Positions 1 through 56,040 of a DNA stretch of 56,040 nt are shown piece after piece. Made by a program: the position numbers and the translations under genes. The stretch covers positions 1 to 56,040 of IMG/VR virus record IMGVR_UViG_3300032269_000733. The stretch is one strand, 5' to 3'. Numbering within the stretch: position 1 is the stretch's first letter; each line of letters opens with the position of its first letter. The notes under the pieces are model-generated. The model made no database searches and had not been told where the DNA came from. It was given only the letters and a program-made list of their open reading frames with translations. The DNA is from a virus. Its lineage: Duplodnaviria; Caudoviricetes.

Positions 1-1335
1 GGTACAGGTGTTACAACATCTACAGGATCAGGCTCAGTAGTATTAAGCACATCACCCACATTAACTACACCAAATTTAGGCACGCCCAGTGCATTAGTTG
101 GTACCAACATAACTGGAACAGCGGCAGGTCTTTCTATTGGTGGTAATGCGGCAACTGCTACAACAGCAACAAATCAATCAGGTGGAACTGTATCTGCAAC
201 TTCAGGTGCATTTAGTTCAACAGTAACTTTTGCTGGCGGTTCTCAAGTTGGCTCTACTGGAGATTTTCTTGCAAGGCGGTCAAGTGGGTCTACTGGTGTT
301 TATTATTTTGGCAACGGTACCCCATATCTTTATTACGATGGTTCAAATTTTAATTTTAGCGGTGGAAATGTTTATGCTGGAACTTTTGTAGGAGCTTTAT
401 CAGGTAACGCTACAACAGCTACCACCGCAGGACTTGCTAACGGTGTAAATCAATACCCAAATAGAACAGATGCTGCTTGGTATCAAGCCGTTTGGAGTAA
501 TGCTGCTGGTGGTGATAAAAACATTTATTCTACAAACAATGTAACTATAAATTCAGGTAGTTATGGAGCCGTAGCTTTTTATGGTAGTACTTGGACTATT
601 GGTGGAAATCCATCTTGGGGTTTAGGTTCAAATACTGGATTATATCTTCCTGCTTCATTTGCGTGTCCAATAATGTATGACGCAAATAATACTGGGTATT
701 ATTCTGATCCTGCTAGTGTATCTAACATATACCGAATAACTTCTACTGGAGGTATGGAGCTTAATGGGCAGATATTTTTTACTGCTTCAGGCTCAAATTT
801 CGGCAATACTAGTTCTGGTATGTGGTTTACTGAAGGTTATGGAATTCAAGCTCAGGCTGCGTATTCACTTTGGAATTTTCAAGTTATTAGTTGTTCAGTT
901 TTGTGTGGTTTTGCTGGTGGTGGTGGTTCGTACGGAGATGGCAACGGTTACTTTACTGGCGGTGTTAATCAATACTATTCAGATGAAAGATTAAAAACAA
1001 AAATAAAAAATATAGACAGTGCATTAGAAAAAGTGTTGTCATTAGATGGATTTATTTATGTTGAAAATGAAGTTGCTAGAAGTCTTGGATATACAAACAA
1101 AAAAGAACAAGTAGGTGTTTCCGCACAAAAAGTTCAAAAGATATTGCCACAAGCCGTTTCTCTTGCTCCAGTTGATATGAAAGGCGATCCAGAAACGCAT
1201 GAAATTATATCTAAGTCTGGTGAAAACTATTTAACTGTAGACTACTCACGGCTTGTGCCACTTCTTATAGAAGCAATTAAAGAACAACAAACACAAATTA
1301 ATGATTTAAAAACCCAAATATTTAAAGGTAAATAA
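1..1335 (+). CDS. Tail fibre, 5'-truncated, with C-terminal intramolecular chaperone (peptidase S74-like) domain
   Basis: Frame 1 is open from base 1 (GTGVTTSTGSGSVVLSTSPTLTTP...) into the 673..1335 ORF; G/S/T/N-rich; YSDERLK...VDYSRLVPLLIEAIKEQ chaperone signature. Confidence 0.9.
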   Translation, partial: GTGVTTSTGSGSVVLSTSPTLTTPNLGTPSALVGTNITGTAAGLSIGGNAATATTATNQSGGTVSATSGAFSSTVTFAGGSQVGSTGDFLARRSSGSTGVYYFGNGTPYLYYDGSNFNFSGGNVYAGTFVGALSGNATTATTAGLANGVNQYPNRTDAAWYQAVWSNAAGGDKNIYSTNNVTINSGSYGAVAFYGSTWTIGGNPSWGLGSNTGLYLPASFACPIMYDANNTGYYSDPASVSNIYRITSTGGMELNGQIFFTASGSNFGNTSSGMWFTEGYGIQAQAAYSLWNFQVISCSVLCGFAGGGGSYGDGNGYFTGGVNQYYSDERLKTKIKNIDSALEKVLSLDGFIYVENEVARSLGYTNKKEQVGVSAQKVQKILPQAVSLAPVDMKGDPETHEIISKSGENYLTVDYSRLVPLLIEAIKEQQTQINDLKTQIFKGK

Positions 1336-1336
1336 A

Positions 1337-1717
1337 ATGGCACTTATATACACTTGGACAGTAACTGGAATGACATCTGCTACTGTAACCGATTTATCAA
1401 ATGCTGTAATTAATGTTAAATGGATTTGCACTGGCACAAATGAAAACGGCACTCAAAGTACTTTTCCGGGAGCAACTCCATTAAAAACAACAGATATTGA
1501 CCCAGCTACTTTTGTGCCGTACAACCAATTAACAGAAACATTAGTGCTTTCTTGGGTTCAACCTATTGTTATGGGTGATCCAAATTACTGGAATCATATT
1601 AATGAACGGATTAATAAACAAATTGCAGATAAAGAAGCCAACGTAAATTTAAACCCACAATTGCCTTGGGCTACTCCAGCGCCAATCCCCCCAAATCCAA
1701 ACGCACCATCAACCTAA
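1337..1717 (+). CDS. Tail fibre-associated protein
   Basis: 126 aa directly after fibre; YTWTV...FVPYNQLTE..VLSWV...LPW pattern typical of small fibre-adjacent phage proteins. Confidence 0.65.
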   Translation: MALIYTWTVTGMTSATVTDLSNAVINVKWICTGTNENGTQSTFPGATPLKTTDIDPATFVPYNQLTETLVLSWVQPIVMGDPNYWNHINERINKQIADKEANVNLNPQLPWATPAPIPPNPNAPST

Positions 1718-1729
1718 AAGATTAATTAA

Positions 1730-2629
1730 ATGTTCGGAATTTCACCATTTGCGCAAGTTCCTTTTGCCAGTTTAGGTCCGACTCTTTACAACCTTTTAAT
1801 TAACGAAGATTTTAGTTCAGGCGATTTAAGTTCACAGGCAAGTACATTTTTACAAAACATTACCGAACCTATTACGATGTTTGAACAGCAATCTTTGCCG
1901 GGACAGTTTTACTCATCTATTTTTGAAAATTTTAATGTTGGCGATTCTAGTACCCAGTTAAACACTTATTTACAAAGTCTTTCAGAAAATTTTAACTCTG
2001 ATAATAATCAAACAATAATTGCTGGATTTAGTTCATCTATTTCGGAAAATTCCAACATAGCAGATACAAACGTAGTATATTTTGCCGCATTAGACGATAG
2101 AACTGAAAACGTAGTCATGGGAGATTCAAACTCACAACAATTTGCTTTTACACAAAGCATTAGTGAAAACAGTAACATAGCAAACGCACAAACAATAACA
2201 GCACAGTTCTTATTAAGTATTGCCGAGAATTTGAACCCATCTGACATTGCCACAATTAGTGCTCAGTTTAAATCAAGTATTTCAGAAGCAACAACAATTT
2301 CTAATGTACAAACTATTGTTAGCTTATTCTTTTTAAACATTACAGAAAACTTTACCGTAGCTAATACTCAAACAATAACAGCTCAGTTTGCTCAATCTGT
2401 AGCCGAAGCTATAACGATGGCTGATTCAAGTACTCAGCAGTCTAATTTCCTTAACAGTATTATTGAAAACTTTAACATTTTAGACTCACTTTTTACCCGT
2501 GGTTGGATTACAATTGATGATAGCCAGACAGTAACTTGGGCGCAGATTAATGACAATCAAGCAGTAACATGGGATAATATTAACAACGCACAATCAACGT
2601 CTTGGAACTTGATTGATAACTCTCAATAG
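1730..2629 (+). CDS. Virion structural protein with ~20-aa repeats
   Basis: MFGISPFAQVPFASL start; repeated ITAQF.QSI.EN...AD unit; Trp-spaced C-terminal repeats. Confidence 0.7.
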   Translation: MFGISPFAQVPFASLGPTLYNLLINEDFSSGDLSSQASTFLQNITEPITMFEQQSLPGQFYSSIFENFNVGDSSTQLNTYLQSLSENFNSDNNQTIIAGFSSSISENSNIADTNVVYFAALDDRTENVVMGDSNSQQFAFTQSISENSNIANAQTITAQFLLSIAENLNPSDIATISAQFKSSISEATTISNVQTIVSLFFLNITENFTVANTQTITAQFAQSVAEAITMADSSTQQSNFLNSIIENFNILDSLFTRGWITIDDSQTVTWAQINDNQAVTWDNINNAQSTSWNLIDNSQ

Positions 2630-2637
2630 GGGTAGGT

Positions 2638-4563
2638 ATGTCAAATTATTACTCAACCAGTCTAGGTTTAATCCTACAAAATGCGGGTGAAAACTCCACC
2701 ACTTGGGGTAGTTTTGTTAATACAAACTTTCAGACTTTACTTGAACAAGCGATTGTTGGTCAAACTACGGTTGCAATGACAAATGCCGATTACACGCTAA
2801 CTTCTGCACAAGGTGTTAGTAACGAGGCAAGAAATGCAGTATTAATTATTACAGGAAACCAAAACGCTACATACAACGTTATTGTTCCAGCAGTGCCTAA
2901 GTTGTATATAATCACAAACAACTTAAACAGTTCAGCAACGGCATACTTTAAAGTAACAGGAAGTAGTACATCATTCTCGGTTGCTAACGGCAATACGGTT
3001 ATAGTTTACTGTACAGGATCTAACGTAGGAACGGCTTTCTATGCGGTTAACTATGTAGCTAATGCTACAACTGCCGCTACGGCTAATGCTCTAAACGCAA
3101 GTAATTCTTATTCAATAAATGGGTTATCAAGTTCAGGAGATGTAACTGTTTATAGATCATCAGCCGTAACTACAGGTGCTATTTACCTTGGCAATACTGG
3201 AAGCAGATATCTTTACTACAATGGAAGTAATTATAATTTAAATGGTGCTGACCTTTATGTTAACAGTTCATTAGCTGTAACTAATAATGGAGGTACATAC
3301 GCTATTAATATTTCTGGTACCGCAACAACTGCAACAACTGCAAATGCGTTAAATTCAGCTAACAACTATACAGTAAATAATTTAGCAGCAAATGGTTACG
3401 GTCGTTTTACAGGTGATGTTGTTGCCTCAATAACTACGGGTAATTTATATGTTGGTAATACATCATCAAATTATGCTATATATAATTACCTTGGCTATTT
3501 AGCATTAAATGGTGGATTACCATATAAAATTGTAACAAGCGATGGCGGAACTTATGGAATAAACATATCAGGCAATGCCGCAACTGCTAGTTCTGCAAAT
3601 GCTTTAAATACTAGCAATTCTTACACTGTTGCATCGTTAAATGTAAGTGGGGCAGCAAACGTAGCAATTAGTTCTGGTGATTTGCAAATCGGTAATTTAG
3701 CATCACAATGGGTAGCATTAAGATATAACGGCACAATGTCTATAAATAATGGTACTTACTATCAAATTGTTAGGTCTGATGGTGGTTCTTACAACATTAA
3801 CATTGGTGGCAATGCAGGTTCAGCCACCTTTGCTGGTTATGCAAATGCTTTAAACACAAGTAATGCATATCAGTGTTCTGGTATGACGATTACTGGGCAA
3901 TTAATACAGCAAAGTGATGCGTTTTTAGGATATTCGGCAGATGCTTATGTTCATATTTCTTCTTCAGGAAGTATAGGAAGAATTGATGCGGTAAATGGGG
4001 CAAACACTACATCTCGTTGGTTGGGTATCGGCAATATAAGTCCGCTATTAATTGGCAACGTAGCAGGTCCTGCTTATGGTGCATCTGTTACTGTAGGTAA
4101 TGGAAATGGTAGTGGTGGTATTTGGTGTTTTGCTGGTAATAGCTTGGGTCAACAAGGTTGGGCTATAGTCAATACCGATGGTCGTATGGGTGGCATGACT
4201 GTTGGAAATTCGTATATACAAGTAATTCTTGATGGGGTTGCGTATAGCATAGCTGTTAGCCCATCTGATGAATCATTAAAGAAAAATATTGAACCATCTA
4301 CATATAATGCTTTAGACACAATTGATAAGATTCAATTTAAGTCTTTTGACTATGATAAAGAAAAAACTTTCAGAGATGACCATATTAAATGCGGTTTAAC
4401 TTCACAACAAATACAAACAATTGATTCAGATTTAGTAAGACAAGTTGGTGATTTATTACAACCAGATGAAAATAAATTGCTCATGGTAGCAATGAAAGCA
4501 ATTCAAGAACTTAAAGCAGAGGTAGATTTTTTAAAAACTGAACTTGCTGCGTTGAAAGGTTAA
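2638..4563 (+). CDS. Second tail fibre with C-terminal intramolecular chaperone domain
   Basis: GENSTTWG N-terminal anchor; repeated GGTY.INISG.A.TA..ANALN units; SDESLKKNI...MKAIQEL C-terminus. Confidence 0.88.
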   Translation: MSNYYSTSLGLILQNAGENSTTWGSFVNTNFQTLLEQAIVGQTTVAMTNADYTLTSAQGVSNEARNAVLIITGNQNATYNVIVPAVPKLYIITNNLNSSATAYFKVTGSSTSFSVANGNTVIVYCTGSNVGTAFYAVNYVANATTAATANALNASNSYSINGLSSSGDVTVYRSSAVTTGAIYLGNTGSRYLYYNGSNYNLNGADLYVNSSLAVTNNGGTYAINISGTATTATTANALNSANNYTVNNLAANGYGRFTGDVVASITTGNLYVGNTSSNYAIYNYLGYLALNGGLPYKIVTSDGGTYGINISGNAATASSANALNTSNSYTVASLNVSGAANVAISSGDLQIGNLASQWVALRYNGTMSINNGTYYQIVRSDGGSYNINIGGNAGSATFAGYANALNTSNAYQCSGMTITGQLIQQSDAFLGYSADAYVHISSSGSIGRIDAVNGANTTSRWLGIGNISPLLIGNVAGPAYGASVTVGNGNGSGGIWCFAGNSLGQQGWAIVNTDGRMGGMTVGNSYIQVILDGVAYSIAVSPSDESLKKNIEPSTYNALDTIDKIQFKSFDYDKEKTFRDDHIKCGLTSQQIQTIDSDLVRQVGDLLQPDENKLLMVAMKAIQELKAEVDFLKTELAALKG

Positions 4564-4574
4564 ATACTAAGTGA

Positions 4575-5027
4575 ATGCCAGAAATCAATCCGATTGCCGA
4601 AGGTGCAAAGTCTTTAGCCGAGAGCCTTAACCAAAGTCGTGAGGCAGGGAAAAGTCTTACCAAAAGCATTCAGAATATACAACATGATGGTGTAGAGGTA
4701 GCTCAAGAGCAGTTAGAATCAAGAGAAAGACACAGACAACATGAAGAAGCAATACAAAACTCCATGTTGTTTAAAGCGGTAAAGGAATACGAAAAGCAAA
4801 GCTCTATTATCAAAGCCGAGAACAAAGCTGAAGCAGAGTTTAAAGCTAAGTATGGTGCAAAAGAGTGGGCAAAAGTTTTAGAGTTAAAAGCAGTCGTAGA
4901 AAAAGAACACAAAGAAAACGCTAGTTATTATGGGCATAAACTGCGGGATGTTAAGCGTGTTCAGATGTATTGTTTTTTAGCGGCATTTTTTATAACTTGC
5001 TTGTTGTATTATTACGGGCTTGTATGA
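4575..5027 (+). CDS. Coiled-coil protein with C-terminal transmembrane helix
   Basis: Charged helical body ending in MYCFLAAFFITCLLYYYGLV; lies before the lysis genes. Confidence 0.7.
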   Translation: MPEINPIAEGAKSLAESLNQSREAGKSLTKSIQNIQHDGVEVAQEQLESRERHRQHEEAIQNSMLFKAVKEYEKQSSIIKAENKAEAEFKAKYGAKEWAKVLELKAVVEKEHKENASYYGHKLRDVKRVQMYCFLAAFFITCLLYYYGLV

Positions 5028-5191
5028 TATGGATAACGATTTGGTTCATTGTTTACAATATAGAACTTTTTTTATGGGCGTACATTGTGTACCTACATTT
5101 TGAAGAAAAGATATTGAGGAAGCCTAAAATGAAATTTCCAAAACAAACTAAAGTTGCAGTGCGAACCAAGAGGGATATAGTCCGTGGATGA
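5024..5191 (+). CDS. Small membrane protein
   Basis: ATGA overlap with previous stop; MIWITIWFIVYNIELFLWAYIVY hydrophobic N-terminus, basic tail; start moved from 4970. Confidence 0.55.
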   Translation: MIWITIWFIVYNIELFLWAYIVYLHFEEKILRKPKMKFPKQTKVAVRTKRDIVRG

Positions 5192-5258
5192 GGATGTGTT
5201 TCGCTGGTGGACAATGTTTGCATTAATTTGTATGATGATTATGTTACTTTTAAAATGA
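5184..5258 (+). CDS. Putative 24-aa hydrophobic peptide
   Basis: GTG start, MDEDVFRWWTMFALICMMIMLLLK, fills the gap before the holin. Confidence 0.3.
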   Translation: MDEDVFRWWTMFALICMMIMLLLK

Positions 5259-5265
5259 GGTATCT

Positions 5266-5664
5266 ATGTTTGGTTTAGACGACATCGTTGGCGCAGGACT
5301 TAAGATAATTGATAAAGTAATACCTGACCCACAAGCAAAAGCACAGGCTCAATTAGAGTTACAAAAACTTGCACAAAGCGGACAGTTGGCAGAACTTCAA
5401 GCCGACATGAATGAACAGAATAATGTTTCAGATCGTTGGAAAGCTGACTTAGGTTCTGACTCTTGGCTATCTAAAAACATTCGCCCAATGACATTGATAT
5501 TTATTCTAGGGGTTTACACTACCTTTGCGGGATTCTCAGCATTCAACGTCAACGTCAATCAGGCGTATGTAGAGTTGCTTGGGCAGTGGGGGATGCTGAT
5601 TATGTCCGCATATTTTGGTGGTAGAACGCTTGAGAAAATTATGGCTAAGAAAGGTGATAAATGA
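5266..5664 (+). CDS. Holin (GTA 3TM holin-like)
   Basis: KIIDKVIPDP, RW.AD..SDSWLSKNIRP, two TM segments, YFGGRTLEK; upstream of endolysin. Confidence 0.8.
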   Translation: MFGLDDIVGAGLKIIDKVIPDPQAKAQAQLELQKLAQSGQLAELQADMNEQNNVSDRWKADLGSDSWLSKNIRPMTLIFILGVYTTFAGFSAFNVNVNQAYVELLGQWGMLIMSAYFGGRTLEKIMAKKGDK

Positions 5665-5873
5665 ATACAAAAGAACACGTTATGTTAATTGCCGCTTGGT
5701 CATTAGTGGCTGTTGTAATTAGTATGCTACTCATGTTTGCGTATGCAGTCATTGATCCAAACTTTGATACAGATAAAGTATTTCAGATTATCGGACCAGC
5801 ATTCCAAACTGTCATCGGTGGATTTATTGGATTAATTACAGGCATAAAAATAGGGAGCGATGATGAAAAATAA
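5661..5873 (+). CDS. Two-TM membrane protein in lysis cassette
   Basis: Two hydrophobic segments; PAFQTVIGGFIGL. Confidence 0.7.
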   Translation: MNTKEHVMLIAAWSLVAVVISMLLMFAYAVIDPNFDTDKVFQIIGPAFQTVIGGFIGLITGIKIGSDDEK

Positions 5874-6378
5874 TTTTGATACAGCTTTAGCACACGTATT
5901 AAAGTCAGAAGGATTATGGAGTGATAATCCAAAAGACCCAGGTGGAGCTACGATGAAAGGCATTACGTTTGCCGTATTTAAAGAATGGAAACGTAATCCT
6001 CATTTAACTAAAGATGATTTAAAAAATATAAGCGACCAAGATGTGCATGACCTTTATAAACAACTTTACTGGGACAAGATTCATGGCGATGATTTACCTG
6101 CCGGTATTGACTATGCTGTATTTGATAGTGCTGTTAACATGGGCGTAGGCAGAGCCGCCAAACTTATTCAAGAAGCTGCTGGAGTTACTGCGGACGGTGT
6201 TATAGGTTCAGGCACAATGCAAGCAATTGAGAAACAAAACCATAGAGATTTACTCCAAAAGTTTAGTCATTTAAAAGAAGTTTTTTATAGATCATTAGGT
6301 ACTTTCCCTACGTTTGGAGTAGGATGGTTAAGACGTGTTGCAGAAGTTAAAGTTACTGCCGATTCAATGTTAGGGTAA
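5860..6378 (+). CDS. Endolysin, glycoside hydrolase family 108 with peptidoglycan-binding C-terminus
   Basis: EG..S.NPKDPGGAT..GIT, YW, FDSAVNMG, DGVIG, FG.GWLRR motifs. Confidence 0.92.
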   Translation: MMKNNFDTALAHVLKSEGLWSDNPKDPGGATMKGITFAVFKEWKRNPHLTKDDLKNISDQDVHDLYKQLYWDKIHGDDLPAGIDYAVFDSAVNMGVGRAAKLIQEAAGVTADGVIGSGTMQAIEKQNHRDLLQKFSHLKEVFYRSLGTFPTFGVGWLRRVAEVKVTADSMLG

Positions 6379-6381
6379 ACC

Positions 6382-8469
6382 ATGCCATTACAGAAGTTAC
6401 AGTTTAGACCCGGAATTAACCGAGAAGGTACTGATTACTCTAACGAAGGGGGATACTATGACTGTGACAAAATTAGATTTCGTTCAGGCTTTCCTGAAAA
6501 AATTGGTGGCTGGACTCAATATGCGTCTAATCAGTTTTTAGGTACTGCTCGTGCGCTTTGGACTTGGGTTGACTTGGCGGCTAATAACTATCTAGGTGTT
6601 GGAACAAGTTCCAAATATTATATTGAACAAGGTGGAATATACAACGACATAACTCCTATATACCAAACAGATACATTAACCAACCCGTTTACTACTGCGT
6701 ATAGCACTTTAAATGGTACGATTACTAGCACTGCAACTTCGATTACTTTAACTTCAGCCGCATCATTTCCTGTGAATGGTGTCATTAAAATTGATTCAGA
6801 ACAGATTGCATATACAACCATAGCGGGCAATGTCTTATCAGGGTTAACCCGTGGATACAATAGTACAACGGCAGCTAGTCATACGACAGGTGCGGCAGTA
6901 GGTAGTTCTTCTATGTTGGTTACAGACGCTACTTATCAACCCAGCGTTGGCGATTATATTTTATATTCAGGAGCTTCGGCAGTTAATGGAATTACAATTA
7001 GCGGACAGTATATTGTAACTAATGTACCCAACGGATCAAGTTCAACTTATTATATTTTAACCACAGATATTAATACAACAACCCCGGTTTTTTCAACTGC
7101 TTCCGCTAATGGTGGTAGTACTGTAACTGCTAAATATTTATATCCTACAGGAACAGATGTAAACGTTGTTGGTACAGGTTGGAGTACAGGGGCATGGAGT
7201 CGTGGTACGTGGAGTTCTGCTGGTCCCGGTATTGGGGTTACTACTACACTACGTCTTTGGTCTAATGACAACTATGGACAAGATTTATATATTGCACCTC
7301 GTGGCGGTGGTGTTTATGTGTGGCAAGATGCAAACGGTTTGGCTACAAGAGCAGTATTGTTATCTAGTTTAGCTGGTGCGTCTTCTGTGCCGTTAAAAAC
7401 TAATCAAGTATTAAGTGCCCCTATTCAACAGTTTATTATTTGTATGGGCGCTGATTCGTATACTGACGCTACACATACATTTAACCCTATGCTTGTTAGA
7501 TGGTCGGACCAAGCTAACCCTGTAAATTGGACACCTGCAGTAACTAATCAATCTGGTGAATTTGCATTAACAAACGGTTCTTATATTATGGGCGCTCGTG
7601 CAACCCGTCAAGAGATTTTAGTTTGGACAGATTCTGCTATATATTCCATGCAGTATTTAGGTGCGCCATATGTTTGGGGCTTTCAAATTTTGATGGATAA
7701 TATTACCATCATGTCACCCAACGCTATGATTACAGTTAATAACGTGACTTATTGGATGGGGCGTGATAAGTTCTATGTCTATTCAGGTACCGTACAAACC
7801 CTACCCTGTTCAGTCCGTCAATACGTCTTTGATGGTTTAAACATCAATCAAAACTTCCAAGTATTTTGCGGTTCTAATGAGGGCTATAACGAAGTTTGGT
7901 GGTTCTACTGTTCGGCTAATTCAAATACAATTGATAGTTATGTCATCTATAACTACCTAGACCAAGTGTGGTACTACGGTTCTATGGCACGTACAGCGTG
8001 GTTATCTTCTACAATTAAGATATATCCTATTGCGGCAGATTATAATAGTAGGCTCCTTAATCACGAAAATGGAGTAGATGATGTCTCTACAGGAACTACG
8101 TTGCCTATTGATGCTTATGTTCAGTCTTCCGATTTTGATATTGGTGATGGACACAATTTTGGATTTGTGTGGAGAATCCTGCCAGACGTAAACTTTAACG
8201 GTTCTTACGTTAATCAACCGTATTGTACAATGACCGTAAAACCTAGAGTTAACTCAGGAACTGCATATGGTCAAGCTGATAGTCCAACAGTACAAAGTGC
8301 CGACAATTATGGTGCATCAAGACTTTATAATATTCAGCAGTTTACAGGTCAGGTGTATACACGACTAAGAGGTCGTCAATTAGCGTTTAGGATTGAGTCC
8401 AATAGTGTTGGGGTAGCTTGGCAGTTAGGTAGTCCTCGTATAGATATCAGACCTGACGGAAGAAGATAA
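6382..8469 (+). CDS. Tail nozzle / DNA stabilisation protein (P22 gp10 / T7 gp12-like position)
   Basis: 695 aa beta-rich; VRWSDQ, DIRPDGRR end; precedes ejection genes. Confidence 0.72.
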   Translation: MPLQKLQFRPGINREGTDYSNEGGYYDCDKIRFRSGFPEKIGGWTQYASNQFLGTARALWTWVDLAANNYLGVGTSSKYYIEQGGIYNDITPIYQTDTLTNPFTTAYSTLNGTITSTATSITLTSAASFPVNGVIKIDSEQIAYTTIAGNVLSGLTRGYNSTTAASHTTGAAVGSSSMLVTDATYQPSVGDYILYSGASAVNGITISGQYIVTNVPNGSSSTYYILTTDINTTTPVFSTASANGGSTVTAKYLYPTGTDVNVVGTGWSTGAWSRGTWSSAGPGIGVTTTLRLWSNDNYGQDLYIAPRGGGVYVWQDANGLATRAVLLSSLAGASSVPLKTNQVLSAPIQQFIICMGADSYTDATHTFNPMLVRWSDQANPVNWTPAVTNQSGEFALTNGSYIMGARATRQEILVWTDSAIYSMQYLGAPYVWGFQILMDNITIMSPNAMITVNNVTYWMGRDKFYVYSGTVQTLPCSVRQYVFDGLNINQNFQVFCGSNEGYNEVWWFYCSANSNTIDSYVIYNYLDQVWYYGSMARTAWLSSTIKIYPIAADYNSRLLNHENGVDDVSTGTTLPIDAYVQSSDFDIGDGHNFGFVWRILPDVNFNGSYVNQPYCTMTVKPRVNSGTAYGQADSPTVQSADNYGASRLYNIQQFTGQVYTRLRGRQLAFRIESNSVGVAWQLGSPRIDIRPDGRR

Positions 8470-8762
8470 TGGTTACTCCGTTAAAAAATACTGCAATATT
8501 AGTACCAAAAGCACCAAATTTACCTGTTGCGCCTACGGAAATTACTCAGCAGTATCTTGAAAGATTAACCAATGCAATGCGTCTTTACTTTAACCAGATA
8601 GACAACTTTGCGCAAAGTATTAATATTCCTGATTCTGGGACAACCGCAAATAGACCGACAGTAGGGCTACAGGTTGGGCAGTTTTATTTTGATACAACGC
8701 TAGGGATTCCTATATGGTACAACGGAACAGTGTGGAAAAATGCTAGTGGAACTACCGTTTAA
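8469..8762 (+). CDS. Small virion protein
   Basis: APNLP.AP, RLYFNQID, GTTANRP...GQFYFDTTLG.PIWYNG motifs. Confidence 0.7.
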   Translation: MVTPLKNTAILVPKAPNLPVAPTEITQQYLERLTNAMRLYFNQIDNFAQSINIPDSGTTANRPTVGLQVGQFYFDTTLGIPIWYNGTVWKNASGTTV

Positions 8763-8796
8763 ATGTTATTATATGAGAAATTAAGAGAGGTGTAAT

Positions 8797-9903
8797 ATGG
8801 ATGCTGGAATCGGCGAAGCCGCTTTAATAAGTGCAGCTATTGGTGCAGGAACTGGTGCCGCTGGTTCCTCTTTGTCTGGTGGAGATCCACTAAAAGGCGC
8901 TTTACGTGGTGCTTTAATGGGTGGGGTTACAGGTGGAATTGGAGCAGGCATTGGCGGATTAGGAAGTGCTGCTAGTACTGCTGCTGAAGTTGCTCCAACT
9001 GTTGCAGAAGGAACTACCTTAGGAAGTGCGGGAGCTCAAGGACTAGATCAAGCATCCTTAGATTTTGTTAAAGCAAATCCTCAGTTGTATCCAACAGCTC
9101 CGAATGGGTCTTTAGCAACATCTGTTTCTATGACGCCTCCTACAACGCCTGATGTAAGCGGTATGCAACCAACAATAACTGCAAATAATCCAACAGCTCC
9201 TGCATCTAAAGGAATGTTTGATTTTGGCTATAAAGGCACATCACCCAACACTTTTGGTTATGGTCCACAAAGCAATTTAGGGTTGGCAGGAGTTGGTATT
9301 GGCTCAGGATTAACTGCGGCGATGCAAGCCGAAAGAGATAAGTATATGCCACCGGGCATGACTCCATATACAGGCATTCTAAGTAAGTATGACCCATATA
9401 GTGCAAGAGGTGTGCAATATCCTACACAATATGCAGAAGGCGGTATTACCTCATTAGCCATGGGTGGTCAACCTAATCAAATGTACCCCATGAGTCAGCA
9501 AGAACATACTAATTTTATGGATCCATCACAATTGCCTGCAAATGCTATGGAAGTTAGAAACTATGAACCTGCCACTAATCCAATGACAGGCAACATGACT
9601 AGACCTATGGCAGAGGGAGGCATTACATCTTTAGGTTCTTATTCAGACGGTGGAAGATTGCTTAGAGGTCCAGGCGATGGTATGAGCGATGATATTCCTG
9701 CAAGAATAGGAAAACATCAGCCTGCAAGATTAGCAGATGGTGAGTTTGTAATTCCTGCTGATGTAGTTAGTCATTTAGGTAATGGTTCTACTGACGCAGG
9801 TGCAAAGCATTTATACTCTATGATGAATAAAGTACGCAAAGCAAGGACAGGAAATCATAAACAAGGTAAACAAATTAATCCGAATAGGTATTTACCCGCA
9901 TAG
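8797..9903 (+). CDS. Putative internal virion / ejection protein
   Basis: Gly/Ala-rich hydrophobic N-terminus; AEGG repeats; GPGDGMSDDIPA...LADGEFVIPADVV C-terminal domain. Confidence 0.7.
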   Translation: MDAGIGEAALISAAIGAGTGAAGSSLSGGDPLKGALRGALMGGVTGGIGAGIGGLGSAASTAAEVAPTVAEGTTLGSAGAQGLDQASLDFVKANPQLYPTAPNGSLATSVSMTPPTTPDVSGMQPTITANNPTAPASKGMFDFGYKGTSPNTFGYGPQSNLGLAGVGIGSGLTAAMQAERDKYMPPGMTPYTGILSKYDPYSARGVQYPTQYAEGGITSLAMGGQPNQMYPMSQQEHTNFMDPSQLPANAMEVRNYEPATNPMTGNMTRPMAEGGITSLGSYSDGGRLLRGPGDGMSDDIPARIGKHQPARLADGEFVIPADVVSHLGNGSTDAGAKHLYSMMNKVRKARTGNHKQGKQINPNRYLPA

Positions 9904-9905
9904 GA

Positions 9906-10313
9906 ATGATTGTACAGTTAATACCAACAGAATATTGCGCTCAAAATTGGCATTTAGTTGAACCATACATTGTAGAAGCCCATAAATGGGGTCATGGCGA
10001 CTACAGTGTAGAACAGATAAAGATGTATGTAACATTAGGTCAATGGGTATTATTGGTGGCAATTGATGATAATAAAACAATACATGGAGCAGCAACTGTA
10101 TCTTTTATTAATTATCCTAACGATAGAATTGCTTTTGTAACTGCAATTGGTGGTAAATTAGTATCTAATCCTGACACGTTTAAACAGCTAACAGCTATTG
10201 TAAAAAACGCAGGAGCGACTAAAATACAAGGAGCAGCTAGAAAATCAATTGCCAGACTTTGGAGAAGATTTGGTTTTTATGAACGCCACGTGATAGTAGA
10301 GATAAGAATATGA
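9906..10313 (+). CDS. Virion assembly protein, possibly GNAT-like (P22 gp14 / T7 gp13-like position)
   Basis: 135 aa between nozzle and ejection genes; ARLWRRFGF resembles the GNAT terminal motif. Confidence 0.5.
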   Translation: MIVQLIPTEYCAQNWHLVEPYIVEAHKWGHGDYSVEQIKMYVTLGQWVLLVAIDDNKTIHGAATVSFINYPNDRIAFVTAIGGKLVSNPDTFKQLTAIVKNAGATKIQGAARKSIARLWRRFGFYERHVIVEIRI

Positions 10314-12031
10314 CTAAAATGATGATGAAATTATTGGGATTTTTATCTCCACAAATAGGTGGAGGTGGATCTGGTGGCGGTGGTGGTGGTGCGCCTAGTA
10401 ATCAAAACATTACTACATCTAATATTGCTCCTTGGGCACAAAAGGGTGTAGAGTCATTAATTCATTCAGGTATGCAAAATGTATACCCAAATATGCAAGT
10501 AAACAAAGATGAGCAAGGAAATGTTACATCTTATGATTTAGGTTCTCAATCTGGATATACACCTTTTAACGCTGGAGCTACAACGCCAGCTTCTCAACAA
10601 GCTTTAAGTGCTGCACAAAGCACAACGGCAGGATTTACTCCATTACAAAAACAAGCATTTACTGGCGCATCAAATTTACAAATGCCGGGACAATACGGTC
10701 AAGCAACTGATTTGGCATCTACTGCGGGAATGGGCGCTTTAGGTACTACTGAGCAAGCAGGTATGTACGGTGGTATGGGTGCAAGGGCTGGTCAACAAGC
10801 AGCTGATTTATCTAATTTGTATGGTGGTTTAGGTTCACAAGCGGGACAACAAGCTGCTGGCATTTCTAATTTATATGGTGGATTAGGCGCACAGTCTGGG
10901 CAACAATATGCTGGATTATCTGCTGGTGCCGGACAACAAGGTTCAGATATAGGTCAGCAATACGGTGGTCAATCGGCTATGTATGGCGGTATGGGTGCTA
11001 TGCAAGGTCAACAAGGCGCAAACATTGGGCAAAGTTTAGGGCAAATGTCTACTAATGCTGGTGCTCAACAAGCTTACATGAACCCGTATTTACAAAATGC
11101 TTTAAACCCGCAACTTGCTGAAATACAAAGACAGTATGATATTACTGGTACACAAGAGCAAAGCCAAGCAGCAAAACAAGGTGCATTTGGTGGAAGCCGT
11201 GAAGCGTTGATGGCTGCTGAAAATCAGCGTAATAAAAACATGGCAATGAACCAAGTAATCGGTCAAGGTTACAACCAAGCATTTACTAATGCCCAACAAC
11301 AAATGAACGCAGCTAATCAAGCTGCTTTATCAGGTAATGCTCAGGCTTTACAGGGCTACGGTATGGGGCTTCAAGGCGTAGGTCAAGCCGGTCAGTTAGG
11401 TATGCAGGGTACTGGACAAGCCCTTCAAGGTTATGGACAAGCAGGTTCACAAGCATTAGCTGGTTATGGTATGGGTTTACAAGGTGCAGGACAAGCTGGA
11501 CAGCAAGCTATGCAAGGTTATGGCATGGGGCTTCAAGGTGCTAGTCAAGCTGGACAACAAGGTATTGCTGGCGCTCAGGCAGGATTAGCAGGGGTCGGTG
11601 CTCAACAAGCTGGATACGGTCAAGCTGGACAAGCGGGCGCTAATTTAGCCAATATTGGTGGACAACAGTTACAAGCGCAACAAGGTATTCTAGGATTGCA
11701 AAATCAGATGGGAACTCAACAACAGGCTAATAAACAAGCCATGTTAGATAGAGCATCACAGATATATGCTCAACAACAGAATTATCCAATGATGCAGTTG
11801 GGTCAGTTAGAATCTTTATTTACAGGCGCTCCACAGAATGTAAGTCAATTAGGATATCAAGCACCTCCAAGTATGGTATCTCAATTAGCAGGCTTAGGAA
11901 CCGCAGGTTTAGGCGCTTATGGGATGTACAATGCTGCAACTAAACCATATAAAAAGGGTGGAGTTGTTAAGTATAGTGCAGGAGGTATTGTATCTCTTGG
12001 TTTAAACAAAGCAATGAGAGGTAACGCATGA
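10310..12031 (+). CDS. Gly/Gln-rich ejection (DNA transfer) protein
   Basis: Low-complexity G/Q/A repeats, YMNPY and GAFGGSR core, hydrophobic GLGTAGLGAY near C-terminus. Confidence 0.72.
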   Translation: MTKMMMKLLGFLSPQIGGGGSGGGGGGAPSNQNITTSNIAPWAQKGVESLIHSGMQNVYPNMQVNKDEQGNVTSYDLGSQSGYTPFNAGATTPASQQALSAAQSTTAGFTPLQKQAFTGASNLQMPGQYGQATDLASTAGMGALGTTEQAGMYGGMGARAGQQAADLSNLYGGLGSQAGQQAAGISNLYGGLGAQSGQQYAGLSAGAGQQGSDIGQQYGGQSAMYGGMGAMQGQQGANIGQSLGQMSTNAGAQQAYMNPYLQNALNPQLAEIQRQYDITGTQEQSQAAKQGAFGGSREALMAAENQRNKNMAMNQVIGQGYNQAFTNAQQQMNAANQAALSGNAQALQGYGMGLQGVGQAGQLGMQGTGQALQGYGQAGSQALAGYGMGLQGAGQAGQQAMQGYGMGLQGASQAGQQGIAGAQAGLAGVGAQQAGYGQAGQAGANLANIGGQQLQAQQGILGLQNQMGTQQQANKQAMLDRASQIYAQQQNYPMMQLGQLESLFTGAPQNVSQLGYQAPPSMVSQLAGLGTAGLGAYGMYNAATKPYKKGGVVKYSAGGIVSLGLNKAMRGNA

Positions 12032-14328
12032 ACGGAATACTTGGACTTCTTGCTGATGCAGAAAAGCTAACCCCCGATCAACGAGCACAATCTGTTAAAA
12101 ATGGTGTATTACCTCCTGATTTGGCAAATATGCTTGGAATGGCTGAAAAAGATTTAAATCAAACACAGCCTAAACCACAAGAAGGTCAATCAAGCATTAG
12201 CGATCAGGTTATGGGTCAAGTAGACAAAGCTTTAGATCCGAGGAATGAAATTTTAGAAAAAATTGATGTTCTTAAAGATGATATTGGCAAAATTCAAGGT
12301 GCTATTCAATCAGGGGAAGTAAAACCATATGTTGGTTTACCTTTGCTTGCAAATAAGGTGGAAGAGTTAAATAAGCTTGAATCTATCATTAAACCACCAC
12401 AAATGCCTGAAAATTTGCAGCAACCGGTTAACGCAAATATGCAACCTGGCATGCAACCAGCACAAGAACCACAAAGTTTAAACGGTCAGCAAATGGATGC
12501 TCAAGGTTTAAACACCCTGCAATCTAACCTGCCACAGCAAATGGCTTATGGAGGCATTGTTAATCTTGCTTCAGGAAGTCATATTGATGCTGAAGACGAA
12601 GATGACGAGGATGAACAACGGGCGTTTGAACAACAAATGATGAATATGCCGATGGGTGAAGGCTTGGGTGCGGCTATCATGGGCGCTTCTAAGAAAAGTT
12701 CTCAGCCTGTAAATAAGGGTGTTGAGCAAGCAAGTAATCAAAATAATTCGTCTGTTACCAAAAAAATTGGTCAAACAGCAAAAGAGTTTTATCGCACCAT
12801 GTATAGTGACATTAAGTCAACCGCTGAAAAAATGGGTATATCAAACCCTGAGGCTATTGCTCACTTGGGCGCATCACAATCTGCTATTGAAACAGGTTAT
12901 GGAAAACATGCGCCAAACAATAATTTCTTTGGCATTAAAGGCGCAGGATCAAAGCAAGTAACTCAAGAGTACGTACCGGGAAAAGGTATGGTCACCATCA
13001 CGGATACATTTAGAGGGTATGAAAGTCCTCAAGAATCTATTAAAGATTACATTAATTTTTTACAAAAAAATAGCAGATACAAGCCTGTATTAGAAGCCAA
13101 GACCCCACAAGAAGCAATAATAGCTCAAAGTAAAACGGGCTATGCTACAGATCCAAAATATGGCTCTAAATTAAATTCTATTTATTCCTCAAACATGGCA
13201 GAGGGTGGAATTGTTGGCTTGGCTCATGGTGGAAAAATCAAGCATTTTTATACAGGCAATAAAATTGCTGACGAAGATATGCGTGAAATCAATGATATTG
13301 GAAGTCAATTAGATACAGCTAGAACTGCTGTTCAAGGGTTAGAGTCTTTTGGTTCAAGACAAAGACAACTTATACCAGACTATCAAACAAAATATGATGA
13401 TGCTTTAAAACAAAGACAAGCATTACAAAAAAAATATGAAACATTAATGTCTAAAACAGGCGTTGATAAACCTGCAATTGGTTATCAAACTAATTTAACA
13501 GGCACTACATTAACACCAACTGCTATTGGGCAGGCTATGGCTCCTAAAGAAATCTTAAAGACTCCTCCTGTGCCTACTACACCTACAAAACCTGTAACTG
13601 ATTTAAATAACCAAAACCCATATGACACAGAAGATTTTATTTATGGTCAACGCATGAGGGATATGGAAAATAACAAAGGTGATGAGTTGGCTCAAGCTGA
13701 AAAACCAAGATCATCGATGGATGATTTCTTAGATTACATTAAGAAATCCCGTGATGATATAAAAAGATCTCATGAAACAGACAAATACATGGGATTACTA
13801 ATGGCAGGACTTGGCACATTAGGAGGTACATCACAGTATGGTGCCGCAAATATTGGCAAAGGCGCAGGAATGGGCGTTCAACATTACGCTGATTTACAGA
13901 GACAACAAGCCGCTGAAAGAGCAAACTTAGACAAGTTACAGTTATACGGTAATCGTGCACAAATGACCGATGCTTTGTATCGTGAAATGCGTGAAACTCC
14001 TGATGAAAGAAAAGCTCGACTTGATAGATTAGTTGCCAAAGATAAACAAGAAGCAGAAGATCGTGGGTCAAATTTACAAGAAAAAACTTTGCTTCGTTAT
14101 GAAAGAGCAAAAGATGCTCGTGATAAAATGTTTGAAAATCATTTATTAAAAACTTATCCTTTAGCGGCTTATGGCGACAAAGATTCTTTGGCTAAAATAG
14201 CTAAAGAAAGAGAAGCATATGAAAAAAATCCTCAAACAATTTTTTACAATAAAAAATTATATGGTGATGATATTTTTAGTGGAATACCGAGCGCAGAAAG
14301 TGGATTTAAAATACTACCACCTAAATAA
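12028..14328 (+). CDS. Ejection protein with FlgJ/GH73 glucosaminidase (virion peptidoglycan hydrolase) domain
   Basis: QSAIETGYG, NNFFGIK, FRGYES, GYATDPKY motifs of GH73. Confidence 0.85.
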   Translation: MNGILGLLADAEKLTPDQRAQSVKNGVLPPDLANMLGMAEKDLNQTQPKPQEGQSSISDQVMGQVDKALDPRNEILEKIDVLKDDIGKIQGAIQSGEVKPYVGLPLLANKVEELNKLESIIKPPQMPENLQQPVNANMQPGMQPAQEPQSLNGQQMDAQGLNTLQSNLPQQMAYGGIVNLASGSHIDAEDEDDEDEQRAFEQQMMNMPMGEGLGAAIMGASKKSSQPVNKGVEQASNQNNSSVTKKIGQTAKEFYRTMYSDIKSTAEKMGISNPEAIAHLGASQSAIETGYGKHAPNNNFFGIKGAGSKQVTQEYVPGKGMVTITDTFRGYESPQESIKDYINFLQKNSRYKPVLEAKTPQEAIIAQSKTGYATDPKYGSKLNSIYSSNMAEGGIVGLAHGGKIKHFYTGNKIADEDMREINDIGSQLDTARTAVQGLESFGSRQRQLIPDYQTKYDDALKQRQALQKKYETLMSKTGVDKPAIGYQTNLTGTTLTPTAIGQAMAPKEILKTPPVPTTPTKPVTDLNNQNPYDTEDFIYGQRMRDMENNKGDELAQAEKPRSSMDDFLDYIKKSRDDIKRSHETDKYMGLLMAGLGTLGGTSQYGAANIGKGAGMGVQHYADLQRQQAAERANLDKLQLYGNRAQMTDALYREMRETPDERKARLDRLVAKDKQEAEDRGSNLQEKTLLRYERAKDARDKMFENHLLKTYPLAAYGDKDSLAKIAKEREAYEKNPQTIFYNKKLYGDDIFSGIPSAESGFKILPPK

Positions 14329-14333
14329 TAAAT

Positions 14334-17300
14334 ATGCCAATTCATGAAGTAGAAACCCCTGACGGAAGCATCATGAGAGTTGAGGCACCTGAAGGTGCTT
14401 CACAAGATGCTATTCTTGCTTTTGCTTCGCAAAATTATCAACCAAAAGAATTAAAAGAAAGTCCTGAATCAGGTGGTATTGCCGCTGCAAAAGCATCTGT
14501 ACGAGACATTATTGGTCAAGGTGCTCTTACTCTAGGCAGGGTTGGTTTAATGAACCCTGAAGAAGCACAGCTTCGATATGAAAAAGAAAAACAACGATCA
14601 GCAGAGATATTCAAACCCACGGAAGGAACTTTCTTCCAATCGCCACTAGCTAAGACTAGTGAATTACTTGGTGGTTCTTTGCCCTATATGGCGGCTCCTT
14701 TGGTCGGTGCTGCAGTGGCAAATCCTTTGGGCGCAGGTCTTATTGGCGCAGGCGCTGTATCCGCAGGACAGTTTGTCGGTTCAAACTTAGCACGTCAATT
14801 GGACGAAGGAAAAAAGGAAGGTAAAACTCTTGCTGATACTAGTCTGACATCCGCAGTAGCTGCATCCATCCCACAAGCGTTGCTTGATACCTACGCACTC
14901 AAAATGACTCCATTAATTCGTGGAGTCTTTGGTAAAGCAGGACAAGAGATTACCGAAAAAACCGCACAAGAAATTGCCAAGAAAGGTATTCTTGGAACCA
15001 TTACAGATGTAGGCTTAACCGCTAACCGAGAAGGTATTACTGAGGCAGGACAGCAAGTCTTGGAGCGTTTACAAGCTGGTTTAAACATTGCAGACGAAGA
15101 AGCTCGCAAAGAATATTTTGATAGTTATGTTGGTGGCGCTGTACTCGGTGGAGTCTTAGGCGCAGGTGGTCACTTTATAGAAAAGACCATGCAGAACAAG
15201 CCAGAGAATGAATATGATTCTTTGATGACTAGTCTGCGCACACATTTTGATACAGCATCTGACGTGCCTATGACTGATGTTGTTGGTAAAATTTCCGAAC
15301 TAACGGGCGAAAAAGACTTAAACAAAATACAAAACTTCCTTGGTGGCGCAGAACAGTTAGGGCATTTAGAAACAGTTCCAAACGAAGATAACACTTTATC
15401 CATCAAGTTTAAACAGCCTACACCAATTGAGCAGGCAGACGACTTACAGAAGAACGCCAATCCTGACATTTATAGACCTGAGGTGTTTGAAAGCCATGCC
15501 GAGTTATATAAAGCCATCGTTCCTAAGTTAAAGAAGTTTGGCTTAGAAAATGTCGGTGTTAAGATCATGGACAGTATTGAAAATGGTAGAGCTGATGGTT
15601 TATGGGCTAACAAGGTTATTCATTTAGCCATGGATTCACCCAATCCAATAGGTACTATGCGCCATGAGTCAGTTCATGCCTTAAGACAACTAGGTGGATT
15701 TAAACCAAATGAGTGGACAGTTTTAACCAATAAAGCTAAAGATGAGTGGGTAGATAAGTTCATTAAGAAGGCAGATTTGTATGACCAGTACAAAGACCAG
15801 TATGTTAAAGATAATGGTAATTTAACTGGCTTTGATGATTATATCCACGAAGAAGCGATTGCTGAAGCGTTTAAACACTTTGACCAAACCAAGCCACCAG
15901 CAGGACTAGTTGGCAACATCTATCAACGACTAAAACAATTTTTTGAAACGATCCGCAATGGATTTGAAGGCAATGGATTTAACACTGCCGATAGTATATT
16001 TAGGAGCCTAGACGAAGGTAAACGTGCTCCTGTACAATTAAAAAAAGGAGAAATAAATGAACAATCAAAATACAACCTTGCCCAATACGATGAAGAAGGA
16101 CGACCTGTACAAGCAACTCCAATCAATGGAGCCGAAGCAGGAGAATTTCCAAGACGAGGAGAGTTACTTGGAGGCGAGGGACGCATTCCGCAACCGAGCA
16201 GGGTTCTTGCTCCGACCCAAAGCCTAGATAATAATCCACCACCTGTTACCATACCAAGTCTTGGTCAGGTATCTTTTGGAGCACATCCTCAAGCAAGACA
16301 AGTAGCTCAAGAATATATGGCTAATAAGCCTTATTTTCCTGCTACATCTTATGTTAAGGTAGATCCTGAGCAAGCAAAACGTGTTGCGGATGCTTACGAA
16401 AACATGAAGGATGATCCAACTAATCCTCAGGTTAAAGCGTCATACGATGCAATGATTAAAGAAACTTTAGACCAATGGCAAGCCATTAAAAAAACAGGTT
16501 TAAAGGTAGAGTTTATGCAAGAAGGAATGGATGACCCTTATGCCGAGTCTCCACGACTTGCCATTCTTGATGCAGTTAACAACAATCACCTATGGGTATT
16601 CCCAACTGATTTTGGGTACGGTGAGGGCAATGTAATGGATGAGAAAAACAATCCATTATTAGCCTATACTGATGAAATTATTAGTGGCAAACGAGCAAGA
16701 GCAAATGATATCTTTCGTATTGTTCATGATTACTTTGGACACATTAAAGATGGTGTAGGATTTAGAGCAGATGGTGAAGAGAATGCGTGGCGTTCTCATG
16801 TTCAAATGTATTCACCACTAGCAAGAAATGCAATGACTATTGAGACTCGTGGACAAAATTCATGGGTTAATTTTGGACCGTATGCCGAATTTAATAAAAC
16901 CGCTAGTGCGGTGGATACTAAATACGCACCACAAAAAATTGGTTTGCTTCCTGAAGAATTTGTGTATAGTGGCTCACCTTTTGAAACAGACCACAACATA
17001 GGAGAAGAAGATGCAAAAAAATATAGCTTCAAAAACAAAGAATTACGACCCACGGAAAATGCCGTTCGACCTAGCGGTGGAGGCGGTGAAGGAATCTCTC
17101 TCAACCCAAGGCAAGCAAATGCGCAAACCTATGTCGGGCACCACTACAGCAAGGGTGAAAGGCAATATCTAGACGGTAGTAAGTATGGATCTCTAGATGG
17201 TATTGCAGGACAAGAGCAAAGACGTTTACAGTATTCCAACGATCCACGGATTAAAAAACGTGTATATTTCTACATTCCTCATTCAGAACTTGATGGTAAA

Positions 17301-20300
17301 TATTTACCTCCTGAACAAGGTCTTGGGTCGTTTAAACACGTACAAACATTTAATAATATCTTAGGTCCTGGACCTGAGATGTCTCGGATTTATGAGCAGT
17401 CAGGTGCAACCTCCAATGATATGAATCCGTTTGAATCTGCGGTGGTTGATGCAGGCTATGATGGCTATGCTGCTCCTCGTATGGGTATGATGGTTATCCT
17501 TAACCATGACAACATTCCTGTAAGTTTTGGTAAATACGCTATTCGTGCACCATTACAAAATGCATTTGATTATGCAAGAGGTAAGGACTTTAAAACCAAT
17601 CGAGATTTAAAAGTTGACTTGCAAAAAATAGCTTTACAAAAAAACCAACAAGCAAAAATAAACATTGAAAACTTTGATAATAAAACCATTGAGTATCTTT
17701 CTAACCTTGGGGTTGCAGACGCATTGCATGCCATAAAAACAAATGAAAATGCAGTTGGGTGGTATGACGTTACCGTTGCCAAAGCATTAAACATTATTTC
17801 TTTATTGCATCCTGAAATTAAAACAGACCCTGACGCTAAATTTGCATTTACATGGGCATTGGCTGTTACCTCCAACGGCATAAAAGTTGATAAGAACTTT
17901 GAATTGGCAGAACAAGCTTACAATTATTATAAAAATAATGGCGTAATGCCTACAGATATTCAAGCAGGTGAATCACAAAAAGGAATCAATAACGGATTAA
18001 AAACATTTAATGAGATGGTTGCTAAGTATGGTATAGACAATACTAGAAAGTTTATGGCAACTGAATTTACTCCAAAAGAAATTGAAAATTTAACAGGGTT
18101 AAAAATTCTTGGAGAAAACGTAGGCACAAAACTTTTGGGTGCGTCTATTATTGGACCTAAAATTGGCAATGGATTCTATAGTAACCTAAACGGCATCTTT
18201 GATAAGCTGACGATGGACAGATGGCTCATGAGAACATGGGGTCGTTGGACAGGCACATTGATTGAAAATAATGTTGCACAAACTAAAGCAAGCAAAACTC
18301 TTGTTGACACTTTGTTAAGACAGATGGTAAACGACAAAGAAACAAAAAAGAATTTTGAACAAGTTTTAAAAAAATCAATTACTAAAACAGAAGTTAAAAC
18401 TGAAGAAGGTAGAGCATTGTTAGCAAAAAACATTGCTAAATCTACTGTAAAATCCGCAAACAGGGATGTTTTTAACCGAACCACATTAGGTGAAAATTTA
18501 AGAAAAGCATCAAACAATTTAGCAAAGTACCTTGACGGTCAAAAAGAAGCGCCAAAAACAGGTACAGAAAGAAATCAAATACGTGCCGTGTTTAATTCGA
18601 TGCTAAAAAAATTACAGGCTCGTGGTTACAATGATTTAACTATGGCTGATTTACAAGCCTTGTTATGGTATCCTGAAAGACGTTTGTACGATGTTGCAAA
18701 AGAAAGCGATACAAATGAAGGTTATGATGACAGTGAAGCACCTGATTATGCAAACGCAGCGGCTAAATTAGTTAAAGAAAATGGAGTTTCAGAAACACAA
18801 ATTAACCAAGTTATTAAACAAACGGAGAATCAATATGTTAACAGAGCAAGAGGAGTTCAACCAAATGCGGGAAATAACACCCCTCAAACTAGCACCCAAG
18901 GAAAGACTAGAGGCTTTACTGAAGAAGAAAGAGCAAAATTCTCAGAACAATATGCTCCTCCAAAACCAGAAAAAGCTCCAAGGGTAAAAAAAGAAAAGTA
19001 TTCATTACGAGCCCCCAACACTCCTGCGTTTAGAGCGTGGTTTAAGGGCAGTAAAGTTGTAGATGAAGATGGTAAACCATTGATCGTTTATCATGGAACA
19101 GCAGGGGATGCATTTGATGTATTTGATAAAAATAAAATTAGATTAATGGATTATGATGCGCCATTTAATGGATTTTGGTTCTCATCGGATAAGGCTACAT
19201 CTCCAGCAATGCGTGATGCAAAAAATGTAATCTCTGTTTATCTGAGTATAAAAAATCCCGCACCAAGCAATGTATGGAAAAAAGTATCTAGAGAGGTTTA
19301 TTCTGACCAAAACATACGCAAAGAATCGAGGTCTGATAATGATGAGGTAAGACATAGATTGCAAGACATGGGATATGATGGAATTAAGTTTTCTGGAAAG
19401 CCAGATATAAACGCTAATGAATTAAATGAAAAGGGCTACACATCATTTAAAGATGTTTCAGGAAAATCTTACACTTTAGCTAAAAATAAAGAAGACGGTG
19501 GATTAGATTTATACGATGGCAAAACCGATGGTTTTCCGAATCCGCAAACAGAAGAATACATTACTGGATATTCAAATCTTCAAGAATATTTAAATACTGA
19601 AAAACATGAAACTTGGGTTACCTTTGAGCCTAACCAAATTAAATCAGTATTTAATCAAGCACCAACCGAATCCAACGACATTCGTTATTCTTTAAAAGCT
19701 CCTAACACTCCTGCGTTTAAACGTTGGTTTGGTAACAGCAAAATAGTTAATACTGATGGCACACCAAAAGTGATGTACCACGGTACTGCACAAGATATAT
19801 TTGAGTTTAGACCTAAGCAAGCCAATGCTATATTTGTAACTGACAATCCAAGATTTGCAGAAGGTTTTTCAGATTTAAGTTCTAATTACATGGTAAATGA
19901 AATTGAAAAAAATTTACCTAAAGATAAAAAGGAAAAACTATATAGACAAGCAAAACAAATTGCAAAAAAAGAAGAAACTGATTTTATTGATGAATATAAC
20001 AATCTTATAAAAAATGAATTGCCATCAGCGCAAAACATAATTCCTGTATTTGTTCGTTCTGAAAAACCGTTTGATTATGAAAATAAACAAGATAAAGAAA
20101 AATTATGGAATTCATTAAATGATGATGAAGCATCAGCAATTTATCGTTTGTATTTAGATAAAGATGAATATTCAAAAGATTTGGTTTCTGATTTAAATAG
20201 TGGAAGTTGGAAATTAATTGAATCACATCCAATGCAACATGCAATTAAAAAAGCAGGATTTGATGGATTTTATATTAGGGAAGGTGGTAACAAAAACTTA

Positions 20301-23300
20301 GCAGTATATGAACCATCACAGTTAAAATCTGCCACAGGTAATCAAGGTACATTTGACATCACTAGCCCTGATATCCGTTATGCACTACGTGCATCTAAAA
20401 CACCTGCGTTCCAAAAATGGTTTGGTGACAGCGTTGTTATTAATGAACAAGGTGAACCTCAGATTGTTTACACGGGCACATCAAAAGACAAAGACTTTAC
20501 ATCATTTAATGTTCCTAAAAATGGCACATGGTTTACCACCAATCCTGAAATGGCATCATCTTATGCCTCTCAAAATGATAGTCAAGGATATAAAAGAGAT
20601 GAAAGTGAAGGTGCAAAACCTTGGGATATTGTTGCAACCAATACTGCATCAAGAGTTATACCTGCGTTCTTAAAAATTGAAAATCCATTCAAAATGACAG
20701 ATGAGCTTTTTAAAGAACATCTTGGCGGGAGTGGCAGTTACAAAAGAAAACAAGCAAATTATTTTGAAACGTTAAAATATCAAGGATATGATGGTATTGA
20801 TATGGGTGATGGAATTTGGGTTGTATTAAAAAATCCAAACCAAATTAAAACTGCGTTTAACATGAATCCTACTGAAAAGAAGGACATGCGTTATTCCATA
20901 TATCCTGGACCTCGTTTAACTAAAATAGAAGCACCAAAGAGTACAGTCAATGTAGTTAAAGACACTGCCTCAGAGGTATGGGATAACATTCATGACAATA
21001 ATTATCTCACTCAAAATCGTATAGCATGGGTAGACCGAGTGTCAGGATTAACTCAGGCATTACAAAAACTGCCACAGTTTGACATGAACGGTAAACTACG
21101 TGCCGATCTATTAATACGTGCCAAGTTTCAAACAATTAATTTTATTAAAAACGCCATTCAATCAGGCATTCCAATCCTTAATGCTGACGGAACTTTGGGT
21201 GTTGAACGCAGCGAAAACAACTTAGCTCGCAGCTTAATCCTTGCTGATGAACTAGACTCAAAGTTTAAACAATTTGGATTCACAGGTAGAAGCGGTGTAG
21301 CAGAGGTTGCTCGTATCCTGCGTGGTGAAGAGATTATGAAGGAAGATGCGGTTGAGCGTGCCAAGGGCGATGCTTTGGTAAAACAAGCAAACGCTCATTT
21401 AAAAATGGCATCAGATCTTAAAAATTTACATAAGTTTGAACTTGAGTACGCTAAAAAATTAACCAAAGAAGCTAAAGTCTTATACAACGCAGGCAAACTA
21501 AGAGAAGGTAATCTTAAGGCAAGCGAAGCAAGACGCATCTATGAGACTAATTTTTACAGGGAAATACTCAAAGAAACAAAAGAAGCAAGAAAATTAATGA
21601 ATGAGGGTAAACCCTTACAAAAAGTTTTTAGAGAATTTCAAGTTACAGATGCCAAAATTAAATGGGCAAACAATATACTTAAGCAAATTCCTGAAACAGA
21701 AAATGTCCTTAGCATATGGCGGAACGTCAATCGTGGCTTAATTGATTTATGGGTTGAAACAGGCATATTAGATGAGCAAACAGCATCAAAATACAAAGCA
21801 CGTGATCGGTATGTTCCGCTGTTTAAATCAAGAGAAGACTTGGATGCAGAAGGTTTATACAACTCCACAGGCACAGGAACAAAGTCTACTGCCAAGATAA
21901 AAACATTAAAAGGTGCAATGATAGACCGCAACATTTGGGAGAACATGGATAAGCATTTTGCCAAAATGGTTGCCCAAGCGTATGAAAATCAAACACGCAG
22001 AGTCGGTGTTGATCAACTAAAATATTTTGGCTTGGCTACTATAACAAAGGACAGAACAAAAGCTAATTTATTCTTCAAAGAAAATGGCAAAGAAGTCATG
22101 GCAATAGTGGAAAACCCTAATGACCTTGCCGCTTTCCAAGCAATGACATATGAGATTAGCCCTATCATGAAAATGTTTGTGCCGATGACAAAAGTGCTTA
22201 GAACAGGCGCTTTGCTCAATCCTATGTATTGGATTAAGCAATTGATTCGTGACCCAATACACGCTTCTTTGGTGGCTAATAGCGGTATTGTTACACCGTT
22301 TCATTCCATGGTGGAGTTTGCTAGAGTGATTGCTAAGAATTCTGAGGAAGCTAAAATTCTTGCAGATCGAGGTGTCATTGGTGCGGTAGATAACACGTTG
22401 ACAATCAATGAGTTTTTAAAACAAGTTGGCAAGGAAAAGACAAATCCCCATGCACTTGCAGGAGCGTTGCATAAAATCATGGAAATTCACGAGGCATCCG
22501 ATGCGGCGACTCGTGTAGCCATTTACAAGAAGGCATTTGCAGAAGGCATGAAAAAGTTTGGTGACAAACAAAAAGCCACAGACTATGCAGTGTTTAAAGC
22601 ACGTGAGTCGATTAACTTCTCAGTACATGGTAACTCCCCAATATTGCAACAGCTTCGAGCAACCATTCCGTTCTTCTCAGCAGCTATTACATCTTTGGAT
22701 ACGGTTTACCGAGCTGCTACAGGTTACGGTTTAAACGCTGATGAAAAAGCACAAGCCAGAAGAATCTTTGCTTCTCGTGCAGCAATGATGGTAATGTTAT
22801 CCACTGTTTATGCAATGATGTATCAAGATGATGATCAGTATAAAAAATTACCTGATTATGTTAAAGACGACAATTGGTTAATCCCTACTCCTGACGGCAA
22901 AACATTTATTAAGATTCCAACACCATTTGAGGTTGGCTTCTTATTTAAAACCATTCCTGAGGGTGCAGTCAGATACATGGCAGGCACAAGCACAGGCAAA
23001 GAATTAATGGCATCGTATTACGGTGGCTTGCTTAAAAATTTACCTGCAAATGGCATACCTATTCCACAGGCAGTAAAACCTATTTTAGAAACAATTACCA
23101 ATCATTCTTTCTTTACAGGCAATCCAATTGAAGGCATGAGCGATCAGGGTTTACCTGTATCCATGCGTGGTCAAAGAGCATCAGAATTTTCTAAGATGCT
23201 TAGTCGTTTGGGATTGGATGGCATTGGTTTATCCCCTGCCAAGATTGACAATTTGTTCCAAGGATACTTTGCTGAATTAGGTACCTTATCTACAGGTATG

Positions 23301-23729
23301 GCAAGTAGTTTGGTCAATTTAGCAGAAGGCAGAGAACCTCCCGCATCGAATATTCAAAATCTACCATTTATGAAATCATTCCTGACAGATCCAAATGTAA
23401 GCAAAGCTGTGTCTGATTTTTATAGCCTTCAAGCAAATGCTAAACAAATGGCAGATGCCGTCAACAGATTCAAGGGCGAGGGTAACATTGAAGGCATTAA
23501 GGATATTCTTAATGATGAAGAGAAAAAGAAAGCATATGCATCTGCTGCGCCACTGCGTAAGATTGGTGAAGAAATGACAAAGATACGCAAAGCTATTAAT
23601 TTCTACAAGCAAACTCAAGATATAGATCCCGAAGAACGCAGAAGAAAAATCAATGAATTAACGCAGATATACAACAAGATTGCAGAAAGTGGTTACACCG
23701 TTGCTGATGCTATTGGGGTGGTTCGTTAA
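14334..23729 (+). CDS. Giant polyvalent ejection protein: HExxH metallopeptidase, cargo modules incl. ADP-ribosyltransferase-like repeats, LPD38-like C-terminus
   Basis: 3131 aa; RHESVH...EEAIAEAF; three TPAF..WF..S..V...G.P...Y[HT]GT...G[YF]DG repeats; LPDYVKDDNWLIP...IKIPTPFEVG near C-terminus. Confidence 0.85.
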   Translation: MPIHEVETPDGSIMRVEAPEGASQDAILAFASQNYQPKELKESPESGGIAAAKASVRDIIGQGALTLGRVGLMNPEEAQLRYEKEKQRSAEIFKPTEGTFFQSPLAKTSELLGGSLPYMAAPLVGAAVANPLGAGLIGAGAVSAGQFVGSNLARQLDEGKKEGKTLADTSLTSAVAASIPQALLDTYALKMTPLIRGVFGKAGQEITEKTAQEIAKKGILGTITDVGLTANREGITEAGQQVLERLQAGLNIADEEARKEYFDSYVGGAVLGGVLGAGGHFIEKTMQNKPENEYDSLMTSLRTHFDTASDVPMTDVVGKISELTGEKDLNKIQNFLGGAEQLGHLETVPNEDNTLSIKFKQPTPIEQADDLQKNANPDIYRPEVFESHAELYKAIVPKLKKFGLENVGVKIMDSIENGRADGLWANKVIHLAMDSPNPIGTMRHESVHALRQLGGFKPNEWTVLTNKAKDEWVDKFIKKADLYDQYKDQYVKDNGNLTGFDDYIHEEAIAEAFKHFDQTKPPAGLVGNIYQRLKQFFETIRNGFEGNGFNTADSIFRSLDEGKRAPVQLKKGEINEQSKYNLAQYDEEGRPVQATPINGAEAGEFPRRGELLGGEGRIPQPSRVLAPTQSLDNNPPPVTIPSLGQVSFGAHPQARQVAQEYMANKPYFPATSYVKVDPEQAKRVADAYENMKDDPTNPQVKASYDAMIKETLDQWQAIKKTGLKVEFMQEGMDDPYAESPRLAILDAVNNNHLWVFPTDFGYGEGNVMDEKNNPLLAYTDEIISGKRARANDIFRIVHDYFGHIKDGVGFRADGEENAWRSHVQMYSPLARNAMTIETRGQNSWVNFGPYAEFNKTASAVDTKYAPQKIGLLPEEFVYSGSPFETDHNIGEEDAKKYSFKNKELRPTENAVRPSGGGGEGISLNPRQANAQTYVGHHYSKGERQYLDGSKYGSLDGIAGQEQRRLQYSNDPRIKKRVYFYIPHSELDGKYLPPEQGLGSFKHVQTFNNILGPGPEMSRIYEQSGATSNDMNPFESAVVDAGYDGYAAPRMGMMVILNHDNIPVSFGKYAIRAPLQNAFDYARGKDFKTNRDLKVDLQKIALQKNQQAKINIENFDNKTIEYLSNLGVADALHAIKTNENAVGWYDVTVAKALNIISLLHPEIKTDPDAKFAFTWALAVTSNGIKVDKNFELAEQAYNYYKNNGVMPTDIQAGESQKGINNGLKTFNEMVAKYGIDNTRKFMATEFTPKEIENLTGLKILGENVGTKLLGASIIGPKIGNGFYSNLNGIFDKLTMDRWLMRTWGRWTGTLIENNVAQTKASKTLVDTLLRQMVNDKETKKNFEQVLKKSITKTEVKTEEGRALLAKNIAKSTVKSANRDVFNRTTLGENLRKASNNLAKYLDGQKEAPKTGTERNQIRAVFNSMLKKLQARGYNDLTMADLQALLWYPERRLYDVAKESDTNEGYDDSEAPDYANAAAKLVKENGVSETQINQVIKQTENQYVNRARGVQPNAGNNTPQTSTQGKTRGFTEEERAKFSEQYAPPKPEKAPRVKKEKYSLRAPNTPAFRAWFKGSKVVDEDGKPLIVYHGTAGDAFDVFDKNKIRLMDYDAPFNGFWFSSDKATSPAMRDAKNVISVYLSIKNPAPSNVWKKVSREVYSDQNIRKESRSDNDEVRHRLQDMGYDGIKFSGKPDINANELNEKGYTSFKDVSGKSYTLAKNKEDGGLDLYDGKTDGFPNPQTEEYITGYSNLQEYLNTEKHETWVTFEPNQIKSVFNQAPTESNDIRYSLKAPNTPAFKRWFGNSKIVNTDGTPKVMYHGTAQDIFEFRPKQANAIFVTDNPRFAEGFSDLSSNYMVNEIEKNLPKDKKEKLYRQAKQIAKKEETDFIDEYNNLIKNELPSAQNIIPVFVRSEKPFDYENKQDKEKLWNSLNDDEASAIYRLYLDKDEYSKDLVSDLNSGSWKLIESHPMQHAIKKAGFDGFYIREGGNKNLAVYEPSQLKSATGNQGTFDITSPDIRYALRASKTPAFQKWFGDSVVINEQGEPQIVYTGTSKDKDFTSFNVPKNGTWFTTNPEMASSYASQNDSQGYKRDESEGAKPWDIVATNTASRVIPAFLKIENPFKMTDELFKEHLGGSGSYKRKQANYFETLKYQGYDGIDMGDGIWVVLKNPNQIKTAFNMNPTEKKDMRYSIYPGPRLTKIEAPKSTVNVVKDTASEVWDNIHDNNYLTQNRIAWVDRVSGLTQALQKLPQFDMNGKLRADLLIRAKFQTINFIKNAIQSGIPILNADGTLGVERSENNLARSLILADELDSKFKQFGFTGRSGVAEVARILRGEEIMKEDAVERAKGDALVKQANAHLKMASDLKNLHKFELEYAKKLTKEAKVLYNAGKLREGNLKASEARRIYETNFYREILKETKEARKLMNEGKPLQKVFREFQVTDAKIKWANNILKQIPETENVLSIWRNVNRGLIDLWVETGILDEQTASKYKARDRYVPLFKSREDLDAEGLYNSTGTGTKSTAKIKTLKGAMIDRNIWENMDKHFAKMVAQAYENQTRRVGVDQLKYFGLATITKDRTKANLFFKENGKEVMAIVENPNDLAAFQAMTYEISPIMKMFVPMTKVLRTGALLNPMYWIKQLIRDPIHASLVANSGIVTPFHSMVEFARVIAKNSEEAKILADRGVIGAVDNTLTINEFLKQVGKEKTNPHALAGALHKIMEIHEASDAATRVAIYKKAFAEGMKKFGDKQKATDYAVFKARESINFSVHGNSPILQQLRATIPFFSAAITSLDTVYRAATGYGLNADEKAQARRIFASRAAMMVMLSTVYAMMYQDDDQYKKLPDYVKDDNWLIPTPDGKTFIKIPTPFEVGFLFKTIPEGAVRYMAGTSTGKELMASYYGGLLKNLPANGIPIPQAVKPILETITNHSFFTGNPIEGMSDQGLPVSMRGQRASEFSKMLSRLGLDGIGLSPAKIDNLFQGYFAELGTLSTGMASSLVNLAEGREPPASNIQNLPFMKSFLTDPNVSKAVSDFYSLQANAKQMADAVNRFKGEGNIEGIKDILNDEEKKKAYASAAPLRKIGEEMTKIRKAINFYKQTQDIDPEERRRKINELTQIYNKIAESGYTVADAIGVVR

Positions 23730-23994
23730 TTAACCCCAAGGTGAGTTCAAGTAAGGCTTCCTCGGTAGTGTTGTAAGTTCGTTCCCACGCTTTTCGTCCA
23801 AGCCCGTGAACACCGGTATTTCCTCGGTGGTGCTCAGGACAGAGTCCAATAACAGGGGCGAGACTTCTTTTTCCTCCCAACCGTCTGATATGATGGATTT
23901 CACATGGAGTATCATGGTAGCCAAGTGCGGATTTACACAATATACATCCCAATCTTGCAACTTTGTCATAGTGTTTTCTTTCTTCTTTGTTCAT
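23710..23994 (-). CDS. Ref-like (recombination enhancement, RecA-dependent) HNH nuclease
   Basis: GCILC, EIHHIR, LCPEHHRG..GVH motifs; TAATG overlap start. Confidence 0.75.
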   Translation of the reverse strand: MNKEERKHYDKVARLGCILCKSALGYHDTPCEIHHIRRLGGKRSLAPVIGLCPEHHRGNTGVHGLGRKAWERTYNTTEEALLELTLGLINEPPQ

Positions 23995-24209
23995 TAACAT
24001 CTACCGTCATCGTCAAGATCAGTATCAATAACACTGACCTGAACGTTTAAACCGACAGACTCAGCCAGCACAACCAAATCATCTATAGTTTTGTCTGTGC
24101 CATCTACCATAGGTGAAATACTACCTGTTTTGTTTTTAATGTTTGTAATCAATATTGCCTTAATTTTACGATGAATTGCATCAATATCCACACCGCTAAA
24201 ATAAGTCAT
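23994..24209 (-). CDS. Hypothetical protein
   Basis: 71-aa ORF coupled to neighbours by overlapping start/stop. Confidence 0.6.
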   Translation of the reverse strand: MTYFSGVDIDAIHRKIKAILITNIKNKTGSISPMVDGTDKTIDDLVVLAESVGLNVQVSVIDTDLDDDGRC

Positions 24210-24388
24210 TTTTCCCTCTCTTTCATCATTAAGTCTGCCATTTCGTAAGCCAATTTAACCATTAGCTCGCCTGAGTTTCTGTAATAATCGGTTTTATTAT
24301 TTGCTAAAAATCCTGTAATAACTTGACTAGCAAAATAATCTCTTAAATCCATAAACCTGCCGTCAGAGTCTTTTGGAAATGCTTTCAT
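24206..24388 (-). CDS. Small phage protein (LRDYFA family)
   Basis: MDLRDYFA...AYEMADLM..ER motif; paralogue at 26355. Confidence 0.7.
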   Translation of the reverse strand: MKAFPKDSDGRFMDLRDYFASQVITGFLANNKTDYYRNSGELMVKLAYEMADLMMKEREK

Positions 24389-24693
24389 TTCTCACTCGCT
24401 TTCTTTAATAACTCTTTAGCAAACTCAATTGGCTTTAAATACATTTGCCCTTCATCAATGTTGTACAACTCTACTCTATCGTATATTTCCATTATTTCCT
24501 CATCTGTTAGTTCACGCATTTCTAATGCTACGGCTCTTTGATGCTGTTCCTCTGCAAAATTTTGAATAAATCTATTTGCGTTTTTTAACGATTCTATTTC
24601 TTGGGCTTGTTGACGTAATGTTTCAGCCGCTTTGTCAATATGAGTGCCTGTATAAAACTGTTCTAATCTATCAGCCAAATCATTTGCAGTCAT
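24385..24693 (-). CDS. Hypothetical phage protein
   Basis: MTANDLAD start by ATGA overlap; LRQQAQEIE and RELTDEEI motifs. Confidence 0.65.
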   Translation of the reverse strand: MTANDLADRLEQFYTGTHIDKAAETLRQQAQEIESLKNANRFIQNFAEEQHQRAVALEMRELTDEEIMEIYDRVELYNIDEGQMYLKPIEFAKELLKKASEK

Positions 24694-24881
24694 TTCTTCC
24701 TCGCAATTCTGCAATCAGTTTTCTCTTGTGGTGTAAAATCGGGGCTAATTTCCGACAGTTCACAGTTCTTTGTACCCCAATGGGTCTGCGTTTCTTTAAG
24801 AGCAAGTTCCGTCATAAAGATCAGATACAAGCAAATAATTATTGTAGATACATAAATTACACCCATCAGTCTATCCTTCAT
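24690..24881 (-). CDS. Small membrane-anchored protein
   Basis: N-terminal TM; C.LSEISPDF...C motif. Confidence 0.6.
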   Translation of the reverse strand: MKDRLMGVIYVSTIIICLYLIFMTELALKETQTHWGTKNCELSEISPDFTPQEKTDCRIARKK

Positions 24882-25303
24882 TGAATGATCTTTCCATATT
24901 GTCTTAACAAATCTTTCTTAATTAAAAACCCTTTCTTAGAATGTATGTCACCCGTACCAACAAACTCAACGTACTGCAATTTATTCATAAAAATACACTC
25001 AATGATTGACATCGGTTTAATTAATAAATAATCATGGTCATCATAAAAAACCCAAAAATATGCAGTGGTTGTCATCAATGCAGATATTTTATTATTAAAT
25101 TCAATTTCAACAAGATAATTTCCTGTGTCATTACTCATGGGGTCATACTTTACTTCAACACCATAATTTTTCTCAGGCACCCATATGTCATACCCTTTGA
25201 AACCATTTATCAAGGTGGAACATGGGTATTTTCTTTTAATGATATTTAAAAATCTTTTTTCTACATCAATGCCTCGTTCTAGATCTACGGCAAATGAGCT
25301 CAT
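24878..25303 (-). CDS. Putative PD-(D/E)xK nuclease-fold protein
   Basis: G...E, YDI...VEVKYD...TGN..VE pattern; coupled to methylase. Confidence 0.55.
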   Translation of the reverse strand: MSSFAVDLERGIDVEKRFLNIIKRKYPCSTLINGFKGYDIWVPEKNYGVEVKYDPMSNDTGNYLVEIEFNNKISALMTTTAYFWVFYDDHDYLLIKPMSIIECIFMNKLQYVEFVGTGDIHSKKGFLIKKDLLRQYGKIIQ

Positions 25304-26358
25304 AGCAGCTCCAACGACTGTTGTCTAAGACGTTTAAACTGCAAGTCTTTGTATTCAGGATTAAGCTCACAGCCCATGTATTTTCTACCTAAGTGTTGAG
25401 CAACTTCAGCGGTTGTTCCTGAGCCCATGAATGGATCTAAAACAGTATCGCCAAACTTAGTACTAGCAAGCACCATGGGCTCAATCAAATCATTCGGAAA
25501 TACGGCAAAATGAGCGCCCTTGTAAGGCTTGGTATTTACTGTCCATACAGAGCGTTTGTTTGCCATCTCGTAGCTTTTGGTAAGCCCTGAGTGTGGTTGC
25601 AAGCCTGTGCCTTCGTTATGGTACTTACCATCATCCCTGTTTCTTGTTCCCCAATCTTCTTTGACAGGCTCTTTAATGGCTTCATTGTCAAAATAATAAT
25701 GTGGCTTCTTAGATAACAAAAATATATACTCATGACTTTTGGTACATCTATCCCTAACTGACTCAGGCATGGGATTAGGCTTACTCCAAATGATATCTTG
25801 ACGCAGATACCATCCAAATTCTTGTAGGGCAAATGCAACTCGCCATGGAATACCAATTAAGTTCTTGGGTCTAATCCCACTATTGTTGCCACTCGTAGGT
25901 GATTTAAACGCTACAAACTTATCTTGTCCAAATGATTGAGCAACTGAACCATTCCCATTGCTACCAGCATAGGAATCGCCAAGATTAACCCAAAGAGTGC
26001 CATCGTCAGCAAGAATGTTATAGACGTGAGCAAATACCTCCACAATGTTATTAACATACCCATCGATTGTTTCCTCTAGTCCAATTTGCATATCTTCACG
26101 CACTGCACCACAACGTGGGCATGATGATTTATAAATACCGTCCCCGACTGCACCTTCTAGATTTACATGACCTGTAATGGTTTTGTCAGACATTTTGCTA
26201 TCCCTCTTGTGAGAGCAACTAATATCGCCTCCCACCCAAGTACCTGTGCCATAATCCCTTAAACCATAATAAGGAGGGGATGTAATGCATGTCTGTACCT
26301 TTACCCCTTCCTCTGCCCATCGCCTCATGATGTCCCTACAATCCCCAAACTCAATCAT
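25300..26358 (-). CDS. Amino-DNA methyltransferase (N4-C/N6-A, beta class)
   Basis: Motif IV TSPPY before motif I DPFMGSGT; IIWSKPNPMPES; H.AVFP. Confidence 0.95.
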   Translation of the reverse strand: MIEFGDCRDIMRRWAEEGVKVQTCITSPPYYGLRDYGTGTWVGGDISCSHKRDSKMSDKTITGHVNLEGAVGDGIYKSSCPRCGAVREDMQIGLEETIDGYVNNIVEVFAHVYNILADDGTLWVNLGDSYAGSNGNGSVAQSFGQDKFVAFKSPTSGNNSGIRPKNLIGIPWRVAFALQEFGWYLRQDIIWSKPNPMPESVRDRCTKSHEYIFLLSKKPHYYFDNEAIKEPVKEDWGTRNRDDGKYHNEGTGLQPHSGLTKSYEMANKRSVWTVNTKPYKGAHFAVFPNDLIEPMVLASTKFGDTVLDPFMGSGTTAEVAQHLGRKYMGCELNPEYKDLQFKRLRQQSLELL

Positions 26359-26549
26359 TTTCTTGTCCTTTTTGGTATTGATACAATCCCATCTTCTTTA
26401 ATTTTTCTTGCTTCTATCATTGCATCTGCTTGTTTGTAAGAGGACTCAGCAACTGCATCCATATCAAATTTACCACCACTACAACTAATCAAACCGTTCA
26501 TGGCAAATCCAGCAAACAAGTCCCTTAAATACTTATCATCATCCGTCAT
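26355..26549 (-). CDS. Small phage protein (LRDxFA family)
   Basis: YLRDLFAG..M.G...SYKQADAMIEAR. Confidence 0.7.
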   Translation of the reverse strand: MTDDDKYLRDLFAGFAMNGLISCSGGKFDMDAVAESSYKQADAMIEARKIKEDGIVSIPKRTRK

Positions 26550-26926
26550 TTTTCCTCACCCATGTTTAAATTAATTTTATCTACAATTTCTTGTATAACA
26601 CCTGATGATTTTTCTAACCTAGACAACCCAAAGACTCTGCGTTGCATAAATTCTTTTTCTTCTTCATCAGAATAGTTACGCTCAACCTTAACTTTATTTT
26701 GGAGCTCTCTAAGTGATTGAACATCAAACTGATTAAATGTATCTAACCGTCCATGTTCTTGCTTAATTAAATCAAACGCTATATTAATATCTCCTTTAAC
26801 ATAATTAATTGATAGTTCAACATCTTTTACCTTTGACATGGATGGGTCAATCGCTAATATTAAATAAAGTAAACGATAAATTACCCAATCACTTTCTTTA
26901 ATGTCCATTTGTTTTCCCTCGTTCAT
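26546..26926 (-). CDS. Hypothetical protein
   Basis: 126-aa ORF with ATGA overlaps on both sides. Confidence 0.6.
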   Translation of the reverse strand: MNEGKQMDIKESDWVIYRLLYLILAIDPSMSKVKDVELSINYVKGDINIAFDLIKQEHGRLDTFNQFDVQSLRELQNKVKVERNYSDEEEKEFMQRRVFGLSRLEKSSGVIQEIVDKINLNMGEEK

Positions 26927-27219
26927 GCTTTCTCCCTGACGTAATTTAAAATATCATCACAAACCAACTCGGCAAATGATTTTCCTGACGGGAATTTCAT
27001 CTGTGCCCCCTTGTTTTCCTGAGTGATTCTCATTGCCTCGTTTAAACCTTCATTAAAACCTTTGTTGAAAAGGTCGTCATCACCACTAAGTCTTATGTTG
27101 ACTGCCTCTTCAACCACTTTGGTTTTAGGAACTTGGTTTACCTTGGCATACTTGCTCAACTTATCATCCACATCTGTAGGCAGATAAATTAATACTGCTC
27201 GTTTCCTAGAACGGGTCAT
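26923..27219 (-). CDS. Putative ribbon-helix-helix DNA-binding protein
   Basis: VLIYLP.DVDDKLSKYAK....PKTKVVEEAV matches RHH pattern; GGAG SD before ATG 27219. Confidence 0.55.
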   Translation of the reverse strand: MTRSRKRAVLIYLPTDVDDKLSKYAKVNQVPKTKVVEEAVNIRLSGDDDLFNKGFNEGLNEAMRITQENKGAQMKFPSGKSFAELVCDDILNYVREKA

Positions 27220-27622
27220 TCTTGTCACTCCAATCTTCGTAGTCACGCATCAGATCATCAAACCGCTCTTGTGCATCTTGGTTATGGTTTAACTCTGCAC
27301 GTGATTGAATCATTAATATGTTGTAGAGTGCATTAACACATTCCTCTTTAGTGGTAACGGTCAATGAGTTTTCATCACGCAACCACTGCCAAAACATCCT
27401 ATCACGCTCAAGCATGCCTGCTTTTCTAACCCTAGGATCAGGCACAGGTACAGGAGTTTCATCGTCATTAATTCTGACCATGGCAACACCGTACCGTGAG
27501 CCAACAAAATCCCTGAGCAACTCGTCAGGGATTTCATCAGGGTGTAAATTCAGAGTAAGCACGTAGCCCGAACGGTCTTGTTTTAATGCAATCTTAACCG
27601 CTTCGAATTGTAACGCTCTCAT
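27206..27622 (-). CDS. Conserved hypothetical phage protein
   Basis: QFEAVKIALKQD..GYVLTL.LHPD; IQSRAEL C-terminal motif. Confidence 0.7.
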   Translation of the reverse strand: MRALQFEAVKIALKQDRSGYVLTLNLHPDEIPDELLRDFVGSRYGVAMVRINDDETPVPVPDPRVRKAGMLERDRMFWQWLRDENSLTVTTKEECVNALYNILMIQSRAELNHNQDAQERFDDLMRDYEDWSDKNDPF

Positions 27623-27816
27623 TTTGGTAGCCCTAATTTGGTTTCAAGATAATCAATTACCACTTTGTATTGCTCAATTTGATGAGTTAAACTCACAATG
27701 ATTTCTCCTTGTGTGCGTTTAAACGTGTCAATAAAAGAGCTTGGAGCTGGCAATTCTTCGGGAGGTCTTACTTTACGAGGTCTACCACGTTTTGGTTTAG
27801 AAAGGGATGTCATCAT
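27619..27816 (-). CDS. Small protein with AT-hook-like motif
   Basis: KPKRGRPRK. Confidence 0.55.
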   Translation of the reverse strand: MMTSLSKPKRGRPRKVRPPEELPAPSSFIDTFKRTQGEIIVSLTHQIEQYKVVIDYLETKLGLPK

Positions 27817-28078
27817 CTAACTCCTGTACTTTGTTTTCTCTTGGCATGTCTTGTTCTTGCATTGGCGCTAACTGCAAGGATAAAAACGTTGAGCCTGTTT
27901 TGGATTGTTTTTTCCATCCTGAGATGCGTACTTTGCCATTGCCGTTGTGCAATCCTAGCTTGCTAACGTCAATGGTTATATCGCCCCAATAATCAGGTGA
28001 TTTTTCTGTTTTCTTTGACTTGCTTGCCATCAAAGATCCTGAGTTTGGTGGTGCTTCATATGGTTTATCGTATTTCAT
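27797..28078 (-). CDS. Putative small ssDNA-binding protein with SSB-type acidic tail
   Basis: PDYWG, ISGWKK, FLSL, ends DDDIPF; adjacent to ERF. Confidence 0.65.
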   Translation of the reverse strand: MKYDKPYEAPPNSGSLMASKSKKTEKSPDYWGDITIDVSKLGLHNGNGKVRISGWKKQSKTGSTFLSLQLAPMQEQDMPRENKVQELDDDIPF

Positions 28079-28737
28079 TTTTCTTCCTTAAATTTAGATT
28101 TGTATTCTGCAAACTTGCTGAGTAAATCCTTAAATAAATCAGGAGCCTCTGTCTTCATACGATCAATTTCTTTCTGATTGTGTTTCCAAAAGCTAGACAA
28201 CTCTTTTAGATTCTGACAATCAGCACCGAACGTGACCAATATTTCATGCAGTTTCTCAATTGATTCATTGTTTGTTTCTACTTCAACAGGGCTAAAACTA
28301 TCACCGCCCTGTACTACTTCAACTACCTTTGTAACTTCTTTTACTTCTACTGCTTTGGGTTTTACTTCTTGGGGCATTGCGTCTACCCCATCATGCTCGA
28401 CAATTTCCATTGCCATCAGCCATAAATATCTACGCAGATACGTATGAGTACTGCCAAGGTTTTGTATTGCCTGACCCTTGGTATTCTCTGCATGGACTAT
28501 GGGGGTTGTAAATGTGACATGACCATCGCCCTCTGTCTCATAAACAGTCAGCGTAGCAAACTCACCGAAACTCACTACCCCACATAAACCAACATCATTA
28601 AATATGTTATGAATGGTAGGAATAAAATCCCCTAACTCAAAATATTCGTAACCCGCAAACTTGTTTTTCCCTGATTTTTTTAACGGGGATTGCACAAGGT
28701 TTAAACGTGCTTGTTGTAACTTCTTGTAAATGCTCAT
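28075..28737 (-). CDS. erf: ERF-family single-strand annealing recombinase
   Basis: KSGKNKFAGYEYFEL.D; Q.LGS..TY.RRY...A.EI...D.D ERF motif. Confidence 0.85.
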   Translation of the reverse strand: MSIYKKLQQARLNLVQSPLKKSGKNKFAGYEYFELGDFIPTIHNIFNDVGLCGVVSFGEFATLTVYETEGDGHVTFTTPIVHAENTKGQAIQNLGSTHTYLRRYLWLMAMEIVEHDGVDAMPQEVKPKAVEVKEVTKVVEVVQGGDSFSPVEVETNNESIEKLHEILVTFGADCQNLKELSSFWKHNQKEIDRMKTEAPDLFKDLLSKFAEYKSKFKEEK

Positions 28738-28946
28738 GTTGCTTTCCTTTTTCCAAATTCATAATCGGTTCTGTATTCAGATGGTGGTTGCCATCCTTGT
28801 TTCTTCCATGTTGCTAGTACATCTGACCCTGACTTGTAAACAAATGCAGAGTTTGTTGCTATTGCCATATCAGGTTTTTTATCCTGATTTGTTTGCTTGC
28901 GAATATATTTAAGAACGCTAATCATTGCTACCTCCTTATTTTTCAC
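28734..28946 (-). CDS. Hypothetical protein
   Basis: F.Y....DV.ATWKK.GW.PPS motif; coupled ORF. Confidence 0.6.
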   Translation of the reverse strand: MKNKEVAMISVLKYIRKQTNQDKKPDMAIATNSAFVYKSGSDVLATWKKQGWQPPSEYRTDYEFGKRKAT

Positions 28947-29313
28947 GAATCACTGATACAAGTTTTTTATCTTTATTTATTGAAGTTATTACAGATTTAC
29001 TACCCCATCGTGCATGTGCTCTTGCGCAAATATTGCTTTGCAAATCCGCTCCTGAGTAAATATGAAATGGAACTTCAATTCTTTGCCCAACCTCTAACTT
29101 GTCTAAAATTGGTCGAACATATGGGTCAAACGATTGAACACGTGTACGTGATTCTTTTTGTGGTTGATTTGTATACACATTGCCATCTACATCAGTAACT
29201 GTATATATACACCCTCGTTCTTTTAAATTCTTAATAGCATTTGTCATTGACCTAAAATCAAGAAAATCCATTAATGAATCTCTATCTTGATGCGTTGGTA
29301 TTTCTTTGTTCAT
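28936..29313 (-). CDS. Hypothetical protein
   Basis: Start moved to ATG 29313 (ATGA overlap, GGAGG SD). Confidence 0.65.
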   Translation of the reverse strand: MNKEIPTHQDRDSLMDFLDFRSMTNAIKNLKERGCIYTVTDVDGNVYTNQPQKESRTRVQSFDPYVRPILDKLEVGQRIEVPFHIYSGADLQSNICARAHARWGSKSVITSINKDKKLVSVIREK

Positions 29314-30194
29314 ACTTCCTCCTTTAATGAGTTTTGATATTGAGTACACCACTGCGATACACCACAAAAATTACCTGTGCATCGTACTGATTCGCCTTTA
29401 CGGATCTCTATGAACCCCTTGTCTTTCTCAGGCATTTCTTTTAACAACTCCTGTGCTTCTGCTTCTGTTTCAAATACACGTACTGCCGTCTTCCTCCCTT
29501 CTTTCTTAACTGCATATTTTGTTGTTCTCATCCAACGCTCTTCATCAGTACACAAGGGCAATTCTTCACCCCAATCTGCTTGAACCTTGGAATCCCTGTG
29601 CAACTCTAAACGGTGCTCAATAAACTTCTCTGTCTCCTCGTATGACCACATAGGAATGTCTACTATCTGCATCTGTGCTTGTGGGTAATCAGGCTTTACA
29701 GAAGCCTCCATACGGCTCCAATCACGTAGCATGGCACATATCTTCAATGCTTTAACAGGCTTCTTCTTAACACGCTCTACAAGGTACTTGTAAATGTTTT
29801 GTTGTTGTTCCCAATCAGGCTTGTCATTCATGAGTGACCATACCGATGTGAACTTGTAGTCCATGACAGTGATGCCATCTTCTTCATCTTTTTGTAAATC
29901 AATTGCACCTGAGAGAATAACGTCATTGAACCCCACAGAGATACGCTCTTCATTGGTGTGATGCTCTACCTCAGAACGTTCTGCTACTACATGCAAGGCA
30001 GTGCCAAGTAACATCCATAACATGTCAGCAACGTCTTGCTCCATCTCATGGTGATGTAGTCTGCGTAATCTTTGTACACGTGGGGGTGAAATAATTTCTG
30101 TAACACTATAGTCAGCCTTACCCTTTGTGTAGTAATCTCTAGATGCAAGGGCAACAAAGGTTTCGGGTAAGTTATGCTTATTGGTAATCTTCAA
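29310..30194 (-). CDS. PD-(D/E)xK exonuclease (RecB/Cas4-like), likely partner of ERF
   Basis: GTALH, SGAID, DYKFT, Q.NIY, terminal RC..FC....C; TTG start with AGGAGG SD. Confidence 0.85.
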   Translation of the reverse strand: MKITNKHNLPETFVALASRDYYTKGKADYSVTEIISPPRVQRLRRLHHHEMEQDVADMLWMLLGTALHVVAERSEVEHHTNEERISVGFNDVILSGAIDLQKDEEDGITVMDYKFTSVWSLMNDKPDWEQQQNIYKYLVERVKKKPVKALKICAMLRDWSRMEASVKPDYPQAQMQIVDIPMWSYEETEKFIEHRLELHRDSKVQADWGEELPLCTDEERWMRTTKYAVKKEGRKTAVRVFETEAEAQELLKEMPEKDKGFIEIRKGESVRCTGNFCGVSQWCTQYQNSLKEEV

Positions 30195-30221
30195 GGTAGC
30201 CTCCTTATTAATCGAACTTCT

Positions 30222-30250
30222 ATAATATTACTATCAAAATTAAAATGCAA
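30222..30250 (-). promoter_or_regulatory. Sigma70-type promoter for the leftward recombination operon
   Basis: Minus strand TTGCAT-N17-TATTAT upstream of AGGAGG and start at 30194. Confidence 0.55.
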
Positions 30251-30610
30251 GCAATATTTTTAAAAATATTTGGTGAGCCTGCCAGCAAAGCAAACAGTCG
30301 CAGATTAGTTGCACGTCACGGCAAGCCAATGTTTATCAAGTCATCCAAGGCGTTATCATACGCCACCATGTTTAAACAACAATGCGTTGTTTCGCCATCC
30401 CAAAAAATATCAGAAGATGTTGTGGTAACGATTCGCATTTGGTACGCATCACGCAGACCTGATTTAGATGAAAGCTTAATCTTGGATTTGCTACAGGGTA
30501 TTGCTTATGACAACGACAGGCAAGTCAAGGAAAAACATATTTATTGGATGGGTGTTGATAAAACAAATCCACGGTGTGAGATAACAGTGGAAAAAATAAA
30601 GGACTCCTGA
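30245..30610 (+). CDS. rusA: RusA-like Holliday junction resolvase
   Basis: P.SK.NSRR, RRPDLD...LD.LQ...Y.NDRQV. Confidence 0.82.
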   Translation: MQAIFLKIFGEPASKANSRRLVARHGKPMFIKSSKALSYATMFKQQCVVSPSQKISEDVVVTIRIWYASRRPDLDESLILDLLQGIAYDNDRQVKEKHIYWMGVDKTNPRCEITVEKIKDS

Positions 30611-30806
30611 GTGTGTGTGGGATTCGGAGTCCTTTACCAAACGCTAGGGTTTGTATTACAGGAGGCTAATCAAGTAATGAATTTATTATATATCAAAAAA
30701 AATATTTATCAACAACAAGAACGTTCATCTTGTATCTTTATTATGTTAAATTAAAATAACTGCTGACTTCATTTGATGTTTCCTTCCAACCTTCGTGAGA
30801 GGTTTT

Positions 30807-30835
30807 AGACCGTTTAAACAACGGTCTTTTTTTTA
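30807..30835 (+). terminator. Intrinsic terminator
   Basis: AGACCGTT-TAAAC-AACGGTCT followed by a T run. Confidence 0.65.
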
Positions 30836-30932
30836 CCAGCACAGCCAGCTCGCAGCCGGGTCCACCATCACAACGTTTAAACAACGGCAGGAATATTCGG
30901 GAATACCACTACAAAAATATTTTAAAAATGTG

Positions 30933-30962
30933 TTGCAATGTTTCTTGAAAAACAATTATGAT
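30933..30962 (+). promoter_or_regulatory. Sigma70-type promoter for HNH/primase operon
   Basis: TTGCAA-N18-TATGAT with AT-rich upstream tract. Confidence 0.5.
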
Positions 30963-30970
30963 GGAATCTA

Positions 30971-31194
30971 TTCTTAATTGTCGGTGAAAAACGGTGGGAT
31001 TAAGAAGTATTGCTGATACCATGGGAAGTGCTTAGAAATCAGAAGAGGTGGCGAAGACAGAACCTCAGCACGAAACGTCTGTCGGGTCATACCGAAACCG
31101 TAGGGCAACGTATGTGAAGGCAGACATAGGATAAGGCTAGGTCTGCCCTCTCCGAGGGCAAGGTACTAGGTAGTACATAACACTAGGTAGTACA
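30971..31194 (+). ncRNA. Candidate structured leader RNA or structured DNA element upstream of HNH and primase-helicase
   Basis: Six short complementary pairs incl. one crossing pair; no long ORF. Confidence 0.45.
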
Positions 31195-31205
31195 GGGAAC
31201 AAGAC

Positions 31206-31436
31206 ATGGCAACAAAGAAAAGAGATTGGAAGCATGAGTATCAACTACAGAAACAACGTGGTGATGTAGAAGGATTTCTTGAACGACAAAAGGCAAGACG
31301 TTTGTATGACAAGAAAGGTGTAGACAGAAGTGGCAAAGACATTGACCATGTCAAGCCAATTCGTAAAGGTGGGAAAACAACAGTGGGGAATCTGCGACTG
31401 AGGGATAAGTCAAAGAATAAATCAGACAACAAGTAA
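31206..31436 (+). CDS. Small HNH endonuclease-like protein
   Basis: DIDHVKPI.KGG....NLR......N.S.N. Confidence 0.85.
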   Translation: MATKKRDWKHEYQLQKQRGDVEGFLERQKARRLYDKKGVDRSGKDIDHVKPIRKGGKTTVGNLRLRDKSKNKSDNK

Positions 31437-31449
31437 CAAGGCTAAAACA

Positions 31450-33132
31450 ATGAATGTAGGACAACTAATTGAGTCGGTATATATTGCCGATTCTGCAAGG
31501 GCAATCTGCCCATTCTGCACACCATCACGCAGAAAGCAACATGTAGAAGATTTCGTAATTACACGTACCGATGATGGTTATCGGTATTACTGCCATCATT
31601 GCCATGAACGTGGCTTTTACAGTTCTGAACCGAGGGGATATAACGTGATACCAATGAAGAAAGAGCAACCTGTAGTTTCCATGACAAGCCTACAACCTCA
31701 ACATTTAGATTTTTTAATATCACGTGGTATATCAGAGGCAACTGCCAAGCAAGCCAAATTATTTTCAGCTCAAAAATATTTTAGAAAACTAGACAAACGT
31801 ACTGATGCGATTGCCTTTCCTTATTTTAAAAATGGCAAATACATTTCATCCAAATATCGCAGTATTGAGGGCAAGGACTTTTTGCAAGATGATGGTGGAG
31901 CACACGACTTTTTTGGGATTGATGATGTGGATGTTAGCCATCCCATCGTCATTGTTGAGGGTGAAATGGATGCACTGAGCCTGATGGAATGTGGCATTCC
32001 CAACGTGCTTTCTGTACCTAATGGCGCACCCATGGCAGTCAAAGATGGCAAGGTGGATGCGAGTGAAGACAAGAAGTTTGCATTTGTATGGAATGCTCAT
32101 GAAGTATTAAGCAAGGTGCCCTATATCATTATTGCAACAGATAACGACTCAGCGGGTCAAGCACTTGCCGAGGAACTAGCAAGACGAATTGGCAAGGACA
32201 GATGCCGTATCGCCAAATCAGAGTACAAGGATTTAAACGAAGCATTACTTGCCGAAGGTGCAGACAAGGTTAAGGAAATTATTACAAACGCAGATCCATA
32301 CCCCGTTTCAGGATTGTCTTCACCTGCAAAATTTCTAGAGCGTTTAAACGACCTATGGAATAAGGGAACTAACAAAGGTGTGTCTACGGGTTATACCAAT
32401 GTAGACACCATTTACACGGTAGCACAGTCTCAACTCACAGTGGTAACAGGTTATCCATCCTCAGGTAAGTCTAACTTTATTGATCAACTCATGGTCAACC
32501 TTGCACGTAGCCATGATTGGAAGTTTGCCGTATGTTCATTTGAGAATCAGCCTGAGATTCATATCTCAAGATTCATGGAGATATACAAGGAGAAACGATT
32601 CTTTGATGGCAAGAATCGAATGACCAAAGAGGAGAAAGAAGAAGCGTTTAAATGGGTGGAGAATCATTTCATCATGATGGATTCTGAAACAATTGAGCCC
32701 ACAAGTATTGATTCTGTACTAGAGCGAGCCAAGATAGCAGTAACTCGTATGGGTATTCGGGGTTTGGTAATCGATCCCTACAACTACATTGAGAATAAAT
32801 CAGGTGGCAGTGAGCATGAATTCATTTCAAACATGCTGACCAAGATTCAAGCATTCGCCAAGGCTTATGATGTTCACGTATGGTTCATCGCTCACCCAAG
32901 CAAGATAACACGCTCAGGCATGGACTTGCCTCGACCTGATGGTATGGCGATTAGTGGTTCAATGGCATGGTGGGCTAAGGCAGATAATGGAATTACGGTT
33001 CATCGAGCAGAGCATCATGTCGAGATTGCCGTATGGAAGTGTCGCTATCGTTGGATAGGAACTCAGGGAGAGACTAAACTTGAGTACGTCAAGAACACAG
33101 GAACTTACATGGAGATTGTGGATGACTTTTAA
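31450..33132 (+). CDS. DNA primase-helicase (T7 gp4 / Twinkle-like)
   Basis: CPFC...CHHC zinc domain, TOPRIM EGEMD and DND..G, KDLNE, Walker A GYPSSGKS, VIDPYN, AHP. Confidence 0.95.
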   Translation: MNVGQLIESVYIADSARAICPFCTPSRRKQHVEDFVITRTDDGYRYYCHHCHERGFYSSEPRGYNVIPMKKEQPVVSMTSLQPQHLDFLISRGISEATAKQAKLFSAQKYFRKLDKRTDAIAFPYFKNGKYISSKYRSIEGKDFLQDDGGAHDFFGIDDVDVSHPIVIVEGEMDALSLMECGIPNVLSVPNGAPMAVKDGKVDASEDKKFAFVWNAHEVLSKVPYIIIATDNDSAGQALAEELARRIGKDRCRIAKSEYKDLNEALLAEGADKVKEIITNADPYPVSGLSSPAKFLERLNDLWNKGTNKGVSTGYTNVDTIYTVAQSQLTVVTGYPSSGKSNFIDQLMVNLARSHDWKFAVCSFENQPEIHISRFMEIYKEKRFFDGKNRMTKEEKEEAFKWVENHFIMMDSETIEPTSIDSVLERAKIAVTRMGIRGLVIDPYNYIENKSGGSEHEFISNMLTKIQAFAKAYDVHVWFIAHPSKITRSGMDLPRPDGMAISGSMAWWAKADNGITVHRAEHHVEIAVWKCRYRWIGTQGETKLEYVKNTGTYMEIVDDF

Positions 33133-33276
33133 AATGTGCATTAAGTACTTCCTGCCGTACATCAGCGTTTAAACGGGCAGACAAAATTGATACGTTGCAG
33201 GGAGCGTACCGATTTCGCCAACCCAAAGACTATCAACTAGTATCATAAAAAAATAAAGACGCAAAAAATTACAGGC

Positions 33277-33310
33277 AAAAAAAATCCCCCAAGGATTTCT
33301 CCAAGGGGGA
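33277..33310 (-). terminator. Intrinsic terminator of the leftward early operon
   Basis: Minus strand TCCCCC-TT-GGA-GAAA-TCC-TT-GGGGGA then T8, right after stop at 33316. Confidence 0.75.
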
Positions 33311-33315
33311 ATCAA

Positions 33316-33597
33316 TTACATATTGTCAACCTTTTCTTTAGCCATCAAAAAAATTCGGTCATTAAAAACATTGTGCAAGATAGCAAGCACTTTGTCGTTT
33401 TCGTTTTTGGCGAGCGATTCGACCAACTCATCCTGTACGCTCTCTAAACATTCCAACAGGTAGAAGTCTTCCACATCACCCACAACCAAATTACTTAGGA
33501 TAAGTTCTTTCTCTTCCTCGATCAGTTCATCGTAGGTGTCTTGCTCATCAAGGTGAGCCATCAATAACCGTTCGTTGTAATCATCTTCATTCATCAC
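33316..33597 (-). CDS. Acidic hypothetical protein
   Basis: 93 aa, very D/E-rich. Confidence 0.65.
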   Translation of the reverse strand: MMNEDDYNERLLMAHLDEQDTYDELIEEEKELILSNLVVGDVEDFYLLECLESVQDELVESLAKNENDKVLAILHNVFNDRIFLMAKEKVDNM

Positions 33598-33770
33598 TTA
33601 CCCTCACTTGGTTTAATTAAATGTAAATTTTTTTGAATCGACTTAGCCAACTCCAACGCTCGTTCATTCTTGGCATTAGGAAACATCTCCTTAGTCATCT
33701 CAAACGTGTTTAACAACTGACCAAACTCTTTCTGTAACTGCTCAAAATCTTTGCTGGTAAAATCTTTCAT
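33594..33770 (-). CDS. Hypothetical 58-aa protein (not in ORF track)
   Basis: GGGAG SD; MKDFTSKDFEQLQKEFGQLLNTFEMTKEMFPNAKNERALELAKSIQKNLHLIKPSEGK; fills gap exactly. Confidence 0.6.
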   Translation of the reverse strand: MKDFTSKDFEQLQKEFGQLLNTFEMTKEMFPNAKNERALELAKSIQKNLHLIKPSEGK

Positions 33771-33785
33771 TGTTTAAACTCCCTA

Positions 33786-33971
33786 TTATTCTGTAAAATG
33801 TAAAACAAACTCACCATGCATTTCATAACCACTTCTACCTTTGGGTATTGGTGTAAATGCATGAAGCCATAAGTTAACATCGTCATCACTTCCAACATCT
33901 GCACGAACCTCAACATCATCGTACTCGCTTGGTAAAGTGTTTAAAACATTTCTCAATTCTTTTATGTTCAT
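33786..33971 (-). CDS. Hypothetical protein
   Basis: M.IKELR..L..LP....D.EV start common in small phage proteins. Confidence 0.65.
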   Translation of the reverse strand: MNIKELRNVLNTLPSEYDDVEVRADVGSDDDVNLWLHAFTPIPKGRSGYEMHGEFVLHFTE

Positions 33972-33973
33972 GA

Positions 33974-34036
33974 TTAGCCTTTAAATAAATAATAAAAAAT
34001 AATAAATAGGATGATGAATAATATAATCCCTTGCAT
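33974..34036 (-). CDS. Putative 20-aa hydrophobic peptide
   Basis: TGATG coupling, AGGAGG upstream; MQGIILFIILFIIFYYLFKG. Confidence 0.45.
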   Translation of the reverse strand: MQGIILFIILFIIFYYLFKG

Positions 34037-34224
34037 CATGCATCCTCCTTAAACTCATCCAACCATACATCAAACAACGCTCTTGCTTCTTCAATACAAC
34101 TTACATTCAACTCACGCACCACATACCCTGAGTGATATACCGATGTGACCCATGATTTACCTTGCTTGGCATATTCAACAACAAACCCTGTGTCTGTTTC
34201 TACTGAGTGTTTAAACGCTGACAT
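34036..34224 (-). CDS. Hypothetical protein
   Basis: Start moved to MSAFKHS (AAGGA SD) to avoid long overlap. Confidence 0.55.
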   Translation of the reverse strand: MSAFKHSVETDTGFVVEYAKQGKSWVTSVYHSGYVVRELNVSCIEEARALFDVWLDEFKEDA

Positions 34225-34408
34225 GGTAATCCTTCGCTTGCTCGATGAACTCAATGTAATTGCGTTGCGCTTCAGCACTGCTCCATGATGTTGTAAAACT
34301 TGATGAACCCTCAGGATAGATGATGTAACTTTGAAACTCATCACCTCTGCGTTGCCATCCAACTTGACAACGATTGATCACTTGACTACCTATGCGACTC
34401 CATTTCAT
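34211..34408 (-). CDS. Hypothetical protein
   Basis: 65 aa, GGAGG SD, ATGA overlap. Confidence 0.55.
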   Translation of the reverse strand: MKWSRIGSQVINRCQVGWQRRGDEFQSYIIYPEGSSSFTTSWSSAEAQRNYIEFIEQAKDYHVSV

Positions 34409-34641
34409 TTTTCACCTCCAATTGCATTAACTAATTGCAATAATTTGTAATTGATTCGCATGCTAATTTTGTCAGCCAACTTACTAACAGTTCCACTGTT
34501 TCGCTCATTGATTGATTCATCAATCAACTCATCAATCAGTCCTTGAATTTCAGACTTCAACTTTCTTGCTTTAGATTTGCTAATTGTTAACTTCTTTTCT
34601 TCTACAGGTGTAGTACCTGAGTAACCCTCTTCGCATATCAT
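34405..34641 (-). CDS. Hypothetical protein
   Basis: 78 aa, GGAGG SD, coupled. Confidence 0.6.
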   Translation of the reverse strand: MICEEGYSGTTPVEEKKLTISKSKARKLKSEIQGLIDELIDESINERNSGTVSKLADKISMRINYKLLQLVNAIGGEK

Positions 34642-34793
34642 TTTAAAACCTCCATAATTAATTTTTGAACTGCACGATTTAATCTACGTTTAGCGATGCG
34701 CTTAACTGTAGGCTTACCACCACGATTGCAACAACATGAGCAGTTAATACCACCATGCCCCACCACCGTATACTTTTTGTATTTACCTTTCAT
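34638..34793 (-). CDS. Small basic Cys-cluster protein (not in ORF track)
   Basis: MKGKYKKYTVVGHGGINCSCCCNRGGKPTVKRIAKRRLNRAVQKLIMEVLK; ATGA overlaps at both ends. Confidence 0.6.
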   Translation of the reverse strand: MKGKYKKYTVVGHGGINCSCCCNRGGKPTVKRIAKRRLNRAVQKLIMEVLK

Positions 34794-35143
34794 ATAACCC
34801 CTTTAATTTCAACAATACGAATATCATCAGGCAACAAATGCGTTCCTATGTCCAAGCCATCTGCAAGTTCTTCTTCGAACCATTCTTCTAGCGCTTCTTG
34901 CTTAGAATCAAACAACCTCCCATCATCACGCACGTTTTGCCATCCCTCAAGAAGACCATCTCCGTAATACTTTTGAATCATAAAAACTCCATCATCATTT
35001 GATGCATCATCAACCCAACAACTTGAAGCACCAAAATCTAATTGCATGCCACTGCATGACTGCGTAATGCTATCAACAATAGCATCGGCTTTATCACTGT
35101 TAGCATCAACACCATTAAACTCTAAACAAATAATAACTTTCAT
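34790..35143 (-). CDS. Hypothetical acidic protein
   Basis: 117 aa with AGGGGG SD. Confidence 0.65.
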   Translation of the reverse strand: MKVIICLEFNGVDANSDKADAIVDSITQSCSGMQLDFGASSCWVDDASNDDGVFMIQKYYGDGLLEGWQNVRDDGRLFDSKQEALEEWFEEELADGLDIGTHLLPDDIRIVEIKGVI

Positions 35144-35152
35144 ATAACCCCC

Positions 35153-35374
35153 TTAGTGAATTGACTCATCATCAGGTATCGCAAAATGCGAGGATACTGA
35201 TGCAATAAAAAACATAATTAATTTCTCAGGCTTCATATTAGATAACTCAGCGCATGAACAAAGTAATGACATAAGTACAGGTACAACTACATCCATATCT
35301 TTGCCATGAATTGTTTCACCCACGATATTGAGCGTGCTAATAAAATCCTGATCTTCTTGACTATCTAATTTCAT
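35153..35374 (-). CDS. Hypothetical protein
   Basis: 73 aa with AAGGA SD. Confidence 0.6.
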   Translation of the reverse strand: MKLDSQEDQDFISTLNIVGETIHGKDMDVVVPVLMSLLCSCAELSNMKPEKLIMFFIASVSSHFAIPDDESIH

Positions 35375-35388
35375 TTCTTATCCTTAAT

Positions 35389-35404
35389 GAGGGGCAAGCC
35401 CCTC
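35389..35404 (-). other. GC-rich hairpin after vWA gene
   Basis: GAGGGG-CTTG-CCCCTC on minus strand; no U-tract, so likely a stabilising or processing stem. Confidence 0.45.
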
Positions 35405-35407
35405 GGT

Positions 35408-36208
35408 TTATTTAATTGCGTTTAACATCGTTGTAAATGATTGAGATGCCATCTCACTCAAGTCGTTAATAACTACTGCATGCTTGTAAGTCTTGCGCAC
35501 ACCATCTGCCTGTATGCCAACACCTATCAAGGTAATACCCAACTTCGTTGCAACCTCATCCAAGTACCTCATGTGGGTAACGTTAACACTACCTGAGTCC
35601 GTAAGAAAGAACAATACCTTGCGCTTCTCAGGGCGCTTGGCGAGGTCTTCGATGGATAAGAGCAAGCCCTGATAATCAGGGTTGCCACGAAATGCACAGT
35701 TCTCTATCGCACCAAGTTTCGGTATTGCTTTTTGCAATGTCTCTCCCCAATGTTTAAACGCATAGAAGCGAACATCTTCAGGTATGTATAAACTACCATC
35801 GGGTAACTCTTGCGTGTCCGACTCATGCTCTGAGTCAAAGCCAAAGACTCTGTATGAGACGTCTGCTTTGTCAAACACCTTGACCAATTGAATCACTGCC
35901 GATGCAGTCAACCTCATGCGAGCGCCCATTGAACCTGAGCAGTCAACAAGTATTGATACTGCCGACTTGTGTGCTTCCTTGTAGTCACGATGACTGAACA
36001 CTTGCGTACTGCCACAAGCCATGCGACTGAAAGCCTTACGGTCTAATTTGCCTGACTCTTCATAGTGCGACCACCCAACCAAGTCATTGGCACGTAGCAA
36101 ACGTAAGAGACTTGCACGTGTTGCACCAAAGCCTGAGGGTGTTGCATCGAACTTAGCCTTGAAACTATCTGTCGCTTCACTTCTATTGATTGTTAATTTT
36201 CTTTTCAT
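35408..36208 (-). CDS. vWA domain protein (CobT C-terminal-like)
   Basis: SGKLD, MIDAS ILVDCSGSM, FFLTD, GVGI; GGAG SD before ATG 36208. Confidence 0.88.
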   Translation of the reverse strand: MKRKLTINRSEATDSFKAKFDATPSGFGATRASLLRLLRANDLVGWSHYEESGKLDRKAFSRMACGSTQVFSHRDYKEAHKSAVSILVDCSGSMGARMRLTASAVIQLVKVFDKADVSYRVFGFDSEHESDTQELPDGSLYIPEDVRFYAFKHWGETLQKAIPKLGAIENCAFRGNPDYQGLLLSIEDLAKRPEKRKVLFFLTDSGSVNVTHMRYLDEVATKLGITLIGVGIQADGVRKTYKHAVVINDLSEMASQSFTTMLNAIK

Positions 36209-36218
36209 GATGACTCCA

Positions 36219-37139
36219 TTAAACAATATTAAATTCAAACAACTGCTCTGAGTTGAGAACAGGTCTATAACTTCTTTTATCAGCGCCACACTTCAAAGGC
36301 TTTGCTTCCTCATCAATGTAGTCGTTGATCTCAGGGTCACGAGGGTCTGTGCCATCGTCTTTCATCTTGCCCTTGTCTTCACCATCAGCACCACTAGGCT
36401 TACCATCGCCCTCGCTCTCGCTCTCGCCCTCGTCATCGCCTGATTCTTCACCACCCTTGCCACCATCCTTGCCCTCTTCCTCAGGCTCTTCAACACTTCC
36501 CTCTTCATCATCATCAAAGAGTCGCTTGTACAACTCAAGCGCAACCTCAGCGATGCGCATTGTGTTGAGTGCTTTGTGTGCTTCATCAAGCGCCCAACGA
36601 ATATGCTCCTCAAAGGGTGAACCTGTAATCAAATCAGGGATGTCGATTACATAACCGTTTAAACGTCTACCCTCAACGCATAGGATGAATGGTAGCGATT
36701 GCTTGGTCAACTCATCAGGAAAGCCACCCTTGACAAGCACGTTGTTGATAAGCGAATTAAACAGGTCAGCACTGTTGGGTGCATAGCCCGACTCAATTAC
36801 CTTACGCTCAATGCGTGGGTCTTCAAGAGCATTGATGAGTGTACCAACGTACTTGCCATGTTCACGAGCAGTGTCATGCCATGGTGCGTTGTTGGTGAAC
36901 CATACATGACCCAACTCATGCAAGATATAAGCAATCAAGTCATTGAATAATTTCTTGCTCACCTCTTTTGTTTCGTCAATCGCTGGCAACACGATGATTG
37001 CAGTACCTGAGTCATCGAATGTTACCTTGGCAGTCGCACCATGCCAAAGCATTTTGAATGTAGAGAACTTGCGACCACTTGATTGAAACACTTTCTGTGT
37101 GGCTGATTCGATGCCACGCTTTGCATTGATTGCTAACAT
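36219..37139 (-). CDS. CobT N-terminal-like zincin-motif protein with acidic tail
   Basis: LHELGH..FT, NALEDPRIE, long D/E/G-rich linker. Confidence 0.8.
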   Translation of the reverse strand: MLAINAKRGIESATQKVFQSSGRKFSTFKMLWHGATAKVTFDDSGTAIIVLPAIDETKEVSKKLFNDLIAYILHELGHVWFTNNAPWHDTAREHGKYVGTLINALEDPRIERKVIESGYAPNSADLFNSLINNVLVKGGFPDELTKQSLPFILCVEGRRLNGYVIDIPDLITGSPFEEHIRWALDEAHKALNTMRIAEVALELYKRLFDDDEEGSVEEPEEEGKDGGKGGEESGDDEGESESEGDGKPSGADGEDKGKMKDDGTDPRDPEINDYIDEEAKPLKCGADKRSYRPVLNSEQLFEFNIV

Positions 37140-37147
37140 ACAACCTC

Positions 37148-38572
37148 CTAGATATAAGATTTTAATTTGGATACATCAATCATCGCAGTGTAGATAGCAA
37201 GTAACTCTGCGTGACAATCCTCAGGGTAACTGCGAATGATTGCATTGGTGAAAGCCAACTGCACAGGTAAGCCACTCTTCACACCGATAGCCCAAGCCTG
37301 TAACGAGCGCAGACTAGGTGGCTGAGTCAACACACCACTTGCAACTTTCTGTCTAGCACTGTTAGCAAACTGCACCATTGCACGTGCAACTTCTTTGTGA
37401 ATGCCAATACGATTGGCAAGTAGTTTAGTTTCATCATCAGCATTGAGATACTCGAACTTCAACTTGAAACCAAACCTGTCGAGCAATGCAGTATTCATCT
37501 CACGTGTGCCATGAAATGAACCTGATGAGTCACCATAGCCGAGCGTATTGTCAGCGACAAAGAACACGACATCTCTCTTGACAGAAATTTTCTTGCCTGT
37601 CTCTGCGATGTTTAAACCACGATTAGGATTAGGCTCAACGATGGAGTGCAGTGTTGCCAATGCGTTAGGTCTTGCGAATGACAACTCATCAAGCAATACG
37701 ATTGCACCACTGTGTTGGATAGCCTTGGTAAGAATACCCTCCCTCCAAAATACAGTCCCATCTTTCACTGAGTCACCACCAATAAACTCAGCACGCTCCA
37801 TCGCTTCATCAAAGTTAATACGGTACAACTTGCGACCCAAGCGATTAGCCAACTGCGTGACGAACTCGGTCTTGCCTGTTGATCTCTCACCACCAAGCCA
37901 CGTGTTGATTGGAATGTTAGGTGCATGCAGTGCGATGAGTGCTGAGTGCAAATGTTGAGGGTTAAACACGTAGTCATCCAAGCAAGTAGGCGCATCATCT
38001 TTGTAGACAAAGACATCCATGTTGCTAAAGTCCACGTTCTCAGTGCCAAAGGTGTAAGAAAGTTTTTGACCCTTGAATACGTCTTTCACTTTCATTACTG
38101 ATGTGGCAACAGGCAATGAATCAGCAATCGCAGTCATCTCCTCAGGTGAGTGCGCAGTCTTGAATGAATCAAACAACTTAGCAACCTCGTGACGAATCGT
38201 TGTAGGGTCACTAGCACTACGAGACTCAGCCACGAGACAGATGCGCTCATCAAGTGATGCAACCTCAGTGAGCGCAGTATTGGTGCTTTCAAGCGCAGTG
38301 CTTAACTTCGCAGTCAACTCATCGACAGTGCGTTGTAATGCAACGATGTCACCACCACTGCTAGTGACAGGCTTAGGCGCTCTCACTGCTCCATCGTAAG
38401 GTGATGCCAACTTAACATCATCAACAGTAATGTGACCATTTGCAACAAGCAAGACAACATCATCTAGCGCTCTCGTCTTGACCGACTGAGGTGGCATACC
38501 ACATTGAACAAGCGCACCGTTTAAGCGTGCAAGGGATGTGAACTGCAATAAAGATTTAATTTCATGTGACAT
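37148..38572 (-). CDS. MoxR/CobS/CbbQ-type AAA+ ATPase
   Basis: Walker A GERSTGKT, Walker B LLDEL, N.ALLDRF arginine finger, S.R sensor; N-terminal coiled coil. Confidence 0.92.
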   Translation of the reverse strand: MSHEIKSLLQFTSLARLNGALVQCGMPPQSVKTRALDDVVLLVANGHITVDDVKLASPYDGAVRAPKPVTSSGGDIVALQRTVDELTAKLSTALESTNTALTEVASLDERICLVAESRSASDPTTIRHEVAKLFDSFKTAHSPEEMTAIADSLPVATSVMKVKDVFKGQKLSYTFGTENVDFSNMDVFVYKDDAPTCLDDYVFNPQHLHSALIALHAPNIPINTWLGGERSTGKTEFVTQLANRLGRKLYRINFDEAMERAEFIGGDSVKDGTVFWREGILTKAIQHSGAIVLLDELSFARPNALATLHSIVEPNPNRGLNIAETGKKISVKRDVVFFVADNTLGYGDSSGSFHGTREMNTALLDRFGFKLKFEYLNADDETKLLANRIGIHKEVARAMVQFANSARQKVASGVLTQPPSLRSLQAWAIGVKSGLPVQLAFTNAIIRSYPEDCHAELLAIYTAMIDVSKLKSYI

Positions 38573-38590
38573 TTTGATTAGCCTTTCTGA

Positions 38591-39193
38591 TTATTTAGAT
38601 AAAGTAAAACGTGTACCACACTGACACGTAGGCAAGCCCACCTTAGCCCACTTGTCTGACAAACGAATAACGTACTGCGACTTCAACTTACCTGTCAGGT
38701 CGTACTCAACGCATTTGGCACACACTGCCTTGAGCATGCGTGTTGACTGCGTCTTACGGTCAGCCTTGACGTTGAGGTGACCATGAGGGTACTCACCGAG
38801 TGACTCGACCAACTCCGAGAAGTTATCTCGAAAGCGCTTGCCTACCACTGTCGCAGTAGGCTTACCATCGAGCCACATGTCTTTGACCAAGCGAGGAAAG
38901 CGACCCTTGTGACCGTCACCATCAGTGGCACTGTGTGCCAACTCATGCACGAGAATGCCAAAGACTTCAAAGGGGTCATCAACGACAGGTGATATCAAGA
39001 TCTCATGTGTCGCATCAGATGATGCACGATTGCTCCAATGCTCACCAATCGCTCTGTTTAAACTGCGAGCATGCTTGGATGGAAAGCCACACGTCACACG
39101 AATGCTCTCAGGTAACGGATGACCCACGATGTCAAACACAGGGCGCAGTTCTTCAACTGCATTGCCCAACCATTGTTCACGATTAATAGCCAT
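38591..39193 (-). CDS. SprT-like zinc metallopeptidase with C-terminal zinc ribbon
   Basis: LVHELAH.....GH...F; CAKC...CQCG. Confidence 0.82.
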   Translation of the reverse strand: MAINREQWLGNAVEELRPVFDIVGHPLPESIRVTCGFPSKHARSLNRAIGEHWSNRASSDATHEILISPVVDDPFEVFGILVHELAHSATDGDGHKGRFPRLVKDMWLDGKPTATVVGKRFRDNFSELVESLGEYPHGHLNVKADRKTQSTRMLKAVCAKCVEYDLTGKLKSQYVIRLSDKWAKVGLPTCQCGTRFTLSK

Positions 39194-39495
39194 TATGAAA
39201 CCTCCTTGTAAAGTGTTTTAAGAACCAAGATTCTATTTTTTGCCATCGCAAATGCTTCACTCATGGCATCAGCAATTGCTTCCTGAGAGAACTCAGGATT
39301 AGTGCCACCACTACTCCAACCAAGACTGATGTCAATATCACCACGACCAAAAACTTTAAAGTTAACAATGATGCGACACACACCATCATGACCCCAATGC
39401 GTTGGTGACGTGTAAACATATCGCAACATGCCACGCACCTTACCATCTTCACCAATAGTGCTATGGTCTGTAATTACCTCTTGAATATCTGCCAT
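39193..39495 (-). CDS. Hypothetical protein
   Basis: 100 aa, AGGAGG SD, WSSGG motif. Confidence 0.65.
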   Translation of the reverse strand: MADIQEVITDHSTIGEDGKVRGMLRYVYTSPTHWGHDGVCRIIVNFKVFGRGDIDISLGWSSGGTNPEFSQEAIADAMSEAFAMAKNRILVLKTLYKEVS

Positions 39496-39504
39496 ACGAC
39501 CTCC

Positions 39505-39603
39505 TTATGAATTAGAAATAAAAGCGAGAGCAAAGAGATAACCAAGCCCAAGCATAACGATGACACCGACAACGTGTAAAACAAAATTAATGAAACGATT
39601 CAT
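39505..39603 (-). CDS. 32-aa single-TM peptide (not in ORF track)
   Basis: AGGAGGTTGT-ATG; MNRFINFVLHVVGVIVMLGLGYLFALAFISNS. Confidence 0.6.
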   Translation of the reverse strand: MNRFINFVLHVVGVIVMLGLGYLFALAFISNS

Positions 39604-39797
39604 ACAACCTCCTCATCGCTTATAAAACGTTTACCATCAAACAACTTCCAAGCCTTACAACATAAACACTCAGGCTCATAGTCTTCACATTTAGCACCCC
39701 AATGGTCAACCATCCTAGCCAATGGCTCTGCGACCTTGGGAACTTTACGTCTTATGCCACGAATTGCTCGTGGGTCATCAGGAAATAAAACAGTCAT
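39600..39797 (-). CDS. Small Cys-containing protein
   Basis: AGGAGG SD; HWG.KC.DYEPEC.CC.AW. Confidence 0.65.
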   Translation of the reverse strand: MTVLFPDDPRAIRGIRRKVPKVAEPLARMVDHWGAKCEDYEPECLCCKAWKLFDGKRFISDEEVV

Positions 39798-39834
39798 ACA
39801 ACCTCCTTGTTGGTTATAAAACGTTTACCATCAA
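39600..39834. repeat. 41-bp imperfect direct repeat pair (39600-39640, 39794-39834)
   Basis: TCATACAACCTCCT-N6-TTATAAAACGTTTACCATCAA twice, 194 bp apart. Confidence 0.9.
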
Positions 39835-40130
39835 TCTTCATTCAATACCTCCAATTGTTCTTTGATAAATTTTTCTTGTTGAGCGATTTGATCTTTTAAG
39901 CAATCAATTGCAACGCTTAAAGAAATTGAATTAACACGACCCTTGCGAGCCAATGCGTACATGTTGTCAGTCCAATAATAAGACAATGTGCCGTAAGCAA
40001 TAATTGCACCACTTTTACACTTGCCCTCGTCTACTAAACGACTGATGATTTCATCGTTTGCACGTTTTTTAGATACAAGTCCATCATTTTCAAACGCATG
40101 ATGCCAAGCAATTTTTTGATTTGATTTCAT
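39831..40130 (-). CDS. Hypothetical protein, first gene of early operon
   Basis: 99 aa, AGGAGG SD at 40135-40140. Confidence 0.65.
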   Translation of the reverse strand: MKSNQKIAWHHAFENDGLVSKKRANDEIISRLVDEGKCKSGAIIAYGTLSYYWTDNMYALARKGRVNSISLSVAIDCLKDQIAQQEKFIKEQLEVLNED

Positions 40131-40144
40131 ACATCCTCCTGTTA

Positions 40145-40610
40145 AGTGAAAATAAATCCTCTAGCACACTGCTTTTGCAATGCGCTATGAGACTTAATCT
40201 CGTTGAGTACTATCTACGTTGCCACTGTTTAAAAGGGTTACTACCTGATAAGTGCAACGCAATGAATGGTTTATGAAGTGAACCATTGGCACTGCTCGTC
40301 AGCGATTCATGACATCGCATCAGAAAGAACAACCAATCGCTTGGTAACTATCAGCACTCGTACAGGTTGTCAGCCCTGTAGTCTAGGTGGTCACGTCTCA
40401 CATCTCGTTCATCTCGCTGAGTTCCACTTCAACTTGACTACTAGCCTTTGACGCACAGTTTATAGCCCTGATATTGGCTTCACCTTTACTTTTACAACGC
40501 ACTGTGACCTGACGTTGACCTCTTTACTTTATTCACGCACTAGGCTCTGACGTGTCGGTGGTTACTCACCGTTTGTATTACTGATATTACTGTTTGTGTT
40601 GCATTGATAT
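40145..40610 (-). ncRNA. Candidate large structured non-coding RNA / leader (~470 nt)
   Basis: More than ten complementary segments, G-U pairs only on minus strand, GNRA loop, crossing helices, 38-nt internal repeat; no credible ORF. Confidence 0.65.
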
Positions 40611-40612
40611 CA

Positions 40613-40643
40613 ATTATAACCACATGTTTAAACAGTATTGCAA
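40613..40643 (-). promoter_or_regulatory. Putative early promoter
   Basis: Minus strand TTGCAA-N19-TATAAT (long spacer) with GTTTAAAC in the spacer and an A-tract upstream. Confidence 0.5.
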
Positions 40644-40686
40644 ATATTTTTTTTAAGTTTATATGCTTTTGGTGCAATTCTAATTA

Positions 40687-40699
40687 AATCAATGACTTA
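40687..40699 (+). promoter_or_regulatory. IHF consensus site
   Basis: AATCAA-TGAC-TTA matches WATCAANNNNTTR in the divergent control region. Confidence 0.4.
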
Positions 40700-41001
40700 C
40701 AAGGGTGCAAAAAAGACACGAAATACGGCTGACAGGTACTTTTTAACGGAAATTTTTCACTGGCTCACTGCATGAGCCTGACTGTTTAAACGTTGAGATA
40801 TTGCAGGGGGAAGATAGCGAAGCGAAACAGTTGAATCATGACGTAGAGAGATATAAAAGAATCATCAGGGTGTTAACAAGCAAACATGTGAGAGCCTTAC
40901 AACACAAGGAATAGAGAACGAATAGCGAACCTTGTTTACTTCACATGTTTAAACGATTAGCATTGAATCATTGATGCATAAACTGATGAGAGAGTAAAAC
41001 C

Positions 41002-41688
41002 ATGAATGAAGATAAGAAACCTGAGAGCCTTGTAAACATTGGCTTAGATAGTGCGTTACTTGAGAACAGTGATATCAAAGTAGGCGAGGGCAACTATAGC
41101 GAAGCGATACGGTCTGCCGTACAACGTAGTACACCAAAGAAGAAAGTAAATGGATTGCCATATGGTGTACACACTAAACAAGAGAAAGAAGACAAACTAG
41201 AGACAGACAGTAAACACAAGGCAAGTACTGTACTCAAGGATAAGAGACTCACTGCCAAGATGAGAGCATTTGCTACATATGTAGCACTAGGTGACTCACC
41301 AAGAGATGCCGTACAGAAAGCATATGACTGCTCGAAGTCAACACAAGCAAGCATTATGGTACTTGCGAACAGGTTAATGAGGGATGTAAGGATAAATGTT
41401 TTAATCGAGTCTCTCACTGACGTCACCAAAGAAGCAATACTCAAAGAGGAACTCAAGACACGTCAGAAAGTGCTAGACGAACTGTACGACCACGCTATGC
41501 ACAAAGACAATCCACTGTCACTACGCATACGCAGTCTAGAACTGCTTGGCAAGTCAGTAGGCATGTTTACTGACAGGGTCGAAACAAAGACTGATGTTCA
41601 CGACATTGACCAACTCAAGAAAGAACTAGAGCAATCAATGAATCTACACAATGAAACTAACAAGGTTCGACAAGATCTAACACACTAA
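41002..41688 (+). CDS. terS: Terminase small subunit-like protein
   Basis: LTAKMRAFA..V..G.....A...AY HTH; RIRSLELLGK.VGMFTDR motif; upstream of TerL. Confidence 0.75.
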   Translation: MNEDKKPESLVNIGLDSALLENSDIKVGEGNYSEAIRSAVQRSTPKKKVNGLPYGVHTKQEKEDKLETDSKHKASTVLKDKRLTAKMRAFATYVALGDSPRDAVQKAYDCSKSTQASIMVLANRLMRDVRINVLIESLTDVTKEAILKEELKTRQKVLDELYDHAMHKDNPLSLRIRSLELLGKSVGMFTDRVETKTDVHDIDQLKKELEQSMNLHNETNKVRQDLTH

Positions 41689-41994
41689 ACGTTTAAACGA
41701 CTATGATGTTTAAACAGTGATGATATCTTTGAAACCCTTTGTTTATAAGGCTTTGGGGGGTATACGATGTTTAAACGCTAATATGGTAAAGTTGCGACCC
41801 CTATGACCCCTTTTTTTTGGAAAGGGTACCTACCCATCCTTACAGTCTATTCCACTCATTCCCTCACCACTAATTACCCACAAGAACGTTCCCCCCCCCA
41901 CCCCCTTCTTGTTTAAACCCATTGACATAGAAACGTTTCTATGGAATACTACCCATGAACGTTTCCTGTTTAAACATGGGGGGATATATATAAA
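41689..41994. other. Non-coding spacer, candidate packaging site / genome end and late promoter region
   Basis: Five GTTTAAAC, G6, T8 and C9AC5 runs, palindromes; between terS and terL operons. Confidence 0.45.
41922..41950 (+). promoter_or_regulatory. Promoter with perfect 18-bp palindromic operator
   Basis: TTGACA-N17-AATACT; CATAGAAACGTTTCTATG at 41926-41943. Confidence 0.6.
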
Positions 41995-42168
41995 ATGAAA
42001 ACAAGTGAATTGACTGAAAAAGATTTTATGGTCATAAACTATTTAAATGAGTTGTCTAGGACTCACCGACTCAAGTTACTATTTATCTTTGAAGATGTAA
42101 AAAATACCATCATGCAGGATGAAGCTAAAAAGCAGATGGAACAATTGATTGACAGGGTAAAATTATGA
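41995..42168 (+). CDS. Hypothetical 57-aa protein (not in ORF track)
   Basis: MKTSELTEKDFMVINYLNELS...; ATGA overlap with next gene. Confidence 0.55.
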   Translation: MKTSELTEKDFMVINYLNELSRTHRLKLLFIFEDVKNTIMQDEAKKQMEQLIDRVKL

Positions 42169-42395
42169 CAGAGCGTCAGAAAATAGTCTTGGACTTTATT
42201 TCCATGTACATCAAGATGAAGGGTTTTCCACCGTCATATCAAGAGATTGCTATTGGTTTAAACCTGAGGAGTAAGAGTAATATCCATAGAATTATTCATT
42301 CCTTGCAAAAAAAAGGATTGCTTCACGTGAAACCTCACATGATTAGATCCCTGAAAGTAATTGATAAATCCGTGGATAAGATGGTTTCCTTGTGA
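42165..42395 (+). CDS. LexA-type winged-helix DNA-binding domain protein (no peptidase domain)
   Basis: TERQ..VLDFI...I...GFPPS..EIA..L...S.S.IH.....L.KKG. Confidence 0.88.
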   Translation: MTERQKIVLDFISMYIKMKGFPPSYQEIAIGLNLRSKSNIHRIIHSLQKKGLLHVKPHMIRSLKVIDKSVDKMVSL

Positions 42396-43906
42396 TAGAC
42401 AATTTACTCACGCAGGAGCAGTTAAAAGCCTACATGGATAGGCTAGTGTCTTTACCCAAAGACCATCCTGATGTGCCCAAGATAAGGATTGTCCTTGATG
42501 ATGACAATCAAAAAAGAGCAAGGCAGTACTTCCTGCCGTTTGTTAACAGGATGTGGCCCGGTTTTATCTTTGGTAAACACCATGCAATCATGGCAGAAGC
42601 GTTTGAACGGGTCGCCAAAGGCGAGCTCAAAAGACTAATTATCAACATGCCACCAAGGCATACTAAGTCCGAGTTTGCATCATTCATGTTTCCTGCATGG
42701 TTTCTAGGTAAATACCCTAATAAGAAGATTATTCAAACTGCCCACACATCGGAACTCGCAGTGAACTTTGGTAGGAAAGTCAGAAACTTAGTCAACACCT
42801 CGCAGTACCAAGACATCTTTGAAACCAAGCTATCAAGTGATTCCAAGGCGGCAGGACGATGGAATACTCACGCAGGAGGTGATTATTTTGCGATTGGTGT
42901 GGGTGGTGCAGTGACAGGTAAAGGTGCGGATGTATTGATTATTGATGATCCACATTCGGAACAAGAAGCCATGCAAGGTAATCCTGAGGTGTATGACAGA
43001 GTCTATGAATGGTTTTCTTCAGGTCCTCGTCAGCGTTTACAGCCAGGTGGTTCAATTATTGTAGTGATGACCCGTTGGTCAAAAAAGGATTTAACAGGAC
43101 AGATTATTGATAATTCCTTAAAAAGAGATGGCAGTAATGAGTGGGAAGTCATTCAATTGCCTGCTTTAATGCCCTCAGGAGTGCCACAATGGCCCCAATT
43201 TTGGAGTAAAGAAGAGCTTGATGCTATTAAAGCAGAACTCCCTGTTGGTAAATGGGAAGCACAATATCAACAGAATCCTACCTCAGAAGAAGGCGCTATT
43301 ATTAAACGGGAATATTGGAAGATATGGGAGCAAGAAAACCCACCGTTTTGTGATTATTTGATTCAGTCATGGGACACTGCCTTTGAAAAGAATAACAGGG
43401 CGGACTATTCTGTCTGTACAACATGGGGAATCTTCTACCATCCTGATGATAAAGGCATGGAACAAGCCAATATTATCTTGCTTGATTGTTTTAAGGGCAG
43501 ACTAGAATTCCCTGAACTCAAAGAAAAAGCATTTGAATTGTACAAAGAATGGAATCCTGATAGCTTGATTGTGGAAAAAAAGGCAGCAGGAGCTCCTCTT
43601 ATTTATGAAATGCGCAGAATGGGAATTCCTTTGCAGGAATATACACCAAGCAAAGGTAATGATAAAATAGCCCGTGTAAACGCTGTGTCTGATTTGTTTC
43701 GCTCAGGTTTTGTTTGGTGCCCTGACCTCAGGTGGGCAGAAGAGGTTGTAGAAGAATGTGCTAGTTTTCCAAATGGCGATCATGATGACATAGTAGACTC
43801 AACTAGTCAGGCTCTGTTAAGATTTAGGCAGGGTGGATTTATTCGTTTAAACAACGATGAACCTGATGAAGTTCAAGAGTTTAAACGCAAAGTGGCATAC
43901 TACTAA
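42392..43906 (+). CDS. terL: Terminase large subunit
   Basis: INMPPRHTKS, TGKGAD.LIIDDP, MTRW, QSWDTA, FPNGDHDD.VD. Confidence 0.96.
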   Translation: MIDNLLTQEQLKAYMDRLVSLPKDHPDVPKIRIVLDDDNQKRARQYFLPFVNRMWPGFIFGKHHAIMAEAFERVAKGELKRLIINMPPRHTKSEFASFMFPAWFLGKYPNKKIIQTAHTSELAVNFGRKVRNLVNTSQYQDIFETKLSSDSKAAGRWNTHAGGDYFAIGVGGAVTGKGADVLIIDDPHSEQEAMQGNPEVYDRVYEWFSSGPRQRLQPGGSIIVVMTRWSKKDLTGQIIDNSLKRDGSNEWEVIQLPALMPSGVPQWPQFWSKEELDAIKAELPVGKWEAQYQQNPTSEEGAIIKREYWKIWEQENPPFCDYLIQSWDTAFEKNNRADYSVCTTWGIFYHPDDKGMEQANIILLDCFKGRLEFPELKEKAFELYKEWNPDSLIVEKKAAGAPLIYEMRRMGIPLQEYTPSKGNDKIARVNAVSDLFRSGFVWCPDLRWAEEVVEECASFPNGDHDDIVDSTSQALLRFRQGGFIRLNNDEPDEVQEFKRKVAYY

Positions 43907-43915
43907 GGATAATAT

Positions 43916-46441
43916 ATGGCAATCGAAAAATCTCTTTCTCAAGCACCAATGGGTATTGAAAGTTTATTGGATGAACCTGAAATTGAAATTGAAATTGATT
44001 TAGGCGATGAAAGTGGATTTGAAGAAGAGGTAGAAAGTCCTGCCATTAGTTTTGAAGGAAATCTTGCAGAAGAGATGGACGAGAGTCAACTGCAAATCAT
44101 TGCTCAGGAGTTATTGAGTGATTTTCAGGATGACTTAGATTCCCGTAAAGATTGGATGCAGACCTATGTGGATGGTCTTGAACTCCTTGGATTAAAGATT
44201 GAAGAGAGAAGTGAGCCTTGGGAAGGTGCTTGTGGAGTCTATCATCCAATCCTAGCAGAAGCACTTGTCAAGTTTCAAGCAGAGACGATGATGGCAACAT
44301 TTCCTGCTCAAGGTCCTGTAAGAACGCAAATTATTGGCAAAGAAACACCGCAGAAAAAAGAATCAGCATTGCGTGTCCAAGATGATATGAATTATCAACT
44401 TATGGATAGAATGCAGGAATACCGACCTGAACATGAAAGAATGTTATGGGGATTAGGTCTTTCAGGTAATGCGTTTAAGAAAGTGTACTTTGATCCACAC
44501 TTAAGACGGCAAGCATCTATTTACGTGCCAGCAGAAGACATTGTTGTGCCATATGGCGCAAGTAGTCTTGAAACTGCCGAGCGTGTTACCCATGTCATGC
44601 GTAAAACAGAAAATGATTTACGTAGACTCATGGTTGCAGGATTTTATCGAGATGTTGATTTAGATGAGCCTGCCAATGATTTAGATGAAGTAGAAAAGAA
44701 AATTGCAGAAAAACTAGGCTTTCGAGCAACAATGGATAGTCGTTACAAAGTCCTAGAAATGATGGTCGATTTAGACTTAGAAGGGTATGAAGATCTAGAT
44801 GAAGAAGGTAATCCAACGGGAATTAAATTACCGTACATTGTTACTATTGAAAAAGGTTCATCTACCATTCTAGCAATTCGTAGAAATTGGAAGGAAGAAG
44901 ATGAAAGCAATCAAAAACGTCAACACTTCGTTCATTATGGATATATACCGGGTTTTGGTTTTTATTGTTTTGGACTTATTCATATTCTTGGTGCTTATGC
45001 CAAGTCAGGTACTTCCATTACCCGCCAATTGGTTGATGCAGGAACACTATCTAATCTGCCAGGAGGGTTTAAAACTCGTGGTTTACGTGTTAAAGGAGAT
45101 GACACACCTATAGCGCCAGGAGAGTTTAGGGATGTAGATGTACCAAGCGGAGCCATCAAAGATAACATTTTACCGTTGCCATACAAAGAACCAAGTCAGG
45201 TCTTAGCGCAATTGCTTGACCGCATCATGGCAGAGGCAAGAGCTTTTGCTAGTGCAGGTGATTTAAAGATTTCAGACATGTCAAGCCAAGCGCCGGTAGG
45301 AACTACCATGGCTATCTTGGAACGTACCTTAAAGATGACATCTGCTATTCAAGCACGTATCTATTACTCCATGCAACAAGAATTCCAATTGCTCAAGGAA
45401 ATCATTGCTGAGAATTGTGAAGACTATGACTATGAACCTGAAGAAGGTAGTCGTTATGTCAAAAAAGAAGACTATGAATGTTGTGATGTAATTCCTGTTA
45501 GCGATCCAAATGCCGCTACCATGGCACAAAAAATTGTTAAATATCAAGCAGTTCTGCAATTAGCAAGTCAGGCACCACAGTTATATAACATGCCTTTATT
45601 GCACCGTGAAATGCTTGAGGTGATTGGCATGAAACATGCAAATAAGTTAATTCCATTAGATTCAGACCAAAAGCCAACCGACCCTGTTTCAGAAAATCAA
45701 AATGTATTGATGGGCAAACCGGTTAAAGCATTTGCTTATCAAAACCACCCCGCACATATTCAAGTGCACATGTCTGCGATGCAAGATCCTAAGATTATGA
45801 TGTTATTGCAAAATAATCCAATGGCTCCGCAACTGCAAGCATCTATGATGGCACACATCAATGAGCATTTAGGATTTGAATATCGAGTGCAAATTGAGCA
45901 ACAGCTAGGGTTTTCCCTACCGCCACAAATGGATGAGTCAGGCGAAGAACAGCACATGGATCCACAAGTGGAAGCACAGTTGGCTCCCATGTTGGCACAA
46001 GCCTCACAACGTTTATTGCAACAAAATCAATCAGAAATGCAACAACAACAGAATCAACAAAAAGCGCAAGACCCGTTGGTTCAGTTACAACAGCAAGAGA
46101 TGCAACTCAAGCAAGCAGAATTGCAATTAAAACAACAAACAAGCGCTGCCGAAATTCAAATGAAACAACAGCAAATTCAGATTGAACAGGCAAGAATTCA
46201 AGCGCAACATGATGCGGCAATCCAAACACAACAGATGATAGCTTCAAGTAAGAAAGAAAAAATGCAGGCAGATGCATCATCCAAATTAGCTGAAATTGAA
46301 CTCAAGAAGAGTGAAATGAAAATGGATGTTTTAAAAGAAGTTGCTAATTTACAACAAAAACGTAAATTAACAAAAGAAGAGTTGTTGCATGACAGCATGA
46401 AACATGCAGTGGCTGAAGAAAACAAAAGAAAAGGTGATTAA
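43916..46441 (+). CDS. Portal protein
   Basis: 841 aa directly after TerL; G.AFKKVYFD; Gln-rich C-terminal barrel-like coiled coil. Confidence 0.88.
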   Translation: MAIEKSLSQAPMGIESLLDEPEIEIEIDLGDESGFEEEVESPAISFEGNLAEEMDESQLQIIAQELLSDFQDDLDSRKDWMQTYVDGLELLGLKIEERSEPWEGACGVYHPILAEALVKFQAETMMATFPAQGPVRTQIIGKETPQKKESALRVQDDMNYQLMDRMQEYRPEHERMLWGLGLSGNAFKKVYFDPHLRRQASIYVPAEDIVVPYGASSLETAERVTHVMRKTENDLRRLMVAGFYRDVDLDEPANDLDEVEKKIAEKLGFRATMDSRYKVLEMMVDLDLEGYEDLDEEGNPTGIKLPYIVTIEKGSSTILAIRRNWKEEDESNQKRQHFVHYGYIPGFGFYCFGLIHILGAYAKSGTSITRQLVDAGTLSNLPGGFKTRGLRVKGDDTPIAPGEFRDVDVPSGAIKDNILPLPYKEPSQVLAQLLDRIMAEARAFASAGDLKISDMSSQAPVGTTMAILERTLKMTSAIQARIYYSMQQEFQLLKEIIAENCEDYDYEPEEGSRYVKKEDYECCDVIPVSDPNAATMAQKIVKYQAVLQLASQAPQLYNMPLLHREMLEVIGMKHANKLIPLDSDQKPTDPVSENQNVLMGKPVKAFAYQNHPAHIQVHMSAMQDPKIMMLLQNNPMAPQLQASMMAHINEHLGFEYRVQIEQQLGFSLPPQMDESGEEQHMDPQVEAQLAPMLAQASQRLLQQNQSEMQQQQNQQKAQDPLVQLQQQEMQLKQAELQLKQQTSAAEIQMKQQQIQIEQARIQAQHDAAIQTQQMIASSKKEKMQADASSKLAEIELKKSEMKMDVLKEVANLQQKRKLTKEELLHDSMKHAVAEENKRKGD

Positions 46442-46638
46442 TGGATAAGAATCTTGAATTTCTTCTTAGTGAATACAAGGATCGTATGGGCTATCTTGCA
46501 CAAAGTTTAGCCCAAGGTTCTGTAGCTACTATAGAAGAATACAGGTATATATGTGGACAAATCCGAGGTCTTGAGTCCGCATGTGCAGTTATCGTAGACC
46601 TCAAAAACCGAATGGAAGTCAACGCAGATATTGATTAG
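46441..46638 (+). CDS. Small head-region protein
   Basis: L..G......EY...CG.I.GL motif after portal. Confidence 0.7.
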   Translation: MDKNLEFLLSEYKDRMGYLAQSLAQGSVATIEEYRYICGQIRGLESACAVIVDLKNRMEVNADID

Positions 46639-46662
46639 CCGTTTAAACAACTTGGAGAAATA

Positions 46663-47073
46663 ATGGAGATTTTAATTGGTGCAAACCCAACAAATCCAGA
46701 AGTAGTCGGAACCCTGCATAAGGATCCCGAACAAAGAGCAACACAATTACCTGACCCTATGGGCTATCGCATGCTAGTAGCCATCCCTGACGCAGAAAAA
46801 ACCTTTGATGGTTCAGTTTTAGAAAAGGCAGATTCAACAATATATCGTGAAGAAGTCTTATCAACTGTCTTTTTTGTTATAAAAATGGGACCTGATTGCT
46901 ATCAAGATAAAGAAAAGTTTCCTACAGGACCTTGGTGTCAAGTGGGCGATTTTATTTTAGCAAGACCTAACTCAGGTACACGACTAAAAATACATGGTAA
47001 AGAATTTCGATTAATCAATGATGACTCTGTGGAAGCTGTAGTTGAAGATCCACGTGGCATTACACGAGCATAA
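46663..47073 (+). CDS. groES: GroES/Cpn10-like co-chaperonin
   Basis: P.GYRMLV, V..MGP, VGD.IL....SGT.L...GKEF.LIND.SV.AVV. Confidence 0.8.
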   Translation: MEILIGANPTNPEVVGTLHKDPEQRATQLPDPMGYRMLVAIPDAEKTFDGSVLEKADSTIYREEVLSTVFFVIKMGPDCYQDKEKFPTGPWCQVGDFILARPNSGTRLKIHGKEFRLINDDSVEAVVEDPRGITRA

Positions 47074-47083
47074 GGGGAATAAC

Positions 47084-48043
47084 ATGGCAGAAAACGAAAC
47101 AGAATATAGATTTCCTGATGAATTGGAAGAAAATCAAGAAAATATGAGCGTTCGGATTGAAAAACCCGAAGAAAATATAAATATTGAGATAGAAATTGAA
47201 GACGATACACCTCCTGAAGATAGGAATCGTAAGCCTCCAATGTCACAAGAAAAGATTGACGAGTTAGAAAAAGACGAATTAACTCAATATACCGAGGATG
47301 TTCGCTCAAAAATAAGTCAATTAAAGAAGGCAATGCACGATGAGCGCAGGGCAAAAGAAGCAGCGCTTCGGGAACATCAAGAAGCTATTTATTTAGCCCG
47401 TCAATTAATGGATGAGCGTAATAAATTTAAGCAAATTGTTGAAAGAGGAGAAAAATCTTATGTAGATACTATCCAACATTCAGCAAATCTTGAACTTCAA
47501 ATGGCAAAACGTGCATATAAAGAGGCATATGAGTCAGGAGACGTAGATGCAATGACAGAAGCACAACATTTACTCAATGTTGCGTCTATGAAAGTGCGAG
47601 AAACACAAAATTTTCGCATTACTCCTTTACAAGAAGAGCAAATTGATGTAAAAATACCCCAACGGAGTGTACAACAGCCTCCACCACCTGATAACAGAGC
47701 AATTGCGTGGCAAGAACGCAATCCATGGTTTGGTCAGGATGAGGAAATGACTGCAATGGCTTACGGTTTGCACGAAAAACTTAAGAATAGCGGTGTTGTA
47801 CCCGGCTCTGATCGGTATTATGCGGAATTGGACAAGACAATACGCAGAAGGTTCCCTGAAAACTTTGAAGATGAAGAACCGCCACCTGAGCGAGTTAAGA
47901 AAAATTCAATTGTTGTGGCACCTGCAACAAGAAGCACTAACTCTAACAAAGTTAAGCTTAAAACAAGTGAACTTAATATAGCAAAAAAATTAGGTTTAAC
48001 CCCTGAACAATATGCAATCGAAGCAAGAAAATTGGAGCGATAA
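47084..48043 (+). CDS. Probable capsid scaffolding protein
   Basis: Acidic N-terminus, long coiled coil, W..RNPWFG, KLGL..EQYA; start moved to ATG 47084. Confidence 0.7.
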   Translation: MAENETEYRFPDELEENQENMSVRIEKPEENINIEIEIEDDTPPEDRNRKPPMSQEKIDELEKDELTQYTEDVRSKISQLKKAMHDERRAKEAALREHQEAIYLARQLMDERNKFKQIVERGEKSYVDTIQHSANLELQMAKRAYKEAYESGDVDAMTEAQHLLNVASMKVRETQNFRITPLQEEQIDVKIPQRSVQQPPPPDNRAIAWQERNPWFGQDEEMTAMAYGLHEKLKNSGVVPGSDRYYAELDKTIRRRFPENFEDEEPPPERVKKNSIVVAPATRSTNSNKVKLKTSELNIAKKLGLTPEQYAIEARKLER

Positions 48044-48044
48044 A

Positions 48045-48494
48045 ATGAGTGACACAAGAGCATCTCGTGAATTAAAAACCAGAGAATTTACAGAGCGTCC
48101 TAAACAGTGGATGCCACCGGAACTTCTCCCTGAGCCCGACAAGCAGGCTGGGTTTTCCTATCGTTGGATTCGTGTTTCAACACTAACTAACTCTGACCCC
48201 CGTAATATTTCAGCAAAATTTAGGGAAGGGTGGGAGCCAGTCAGTATTGAAGAACAACCAAAATTTAAACTGTTAGCTAATACCGATGGTAAGTTTAAAG
48301 ACAACATCGAGATTGGCGGGCTATTACTTTGCAAAACTCCAACTGAGTTTATTGAACAGCGTACGAAACATTACGATAATCAAACACAAGCTCAGACGGA
48401 AGCTGTAGATAATAGTTTAATGCGTCAAAGTGATCCTAGAATGCCTCTCTTTAAAGAGAATAAATCTTCGACCACTTTTGGCAGAGGAAGTTAA
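48045..48494 (+). CDS. Conserved head-region protein
   Basis: W.PP..LP.P, YRWIR, REGWEPV, IGGLLLC. Confidence 0.7.
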   Translation: MSDTRASRELKTREFTERPKQWMPPELLPEPDKQAGFSYRWIRVSTLTNSDPRNISAKFREGWEPVSIEEQPKFKLLANTDGKFKDNIEIGGLLLCKTPTEFIEQRTKHYDNQTQAQTEAVDNSLMRQSDPRMPLFKENKSSTTFGRGS

Positions 48495-48516
48495 ACTTTT
48501 TTAAATGGAGAATTAA

Positions 48517-49365
48517 ATGGCTTATCCTATCGTTAGTGCGCCTTACGGCATTAAGCCCGTTAATTTGATTGGTGGTCAAGTATTTGCAGGGTCTACACGC
48601 AATTTGCCTATAGCCTACAACTACGGAACCGCTATCTATTACGGTGATCCTGTGCAGTTATCTGCTGGTTACGTTGTTATCGCCCCGGGCGGTGCATCTT
48701 TAACTGGCGCTTCATATCTCAAAGCTACCGTTGGTATCTTCTTGGGATGTTATTACACCAACCCAACTACTAAGCAACGTCAATATGCTCAGTACTATCC
48801 CGGCTCAGTATTAGCTGGCGATATCACTGCTATTGTTGCTGATGATCCAGATCAAGTGTTCCAAGTTGCAGTTACAAACTCAGCTTCTGGCACAACAATC
48901 TCTTCATTGCCACAAGGCATGGTTGGTTTAAACGTAGCTGGTAATACTTTAACTGGCTCTGCATCTACTGGTAACTCTTCTGCTGCTGTGATTGCTTCTG
49001 CAACTACAACTGCTATTGGTTCAGGTGGTGTATGGCGTGTATTACAGTTAGTTCCTGATACACAAATTAGTACTTCTTGTACTTATGTTTCTGGCGCTAC
49101 CACAACTTCATTGGTTGTTTCTGGTTTAACAGTAGGACAAGTAATTCCTATTGGTACAGATGTATTCCAATTAGTTAACGGTCAGTTACAGAGCATTGTT
49201 TCAGTAACAACAGCAGCATCAACCGTCACGACAACAGGCAGTACAACATTGACAGTTACAGCTTCATCCGTAACACCGTCAGCTAGTGCTACTCTTGTTT
49301 TAGTTCAAACCCCAGAAGTGCTCGTGAAATTCAATCAAGGTGTTCACGACTACTACTCAGCTTAA
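48517..49365 (+). CDS. Probable capsid decoration / cement protein
   Basis: APYG.KP, GIFLGC.Y, V.DDP; T/S-rich insert; directly before major capsid gene. Confidence 0.6.
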   Translation: MAYPIVSAPYGIKPVNLIGGQVFAGSTRNLPIAYNYGTAIYYGDPVQLSAGYVVIAPGGASLTGASYLKATVGIFLGCYYTNPTTKQRQYAQYYPGSVLAGDITAIVADDPDQVFQVAVTNSASGTTISSLPQGMVGLNVAGNTLTGSASTGNSSAAVIASATTTAIGSGGVWRVLQLVPDTQISTSCTYVSGATTTSLVVSGLTVGQVIPIGTDVFQLVNGQLQSIVSVTTAASTVTTTGSTTLTVTASSVTPSASATLVLVQTPEVLVKFNQGVHDYYSA

Positions 49366-49381
49366 TCTAGGAGATATTTAA

Positions 49382-50290
49382 ATGGCTATTTCTCGTGCAC
49401 AACTACTGAAAGAGTTGCTCCCCGGATTGAATGCTTTGTTCGGTTTGGAGTATGCTCGTTATGGTGAAGAACATAAAGAGATTTATGAAACAGAAACCTC
49501 TGAGCGTTCTTTTGAAGAAGAAACAAAACTGTCTGGTTTCTCAGCAGCGCCTGTCAAAAACGAAGGTCAAGCTATTCGTTACGACAATGCGCAAGAAGCA
49601 TGGACAGCTCGCTATAACCACGAAACTATCGCCCTTGGCTTTAGCTTGACTGAAGAAGCAATTGAAGATAACCTCTACGATTCTTTATCAGCTCGCTATA
49701 CTAAAGGCTTGGCTCGTGCGATGGCTTACACTAAGCAAGTTAAGGCTGCTGCTGTAATTAACAACGGCTTTAACAACGGTTATCAAGGCGGTGACGGTGT
49801 TTCATTATTTAACACTTCACATCCATTGATTAACGGTGCTACTAACGGAAACACTCCAACCACTGCTGCTGACTTGAATGAAACTTCTTTAGAGAATGCT
49901 GTTATTCAAATCGCTGCTTGGACTGATGAGCGTGGATTGTTAATTGCTGCTAAACCTAAGAAGTTAATTGTTCCACCTGCACTACAGTTCGTTGCTACTC
50001 GTTTGTTAGAGACAGAACTTCGTGTTGGTACAACTGATAACGATATTAACGCTATCAAGAACAATGGTTCTATTCCTGAAGGCTACACCATCAATCACTT
50101 CCTAACCGATAATAACGGTTGGTATTTGACTACTGATGTACCTAACGGTATGAAGCACTTTGTACGTACACCACTCCAGAACTCTATGGATGGCGACTTC
50201 GATACAGGTAACGTACGTTACAAGTCTCGTGAGCGTTATTCATTCGGCTGGTCTGATCCATTAGGTATGTACGGATCACCTGGAGCTTAA
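49382..50290 (+). CDS. Major capsid protein
   Basis: MAISRAQLLKELLPGLNALFG, TEEAIEDNLY, KLIVPP, RERYSFGWSD; high-expression codon usage; followed by terminator. Confidence 0.9.
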   Translation: MAISRAQLLKELLPGLNALFGLEYARYGEEHKEIYETETSERSFEEETKLSGFSAAPVKNEGQAIRYDNAQEAWTARYNHETIALGFSLTEEAIEDNLYDSLSARYTKGLARAMAYTKQVKAAAVINNGFNNGYQGGDGVSLFNTSHPLINGATNGNTPTTAADLNETSLENAVIQIAAWTDERGLLIAAKPKKLIVPPALQFVATRLLETELRVGTTDNDINAIKNNGSIPEGYTINHFLTDNNGWYLTTDVPNGMKHFVRTPLQNSMDGDFDTGNVRYKSRERYSFGWSDPLGMYGSPGA

Positions 50291-50307
50291 TACCTTAAGC
50301 ACCTATA

Positions 50308-50335
50308 AGAACCCGCTCACAAGGCGGGTTTTTTT
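50308..50335 (+). terminator. Intrinsic terminator after capsid gene
   Basis: AACCCGC-TCACAAG-GCGGGTT then T run. Confidence 0.85.
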
Positions 50336-50347
50336 ATTTAAAAAAGA

Positions 50348-50375
50348 TTGCACAAATTCTAAAAAGTAGTATGAT
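50348..50375 (+). promoter_or_regulatory. Putative sigma70 promoter
   Basis: TTGCAC-N16-TATGAT after the terminator. Confidence 0.45.
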
Positions 50376-50382
50376 TAGTTAT

Positions 50383-50457
50383 CTGGGTAATTCCAGCTTA
50401 TTAAACTGCACCCAGCAGACGATATACCGATTAATAGGCTTAACTTGTATATAGGAG
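50383..50457 (+). ncRNA. Candidate pseudoknotted cis-regulatory leader
   Basis: Crossing helices of 6, 10 and 6 bp ending next to the AGGAG SD. Confidence 0.5.
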
Positions 50458-50464
50458 AACTCTC

Positions 50465-50950
50465 ATGGGTTTAGCTTCACACTTAGGTCCTTGGCTATTA
50501 GGTACCGTTAAAAACACTACTGGCACTACTGCTGGAACACTACGCAATATGGGCGCAACTGTTGTAGCCCAATCTGTTGCTATTGCTTACACAGATATCA
50601 CTGCTGGTACATACGCATTTACTATTCCTGCTGGTTCACAAATTTTAGAAGCTACGTTAAATACAACTGTTGCTTACGCAACTACTACCCCTACATACGC
50701 ATTGTTTGCAAATGGTACAGCTATTAATACAGCAGCTAATGGTAGCGTATTTACTAACACAGGTATTGTTAATATTGCTCTTGGCAATAACAACGCAGCT
50801 GGTGCAGTATTGTGTTCCAACGTAGGTTCAACTGACGCACTTATTACATTTACTCAAGCTAACGTAACAGCTACTTCCGGTGCTGCTATATTGACTTTAA
50901 GATATGTAGTTCGTCAAGCTGATGGTACATACGTTCCTGCATCAGCTTAA
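50465..50950 (+). CDS. Virion structural protein
   Basis: A/T-rich beta protein, IPAGSQI motif. Confidence 0.7.
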   Translation: MGLASHLGPWLLGTVKNTTGTTAGTLRNMGATVVAQSVAIAYTDITAGTYAFTIPAGSQILEATLNTTVAYATTTPTYALFANGTAINTAANGSVFTNTGIVNIALGNNNAAGAVLCSNVGSTDALITFTQANVTATSGAAILTLRYVVRQADGTYVPASA

Positions 50951-50959
50951 TTAATCTGG

Positions 50960-50990
50960 GGGTTAACAGTGTTAACCCTCTTTAAATTTT
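50960..50990 (+). terminator. Hairpin, possible weak terminator
   Basis: GGGTTAAC-AGT-GTTAACCC then TCTTTAAATTTT. Confidence 0.4.
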
Positions 50991-51002
50991 AGGAGATTAA
51001 TT

Positions 51003-51296
51003 ATGATGCAAACTGATGTCAAAACGTACCACACTGCAAGTAGTGGTGCACAACAAGTTGTTTCTGGAAGATGCCGTTTACGTGGGTACCAAGTTGCTCC
51101 AAGCGGAACTGCTGGTCAATTAAACTTTTATGATGGCACTTCAACTTCTGATCCGTTAGTATTGTCAATAGACATAACTGCCAATACTGCAATCATTTCA
51201 ACAACGATTCCTGCTGAGGGGATTGTGTTTACTAAGGGTATTTACTACGCACCAGCAGCAACAAATGCAACAACATTCACGGTATTTTACAGTTAA
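51003..51296 (+). CDS. Small virion protein
   Basis: MQTDVK, IPAEGIVF..GIY, TVFY motifs. Confidence 0.7.
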   Translation: MMQTDVKTYHTASSGAQQVVSGRCRLRGYQVAPSGTAGQLNFYDGTSTSDPLVLSIDITANTAIISTTIPAEGIVFTKGIYYAPAATNATTFTVFYS

Positions 51297-51306
51297 GGAA
51301 AAGAAT

Positions 51307-51567
51307 GTGGCTACTAAGAAGAAAGGACCCTCACTTGCAGTTGGAAGAGGCGAAAAACTCCCGGTTTCTAAGGGGGCTGGACTTACTGCTAAGGGTCGTG
51401 CGAAGTATAACAGGGAAACGGGATCAAACTTAAAAGCCCCGCAGCCTGAAGGTGGTGCTCGTAAGAAGTCCTTTTGTGCAAGAATGAGTGGAATGCCCGG
51501 ACCTATGAAAGATGAGAACGGCAAGCCTACACGTAAAGCAGCAAGCTTAAAAAGATGGAAATGCTGA
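51307..51567 (+). CDS. Small basic protein
   Basis: GLTAKGRAKYN..TGSNLKAP, RKKSFCARM.G, SLKRWKC; GTG start 51307. Confidence 0.7.
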   Translation: MATKKKGPSLAVGRGEKLPVSKGAGLTAKGRAKYNRETGSNLKAPQPEGGARKKSFCARMSGMPGPMKDENGKPTRKAASLKRWKC

Positions 51568-51809
51568 TGGAAATCAAAGAAATATTAATGTTGTGGAATT
51601 TGGGGTTAACTCTTATTATGGGAGTTGTAGGTTTTTTCCTTAAGGAGAAATTCAATGAAATACAGCGTCTTAATATCTTACTTAACAGAACCCGTGAAGA
51701 AGTGGCAGGAAACAACGTCACTAAAGCAGAAATGGATAAGATTGTTGAGCATATGGACTCAAGGTTTAACAAGCTTGAAAACAAAATTGACCAACTTATG
51801 GCGAGATAA
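51567..51809 (+). CDS. Membrane-anchored coiled-coil protein
   Basis: N-terminal TM, LLNRTREE.A...VTK, RF.KLE.KID. Confidence 0.7.
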   Translation: MEIKEILMLWNLGLTLIMGVVGFFLKEKFNEIQRLNILLNRTREEVAGNNVTKAEMDKIVEHMDSRFNKLENKIDQLMAR

Positions 51810-51811
51810 AA

Positions 51812-52075
51812 ATGGATGATATTTTAAAATATGGCGTTTTTGGAGTTGCTAAACCACTAATAGATAAATTAACTGATTCAGGTCTTTCACAAGAACAAGT
51901 GGATCAACAAATAAAAGGTGCCTTGGAAAAACAAAAAGCTGACCAAGAAAAAAGTATGATGCAACAGCAGGGCATGGGACAGCCAAGAACAATGAAGAAA
52001 GGCGGGAAAGTATCTCGTTCTTCTGCTTCTAAACGTGCAGATGGATGTTGCACGAAAGGATTTACTCGTGCCTAG
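51812..52075 (+). CDS. Small protein with KKGG and ADG..KG.TR motifs
   Basis: MKKGGKV; SSASKRADGCCTKGFTRA. Confidence 0.65.
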   Translation: MDDILKYGVFGVAKPLIDKLTDSGLSQEQVDQQIKGALEKQKADQEKSMMQQQGMGQPRTMKKGGKVSRSSASKRADGCCTKGFTRA

Positions 52076-52598
52076 TACAAGTAAAAAACAACATAATTTT
52101 ATGGAAGCAATTGCTCATAATAAGGCTTTTGCTAAAAAAGTTGGCGTGCCACAATCGGTAGGTCAAGAATTTTCAAAAGCCGATAAAGGCAAAACTTTTA
52201 AAAGGGGTGGTGATACTATGAAGAAAAAATCAATGATGCCTATGGGCGGTAGAATGGCTAGAGATAATCAACCCCCTTCAGGCATGGGTGGTGGAATGCC
52301 TCAACCCGGAACTCCCGGAATGATGCGCAAGGGTGGCATGGCTAAAAAGATGAAAGAAGGCGGTAAAGCTGACATGGCTCAAGATAAAGCTATGATTAAA
52401 AAAGCTTTAAGAATGCACGATGCTCAAGAACATAAGGGTGGAAAAGGTACAGATCTATCTAATCTTAAAAAAGGTGGAATGGCTATGAAAAAAATGGCTG
52501 GTGGCGGTTTAGCTGCTAAACATAAATCTGCTGACGGTGTTGTGTCTAAGGGCAAAACCCGTGCAATGATGCCTAAAATGAAAGGTAGAACAATATGA
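52068..52598 (+). CDS. Lys/Met/Gly-rich basic protein
   Basis: GTG start PSTSKKQHNFM.A.AH; several xxGG repeats. Confidence 0.7.
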   Translation: MPSTSKKQHNFMEAIAHNKAFAKKVGVPQSVGQEFSKADKGKTFKRGGDTMKKKSMMPMGGRMARDNQPPSGMGGGMPQPGTPGMMRKGGMAKKMKEGGKADMAQDKAMIKKALRMHDAQEHKGGKGTDLSNLKKGGMAMKKMAGGGLAAKHKSADGVVSKGKTRAMMPKMKGRTI

Positions 52599-53269
52599 AA
52601 CGCAAGGTAAAAAGATTTGCCGAGGGCGATGAAGTAATTGATATGCGTTCTGATACAAGTATGCCTACAGGGATTGATGACTCTGTTCGTGCTCGTGCAA
52701 TGAAGTTTTTAGAAAAGGGAATGAAGGACGAGGAGCCTTCATCTTCTAAGCCAAGAGCTATGATAAAGAAGACAACAAAAAGTATTGTTGAGTCACCAAA
52801 ATCTAAATCATATTCTGAGCCTAAAGGATTTAGAGTTCCTGAGGCAGAACCGGGTTTAGAGGCAGTTCATCCTGAAGATTATTTACCGGGTAGTGGCATA
52901 TTAAAAGGATTGGCACGTGGTGCTTCTCGTTTAATAGAAAAACAAGCTATTCGTGAAGCAGAGAAAAAAGCTAAAGAACGTGCTGCTAAAGAAGCATCTA
53001 AAGAAGCAAAAGATAATGCAAGGAGAAGTGCTGAAGGATATAGTCCCGAAGAGGCAGTTAGAAAATTAGATGAGCCTGCAAGGGTTGCAAGAACTGAATC
53101 AAGTGGCGCTATGAGAAATACATTTAGACCTGAAGAAATTCGTGAAGGGTTTAAACGTGGCGGTAAAACATCATCGTTTAAACAAGGTGGTTCAGTAAAG
53201 CGTAGTTCTGCATCAAGTAGGGCTGATGGTTGTGCAACTAAAGGTCACACTCGTGGCAAAATTTGTTAA
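52595..53269 (+). CDS. Charged protein with xxGG and ADG..KG.TRG motifs
   Basis: FKRGG, FKQGGSV, SSASSRADGCATKGHTRG. Confidence 0.7.
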   Translation: MKRKVKRFAEGDEVIDMRSDTSMPTGIDDSVRARAMKFLEKGMKDEEPSSSKPRAMIKKTTKSIVESPKSKSYSEPKGFRVPEAEPGLEAVHPEDYLPGSGILKGLARGASRLIEKQAIREAEKKAKERAAKEASKEAKDNARRSAEGYSPEEAVRKLDEPARVARTESSGAMRNTFRPEEIREGFKRGGKTSSFKQGGSVKRSSASSRADGCATKGHTRGKIC

Positions 53270-53279
53270 GGAGAATTAA

Positions 53280-53504
53280 ATGAAGATGAAAATGGTTAAA
53301 GAATCAATGGAGCCAATGTCAGGTCCTGATATGGTACGTCACGATGACTTTATTTCTCAACATGAAGTTGAGGGTCACAAGCATCATAAGAATGAATTTA
53401 AAAAACATGCTGCTGGTCATATGCACCATATGGACAATGTTGTTGCTATGTGTGGTGGTGGCTATACAAAGAGCAAGAAAATGAAATCAGGCGGGATGTG
53501 CTAA
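53280..53504 (+). CDS. Small His/Met-rich protein
   Basis: GHKHHK..FKKHAAGHMHH; AGGAG SD. Confidence 0.65.
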   Translation: MKMKMVKESMEPMSGPDMVRHDDFISQHEVEGHKHHKNEFKKHAAGHMHHMDNVVAMCGGGYTKSKKMKSGGMC

Positions 53505-53777
53505 ATGAGAGCCTCTCGTGGCATGGGTGCTATTAACCCATCCAAGATGCCAAGTGGCGTTAAAAAAGCCCGTAAGGATAATACGGACTTTACTGAATAC
53601 GCTAAGGGTGGGCATGTAAATGAAGCAGGCAATTACACAAAGCCTAGTTTGAGAAAGCGTATTTTGGCGCAGGTAAAATCAGCCGCAGTGCAGGGTACAG
53701 GAGCAGGCAAATGGTCTGCACGTAAGGCACAATTGGTAGCAAAGAAATATAAAGCATCAGGTGGTGGGTATAAATGA
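53505..53777 (+). CDS. Small basic protein
   Basis: MRASRGMGAI.PSKMP; NYTKP.LRK; G.WSARKAQ. Confidence 0.7.
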   Translation: MRASRGMGAINPSKMPSGVKKARKDNTDFTEYAKGGHVNEAGNYTKPSLRKRILAQVKSAAVQGTGAGKWSARKAQLVAKKYKASGGGYK

Positions 53778-54025
53778 GTGCATTAGCAAAACCACAACGT
53801 TCTTTAAAGGCTTGGGGTGAGCAGAAGTGGACTACAAAATCAGGTAAAAAATCATCCGTAACAGGAGAAAGATACTTACCTGAAAAGGCAATTAAAGCAT
53901 TGAGCCCACAAGAATATGCATCTACCACCAAAGCTAAACGTGAAGGCAAGGCAAAAGGTAAGCAATTTGTAGCACAACCTAAAAGTATTAAAAACAAGGT
54001 TAAACCGTACAGAAAGATTACATAA
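53774..54025 (+). CDS. Small basic protein
   Basis: Q.SLK.W..QKW.TKSGK.S..TGERYLP. Confidence 0.7.
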   Translation: MSALAKPQRSLKAWGEQKWTTKSGKKSSVTGERYLPEKAIKALSPQEYASTTKAKREGKAKGKQFVAQPKSIKNKVKPYRKIT

Positions 54026-54978
54026 TGGCGTATACGTCAGGAACTAGCGTATTTAACTTAGACCTTACTGAATTGGCAGAGGAGGTTTTTGAGCGCTGTG
54101 GTTCACAACTGCGTTCTGGTTACGACTTACGAACATTGCGCAGATCGCTTAATCTTTTAACTATTGATTGGTCTAATCGTGGTATTAATCTTTGGACTGT
54201 AGAAGAGACAAGCATTCAGTTAACAACTAATCAGGGGATATATGCAGTTCCTGTTGATACAATAGACATTCTTGATTTAGAAACACGGACAAGCAATGCA
54301 AGCACTTCCAACCAAACTGATATTAATCTCAGTCGCATATCTGAGCCTACTTACGCTACTATTCCTAACAAGCTTACAACAGGAAGACCCGTACAGGTTT
54401 ATTTCAATAGACAGTCAGGTAATGCGGATGTATCTGAGTATTTACTAGCGTCTAATATTACTTCTACAAGCACAACAATTACGTTAAAGACGGCAACCAA
54501 TGCTAACATTGCTAACCTAGATTTACGGTCTACAGGATTTATTCAGATTGGTTCTGAGATTATTGCTTACACAAATATCATCGGGAATCAACTCCAAAAT
54601 TGCTGGAGAGGACAAAACAATACAACAGCTGCATCTCATACAGCAAATGATGCAATTACAGTTCAGTACCTTCCTTGTTTAAATATTTGGCCCACACCCG
54701 ATGGCGGTGGAGGACCTTATACATTGGTTTACTGGCGCATGCGTAGAATTCAAGATGGAGGAACGGGTGTCAATATCCAAGACGTACCATTCAGATTTAT
54801 TAATTGTTTAGTTGCGGGTTTATCTTATTTGATGAGCGTAAAAATTCAAGGCACAGATCCTAACCGTGTTATGTTTTTGAAGCAAGATTATGAAGAACAG
54901 TTTGCTTTAGCCTCACAAGAAGATAGAGAAACAGCACCGTTACGATTTGTCCCACGTAATTTATTTTATAGTAGATAA
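54025..54978 (+). CDS. Head-tail adaptor-like protein
   Basis: E.FERCG, RSLNL...W.NRG.NLW, IPNK...GRP, P.RF..CL.AGL.Y, ED. Confidence 0.65.
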   Translation: MAYTSGTSVFNLDLTELAEEVFERCGSQLRSGYDLRTLRRSLNLLTIDWSNRGINLWTVEETSIQLTTNQGIYAVPVDTIDILDLETRTSNASTSNQTDINLSRISEPTYATIPNKLTTGRPVQVYFNRQSGNADVSEYLLASNITSTSTTITLKTATNANIANLDLRSTGFIQIGSEIIAYTNIIGNQLQNCWRGQNNTTAASHTANDAITVQYLPCLNIWPTPDGGGGPYTLVYWRMRRIQDGGTGVNIQDVPFRFINCLVAGLSYLMSVKIQGTDPNRVMFLKQDYEEQFALASQEDRETAPLRFVPRNLFYSR

Positions 54979-54980
54979 TC

Positions 54981-55409
54981 ATGCCTAGTAATTTTGCATC
55001 AGGTAAACACTCAATTGCAGAATGTGATCGTTGCGGTCAGCGATATATGCTTAAAGATTTAAAAAAGCTTGTAATTAAAACCAAACAAGTTAGTATTAAA
55101 GTATGTAGGGAATGCTGGGAACCAGATCAGCCACAATTGCAATTAGGTATGTATCCTGTGAATGACCCGCAAGCTGTACGTGAGCCAAGACCAGACGTTA
55201 GTTATTATGGTTCAGGCTTAACAGGATTACAAACTTTAAATGGTAATGGTACAAGTATTGATCAGAATGGTTATCCTGCCGATGGTAGTAGACAGATTCA
55301 ATGGGGCTGGTACCCTGTAGGTGGTTCAAGAGCATTTGATAGGCAATTAACACCCAATTCTTTAGTAGGAATTGGTACAATTAATAGTGTAACGGTAACA
55401 GTAAATTAA
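54981..55409 (+). CDS. Zinc-finger-like head-tail region protein
   Basis: CDRC...CREC; DPQAVREPRPD. Confidence 0.7.
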   Translation: MPSNFASGKHSIAECDRCGQRYMLKDLKKLVIKTKQVSIKVCRECWEPDQPQLQLGMYPVNDPQAVREPRPDVSYYGSGLTGLQTLNGNGTSIDQNGYPADGSRQIQWGWYPVGGSRAFDRQLTPNSLVGIGTINSVTVTVN

Positions 55410-55419
55410 GGAGTTTAAA

Positions 55420-55608
55420 ATGGGATATAGATCAGCCGCTGATGGCGTAACAAAAACAGGAAAAACTAAGGGTAGAAATCTTGGTGATTCTGGACCTAAT
55501 GTTAAAATTGAAAACGGACCGATGAAAAAGACTGTTGGTAAAACAAACGCTAACATGAAATCTATGGGACGTAACTTAGCTAAAGTTGCCGCTCAAAGGG
55601 GAAGATAA
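55420..55608 (+). CDS. Small basic protein
   Basis: ADGVTKTGKTKG; MGRNLAK; AGGAG SD. Confidence 0.65.
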   Translation: MGYRSAADGVTKTGKTKGRNLGDSGPNVKIENGPMKKTVGKTNANMKSMGRNLAKVAAQRGR

Positions 55609-55928
55609 TGCCTACTGCAAAAATAGTTAAACCAACTACTAAAAATAGTTCGCCTATGCGTACAGGTCACGCACGTGACAACAAACCTGCTGAAGCTTAT
55701 GCTGCTCCACATACAATGTCTGGTGGTAAAGTAACTGCTAATGCTAAAGAGATTGAAGTTAAAACCGATCCTAATACCTTAAACGCTAGTCAAGTTAGTC
55801 CACGTACTGTAGCTATGCGTGTAAGCGCTGGCAATCCCGGTGCTGATGATGTTAAAACCACAGGTATTGAGACTCGTGGTAATGGCGCAGCAACTAAAGG
55901 TAGAATGGCAAGAGGACCGATGGCGTAA
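55608..55928 (+). CDS. Small basic protein
   Basis: KT.GI..RG.GAATKG..ARGPMA C-terminus. Confidence 0.7.
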   Translation: MPTAKIVKPTTKNSSPMRTGHARDNKPAEAYAAPHTMSGGKVTANAKEIEVKTDPNTLNASQVSPRTVAMRVSAGNPGADDVKTTGIETRGNGAATKGRMARGPMA

Positions 55929-56040
55929 TGAACTACGTTCAACTGCAACAAGCAATACAAGACTATAGCGAGAATACAGAAGCATTATTTGTCGCTAATA
56001 TTCCTACGTTTGTACAACAAGCAGAAGAGCGTATTTTTAA
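55928..56040 (+). CDS. Head-tail / tail tubular protein, 3'-truncated
   Basis: TAATG coupling; MNYVQLQQAIQDYSEN....F..NIP.FV.QAEERI runs off the window. Confidence 0.65.
   Translation, partial: MNYVQLQQAIQDYSENTEALFVANIPTFVQQAEERIF

Follow-up and report, generated by a model that had tools for sequence, protein, structure and literature searches.

The stoperators of cluster A mycobacteriophages, for example L5, are asymmetric 13-14-mers that are mostly located between genes and oriented with transcription. The pac signal of phage P1 is local and consists of clustered hexamers, i.e., repeated short sites near terS, and DNA uptake and Chi sequences are non-palindromic words of host chromosomes, which in the case of Chi are orientation-dependent. 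HIP1, an iterated word of cyanobacteria, is reportedly also the subject of a 2026 bioRxiv preprint. In the account by Elhai (2015; PMC4390886), HIP1 and alternate HIPs are described as exact palindromic octamers that occur in vast genome-wide excess, lie within genes and are conserved, with related lineages carrying alternative words; HIP1 itself is chromosomal and GC-rich, co-occurs with cognate methylases, and has one-base deviants that are mostly altered at the first and last base.

Here we analysed the palindromic octamer GTTTAAAC in a phage DNA window, i.e., the whole stretch of 56,040 bases, and in its relatives. The analogy with HIP1 that had been part of the original prediction holds for all of these features of form, including the position of the one-base deviants at the ends and the alternative words in related lineages. 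The methylase link did not stand: four near-complete genomes keep GTTTAAAC although no DNA methylase is recognisable in them. The motif further differs from HIP1 in its A+T core, in its occurrence in phages and in that it goes with a gene module of the phage. As with stoperators, dozens of short sites are spread across a phage genome and, in the role proposed below, would be bound by a phage-encoded DNA-binding reader; unlike stoperators, GTTTAAAC is an 8-bp palindrome with 30 of its 43 copies in coding sequence, and no repressor or lysogeny module was identified. Like DNA uptake and Chi sequences, it is a short exact word that recurs about once per kb or few kb, accumulates at positions free to vary and may serve as a 'self' mark for a DNA-processing machine, but it is a feature of a phage lineage and missing from a co-circulating relative (G002). 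It resembles pac in flanking terS and in that the gene for the candidate reader lies within the terminase operon, whereas 34 of the 43 copies lie away from the terS region. The likeness to LexA/SOS consists in the LexA_DNA_bind domain (PF01726) of the candidate reader and in one relative (L076) in which such a protein coexists with a longer palindrome; unlike LexA/SOS sites, GTTTAAAC is an 8-bp site without spacer that is present in tens of mostly intragenic copies, and its candidate reader has no dimerisation or peptidase domain.

The original prediction had counted 43 copies by eye, and an exact count recovered each of these and no others. GTTTAAAC was the commonest 8-mer of the record, the runner-up palindromic octamer occurring 12 times. 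The predicted chance expectation of about two copies was likewise borne out by 100 dinucleotide-preserving shuffles (mean 2.07, sd 1.38, maximum 6), none of which reached 43. Markov models of order 0 to 6 predicted 1.6, 1.9, 2.1, 3.9, 6.1, 12.4, and 25.3 copies, respectively, with the high-order values being inflated because sub-words of GTTTAAAC enter the model. Codon-aware null models were run on 78 ORFs of our own calling, which account for 95.3% of the sequence. The 30 coding copies compared with 3.99 ± 1.78 (maximum 10) in 500 synonymous-codon shuffles within genes and with 1.55 (maximum 7) in 500 codon-order shuffles. The excess survived all of these null models and amounted to about 20-fold for all copies and about 7.5-fold for the coding ones when synonymous codons were shuffled.

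Among the 30 coding copies, 16 were read in the frame xGT-TTA-AAC (G/R/S-L-N), 14 in the frame xxG-TTT-AAA-Cxx (F-K-Q/H/R) and none in the stop frame, while the remaining 13 of the 43 were intergenic. Peptide positions that could encode the motif carried it in 30 of 46 cases (about 3.5 expected from codon usage), and in 27 of 34 cases between 7.8 and 43.9 kb. Non-coding DNA held 13 copies in ~2.6 kb versus 30 in ~53 kb of coding sequence; around terS the non-coding copies were only about twofold denser (8 in ~1.2 kb) than in the rest of the non-coding DNA (5 in ~1.5 kb). The genes with copies belonged to both early and late classes.

As predicted, the first 7.8 kb were empty. The first copy (7835-7842) lies in the G-L-N frame of ORF 6382-8469, followed by copies at 10178-10185 (F-K frame, ORF 9906-10313) and 12000-12007 (L-N frame, ORF 10310-12031). 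Two copies (12476 and 12506; 12476-12513) fall into ORF 12028-14328, whose product is an internal virion protein containing a lysozyme-like domain, and seven (15079, 15407, 15869, 17330, 19715, 21263, and 22729; 15079-22736) into the 3131-aa ORF 14334-23729. Single copies are located in the minus-strand ORF 23994-24209 (24045-24052), a methylase gene (25332-25339), ORF 26923-27246 (27040-27047), ORF 27619-27816 (27717-27724), the Erf gene 28075-28737 (28699-28706), and the RusA gene 30245-30610 (30370-30377). Two intergenic copies follow (30812 and 30875; 30812-30882), the former inside a terminator-like hairpin (30807-30827), in agreement with the predicted placement in terminators. The copy at 32342-32349 lies in a primase-helicase gene and its position was kept in all eight relatives covering this gene. 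Further intergenic copies are at 33167-33174 and at 33772-33779, where the motif fills the spacer that separates the ATG of the minus-strand ORF 33594-33770 from a Shine-Dalgarno-like AGGGA, a placement also foreseen. ORF 34036-34362 (34209-34216), a CobT/VWA-like gene at 35408-36289 (35752-35759), ORF 36219-37139 (36657-36664), an AAA_5/CbbQ-type ATPase gene at 37148-38572 (37610-37617), and a zincin/Zn-ribbon gene (39056-39063) contain one copy each. Nine copies form the predicted cluster at 40626-42263: three (40626, 40784, and 40947; 40626-40954) in an 871-bp non-coding stretch upstream of the small terminase subunit gene terS (41002-41688, plus strand), five (41691, 41708, 41769, 41911, and 41968; 41691-41975) in the 306-bp gap 3' of terS, and one (42256-42263) within a winged-helix gene. 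The last six are found at the 3' end of terL (43845 and 43879; 43845-43886), 22 nt 5' of the ATG at 46663 (intergenic, 46641-46648), in ORF 48517-49365 (48926-48933), and in ORF 52595-53269 (53149 and 53176; 53149-53183).

A survey of related phages, as called for by the original prediction, revealed GTTTAAAC as the top palindromic octamer in all of 80 relative loci recruited via an early gene, which together contained 825 copies in 871 kb. Near-complete relatives with 39-56% GC had 25-47 copies each (G001, 40 in 62 kb; G016, 44 in 54 kb; G017, 100% complete, 47 in 58 kb; G018, 92% complete, 25 in 57 kb; G019, 55.6% GC, 29 in 60 kb; G020, 25 in 56 kb), and the form of the motif was constant over phage GC contents of 35-56%. 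GTTTAAAC is a lineage trait that is independent of GC. In relatives at ~70% nucleotide identity, 42 of 67 site-by-relative comparisons showed the window site preserved at the orthologous position, versus 4-10% for other 8-mers (the closest relative reached 20%). Copies flanked terS in the window and in all 24 distinct site arrangements tabulated. One-sided variants were enriched in high-GC members (end-position variants in G017, 25 vs 3.4 expected; in G019, 11 vs 0.8). No strand bias of one-sided variants was seen in L441 (13 plus and 10 minus). In contrast, G002 had 3 copies versus 2.2 expected. This phage has terL, portal and structural genes in common with the window, two of them at up to 86-92% protein identity, but its early module differs and it has no winged-helix gene. 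These observations support that GTTTAAAC goes with the early/terminase module rather than with the structural one that is shared.

The motif is probably a recognition tag for a protein that the phage itself encodes. Our lead candidate for the reader, put forward tentatively, is a single-domain LexA-type winged-helix DNA-binding protein of 76 aa (42165-42395, plus strand; PF01726, E 3.5e-16), whose gene sits between terS and the large terminase subunit gene terL (42392-43906, plus strand) and overlaps the terL start with its stop. In all motif-rich relatives with a locus spanning that place, this gene lay directly 5' of terL. In the TerS tree, a clade nested within the motif-rich radiation (L047-49, L052, L056, L059, and L061) has the recognition helix SNMHR..K instead of SNIHR..H, and this clade has lost the palindrome (2 copies in 31.7 kb of G021 and 2 in 64.8 kb of the complete G026). 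GTTTAAAK and GTTTACAC forms replace it, GTTTACAC being enriched in G021 (12 vs 0.8 expected), and GTTTAAAT/G is also enriched. Relative L076 encodes a divergent LexA_DNA_bind protein (30.1 bits) at the same place and contains 13 copies of another, operator-sized palindrome built around GCATATGC. The covariation is weakened by the motif-rich L042, whose helix differs from that of the shifted clade at two or three residues only, and G018 is a counter-example, as it has a clearly different recognition helix (SRTTINGHVKRL) and still 25 copies, at a density similar to that of G019 and G020. Moreover, an 8-bp site is short compared with a classical dimeric LexA-type operator, and no winged-helix homologue was detectable at E values up to 10 in two motif-rich phages with other backbones, G011 (a fragment with 23 copies in 25 kb) and G015 (complete, 11 copies in 48 kb). 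The winged-helix profile also had no match in the motif-rich fragments L243 and L317. Since the early module is inherited as one block, presence and absence do not discriminate between the winged-helix protein and the primase-helicase, HNH protein, zincin or other gene products.

One of these, the T7 gp4-like primase-helicase (31450-33132, plus strand), might start lagging-strand primers only at GTTTAAAC, which we regard as unlikely. Priming restricted to a long, specific sequence would require a site on both strands about once per kb, which a palindromic word supplies in one step. A CxxC...CxxC zinc ribbon and Toprim and DnaB-like helicase (DnaB_C) domains are present in the enzyme, which occurs in all motif-rich relatives covering the region (58-85% identity) and is missing from G002; no DNA polymerase gene was found in the ORF survey of the window, and the ~0.4-1 sites per kb, the unbiased strands of one-sided variants, the exact-match behaviour and the one-sided core would all suit priming. 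However, known gp4-like primases recognise three to five bases, and the same primase is retained (59% identity in G026) in the clade from which the palindrome was lost, with a zinc ribbon nearly identical to that of the clade's motif-rich sister L042. No primase homologue was found in G015 or G011, and the hexamer GTTTAA is not enriched outside the palindrome in the window, where 148 occurrences on both strands minus 86 palindromic ones leave 62 versus 63 expected. A comparably low probability applies to a different phage reader that uses GTTTAAAC as genome-wide operators for silencing or timing transcription, similar to stoperators. Candidates are a small ribbon-helix-helix or other regulator (ORF 26923-27246 has a weak RHH_3 match, E 0.011), a 76-aa HNH protein or an unrecognised early-module protein; for many of the small early ORFs no family is known. 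Such a reader would account for G018 and for the lineages without the winged-helix protein, and it fits the intergenic copies near gene starts in the window and relatives, including those 12-120 nt 5' of terS in 18 of the 24 arrangements and those between, or just 5' of, the Shine-Dalgarno sequence and ATG in L317 and G011. Yet 70% of the window copies are intragenic and occur in both early and late genes, no promoter-like conservation was present in the flanks over 404 contexts, and no candidate protein is common to all motif-rich lineages.

The methylase at 25300, which the original prediction had considered as a basis of the system, is a real N6_N4 (beta-class) methyltransferase gene (25300-26358, minus strand) that is dispensable for the motif in relatives. 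A HIP-like element, with the motif or the hexamer inside it as the target of a phage or host methylase and with copies kept abundant by methyl-dependent repair or function, would fit the occurrence of this methylase in the window, G001, G004, G006, and G016 and the clustering of one-base deviations at the first and last base of the motif, as reported for HIP1 (PMC4390886). We consider it highly improbable: G017-G020 (91-100% complete) lack a homologue of the window methylase as well as matches to PF01555, PF02086, and PF00145 and keep 25-47 copies, which shows that the methylase link is not required, and motif density in methylase-bearing genomes is not above that of G017. What stood of the predicted binding or modification system is that the motif behaves like a selected recognition site tied to phage genes, as indicated by module tracking, orthologous conservation and the sub-lineage shift. 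Equally doubtful is a signal imposed by the host, where a recombination hotspot reader, DNA uptake system or nucleoid protein reads the motif and phages copy it. The excess does recur in at least three phage backbones with few or no shared genes (the window lineage, the G011/L317/L235 type, and G015). With the exception of a distant terL match, the HExxH zincin with its C-terminal zinc ribbon (38591-39193, minus strand) is the only window gene also present in the distant motif-rich G011, L317, and L235; profiles of the window families matched only the zincin in L317 (14 copies in a 5.9-kb fragment) and nothing in L243 (13 copies in a 3.6-kb fragment). A host-genome source is nevertheless disfavoured, as G002 and the window have recently exchanged structural genes in common but not the motif, and the motif is unchanged over the range of phage GC. 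Furthermore, among the 119 metagenome stretches listed, which were selected by a close pair of sites in a scan that favours clusters, the contigs with many dispersed copies were L243, L317, L235, and L290 (the last of the window lineage), and most other contigs with at least four copies among the matches listed had them in tandem or clustered. That the excess merely follows from codon or dipeptide usage, or that it is the assembly or adaptor artefact that the original prediction had allowed for, can practically be dismissed. G-L-N and F-K-Q/H/R peptides are somewhat commoner than composition predicts, but this explanation is refuted by the synonymous shuffles, the 80 relative loci and the counts in near-complete relatives. 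The 13 non-coding copies, the same excess in several hundred independent contigs of uncultured phages and its absence from G002, which has a similar composition, also speak against it.

The presence of copies wherever the sequence may vary suggests that what is selected is how many sites there are, or how dense they are, and not where each one lies. We propose that selection maintains GTTTAAAC genome-wide as a tag whose reader would come from the phage's own early/terminase gene set, and that host composition, codon usage and drift of a methylase target would not be its source. Copies would build up at freely changeable sequence, such as synonymous or near-synonymous codon positions, Shine-Dalgarno-to-ATG spacers, hairpin loops and non-coding DNA. 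It seems that the functional unit is one-sided and reads roughly GTTTA, then A or C, then A; the palindrome would show this unit on both strands at once. The winged-helix protein, which is translationally coupled to terL, would bind its sites late in infection and, once bound, would mark phage DNA for the packaging machinery or serve global control.

The original prediction had listed 43 start positions of the palindromic octamer GTTTAAAC in the window and estimated that about two copies would occur by chance. All 43 positions were exact and no further copies were found in the window, and shuffles preserving the dinucleotide composition (n = 100) contained 2.07 ± 1.38 copies with a maximum of 6. 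GTTTAAAC was the most common of all 8-mers in this linear contig of 56,040 bases (~90% complete according to CheckV), and the runner-up among the palindromic octamers reached 12 copies. Based on 78 called ORFs, which represent 95.3% of the window sequence, 30 copies were located in coding and 13 in non-coding DNA, at densities of 0.56 and ~4.9 copies per kb, respectively. The excess also survived the codon-aware null model that had been proposed as a check, because synonymous shuffling within each gene yielded only 3.99 ± 1.78 copies (maximum 10, n = 500) compared with the 30 coding copies observed; shuffling the codon order of the genes yielded 1.55. The coding copies were read as xGT-TTA-AAC in 16 cases and as xxG-TTT-AAA-Cxx in 14 cases. 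The word was present at 16 of the 27 [C/R/S/G]-L-N peptide positions in the window and at 14 of the 19 x-F-K-[L/P/H/Q/R] positions, compared with 1.7 and 1.8, respectively, predicted from codon usage, and the matching peptides were themselves mildly over-represented (e.g., FKH with 4 occurrences versus 0.7 expected). The selective pressure on the word suffices to fix synonymous codons and has even made the matching dipeptides more frequent.

The excess recurred across the relatives of the window when related phages were checked. Among 85 TerL relatives, GTTTAAAC ranked first among the palindromic octamers (ties counted) in 51 loci with a GC content of 39–56%, and it ranked first in all 80 loci reached via the zincin gene, which together contained 825 copies in 871 kb. 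Individual virus genome records carried 40 copies in 62 kb (G001), 44 in 54 kb (G016), 47 in 58 kb (G017, which has a terminal repeat; 0.6 expected), 25 in 57 kb (G018), 29 in 60 kb (G019, GC content 55.6%; 0.19 expected), 25 in 56 kb (G020), 38 in 43 kb (G004), and 16 in 47 kb (G003). Across several hundred contigs with a GC content of 35–56%, the density was 0.4–1 copy per kb, with some early regions reaching 2.4–3.6 per kb. A TerL-based search of genome contigs retrieved five MAG contigs, none of which bore the word. At orthologous positions, 42 of 67 non-independent site-by-relative comparisons in 14 relatives were intact, and the conservation of other 8-mers in the same alignments was 4–10% (20% in the closest relative). 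Sites also turn over, as TerL bears copies at four different positions that vary by relative. We conclude that the excess of GTTTAAAC is real, strong, and evolutionarily maintained. Another palindrome, CCCCGGGG, recurred as a single copy in many of the related loci.

Copies of GTTTAAAC tend to take “free” places in the genome, such as codon-compatible positions, a terminator-like hairpin (30807–30827) and the spacer between a Shine-Dalgarno sequence and its ATG (copy at 33772); the latter two had been pointed out from the sequence and were both found as described. In L317 and G011, two more distant contigs, copies likewise repeatedly form the Shine-Dalgarno-to-ATG spacer or directly precede the Shine-Dalgarno sequence. 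When 404 distinct sites of the window and its relatives were compared, ~75% had Y at position −1 and R at +1; no conservation was seen beyond these bases, and an extended longer motif was rejected. Taken as a class, one-base variants of the word were near background in the window (49 versus 39.8 expected). No helical periodicity of site spacing was found among 121 distances of 10–150 bp. Instead of being confined to the terS region, as a pac site would be, 34 of the 43 copies were located outside 40.6–42.3 kb.

The plus strand of the window encodes tail fibers (1–4563) and virion proteins (6382–14328), the last of which (12028–14328) is an internal virion protein with a lysozyme-like domain. 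It is followed by an ORF of 3131 aa (14334–23729, plus strand), for which a PHROG scan returned only matches of unknown function and reported no RNA polymerase family. A Ref-like RecA-dependent nuclease of 96 aa (23710–24000, minus strand; PF16786, P1 Ref-like, E = 1.8e-10) remains conserved across the motif-rich relatives and L324. Further genes on the minus strand encode an N6_N4 methylase (25300–26358), Erf (28075–28737), a PD-(D/E)XK exonuclease (29310–30194), and a conserved trio of a CobT/VWA-like protein (35408–36289), an AAA_5/CbbQ-type ATPase (37148–38572) and an HExxH zincin with a C-terminal zinc ribbon (38591–39193). On the plus strand are RusA (30245–30610), an HNH gene (31206–31436), and a gp4-like primase-helicase (31450–33132). 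Between RusA and the HNH gene, directly after a terminator-like hairpin, the plus strand contains a full-length match to the Rfam family RF02932 ‘Betaproteobacteria-1 RNA’ (30970–31087; 81.9 bits versus a gathering score of 49.4), which hints at a betaproteobacterial host and a phage-borne small RNA. The terminase region, also on the plus strand, comprises terS (41002–41688), a 76-aa protein consisting only of a LexA_DNA_bind domain (42165–42395; hereafter the winged-helix protein), terL (42392–43906), and the portal gene (43916–46441). In the gap after terS, C-runs/G-runs occur at 41890–41905 and 41978–41983, and also in several relatives. Pfam and PHROG scans of ~30 small early ORFs revealed no clear DNA-binding family besides the winged helix. 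The nearest cultured phages are distant, with TerL identities of ≤58% to seawater phage 023Pt_psg01 and HTVC023P-type pelagiphages. A term search of a pelagiphage paper (PMC9599517) yielded no passage on palindromes, LexA or methyltransferases.

The original prediction had considered a signature derived from the host genome as one source of the word. Indirect evidence disfavors this explanation, namely the related phage G002 (96% complete), which shares with the window TerL (71%), the portal, and head and tail genes, including two structural proteins with 86% and 92% identity, yet contains only 3 copies of GTTTAAAC (2.2 expected). Moreover, the word is independent of phage GC content. G002 has none of the early genes of the window, no winged-helix gene, and a different terS region; the motif goes with the early/terminase module of the phage and probably not with the host. 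G002 (L090–L093) and another motif-free relative, L085, each have a non-palindromic repeated word of their own, ACTTGGCGAC and CCACTCAAAC, respectively, both of which occur 8 times and may be phage-specific promoters or operators. A second proposed source, a modification system involving the phage methylase at 25300, was not supported as a requirement. The enzyme is real, a beta-class amino-methyltransferase that among solved proteins is closest to M.MboIIA and CcrM, with homologues in G001, G004, G006, and G016. However, G017–G020 (91–100% complete) yielded neither a homologue nor a match to PF01555, PF02086 or PF00145 in searches in which the positive controls matched, and these genomes still carry 25–47 copies. 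Therefore, the phage methylase is unnecessary for the motif. This result also limits the suggested precedent of the cyanobacterial HIP1 elements, which in form are closest to the phage word (PMC4390886). In both cases, one exact palindromic octamer dominates the over-represented words (43 versus 2.07 in the window), the excess persists inside genes beyond codon usage (30 versus 3.99 ± 1.78), and single-base deviations preferentially affect the first or the last base; such end-position variants were found 25 times in G017 (3.4 expected) and 11 times in G019 (0.8 expected). In contrast to the phage word, frequent occurrence of HIP1 is reported always to coincide with a methyltransferase that has the word or its core as its specific target (PMC4390886).

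The portal-to-tail-fiber region is poor in copies in the window and in G001. In this part of the window, 3 of 12 codon-compatible peptide positions are used, compared with 27 of 34 between 7.8 and 43.9 kb. A functional domain is disfavored, as the counterpart in G017, whose terL and portal genes are at the far end of the record, holds 13 copies in the first 20 kb. A recent import, too young to have gathered copies, fits better, because this sparse structural part, which includes the genes with 86–92% identity to G002, is the part of the window most similar to motif-free phages and because of the 13 copies in G017. The palindrome-free positions 1–7834 contain 7 one-sided GTTTAMAB matches, compared with ~2.5 estimated from the genome-wide non-palindromic rate.

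Scanning IMG/VR for two copies of GTTTAAAC spaced 5–30 nt apart yielded at least 118 stretches, and 79 loci were tabulated. Among the matches listed, nearly all dense loci belonged to the lineage of the window, with G011 and G015 as exceptions. G011 contained 23 copies in 25 kb, 19 of them within 7.6 kb of early genes. G015 (L219) is a complete, unrelated phage of 48 kb with 11 copies, three of which are in direct intergenic tandem (1886–1909), and it also encodes an N6_N4 methylase. The same close-pair scan of metagenome contigs yielded at least 119 stretches, 28 with four or more copies; among the matches listed were L243, which has 13 copies in 3.6 kb and no homologue, L317 and L235, which have only the zincin gene in common with the window, and several unrelated tandem arrays. 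The copies in G012 (L222) were rejected as instances of the motif, as they belong to a different TGTTAAACA-like repeat family of which some units happen to contain GTTTAAAC. In this phage, which is 20.5 kb long and bears terminal repeats, ~20 TGTTAAACA-like repeats are clustered at 13089–15303.

Which phage protein might read the word can be narrowed down by comparing gene content with motif content. Recognition sites of the gp4-like primase-helicase would explain the density, the use of both strands, and the exactness of the word, and the enzyme has the gp4-like zinc ribbon. Nevertheless, the word follows neither the primase gene nor its zinc-ribbon type: G026 keeps the enzyme (59% identity), and its zinc ribbon closely resembles the one in the motif-rich sister L042, yet G026 contains 2 palindromes in 64.8 kb, and G015 bears the motif without a homologue. 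TerS was rejected as reader because its similarity does not track the motif, with motif-free L074 and L083 being 43% and 45% similar to the TerS of the window and motif-rich relatives 30–45%. Apart from a distant terL, the zincin gene is the only one common to the window and the distant motif-rich G011, L317, and L235. Its structural model (AF2, pLDDT 90.9) had weak Foldseek matches to abylysin, SPRTN, Wss1, and PprI-type metalloproteases (best E = 9e-3), which suggests a putative protease rather than a sequence reader; L059 carries the zincin without the motif, and this candidate was rejected as well.

The leading but contested candidate is the winged-helix protein of the terminase operon, the putative reader of the word. 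In all motif-rich loci of the window lineage that cover this place, its gene immediately precedes terL. BLAST did not detect the protein in motif-free relatives; a profile search then recovered divergent copies in L076, L082, and L083. In L076, where a divergent LexA_DNA_bind domain (30.1 bits) occurs in a protein upstream of terL, positions 2330–9206 contain 13 copies of GCATATGC (0.34 expected), which extends to a ~16-bp palindrome and in several cases overlaps ATG start codons. A recognition-helix variant, SNMHR..K, is found in L047–49, L052, L056, L059, and L061, which in the TerS tree form a clade inside the motif-rich radiation. This clade, which includes the larger records G021 and G026, has lost the palindrome (2 copies in 31.7 kb of G021 versus 13 in 35 kb of the comparable G024, and 2 in the complete G026) and gained GTTTAAAK and GTTTACAC. 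In G021, GTTTACAC/GTGTAAAC occurs 12 times (0.8 expected), ATTTAAAC 9 times (1.0 expected), and CTTTAAAC 7 times (1.3 expected), and besides GTGTAAAC, the six classes of internal-position variants have 0–1 copies each. GTTTAMAB is present 23 times in the first 20 kb of this record (4.2 expected) without strand bias, and the dominant words in G026 are GTTTAAAT (15) and GTTTAAAG (8). The remaining synonymous positions of the word showed no changes in G021 and G026, and we read this pattern as a probable move to a one-sided word and not as random decay. High-GC members in which the palindrome is retained are likewise enriched for the same one-sided variants, and this shared enrichment suggests that the functional unit may be one-sided, with the palindrome offering it on both strands. 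The SNMHR..K clade and the different word of L076 speak for covariation of helix and word; counting against it, G018 has a quite different recognition helix and the same word in 25 copies. No winged-helix homologue was detectable in G011 and G015, and of the window-family profiles, the winged helix included, only the zincin matched across L243 and L317. Another palindrome, RAACGTTY, was rejected as an operator of the winged-helix protein, as it occurs 9 times in the window (3.7 expected) but is absent from G003, G018, and G020. Three RAACGTTY copies lie within 80 bp (41884–41964) upstream of ORF57, the winged-helix gene and terL, and overlap a sigma-70-like promoter match (41922–41950).

The most economical reading of these comparisons is that GTTTAAAC would be a recognition tag under selection for density, with a protein encoded by the phage as its reader; it may serve in packaging or self-marking, in global regulation, or in priming. 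A more specific scenario, which we regard as rather improbable, is that a large uncultured phage clade tags its own DNA densely with an exact word maintained by selection, and that a monomeric LexA-type winged-helix protein, acting together with the terminase, reads this tag. Tag density would then allow phage DNA to be distinguished from host DNA during packaging or at another late step of genome handling, and tag and reader would co-evolve between sub-lineages. If true, bacterial DNA uptake sequences would have a counterpart on the capsid side. A full-text literature search covering main texts retrieved no description of the phenomenon. Avoidance of short palindromes is the usual description of phage genomes, whereas this entire lineage does the reverse and keeps one exact octamer. 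One consequence is very frequent cleavage of these genomes by an enzyme that elsewhere counts as a rare cutter, and the word is a simple metagenome marker for this phage group and its recently exchanged modules. The lineage also lends itself as a clean natural system to studying how a DNA word comes to pervade a genome and why it persists, a question that to our knowledge is still open for cyanobacterial HIP1, with the advantages of small genomes, one sister lineage without the word and another in which it has shifted, and a handful of expressible candidate readers.

Follow-up and report, generated by a model that had tools for sequence, protein, structure and literature searches.

The window, that is, the whole stretch of 56,040 nucleotides analysed here (IMGVR_UViG_3300032269_000733:1-56040), is a podovirus-like viral contig of 56 kb encoding terminase, portal, capsid and tail fibres. 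The final member of its ejection-type gene run codes for a giant protein of 3,131 aa (P0001; Table 1); upstream lie a 573-aa ORF and a 766-aa ORF, the latter with a Glucosaminidase domain. The gene is thereby placed among the virion/late genes of a portal-terminase phage. Its product matched two Pfam families above their curated cut-offs, ART-PolyVal (PF18760; 1.7e-51 over four stretches, 175.1 bits versus a cut-off of 31.2) and, near the C terminus, LPD38 (PF18857; 6e-38, 131.3 bits versus a cut-off of 27). P0001 is a phage-type polyvalent protein in the sense of Iyer et al (2017), with multiple unrelated effector-type domains in one giant chain. The positions given in the first-pass annotation for the HESVH sequence and for seven short motifs downstream of it were all correct when checked against the ORF and its translation.

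Both ends of the chain are conserved scaffolds. The N-terminal one matched phrog_6958 ("virion structural protein", 3.8e-07); the C-terminal one had tblastn matches in 152 phage records at ∼23–27% identity and contains the majority of the invariant columns of the family alignment. Among the modules in between, module 2 was 51% identical (tblastn) to the "large polyvalent protein" of Planktothrix phage Pag-Yong1, with further matches to other phages and to phrog_3170 (4.5e-15), and its folded core (aa 694–839) was modelled at moderate pLDDT. Module 4 of P0001 itself gave no Pfam match, but its feature scores to DUF7178-bearing viral clusters of 385–478 aa were 0.94–0.96, and Pfam DUF7178 is present in relatives of P0001. 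The first ART-PolyVal domain had weak Foldseek matches to the ART family, and for the ART region Foldseek ranked chain B of the cyanophage A4 pre-ejectosome first (prob 0.97, E 3.5e-3). The second contains an H-G-T sequence (aa 1816–1818) almost invariant in relatives, which may be the start of a catalytic motif.

Table 1. Features of the P0001 gene and its product (positions in the window; bins refer to the ends of HSPs of relatives along P0001)
Feature	Position	Strand	Residues (aa)	Basis and remarks
Giant polyvalent/ejection protein gene (P0001)	14334..23729	+	3,131 in total	ORF call, translation
N-terminal scaffold region	14334..15233	+	1–300	Gly/Ala-rich hydrophobic stretches; conserved in relatives (consensus)
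HExxH domain, candidate metallopeptidase	15468..16007	+	379–558	AF2 pLDDT 80–98, all-helical
HESVH	15663–15677	+	444–448	Within HExxH domain
E506/E507	15849–15854	+	506–507	Invariant; within HExxH domain
Junction motif 1, KYNL	16068..16079	+	579–582	Model residues 220–223, pLDDT<50 segment; 59 HSP ends in bin 561–580, 36 in following bin
Module 2	16080..17018	+	583–895	Core ∼aa 631–891 common to other phage giants
Junction motif 2, KYSF	17019..17030	+	896–899	Model residues 537–540, pLDDT<50 segment 479–550; bin 881–900 contains HSP starts and ends
Module 3	17031..17531	+	900–1066	ART/RES-toxin-like by fold
Junction motif 3, KYAI	17532..17543	+	1067–1070	First residues past folded module 3; pLDDT<50 segment begins at model residue 708; 18 HSP starts and 19 ends in bin
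Module 4	17544..18995	+	1071–1554	DUF7178-like by language-model features
Junction motif 4, KYSL	18996..19007	+	1555–1558	Model residues 26–29, first three in pLDDT<50 segment 12–28; 63 HSP starts in bin
ART-PolyVal domain 1	19008..19682	+	1559–1783	Pfam best stretch 1577–1778
Junction motif 5, RYSL	19683..19694	+	1784–1787	Model residues 255–258, first three in pLDDT<50 segment 246–257; 74 HSP starts and 33 ends in bin
ART-PolyVal domain 2	19695..20375	+	1788–2014	Pfam ART-PolyVal; pLDDT 75–97 save one block at 62
Junction motif 6, RYAL	20376..20387	+	2015–2018	Model residues 486–489; pLDDT<50 segment 487–491; 55 HSP starts and 42 ends in bin
ART-PolyVal domain 3	20388..20888	+	2019–2185	Pfam ART-PolyVal stretches; mixed-confidence model
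Junction motif 7, RYSI	20889..20900	+	2186–2189	Model residues 657–660, pLDDT<50 segment 647–675
C-terminal scaffold module	20901..23729	+	2190–3131	Includes LPD38 (aa 2833–3008; Pfam)

A short motif recurs at every module junction

The motif had been described in the first-pass annotation as [KR]Y[SAN][LIF]. In this form it occurs seven times in P0001 versus 0.57 occurrences expected from composition, and none of 5,000 shuffles of the protein reached seven (maximum 5); as the pattern had been picked after inspection of the sequence and three of its copies stand at the head of tandem ART repeats, the evidence of the window alone is weaker than these figures suggest. The spacings between the motifs (317, 171, 488, 229, 231, and 171 aa) and the RAP or KAP directly following three of them were reproduced as annotated. 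Relaxing the pattern to [KR][YF][SAN][LIFM] added a single site to P0001, KFAF at aa 1169 within module 4, which is probably a chance occurrence. At the junction of motif 7, a relaxed form of the motif was found in 95 of 115 relatives, compared with a chance rate of 0.10.

Among the 120 relatives plus the query, the original pattern occurred 243 times versus 50.6 expected, in 73 dereplicated flank contexts, and so proved real, but it had missed phenylalanine at position 2 and had included asparagine, which is not enriched, at position 3. The first position admits only K or R (in xYSL, K 89 and R 60, with 3.6 and 2.2 expected). The second is occupied by Y (149) or F (103 versus 7.4 expected), the third by S (149 versus 5.7), with A modestly enriched (20 versus 11) and N at background (5 versus 5.7), and the fourth by L (149), then I (30) and F (24). 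Judged from these sequences, the consensus is better written [KR]-[YF]-S-[LIF], with position 2 sometimes Leu. This form was found at 558 sites across 256 family proteins, and in 135 representatives (clustered at 50% identity) at 218 sites versus 28.3 expected. This one core links modules that are unrelated, both upstream and downstream of it; the dereplicated contexts number 73 for the Y type and 42 for the F type. On this count of occurrences, the signal is family-wide, occurring in P0001 and in uncultured relatives that number in the hundreds.

The motif delimits modules: the bins of all seven P0001 motifs accumulate HSP ends of relatives, and a fraction of 0.078 of all HSP ends lay no more than 12 aa from a motif, compared with 0.009 for random positions; none of 200 random draws reached 0.078. 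In the AlphaFold models, each of the seven sites falls within a low-pLDDT linker that separates confident domains, or at the margin of such a linker. In 194 dereplicated contexts the flanks of the motif were polar (0.625 versus 0.541, Mann–Whitney p ∼7e-42). The cargo region contained 339 motifs versus 17.7 expected (19-fold enriched), whereas the scaffold parts contained one versus 12.2. Neighboring motifs lay less than 30 aa apart in 14 tandem pairs and otherwise 100 aa or more; no distance fell in the range of 30–100 aa. In the remaining proteome of the window the motif was not enriched (3 versus 3.2 expected). Each junction between modules is, thus, marked by a conserved short motif in an exposed linker. 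Within its 12 nt, all synonymous codon families are used at rates close to background, and the 124 sites comprise 100 different 12-mers. This free synonymous variation indicates selection on the protein rather than on a DNA recombination signal, and the DNA-level recombination junction that had been offered as an additional or alternative role of the motif is not supported.

The HExxH domain and its association with the motif

H444, E445, H448, Y486, E506, and E507 were invariant in the 38 aligned rows of the HExxH domain. The HExxH sequence and the downstream Glu on the following helix were both predicted to be helical at pLDDT >90, and E506 or E507 may ligate zinc in this model. The domain was found in 2867 representative proteins (E≤1e-3; cluster representatives) and was absent from the cultured phages of the phage collection searched. 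It was recognized as a peptidase by none of Pfam, NCBIfam, PDB sequences, Foldseek, and VIA-align; at E≤0.1, Pfam and NCBIfam returned no family for it, and when the 38 domain members were compared with curated metallopeptidase profiles at E≤10, only Tox-MPTase2 appeared (4 of 38, best E 0.03). In the confident AF2 model the domain consists of helices throughout, without the β-sheet that canonical zincins have. The label "MPTase" is, accordingly, drawn from the HExxH sequence together with the invariant EE.

Several observations link the motif to this domain. The domain was present in 254 of the 256 family proteins, and no motif occurred in five LPD38 giants whose HExxxH domain is of another kind. 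In several rows the first motif site follows ∼20 aa past the last helix of the HExxH domain. Complex prediction of the domain with a 40-aa linker scored 0.32 versus 0.00 for the best of three controls, with runs agreeing in at least 64% of contacts and a partner pLDDT of at least 40, which weakly supports an interaction: in the calibration, 58 of 80 solved complexes passed the mark, as did 2 of 110 mismatched pairs, and among those passing, only 7 of the 80 solved complexes but both mismatches scored 0.60 or less. Against a link, the AF2 model did not dock the neighboring KYNL tail onto the domain. Concerted usage of Y or F within proteins was not observed, and covariation between enzyme and site was absent save for one all-Leu protein. 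Of the 135 diverse representatives, all with the HExxH domain, 40 contain no motif, and one of these 40 (P0122) has four HExxH motifs and no junction motif. On the tree of HExxH domains the motif-less proteins cluster (9 changes, versus 21–24 in the ten shuffles compared out of 200 run), a pattern that relatedness alone can suffice to produce. Zincins commonly prefer a hydrophobic residue at S1′, with which the order basic, large hydrophobic, small, aliphatic agrees.

Possible functions of the junction motif

The reading that best fits these data, and which we adopt tentatively, is that the motif is a putative recognition and cleavage site for the HExxH domain acting in cis. The interpretation of P0001 as a self-processing polyprotein in the first-pass annotation is partly supported, namely as regards the delimiting of modules by the motif and the place of the gene in a run of ejection-type genes. 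P0001 would be a virion-packaged, injected polyvalent polyprotein, in which the conserved N- and C-terminal scaffolds flank the HExxH domain and, as cargo, six exchangeable modules: three ART-PolyVal domains, an ART/RES-like and a DUF7178-like module, and module 2, of unknown function. The linker at each module boundary is predicted to be disordered, and its [KR]-[YF]-S-[LIF] core is maintained by selection at the protein level. The HExxH domain, as a divergent zincin-type metallopeptidase, would cleave its own chain at the motif and thereby release separate anti-host effectors, either while still in the capsid or once ejected into the host. What the data show is the motif itself, its location at module boundaries and in linkers, its conservation throughout the family, and its restriction to the cargo region; the cutting as such, the enzyme, the scissile bond, and the timing are inferred. 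The lack of a peptidase match for the domain, its all-helical model, its motif-less carriers, and the weak docking score count against this reading.

Alternatively, the motif may be a non-proteolytic short linear motif that organizes or threads a beads-on-a-string protein, its linkers all docking on one shared partner (a host factor, a packaging chaperone, the portal, or the core of the pre-ejectosome) or its conserved Ser being modified, for example by phosphorylation or ADP-ribosylation. A basic/aromatic/Ser/aliphatic core with a nearly invariant Ser in a disordered linker is also typical of modification and docking sites, and the ordered pre-ejectosome of cyanophage A4 contains a large ejection protein that is ART-like. 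Furthermore, Pfam LPD23 begins at x[YF]SFAG in F116 gp60, USP18, and pPME5, so that a similar string can be part of a folded unit. However, the tandem sites, which occur as close as 11–13 aa apart, and the near-absence of the motif from the scaffold domains fit cut sites better than docking sites, and no docking partner was identified. Self-ADP-ribosylation is not general, because family members such as P0011 and P0060 contain the motif but no ART domain in the precomputed Pfam annotation. Taken together, we regard a non-proteolytic role as unlikely.

A second alternative, which appears rather improbable, retains the motif as an exposed, selected linker signal, as which it behaves, but assigns the cutting to another protease (a phage prohead or maturation protease, or a host protease encountered in the cytoplasm or envelope); another function, for example action on host targets, would then fall to the HExxH domain. 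It is consistent with this that the domain is not demonstrably a peptidase and that so many of its carriers are motif-less; there is also a precedent, as a jumbo-phage prohead protease processes ejection proteins at a consensus site, according to the parts of the work on SPN3US consulted (PMC10052503, PMC5694885). On the other hand, no prohead-protease family was found among the 45 window ORFs compared with Pfam and the 18 compared with PHROGs, the only peptidase names in the window being S74 chaperone domains (two tail-fibre ORFs) and capsid-fusion PHROGs matching the capsid gene. The other virion proteins of the window are not enriched for the motif, and a host protease would leave its absence from the LPD38 giants with the other HExxxH domain unexplained.

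That the motif arose as a side effect of module exchange (the remnant of a recombination joint) or is a structural cap (the first or last strand of the modules) agrees with its coincidence with homology breakpoints, with the 157 of 558 sites that come after D[IVM], the tail of ART-PolyVal domains, and with the ART tail "NPDI RFSF" of plasmid pPME5, but is very unlikely given that the codons are not conserved, that 12 nt are too short to guide homologous exchange, that the remaining 401 of the 558 sites come after unrelated modules, and that the sites are located outside the Pfam ART boundaries in low-pLDDT segments.

Comparison with known systems

In MARTX toxins, secreted bacterial toxins of Vibrio and relatives, terminal delivery regions enclose swappable central effectors, and an inositol-phosphate-activated cysteine protease acts in cis and cuts the linkers between effectors at a short, simple site next to Leu. 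P0001, a phage virion protein, resembles them in layout, and no homology is claimed. By analogy, a MARTX-like delivery in tailed phages, in which an unclassified, mostly helical HExxH peptidase frees shuffled effectors at the motifs, is conceivable, if still doubtful. If true, a very large, so far uncultured family of podovirus ejection polyproteins would set free its effectors, ART and RES-like ones among others, inside the host, and module boundaries and cargo repertoires could be readable from sequence alone.

The picornavirus 3C and potyvirus NIa proteases are chymotrypsin-like enzymes of RNA viruses whose cleavage in cis is proven. These viral polyproteins share with P0001 the single ORF, a short conserved motif at each junction, and a protease domain inside (in P0001, a candidate); P0001, however, belongs to a tailed dsDNA phage, its candidate enzyme is an HExxH domain, and cleavage is putative.

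Closer to P0001 in context are packaged phage proteins, here compared through the parts of the respective publications consulted. In jumbo phage SPN3US, a prohead protease matures packaged, ejected or inner-body proteins (PMC10052503, PMC5694885); there the protease is separate and has many substrates, whereas the P0001 motif is confined to one protein of the window. Cyanophage A4 gp27 (PMC12002296) and phi24B gp47 (bioRxiv 10.64898/2026.04.10.717836) are, like P0001, giant podovirus proteins that are assigned to the capsid interior and for which ejection has been proposed, and gp47, which has a metallopeptidase domain, shares LPD38; internal processing is not reported in the portions consulted. 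The in-capsid model of gp27 contains the N-terminal segment Ser114–Pro154 as well as Cys1715. This model, together with precedents for packaging without processing, such as N4 vRNAP, ArdC, and TraC1 (Iyer et al, 2017; PMC5512222), weakens the reading of P0001 as self-cleaving.

In the consulted portions of their study, Iyer, Burroughs, Anand, de Souza and Aravind (2017; PMC5512222) proposed that the MPTase autoprocesses polyvalent proteins, separating their functional units ahead of delivery, in the course of it, or afterwards. No processing site is given there, the sole mention of a "cleavage site" being in the title of a reference, and our literature search returned no paper describing a site motif of polyvalent-protein processing. 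Like the proteins of that account, P0001 is giant, multidomain, and encoded in a virion context, and combines ART-PolyVal, LPD38, and an HExxH domain; unlike them, as far as the account was consulted, its family has a defined junction motif and an HExxH domain that falls below the threshold of the Pfam metallopeptidase models. The idea of self-processing is, thus, already in print; the specific junction motif is defined here.

The giant gene in its genomic context

The window is an entire viral contig of 56,040 bases. Annotation with Pfam and PHROGs identified genes for a terminase, a portal, a Mu-gpT-like capsid protein, an SU10-type adaptor and S74-chaperone tail fibres on it, together with a block of replication and recombination genes on the opposite strand. 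Also on the minus strand, a CobT-like VWA gene adjoins an AAA_5/CbbQ_C (CobS-like) gene, a pair common in aquatic phages. The gene for P0001, the giant protein, is in the usual place for podovirus ejection proteins; the gene directly upstream encodes 766 aa with a Glucosaminidase domain. P0001 matched two Pfam families, ART-PolyVal in four stretches (1.7e-51) and LPD38 (6e-38), which places it among the phage-type polyvalent proteins as defined by Iyer et al (2017; PMC5512222). The P0001 gene had no match among phages by megablast, and neither NCBIfam nor PADLOC assigned the protein or any of its modules to a family.

In the translation, the conserved N-terminal region contains two Gly/Ala-rich hydrophobic stretches, which would be as expected for a membrane-inserting ejection protein. 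By language-model features, module 4 is similar to DUF7178 proteins (0.94-0.96); as viral clusters of stand-alone DUF7178-like proteins (385-478 aa) exist, this module is apparently also found as a separate gene.

Coordinates of features on the window, within P0001 and in polyvalent proteins of other elements
Feature	Window position	Strand	Position in protein (aa)	Remark
Tail-fibre ORF	673-1335	+		ends in Peptidase_S74 intramolecular-chaperone domain
Tail-fibre ORF	2638-4563	+		ends in Peptidase_S74 intramolecular-chaperone domain
Giant polyvalent protein P0001	14334-23729	+		3,131 aa; third (last) of three large genes after the structural genes
Conserved N-terminal region of P0001	14334-15233	+		hydrophobic stretches at aa 100-155 and 262-285
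HExxH domain of P0001			379-558	candidate metallopeptidase
KYNL			579	junction motif
KYSF			896	junction motif
KYAI			1067	junction motif
KYSL			1555	junction motif
RYSL			1784	junction motif
RYAL			2015	junction motif
RYSI			2186	junction motif
Module 4 of P0001	17544-18995	+	1071-1554	DUF7178-like
LPD38 of P0001			2833-3008	Pfam match
CobT-like and CobS-like genes	35408-38572	-		adjoining
x[YF]SFAG string, F116 gp60			37-45	start of LPD23
x[YF]SFAG string, USP18 gp31			1510-1520	start of LPD23
x[YF]SFAG string, plasmid pPME5			1619-1628	start of LPD23

A short motif recurs in P0001 and throughout its family

The first-pass annotation had noted seven short motifs of the form [KR]Y[SAN][LIF] after an HESVH motif in P0001, and had read them as the borders of six cargo modules. 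When checked on the translation, the positions of the seven motifs and of HESVH, as well as the module sizes, were all correct. The seven sites compare with 0.57 expected, and none of 5,000 shuffles contained seven. Because the pattern had been defined post hoc, and because three of the sites head tandem ART repeats, independent support was sought in relatives. A word-indexed search yielded 745 (1,722-5,480 aa); the best 120 of these 745, mosaic giants throughout, were used. Together with the query, they contain 243 matches to the pattern (50.6 expected) in 198 distinct contexts; dereplicating the flanks at 40% identity leaves 73. The identical core joins differing neighbours: "...PDI RYSL" is followed by RAPxTPEFK (ART domain), NRLTTLQ (C-terminal module), REFKMSDLPE, TNAPP or ALGNIDPTTF.

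Scanning the motif position by position showed that the first is K or R only. At the second, Y (149) is joined by F (103 versus 7.4 expected); at the third, S dominates (149 versus 5.7), A is tolerated (20 versus 11) and N occurs at chance; at the fourth, L (149), I (30) and F (24) are found. Thus, K/R, S and L/I/F of the original pattern stand and A is tolerated, but N does not exceed chance and F at the second position had been missed. F-type sites (137, 42 dereplicated) occur in the same contexts as Y-type sites. Some proteins carry Leu at this position: one relative (P0165) has five [KR]LS[VI] sites, at all its junctions, and no Y/F site, and another (P0170) has five Leu-type sites. Judged from these sequences, site and reader possibly change together in the two proteins.

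Ahead of the C-terminal module, the relaxed motif was present within 60 aa in 95 of 115 proteins (chance rate 0.10) and the strict motif in 51 of 115 (0.049 by chance); the misses, among those listed, are mostly near-variants such as ILYSL, ISYSL, KTYAL and PKFQL. After the HExxH domain, the relaxed motif was found in 105 of 254 proteins, and many others read ARFSKPD. In 135 new representatives of the HExxH domain, taken from the matches listed of 2867, the motif occurred 218 times (28.3 expected). The motif is hence a real and strongly selected junction signal of a large uncultured family, which both confirms and extends the observation made on P0001.

The motif lies between modules and is selected as protein sequence

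That the motif delimits modules was borne out by the alignments of P0001 with its relatives, as the ends of BLAST high-scoring pairs (HSPs) cluster in all seven motif bins; further clear breakpoints lie at about aa 281-400 and 2321-2420. In an all-against-all comparison, the fraction of HSP ends within 12 aa of a motif was 0.078, versus 0.009 for random positions (none of 200 draws was as high). Within 121 proteins, the N-terminal region, the HExxH domain and the C-terminal module together contain one motif where 12.2 are expected, and the remainder contains 339 (17.7 expected). Neighbouring motifs are separated by <30 aa in 14 tandem pairs and otherwise by no fewer than 100 aa. Elsewhere in the window, 71 ORFs contain three relaxed motifs, versus 3.2 expected.

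Two AlphaFold2 models of parts of P0001, built on alignments of relatives from viral contigs, placed all seven sites within or at the edge of low-pLDDT segments. KYNL, KYSF and RYSI lie entirely within segments of pLDDT <50, KYSL, RYSL and RYAL overlap such segments at domain edges, and KYAI comprises the first residues past the confident module 3. In 194 dereplicated contexts, the flanks of the motif were more polar (0.625 versus 0.541) and less hydrophobic (0.214 versus 0.289) than random windows.

The motif had also been considered a recombination junction for module swapping. Scanning viral contigs with an alignment as query yielded 65 loci (a single-protein query yielded none), and in 65 genes (the window and 64 loci) [KR][YF][SA][LIF] matched 148 sites, which represent 124 distinct DNA contexts. 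At the motif, every codon family (Ser AGY/TCN, Leu CTN/TTR, Arg AGR/CGN) was used at near background rates, and the motif is encoded by 100 different 12-mers. With codon use this free, a recombination junction is unsupported at the nucleotide level.

The HExxH domain as a candidate enzyme

The HExxH domain was found in 254 of 256 family proteins, and H444, E445, H448, Y486, E506 and E507 were invariant in 38 aligned rows. Its own family is large: a cut-off of E<=1e-3 captures 2867 representatives, one of E<=1e-10 captures 1762. The domain is absent from the cultured phages of the phage collection. Searches of Pfam, NCBIfam and PDB sequences assigned the domain to no family, and scanning 38 members at E<=10 left traces only (Tox-MPTase2 in 4 of 38, best E 0.03). 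A PDB sequence-profile search with aa 360-1100 matched de novo helical proteins only and was taken as spurious. The confident AlphaFold2 model of the domain is all-helical, and no zincin was among its Foldseek/VIA-align matches, for which the query was a 741-residue multidomain model.

Complex prediction for the HExxH domain with a 40-aa linker (aa 1766-1805) scored 0.32, the best of three controls 0.00, and was rated as weak support; 58 of 80 solved complexes and two of 110 mismatches attain the mark applied, but only seven of the 80 and both mismatches do so at <=0.60. Between runs, at least 64% of contacts agreed, and the pLDDT of the partner was at least 40. In the AlphaFold2 model, the adjoining KYNL tail is not positioned on the domain. 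Proteins lacking the motif group on the tree of the HExxH domain (nine changes versus 21-24 in the ten shuffles listed), a grouping that shared ancestry alone could produce. A concerted choice of Y or F within proteins was not found (agreement 0.517 versus 0.517 after shuffling). The motif is absent from 40 of 135 representatives of the domain, and the relative P0122 (4,460 aa), with four HExxH motifs in four stretches matching the domain profile but no recognizable variant of the junction motif, is unexplained if these proteins process themselves.

Taken together, proteolysis of some kind at the motif appears slightly favored, and cleavage in cis by the HExxH domain would be a plausible rather than a probable mechanism. 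Should the domain be the enzyme, it would define a large peptidase family, hitherto unclassified, whose substrate motif is known.

Instead of being cut, the motif might serve as a docking or modification site, which we consider rather unlikely. In its favor, LPD23, a 58-aa Pfam domain, starts at x[YF]SFAG in F116 gp60, USP18 gp31 and the plasmid pPME5, so that a similar string can open a folded, peptidase-linked unit: in all three, an HExxH weakly matching DUF6782, a "putative metallopeptidase", follows LPD23 at a distance of about 144 aa. By sequence resemblance, an aromatic-Ser string related to the motif may be associated with a peptidase unit of another clade. Even if not cut, the motif would still be a linear signal that injected proteins preserve under strong selection. 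It is improbable that another protease reads the sites: no prohead protease family was detected in the window (Pfam on 45 ORFs, PHROGs on 18), where the two Peptidase_S74 domains are the sole curated peptidase-named domains detected; several head-region ORFs, which might encode such a protease, are without annotation. Less probable still is that the motif is a structural cap or by-product, for example, a cap belonging to the ART domain, which would account for just 157 of 558 sites, those after D[IVM]. Nup98-type self-cleavage by a Ser nucleophile was set aside because Ala is tolerated at the third position and the flanks are disordered and unrelated, and so was a 2A-like translational skip, to which the motif, to our knowledge, bears no resemblance.

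Comparison with other polyvalent proteins

That LPD38 giants without HExxH also lack the motif had been used as an argument for cleavage by the HExxH domain. It was withdrawn, as five of six such giants from cultured phages (Vibrio D274, Vibrio 1.232.O, Escherichia Pondi, Achromobacter CF418P1 and Aeromonas phiARM81mr) carry HExxxH, a variant active-site form described for polyvalent proteins (Iyer et al, 2017), and are therefore not peptidase-free controls; the giant of Bacillus phage Page has neither form. The five HExxxH-type giants contain zero junction motifs, and a de novo reduced-alphabet search for a clade-specific junction motif in them, a weak method, gave nothing convincing. A local HMM of the HExxH domain produced only marginal alignments with 11 other polyvalent giants, at HExxH/EE-like stretches and with bit scores <=7.

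By Foldseek, the ART region of P0001 is closest to gp27 of cyanophage A4. The published model of the pre-ejectosome includes an N-terminal segment of gp27 as well as its Cys1715 (PMC12002296); this counts against the peptidase reading. The LPD38 giant gp47 of phi24B, with another metallopeptidase domain, is a virion protein proposed to be ejected, and the accessible text makes no mention of cutting (bioRxiv 10.64898/2026.04.10.717836).

Metallopeptidase (MPTase) domains have been proposed to cut polyvalent proteins of phages and plasmids into working units (Iyer et al, 2017). Uncut delivery is known for several polyvalent proteins (Iyer et al, 2017), a further point against the peptidase reading. 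In the accessible text of that paper, "linker", "boundar" and "interdomain" do not occur, the sole "cleavage site" stands in a reference title, and no site is named. A literature search combining the four commonest motif tetrapeptides with "polyvalent protein" returned nothing relevant, and no report of the motif was found. Thus, polyvalent proteins with proposed self-processing are already known, and the site motif is what is new and directly testable. Marking almost all cargo boundaries across hundreds of proteins, it provides a sequence rule by which the giant proteins of phages can be divided into effector modules (several belong to no known family), and makes the proposal of 2017 directly testable.

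Follow-up and report, generated by a model that had tools for sequence, protein, structure and literature searches.

Introduction

GOLLD and ROOL are large, ornate RNAs of phages and prophages; their structures are supported by covariation, they tend to adjoin tRNA genes, and they are still without an assigned function. A second group, comprising the CI RNA of P4, the C4 RNA of P1 and P7, and the CB RNA of N15, is encoded by leaders of early or antirepressor operons, with terminators downstream. These RNAs are approximately 70–90 nt long and are processed from a transcript that also contains the target sites with which they pair. Control of elongation by RNA alone is known in detail from put only, a small element of phage HK022 that suppresses termination in cis through the beta' zinc-binding domain of RNA polymerase. 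In the available part of its description (PMC9378689), put is promoter-proximal, requires no phage protein, and measures approximately 70 nt; its two stem-loops form a V, and part of the RNA is a triplex (a base-triple helix).

Here, we analysed a leader in a 56,040-nt stretch of DNA from a tailed phage (IMG/VR record IMGVR_UViG_3300032269_000733, Caudoviricetes; hereafter the window). The original prediction, an undescribed large pseudoknotted RNA that heads the early operon on the minus strand, holds at the level of sequence analysis. The leader shares its position with put and its size and ornateness with GOLLD and ROOL.

Results

The leader lies between an early promoter and the first early gene

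The leader region was analysed as positions 40612–40131 of the minus strand, between the early promoter and the first early ORF, and the features at its two borders are as follows.

40613..40643, minus strand: promoter-like region (TTGCAA, palindrome and TATAAT)
40139–40135 and 40130–40128, minus strand: Shine-Dalgarno sequence GGAGG and ATG start of the first early ORF (99 aa)

The predicted minus-strand TATAAT is present as a –10 element at 40618–40613, and TTGCAA (40643–40638) stands upstream of it. The spacer is 19 nt, because of which the promoter scanner left this promoter unlisted. The palindrome GTTTAAAC (40633–40626) lies within the promoter-like region and is possibly an operator. 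All 24 full-length relatives have GTTTAAA(C/T), together with an extended –10 element of the TGnTAnnAT type.

That the stretch contains no credible ORF was borne out. The longest minus-strand ORFs within 40131–40612 encode 32, 34, and 40 aa from GTG or TTG starts, and a 45-aa minus-strand ORF starts upstream of the –10 element. No conserved ORF was found in the leader across 41 relatives, in which the longest stop-free stretch had a median of 45 codons. The 99-aa ORF was without relatives in the viral contigs searched and had no homologue beside any of 115 other unique leader instances; homologues of the window's first three ORFs occurred at 0 of these 115. The sequencing runs containing the stretch comprised eight DNA and zero RNA runs. 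Rho evasion by base composition was considered and dropped, as the C (0.197) and G (0.238) contents of the leader differ little from those of the operon.

The minus-strand fold is modular and supported by compensatory changes

The folding energy of the minus strand was –136.5 kcal/mol (z = –2.31), a value matched by 1 of 100 shuffles, whereas the plus strand gave z = –0.54 (27 of 100 shuffles as good), in line with the strand originally proposed. The minimum free energy fold of the whole 482 nt was set aside because it paired the 5' end with the middle without comparative support. Comparative analysis of MAFFT alignments (E-INS-i and L-INS-i) indicated that the predicted minus-strand fold is modular and is backed by compensatory base changes in both halves. 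The 5' half was 92.8% paired and 24 of 42 pairs were compensatory, with all five measures reached by 0 of 500 shuffles. The 3' half was 87.4% paired in sequences of the window type (compensatory changes at 19 of 49 pairs; four of the five measures reached by 0 of 500 shuffles and the fifth by 20 of 500) and 95.7% paired in the relatives (19 of 45 pairs compensatory; four measures reached by 0 of 500 shuffles and the fifth by 83 of 500). Slid controls were at most 42% paired. Moreover, the supported helices contained 115 G.U cells vs. 49 A.C cells; the predicted asymmetry, mismatches that read as G-U pairs only on the minus strand, is thus present but modest.

The 5' half opens with a hairpin and closes with a core hairpin; between them, three H-type pseudoknots with A-rich linkers stand in tandem.

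40556..40571, minus strand: P2 hairpin CGGUG-AGUAAC-CACCG; 100% paired, 4 of 5 pairs compensatory
40518..40554, minus strand: pseudoknot 1; S1 40554–51/40537–34, S2 40545–42/40521–18 plus the pair 40539/40523
40480..40517, minus strand: pseudoknot 2; S1 40517–14/40498–95, S2 40507–04/40483–80 (UCAC/GUGA)
40456..40479, minus strand: pseudoknot 3; S1 40479–76/40467–64, S2 40470–68/40458–56
40393..40454, minus strand: core domain; closing helix P6 40454–50/40397–93

An A-rich linker separates S1 and S2 of pseudoknot 1, and its S2 was 100% paired with 3 of 5 pairs compensatory (e.g., UA:15 vs. AU:14). S1 of pseudoknot 2 was also 100% paired (3 of 4 pairs compensatory). Inspection of the alignment by eye found S2 of pseudoknot 2 as UCAC/GUGA, ACAC/GUGU, UGCC/GGCA, UACC/GGUA, GCAC/GUGC, and UGCA/UGCA, and this helix is undercounted because MAFFT shifts the window-type rows by one column. 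S2 of pseudoknot 3 showed the pair types CG:19 vs. GC:7. Pairing of a loop with a downstream strand, the mark of an H-type pseudoknot, was therefore accompanied by covariation in pseudoknots 1 and 3 of the window, and the corresponding pairings in the pseudoknots of relatives covary as well (AU:11 vs. UA:9; GC:19 vs. AU:4). A preQ1-I-like reading of these modules was considered and rejected for want of an Rfam match.

In the core domain, P6 encloses the near-invariant AAAGGCUAGUAG (40449–38) and GAACGAGAU (40410–02). The almost invariant core hairpin is AAGGCUAGUAG...GAACGAGAU, with an AGUA/GAA internal loop of the S-turn type, a type shared with a similar segment of 16S rRNA. Among 92 distinct sequences, the letters AAGGC, AGUA, and GAACGAG were invariant and the U between them nearly so; the apical hairpin is variable. 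The inner helices were 94–98% paired, with 12 of 14 pairs compensatory. P6 was 58.5% or 78.4% paired in the two alignments; its register differs in one subgroup. A T-box Stem I-like reading (S-turn plus UGGRA apical loop) was discarded, since the apical hairpin carries plain tetraloops in several subgroups and an Rfam match was lacking at E up to 10.

The 3' half ends in a strong hairpin

The 3' half is composed of five local hairpins followed by a 22-bp terminal hairpin.

40361..40380, minus strand: P8 hairpin UACAGG/CCUGUA; 4 of 6 pairs compensatory, 5 of 5 in relatives
40324..40345, minus strand: P9 hairpin with GCGA tetraloop; stem 40345–41/40336–32, 100% paired, 3 of 5 pairs compensatory
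40302..40318, minus strand: P10 hairpin GCGAU-GUCAUGA-AUCGC; 88% paired, 1 compensatory pair
40265..40287, minus strand: P11 hairpin AAUGGUU/AACCAUU; 1 compensatory pair, few sequences
40215..40261, minus strand: P12 long stem with bulged G40223 and conserved apical loop; 6 of 11 pairs compensatory
40148..40201, minus strand: terminal 22-bp hairpin; upper stem 40187–77/40172–62, –28 kcal/mol

GUUCUUU (40330–24) lies directly 3' of the P9 hairpin in a boxB/boxA-like arrangement, with a match to boxA of approximately 6 of 7 letters only. GTTCTTT was found in 29 of 45 unique leaders, approximately 75–80 nt past GAACGAG, and was not noticed in the prophage-type flanks inspected, where no count was made. 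The rrn leader of one host-family genome likewise has a hairpin and then GGUUCAUUAAAAA.

The terminal hairpin is much more stable than shuffled sequences (z = –7.3; 0 of 200 shuffles as good), and its 3' arm contains UUUAUUUU (40156–49), just upstream of the ribosome-binding site. It appears to be of the terminator-like or processing type, which fits the original suggestion of an antitermination or processing leader. The UUUAUUUU tract pairs with the A-rich 5' arm, and a simple terminator scanner left the hairpin unlisted. The homologous stem covaries at 6 of 10 pairs in 23 relatives, and the distance from hairpin to ribosome-binding site is 10–25 nt. In relatives, a 3' cassette, consisting of a long stem of approximately 15–20 bp, a GAUGC-loop-GCAUC hairpin, and GGAGG, precedes several early genes; the window has a single copy of the cassette, and its leader has no H3 hairpin. 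Related early operons put long hairpin cassettes or hammerhead ribozymes between cistrons, and in the relative L108 the hammerheads occupy the same intercistronic places as the cassettes.

Among 34 unique prophage-type leaders, a strict hairpin plus T-tract was found in 14 (shuffled control, 0 of 34), a count that is not strand-specific as the hairpins are bidirectional (reverse-complement control, 19 of 34). These elements mostly lie 150–230 nt past the core, just before the first Shine-Dalgarno sequence and start codon. No U-tract follows the last hairpin in the other 20 prophage-type leaders and in the commonest subgroup (L024-type).

Local stems were largely retained and long-range pairings largely replaced

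All but two of the local stems proposed originally show compensatory changes. Stems 40556–60/40567–71, 40375–80/40361–66, 40341–45/40332–36 (closing the GCGA loop), and 40251–59/40217–26 correspond to P2, P8, P9, and P12, for which support is listed above. Stems 40314–18/40302–06 and 40281–87/40265–71 were kept as P10 and P11. The terminal stem 40177–87/40162–72 had 2 of 10 pairs compensatory in window-type rows, to be read beside the covariation of its homologue.

Five of the six long-range or crossing pairings were unsupported or clashed with supported helices, and the sixth is a candidate. Pairings 40549–54/40392–97, 40542–46/40443–47, and 40501–06/40454–59 are complementary in the window, yet only 1 of 17 pairs was compensatory among 29 distinct relatives; 500 of 500 shuffles reached every measure except one, which was reached by 497, and all three pairings clash with supported helices. 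The crossing pairings 40349–54/40245–50 and 40344–48/40237–41 were 68% paired, no better than shuffles. Pairings 40290–95/40259–64 and 40353–59/40205–11 are candidates; they were 89% paired without two-sided change, in too few informative sequences for a verdict. Pairing 40436–41/40378–83 was left out of the count because its 3' arm overlaps the supported stem at 40375–80. The RNA is therefore predicted to be pseudoknotted as proposed, but through pseudoknots other than those first drawn, namely those at 40554–40518, 40517–40480, and 40479–40456.

The leader is conserved at the early promoter

Profile searches showed that the leader is conserved: many uncultivated phage contigs have it ahead of their early genes, and 13 Comamonadaceae-type genome contigs, which are prophages, have its core. 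Across the family, the size is 350–470 nt and the number of pseudoknot modules is 3–5, and the near-invariant core spans phages with differing flanking genes. In the window and the relatives examined, the leader is in sense orientation with a conserved promoter directly upstream and the first early gene directly downstream. In two Comamonadaceae prophages (L116 and L056), it is located just after a CI-type S24 repressor gene and its promoter is overlapped by inverted repeats; the prophage-type copies at these two loci are in the immunity region and not beside terS.

The proposed tie to a SprT/MoxR/vWA module was not sustained. SprT-like genes were downstream in just 45 of 115 unique instances, and none was present in the two Comamonadaceae prophage loci whose ORFs were read; the RNA goes with the early promoter and not with these genes. 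In 62 of 115 unique instances, a gene upstream of the leader, in divergent orientation, is a terS homologue.

Blastn against GenBank phages gave no match with queries of 500–600 nt, and core queries of 57–60 nt gave only a 23-nt chance match (E = 5). The core covariance model R1 was run on 151 genomes from the family to which one prophage host belongs; among the 31 pre-filtered candidates searched per genome, it gave a score in the source genome alone.

The leader has no counterpart in Rfam

The only Rfam 15 match in the whole window was Betaproteobacteria-1 at 30970–31087, and the minus strand of 40131–40612 gave nothing at E up to 10, in agreement with the initial failure to assign the RNA to a family. 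At 15 related loci, the search returned two hammerheads and one tRNA, none inside the leader. The families covered include GOLLD, ROOL, C4 antisense RNA, riboswitches, T-box, and tmRNA. No tRNA or tmRNA was found in the window. A literature search found no description of the RNA, although subscription journals and supplementary motif lists may contain one. On sequence grounds, we conclude that the leader represents a previously uncatalogued family of large structured RNAs.

Discussion

The explanation that we place first, while holding it tentatively, is that the RNA is a cis-acting leader of the early operon, which would alter transcription elongation or termination from the position of putL or nutL and would then be clipped off. 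The minus strand from approximately 40606 to 40140 would be transcribed as a long 5' leader of the early operon, and the nascent RNA would fold behind the host RNA polymerase. The invariant core would make the elongation complex resistant to termination, and, purely by conjecture, the hairpin with its boxA-like element might recruit Nus factors. The polymerase could then pass the terminator-like hairpin of the leader itself and later signals, and express the early genes, while the long 3' hairpin would serve as a processing site separating the structured RNA from the mRNA. Such a leader would take the role of putL or nutL in lambdoid phages by means of an unrelated and much larger RNA.

A near-invariant core amid differing flanking genes fits contact with a conserved host machine, and the position after the repressor gene in L116 and L056 matches the place of PL-nutL or putL. 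In L116, the operon downstream of the leader contains three strong same-strand terminators (4677–93, 6338–57, and 7554–68) and 17 terminator-like sites vs. 8.0 ± 2.7 in shuffles. These terminators, the terminal hairpin of the window, and the hairpins with T-tracts in prophages support a cis-acting leader. Against this explanation, L056 has 7 terminator-like sites vs. 6.2 ± 2.5, and the window has 12 vs. 7.1 ± 2.1, with most of those on the minus strand weak and inside ORFs. It is further weakened because the early operons of the window's own subgroup show no terminator enrichment (L021, 6 vs. 7.3 ± 3.1; L042, 6 vs. 5.2 ± 2.4), because the U-tract is missing in 20 of 34 prophage-type leaders and the L024-type subgroup, and because 350–470 nt with 3–5 pseudoknots far exceeds the needs of known cis antiterminators.

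That last point bears on the main alternative, possible but doubtful, in which the first promoter yields large amounts of a discrete, stable non-coding RNA that acts in trans. It would be released by termination or cleavage at the 3' hairpin, with the early genes expressed by read-through only, and its rRNA-like S-turn core would bind or titrate a conserved host component, namely a ribosomal or RNA-binding protein, a nuclease, or a defence factor. Its size and architecture, with 3–5 pseudoknots and an invariant core resembling 16S rRNA, are closer to large functional RNAs than to leaders, and the genes immediately downstream are not conserved (0 of 115 for the window's first three ORFs). A strong hairpin always stands at the 3' boundary; it has terminator character in the window and, by the bidirectional count given above, in 14 of the 34 prophage-type leaders, and other subgroups end in a long processing-type stem that recurs between cistrons, in the places taken by hammerhead ribozymes in L108. 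An independent RNA gene, however, would be expected in other contexts as well, whereas this RNA is always in sense and spans promoter to first gene in the cases examined; the 10–25 nt that separate it from the ribosome-binding site are too few for a second promoter before the first early gene.

A further reading, which we consider unlikely, makes the same 3' cassette part of a 5' untranslated region whose main tasks are to stabilise the early mRNA and to set how well its first gene is translated. A structured 5' domain would block 5'-end-dependent decay, and alternative pairings within the cassette would gate the ribosome-binding site. The cassette precedes several early genes in relatives, and hairpin H1 has two possible partners for its 5' arm, namely its own 3' arm and the H3 loop; covariation hints weakly at such a switch (2 of 6 pairs; observed cells reached by 2 of 500 shuffles). 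However, the window has no H3 hairpin, and the invariant 25-nt core across very different phages and the 3–5 pseudoknots would be left unexplained. Stabilising leaders are usually short hairpins, which further weakens this reading.

The pseudoknots themselves raise the idea of a ligand-sensing attenuator, which we regard as very improbable. The tandem H-type modules would be aptamers for a host metabolite, and the ligand would decide between termination at the 3' hairpin and read-through. Their topology (a 4–5 bp stem, a 13-nt loop, an A-rich third loop, and a 4-bp second stem) is that of a small aptamer, and a terminator-like hairpin lies downstream. Against this, there was no match to a riboswitch family even at E up to 10, the S2 letters expected to line the binding pocket vary freely, leaders differ in having 3 to 5 modules, and the terminator is approximately 200–300 nt from most modules with no evident competing pairing.

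That the conserved element is not an RNA at all, but a DNA-level element (a packaging site next to terS, an origin, or operators) or small ORFs, is scarcely credible: terS is divergently upstream in 62 of 115 instances and the GTTTAAAC palindrome is conserved, yet the compensatory changes keep intramolecular pairing, pseudoknots included, G.U exceeds A.C (115 vs. 49 cells) in supported helices, prophage-type copies lie in the immunity region away from terS, and the ORFs are not conserved.

More broadly, and with rather low confidence, we suggest that the leader belongs to a new class of large multi-pseudoknot RNAs that capture a conserved host machine without a phage protein, through the rRNA-like S-turn core. 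That machine could be RNA polymerase, reprogrammed for processive antitermination by an RNA approximately five times the size of put and of unrelated architecture; alternatively, the RNA, abundant early on, could be a decoy for a host factor that binds ribosomes or RNA. The placement at the very start of the early operon makes function directly testable, the almost invariant 25-nt core suits mutagenesis and pull-downs, and the family is also present in cultivable Comamonadaceae lysogens, such as the Acidovorax facilis or Delftia acidovorans strains that are the source of L116 and L127. The tandem pseudoknot modules and S-turn core are of interest for RNA structural biology, and the occurrence of cassettes and hammerheads between cistrons bears on how phages shape polycistronic early mRNAs.

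Like GOLLD and ROOL, the leader is large, ornate, supported by covariation, and carried by phages and prophages; unlike them, it is fixed at the head of the early operon, has no Rfam match, and is found in a window without tRNA genes. It resembles P4 CI, P1/P7 C4, and N15 CB in being leader-encoded in an early operon, whereas the C4 family is in Rfam and does not match it. The long stem of approximately 15–20 bp directly before the ribosome-binding site, recurring in relatives, is similar to T7-type intercistronic RNase III sites, but the cassette of the window is a single copy with a terminator-like U-tract, and its cleavage is putative. As in the lambda nut and rrn boxB-boxA sites, whose boxA binds NusB-NusE, a GNRA-type hairpin precedes the U-rich GUUCUUU in 29 of 45 leaders; the order is that of the host-family rrn leader (hairpin, then GGUUCAUUAAAAA), and the position in prophages matches PL-nutL, although the boxA match is partial and the element makes up only a minor portion of a conserved RNA that is far larger. 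Compared with HK022 put, the leader is larger (350–470 nt) and more elaborate, with 3–5 pseudoknots and an S-turn core, and the two are likened by description, not by sequence: both putL/putR and the leader lie just downstream of a phage or prophage early promoter, in sense and upstream of terminators, and the pseudoknots of the leader have A-rich third loops of a kind that may form triplexes.

Position of the leader and layout of the window

The 56,040-bp window (completeness ~90% by CheckV) carries its late and structural genes on the plus strand, starting at 41002, and its early genes on the minus strand, starting at 40130 with three small ORFs. The leader lies in the divergent gap separating the two blocks. 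As originally predicted, the TATAAT of the early promoter is followed by a stretch without a credible ORF that extends up to the first early gene.

Features of the window around the leader
Late block (+): terminase small subunit, LexA-type DNA-binding protein, portal
42392-43906 (+): 504-aa ORF, putative large terminase by reading
40643-38 (-): TTGCAA, -35-like hexamer
40633-26 (-): palindrome GTTTAAAC, between the -35-like and -10 hexamers
40618-13 (-): TATAAT
Between TATAAT and GGAGG (-): ~470 nt without a credible ORF
40139-35 (-): GGAGG, followed by ATG at 40130
Early block after the three small ORFs (-): SprT-like protein (phrog_6361), CobS/MoxR-type AAA+ ATPase, CobT-like vWA proteins
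Farther along the early block (-): Erf, exonuclease and methyltransferase genes

The palindrome GTTTAAAC is a possible operator or activator-binding site; all 24 full-length relatives retain it as GTTTAAA(C/T).

Several other features of the window were recorded. The gene directly preceding the 504-aa ORF (42165-42395, +) encodes a 76-aa protein consisting of a LexA-type DNA-binding domain alone (E 3.5e-16), without the S24 peptidase part, and a 3131-aa ORF (14334-23729, +), with PHROG matches all of unknown function, closes the structural block. A full-length match to Betaproteobacteria-1 RNA (RF02932; 30970-31087, +; 81.9 bits, gathering score 49.4) lies within a plus-strand island, flanked by a RusA-like gene (30245-30610) and a primase/helicase gene (31450-33132). 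The CobT-like gene (35408-37139, -) is seen as two overlapping ORFs: 36219-37139 matches the N-terminal part of phrog_1576 (31-292) and 35408-36289 its C-terminal part (480-721). The gene may be split or frameshifted, or a sequencing error may be responsible.

Conservation and distribution

Using the SprT-like protein as bait, 43 related viral loci were obtained, and nhmmer with the leader as single query gave hits at E < 1e-10 in 20 of these, in every case on the SprT strand and upstream of that gene. The alignment showed near-identical blocks and, between them, stems changing on both sides. An exact pattern taken from the block with the strongest conservation, AAGGCTAGTAG-N8-38-GAACGAGA, matched 67 stretches of viral contigs, 19 genome contigs and 104 metagenome contigs (80 of the 104 listed). 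Thirteen of the 19 genome contigs were confirmed by profile (Acidovorax, Comamonas, Delftia, Curvibacter, Pseudorhodoferax, Paracidovorax, Comamonadaceae/Burkholderiaceae MAGs and one labelled Pantoea); the remaining six (Gemella, Prevotella, an archaeon and planctomycetes), without profile confirmation, were apparent chance matches. Profile search detected the core, a near-invariant hairpin domain of the leader, in 168 fetched loci (115 unique instances). Only 1 of 151 sampled host-family genomes scored with the core model, and this was the source genome itself. The leader RNA is rare in sequenced bacteria and frequent among the viral and metagenome contigs fetched.

Fold of the leader RNA

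Folding energy favoured the predicted minus-strand RNA (z -2.31, with 1 of 100 shuffles as good, vs. z -0.54 and 27 of 100 on the plus strand), and the comparative evidence was decisive in placing the leader beyond chance. A model of the 5' half (40576-40383), derived from the alignment and tested on 31 sequences (29 distinct), comprises in order hairpin P2, three tandem H-type pseudoknots (PK1-PK3) and helix P6, which closes the core. Each pseudoknot module consists of a 4-5 bp stem, an A-rich linker (AAUAAAGUAAAG, for example) and a ~13-nt loop, the central four letters of which pair with a downstream strand. Overall, 92.8% of cells were paired and 24 of 42 pairs changed on both sides (131 cells). 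None of 500 column shuffles reached any of five measures, and sliding the partners by 1-3 columns left at most 36.5% of cells paired and at most 8 pairs covarying. The tested structure was derived from these same sequences, and their relatedness inflates the shuffle figures; more weight therefore goes to the slid control and to the number of distinct pair types. The second stem of PK1 was 100% paired (CG:22/AU:7, GC:20/CG:7/UA:2 and UA:15/AU:14), and that of PK3 showed CG:19/GC:7. For the second stem of PK2 the count was low because MAFFT placed the window-type rows one column out of register; the variants read from the alignment were UCAC/GUGA, ACAC/GUGU, UGCC/GGCA, UACC/GGUA, GCAC/GUGC and UGCA/UGCA.

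In 92 distinct sequences, drawn from every subgroup, the core letters AAGGC, AGUA and GAACGAG were invariant and the intervening U nearly so, and the helices inside the core were 94-98% paired, with 12 of 14 pairs covarying. The apical hairpin varies, and some subgroups have a simple tetraloop hairpin there; therefore, the conserved part of the core is the internal loop. Its AGUA opposite GAA between Watson-Crick pairs forms what we take to be an S-turn (bulged-G, loop E type) pattern. A host-family 16S rRNA shows an equivalent arrangement, GCUAGUA-helix-GAAUACG; the segment GCUAGUAAUCGCGG...CGCGGUGAAUACG (locus L234, ~1575-1625) has AGUA and GAA placed as in the core, with letters partly identical. 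This likeness could reflect mimicry or merely a common motif type.

The window's 3' half is common only to a few close relatives. Its seven local stems, in 6 sequences, had 87.4% of cells paired (slid controls, at most 40%) and compensatory changes in 19 of 49 pairs; 0 of 500 shuffles reached four of five measures and 20 of 500 reached the fifth. In the commoner architecture (23 distinct relatives), two further pseudoknots of the same module type replace the window's middle hairpins, with 95.7% of cells paired and 19 of 45 pairs compensatory (120 such cells); four measures were reached by 0 of 500 shuffles and the fifth by 83 of 500. The family is therefore modular in build, each architecture having 3 to 5 pseudoknot modules. 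A conserved GCGA-tetraloop hairpin followed by GUUCUUU was present in 29 of 45 unique leaders.

As for the individual pairings of the original prediction, the local stems were largely right, and the long-range and crossing ones mostly were not. In the 5' half, three of the long-range stems, complementary in the window, showed no covariation and compete with supported helices, and two crossing helices were no better than shuffles. Few informative sequences bear on stems 40290-95/40259-64 and 40353-59/40205-11.

Taken together, the leader is a conserved, non-coding, structured element. The pairing pattern, the predicted minus-strand G-U excess (115 G.U vs. 49 A.C cells) and the orientation point to a minus-strand RNA from the early promoter.

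The 3' end and intercistronic elements

The last 54 nt (40201-40148) form a 22-bp interrupted hairpin (-28 kcal/mol, z -7.3, 0 of 200 shuffles as good) with UUUAUUUU within its 3' arm, ~10 nt ahead of the Shine-Dalgarno sequence. Members of the commonest subgroup have, after the homologous stem, a small GAUGC-loop-GCAUC hairpin in place of a U-tract. The long stem's 3' strand overlaps the small hairpin's 5' arm, and the two folds are therefore mutually exclusive. The whole cassette, CAUCUCA-stem-UGAGGAUGC...GCAUC-GGAGG-ATG, also precedes further early genes, with 11 additional distinct copies spread over 10 loci (L027 1661-1750; L007 4409-4491 and 4727-4804; L220 1112-1040 and 748-677; L092 3478-3564; L032 4579-4654; and others); the window has a single copy. 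In the related locus L108, two type II hammerhead ribozymes (4914-4973 and 5220-5279, +; 39.8 and 37.4 bits, gathering score 37) lie precisely in the gaps that separate successive early ORFs, downstream of a homologous leader, suggesting that the polycistronic early mRNA self-cleaves. The recurring cassette and these intercistronic hammerheads suggest that the early transcripts of these phages undergo cleavage between cistrons. The final hairpin of the leader is a candidate for either a cleavage site or a terminator.

Genomic context and terminators

Within locus length, which limits neighbour counts, a divergent homologue of the window's terS lay upstream in 62 of 115 unique instances, and a SprT-like or CobS-like gene downstream in 45 and 26, respectively; homologues of the window's three small first ORFs adjoined none of the 115. 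In two Comamonadaceae prophages (L116 and L056), the RNA lies 3' of a co-oriented CI-type S24 repressor gene, has ahead of it a consensus promoter with overlapping inverted repeats, and is followed by many small ORFs; lambdoid early-left operons are arranged in this way. A strict terminator at the leader end, just before the first gene, was found in 14 of 34 unique prophage-type leaders (shuffled 0 of 34; reverse-complement 19 of 34, because hairpins are bidirectional). In L116, a terminator precedes the promoter and three strong terminators lie within the operon; L056 and two other loci (L021 and L042) showed no terminator enrichment.

Novelty and possible function

No Rfam 15 family matched the leader, whether by gathering score or with E allowed up to 10, and the leaders of 15 related loci likewise had no match, consistent with the original suggestion of a possibly undescribed RNA. 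The leader was not found in GenBank phage records at blastn sensitivity, and full-text searches of openly accessible articles listed no description of this RNA. We rate the leader RNA as a new family.

We tentatively favor control of elongation or termination in cis by the leader RNA; the arguments against it, namely the RNA size and the window's own subgroup being without terminator enrichment, weigh almost as much as those for it. A released RNA acting in trans is only somewhat less likely. The remaining probability is divided among a role in mRNA stability or translation, attenuation in response to a ligand, and readings that involve no RNA. If the cis-control reading is true, RNA-mediated control of the early operon would occur here in a new variant, and the RNA would act on its own transcription complex. 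Four observations would fit such a putL/nutL-like role: the position next to the promoter, the end resembling a terminator, the terminators found inside the operon of one prophage, and the invariant core together with the hairpin and boxA-like element.
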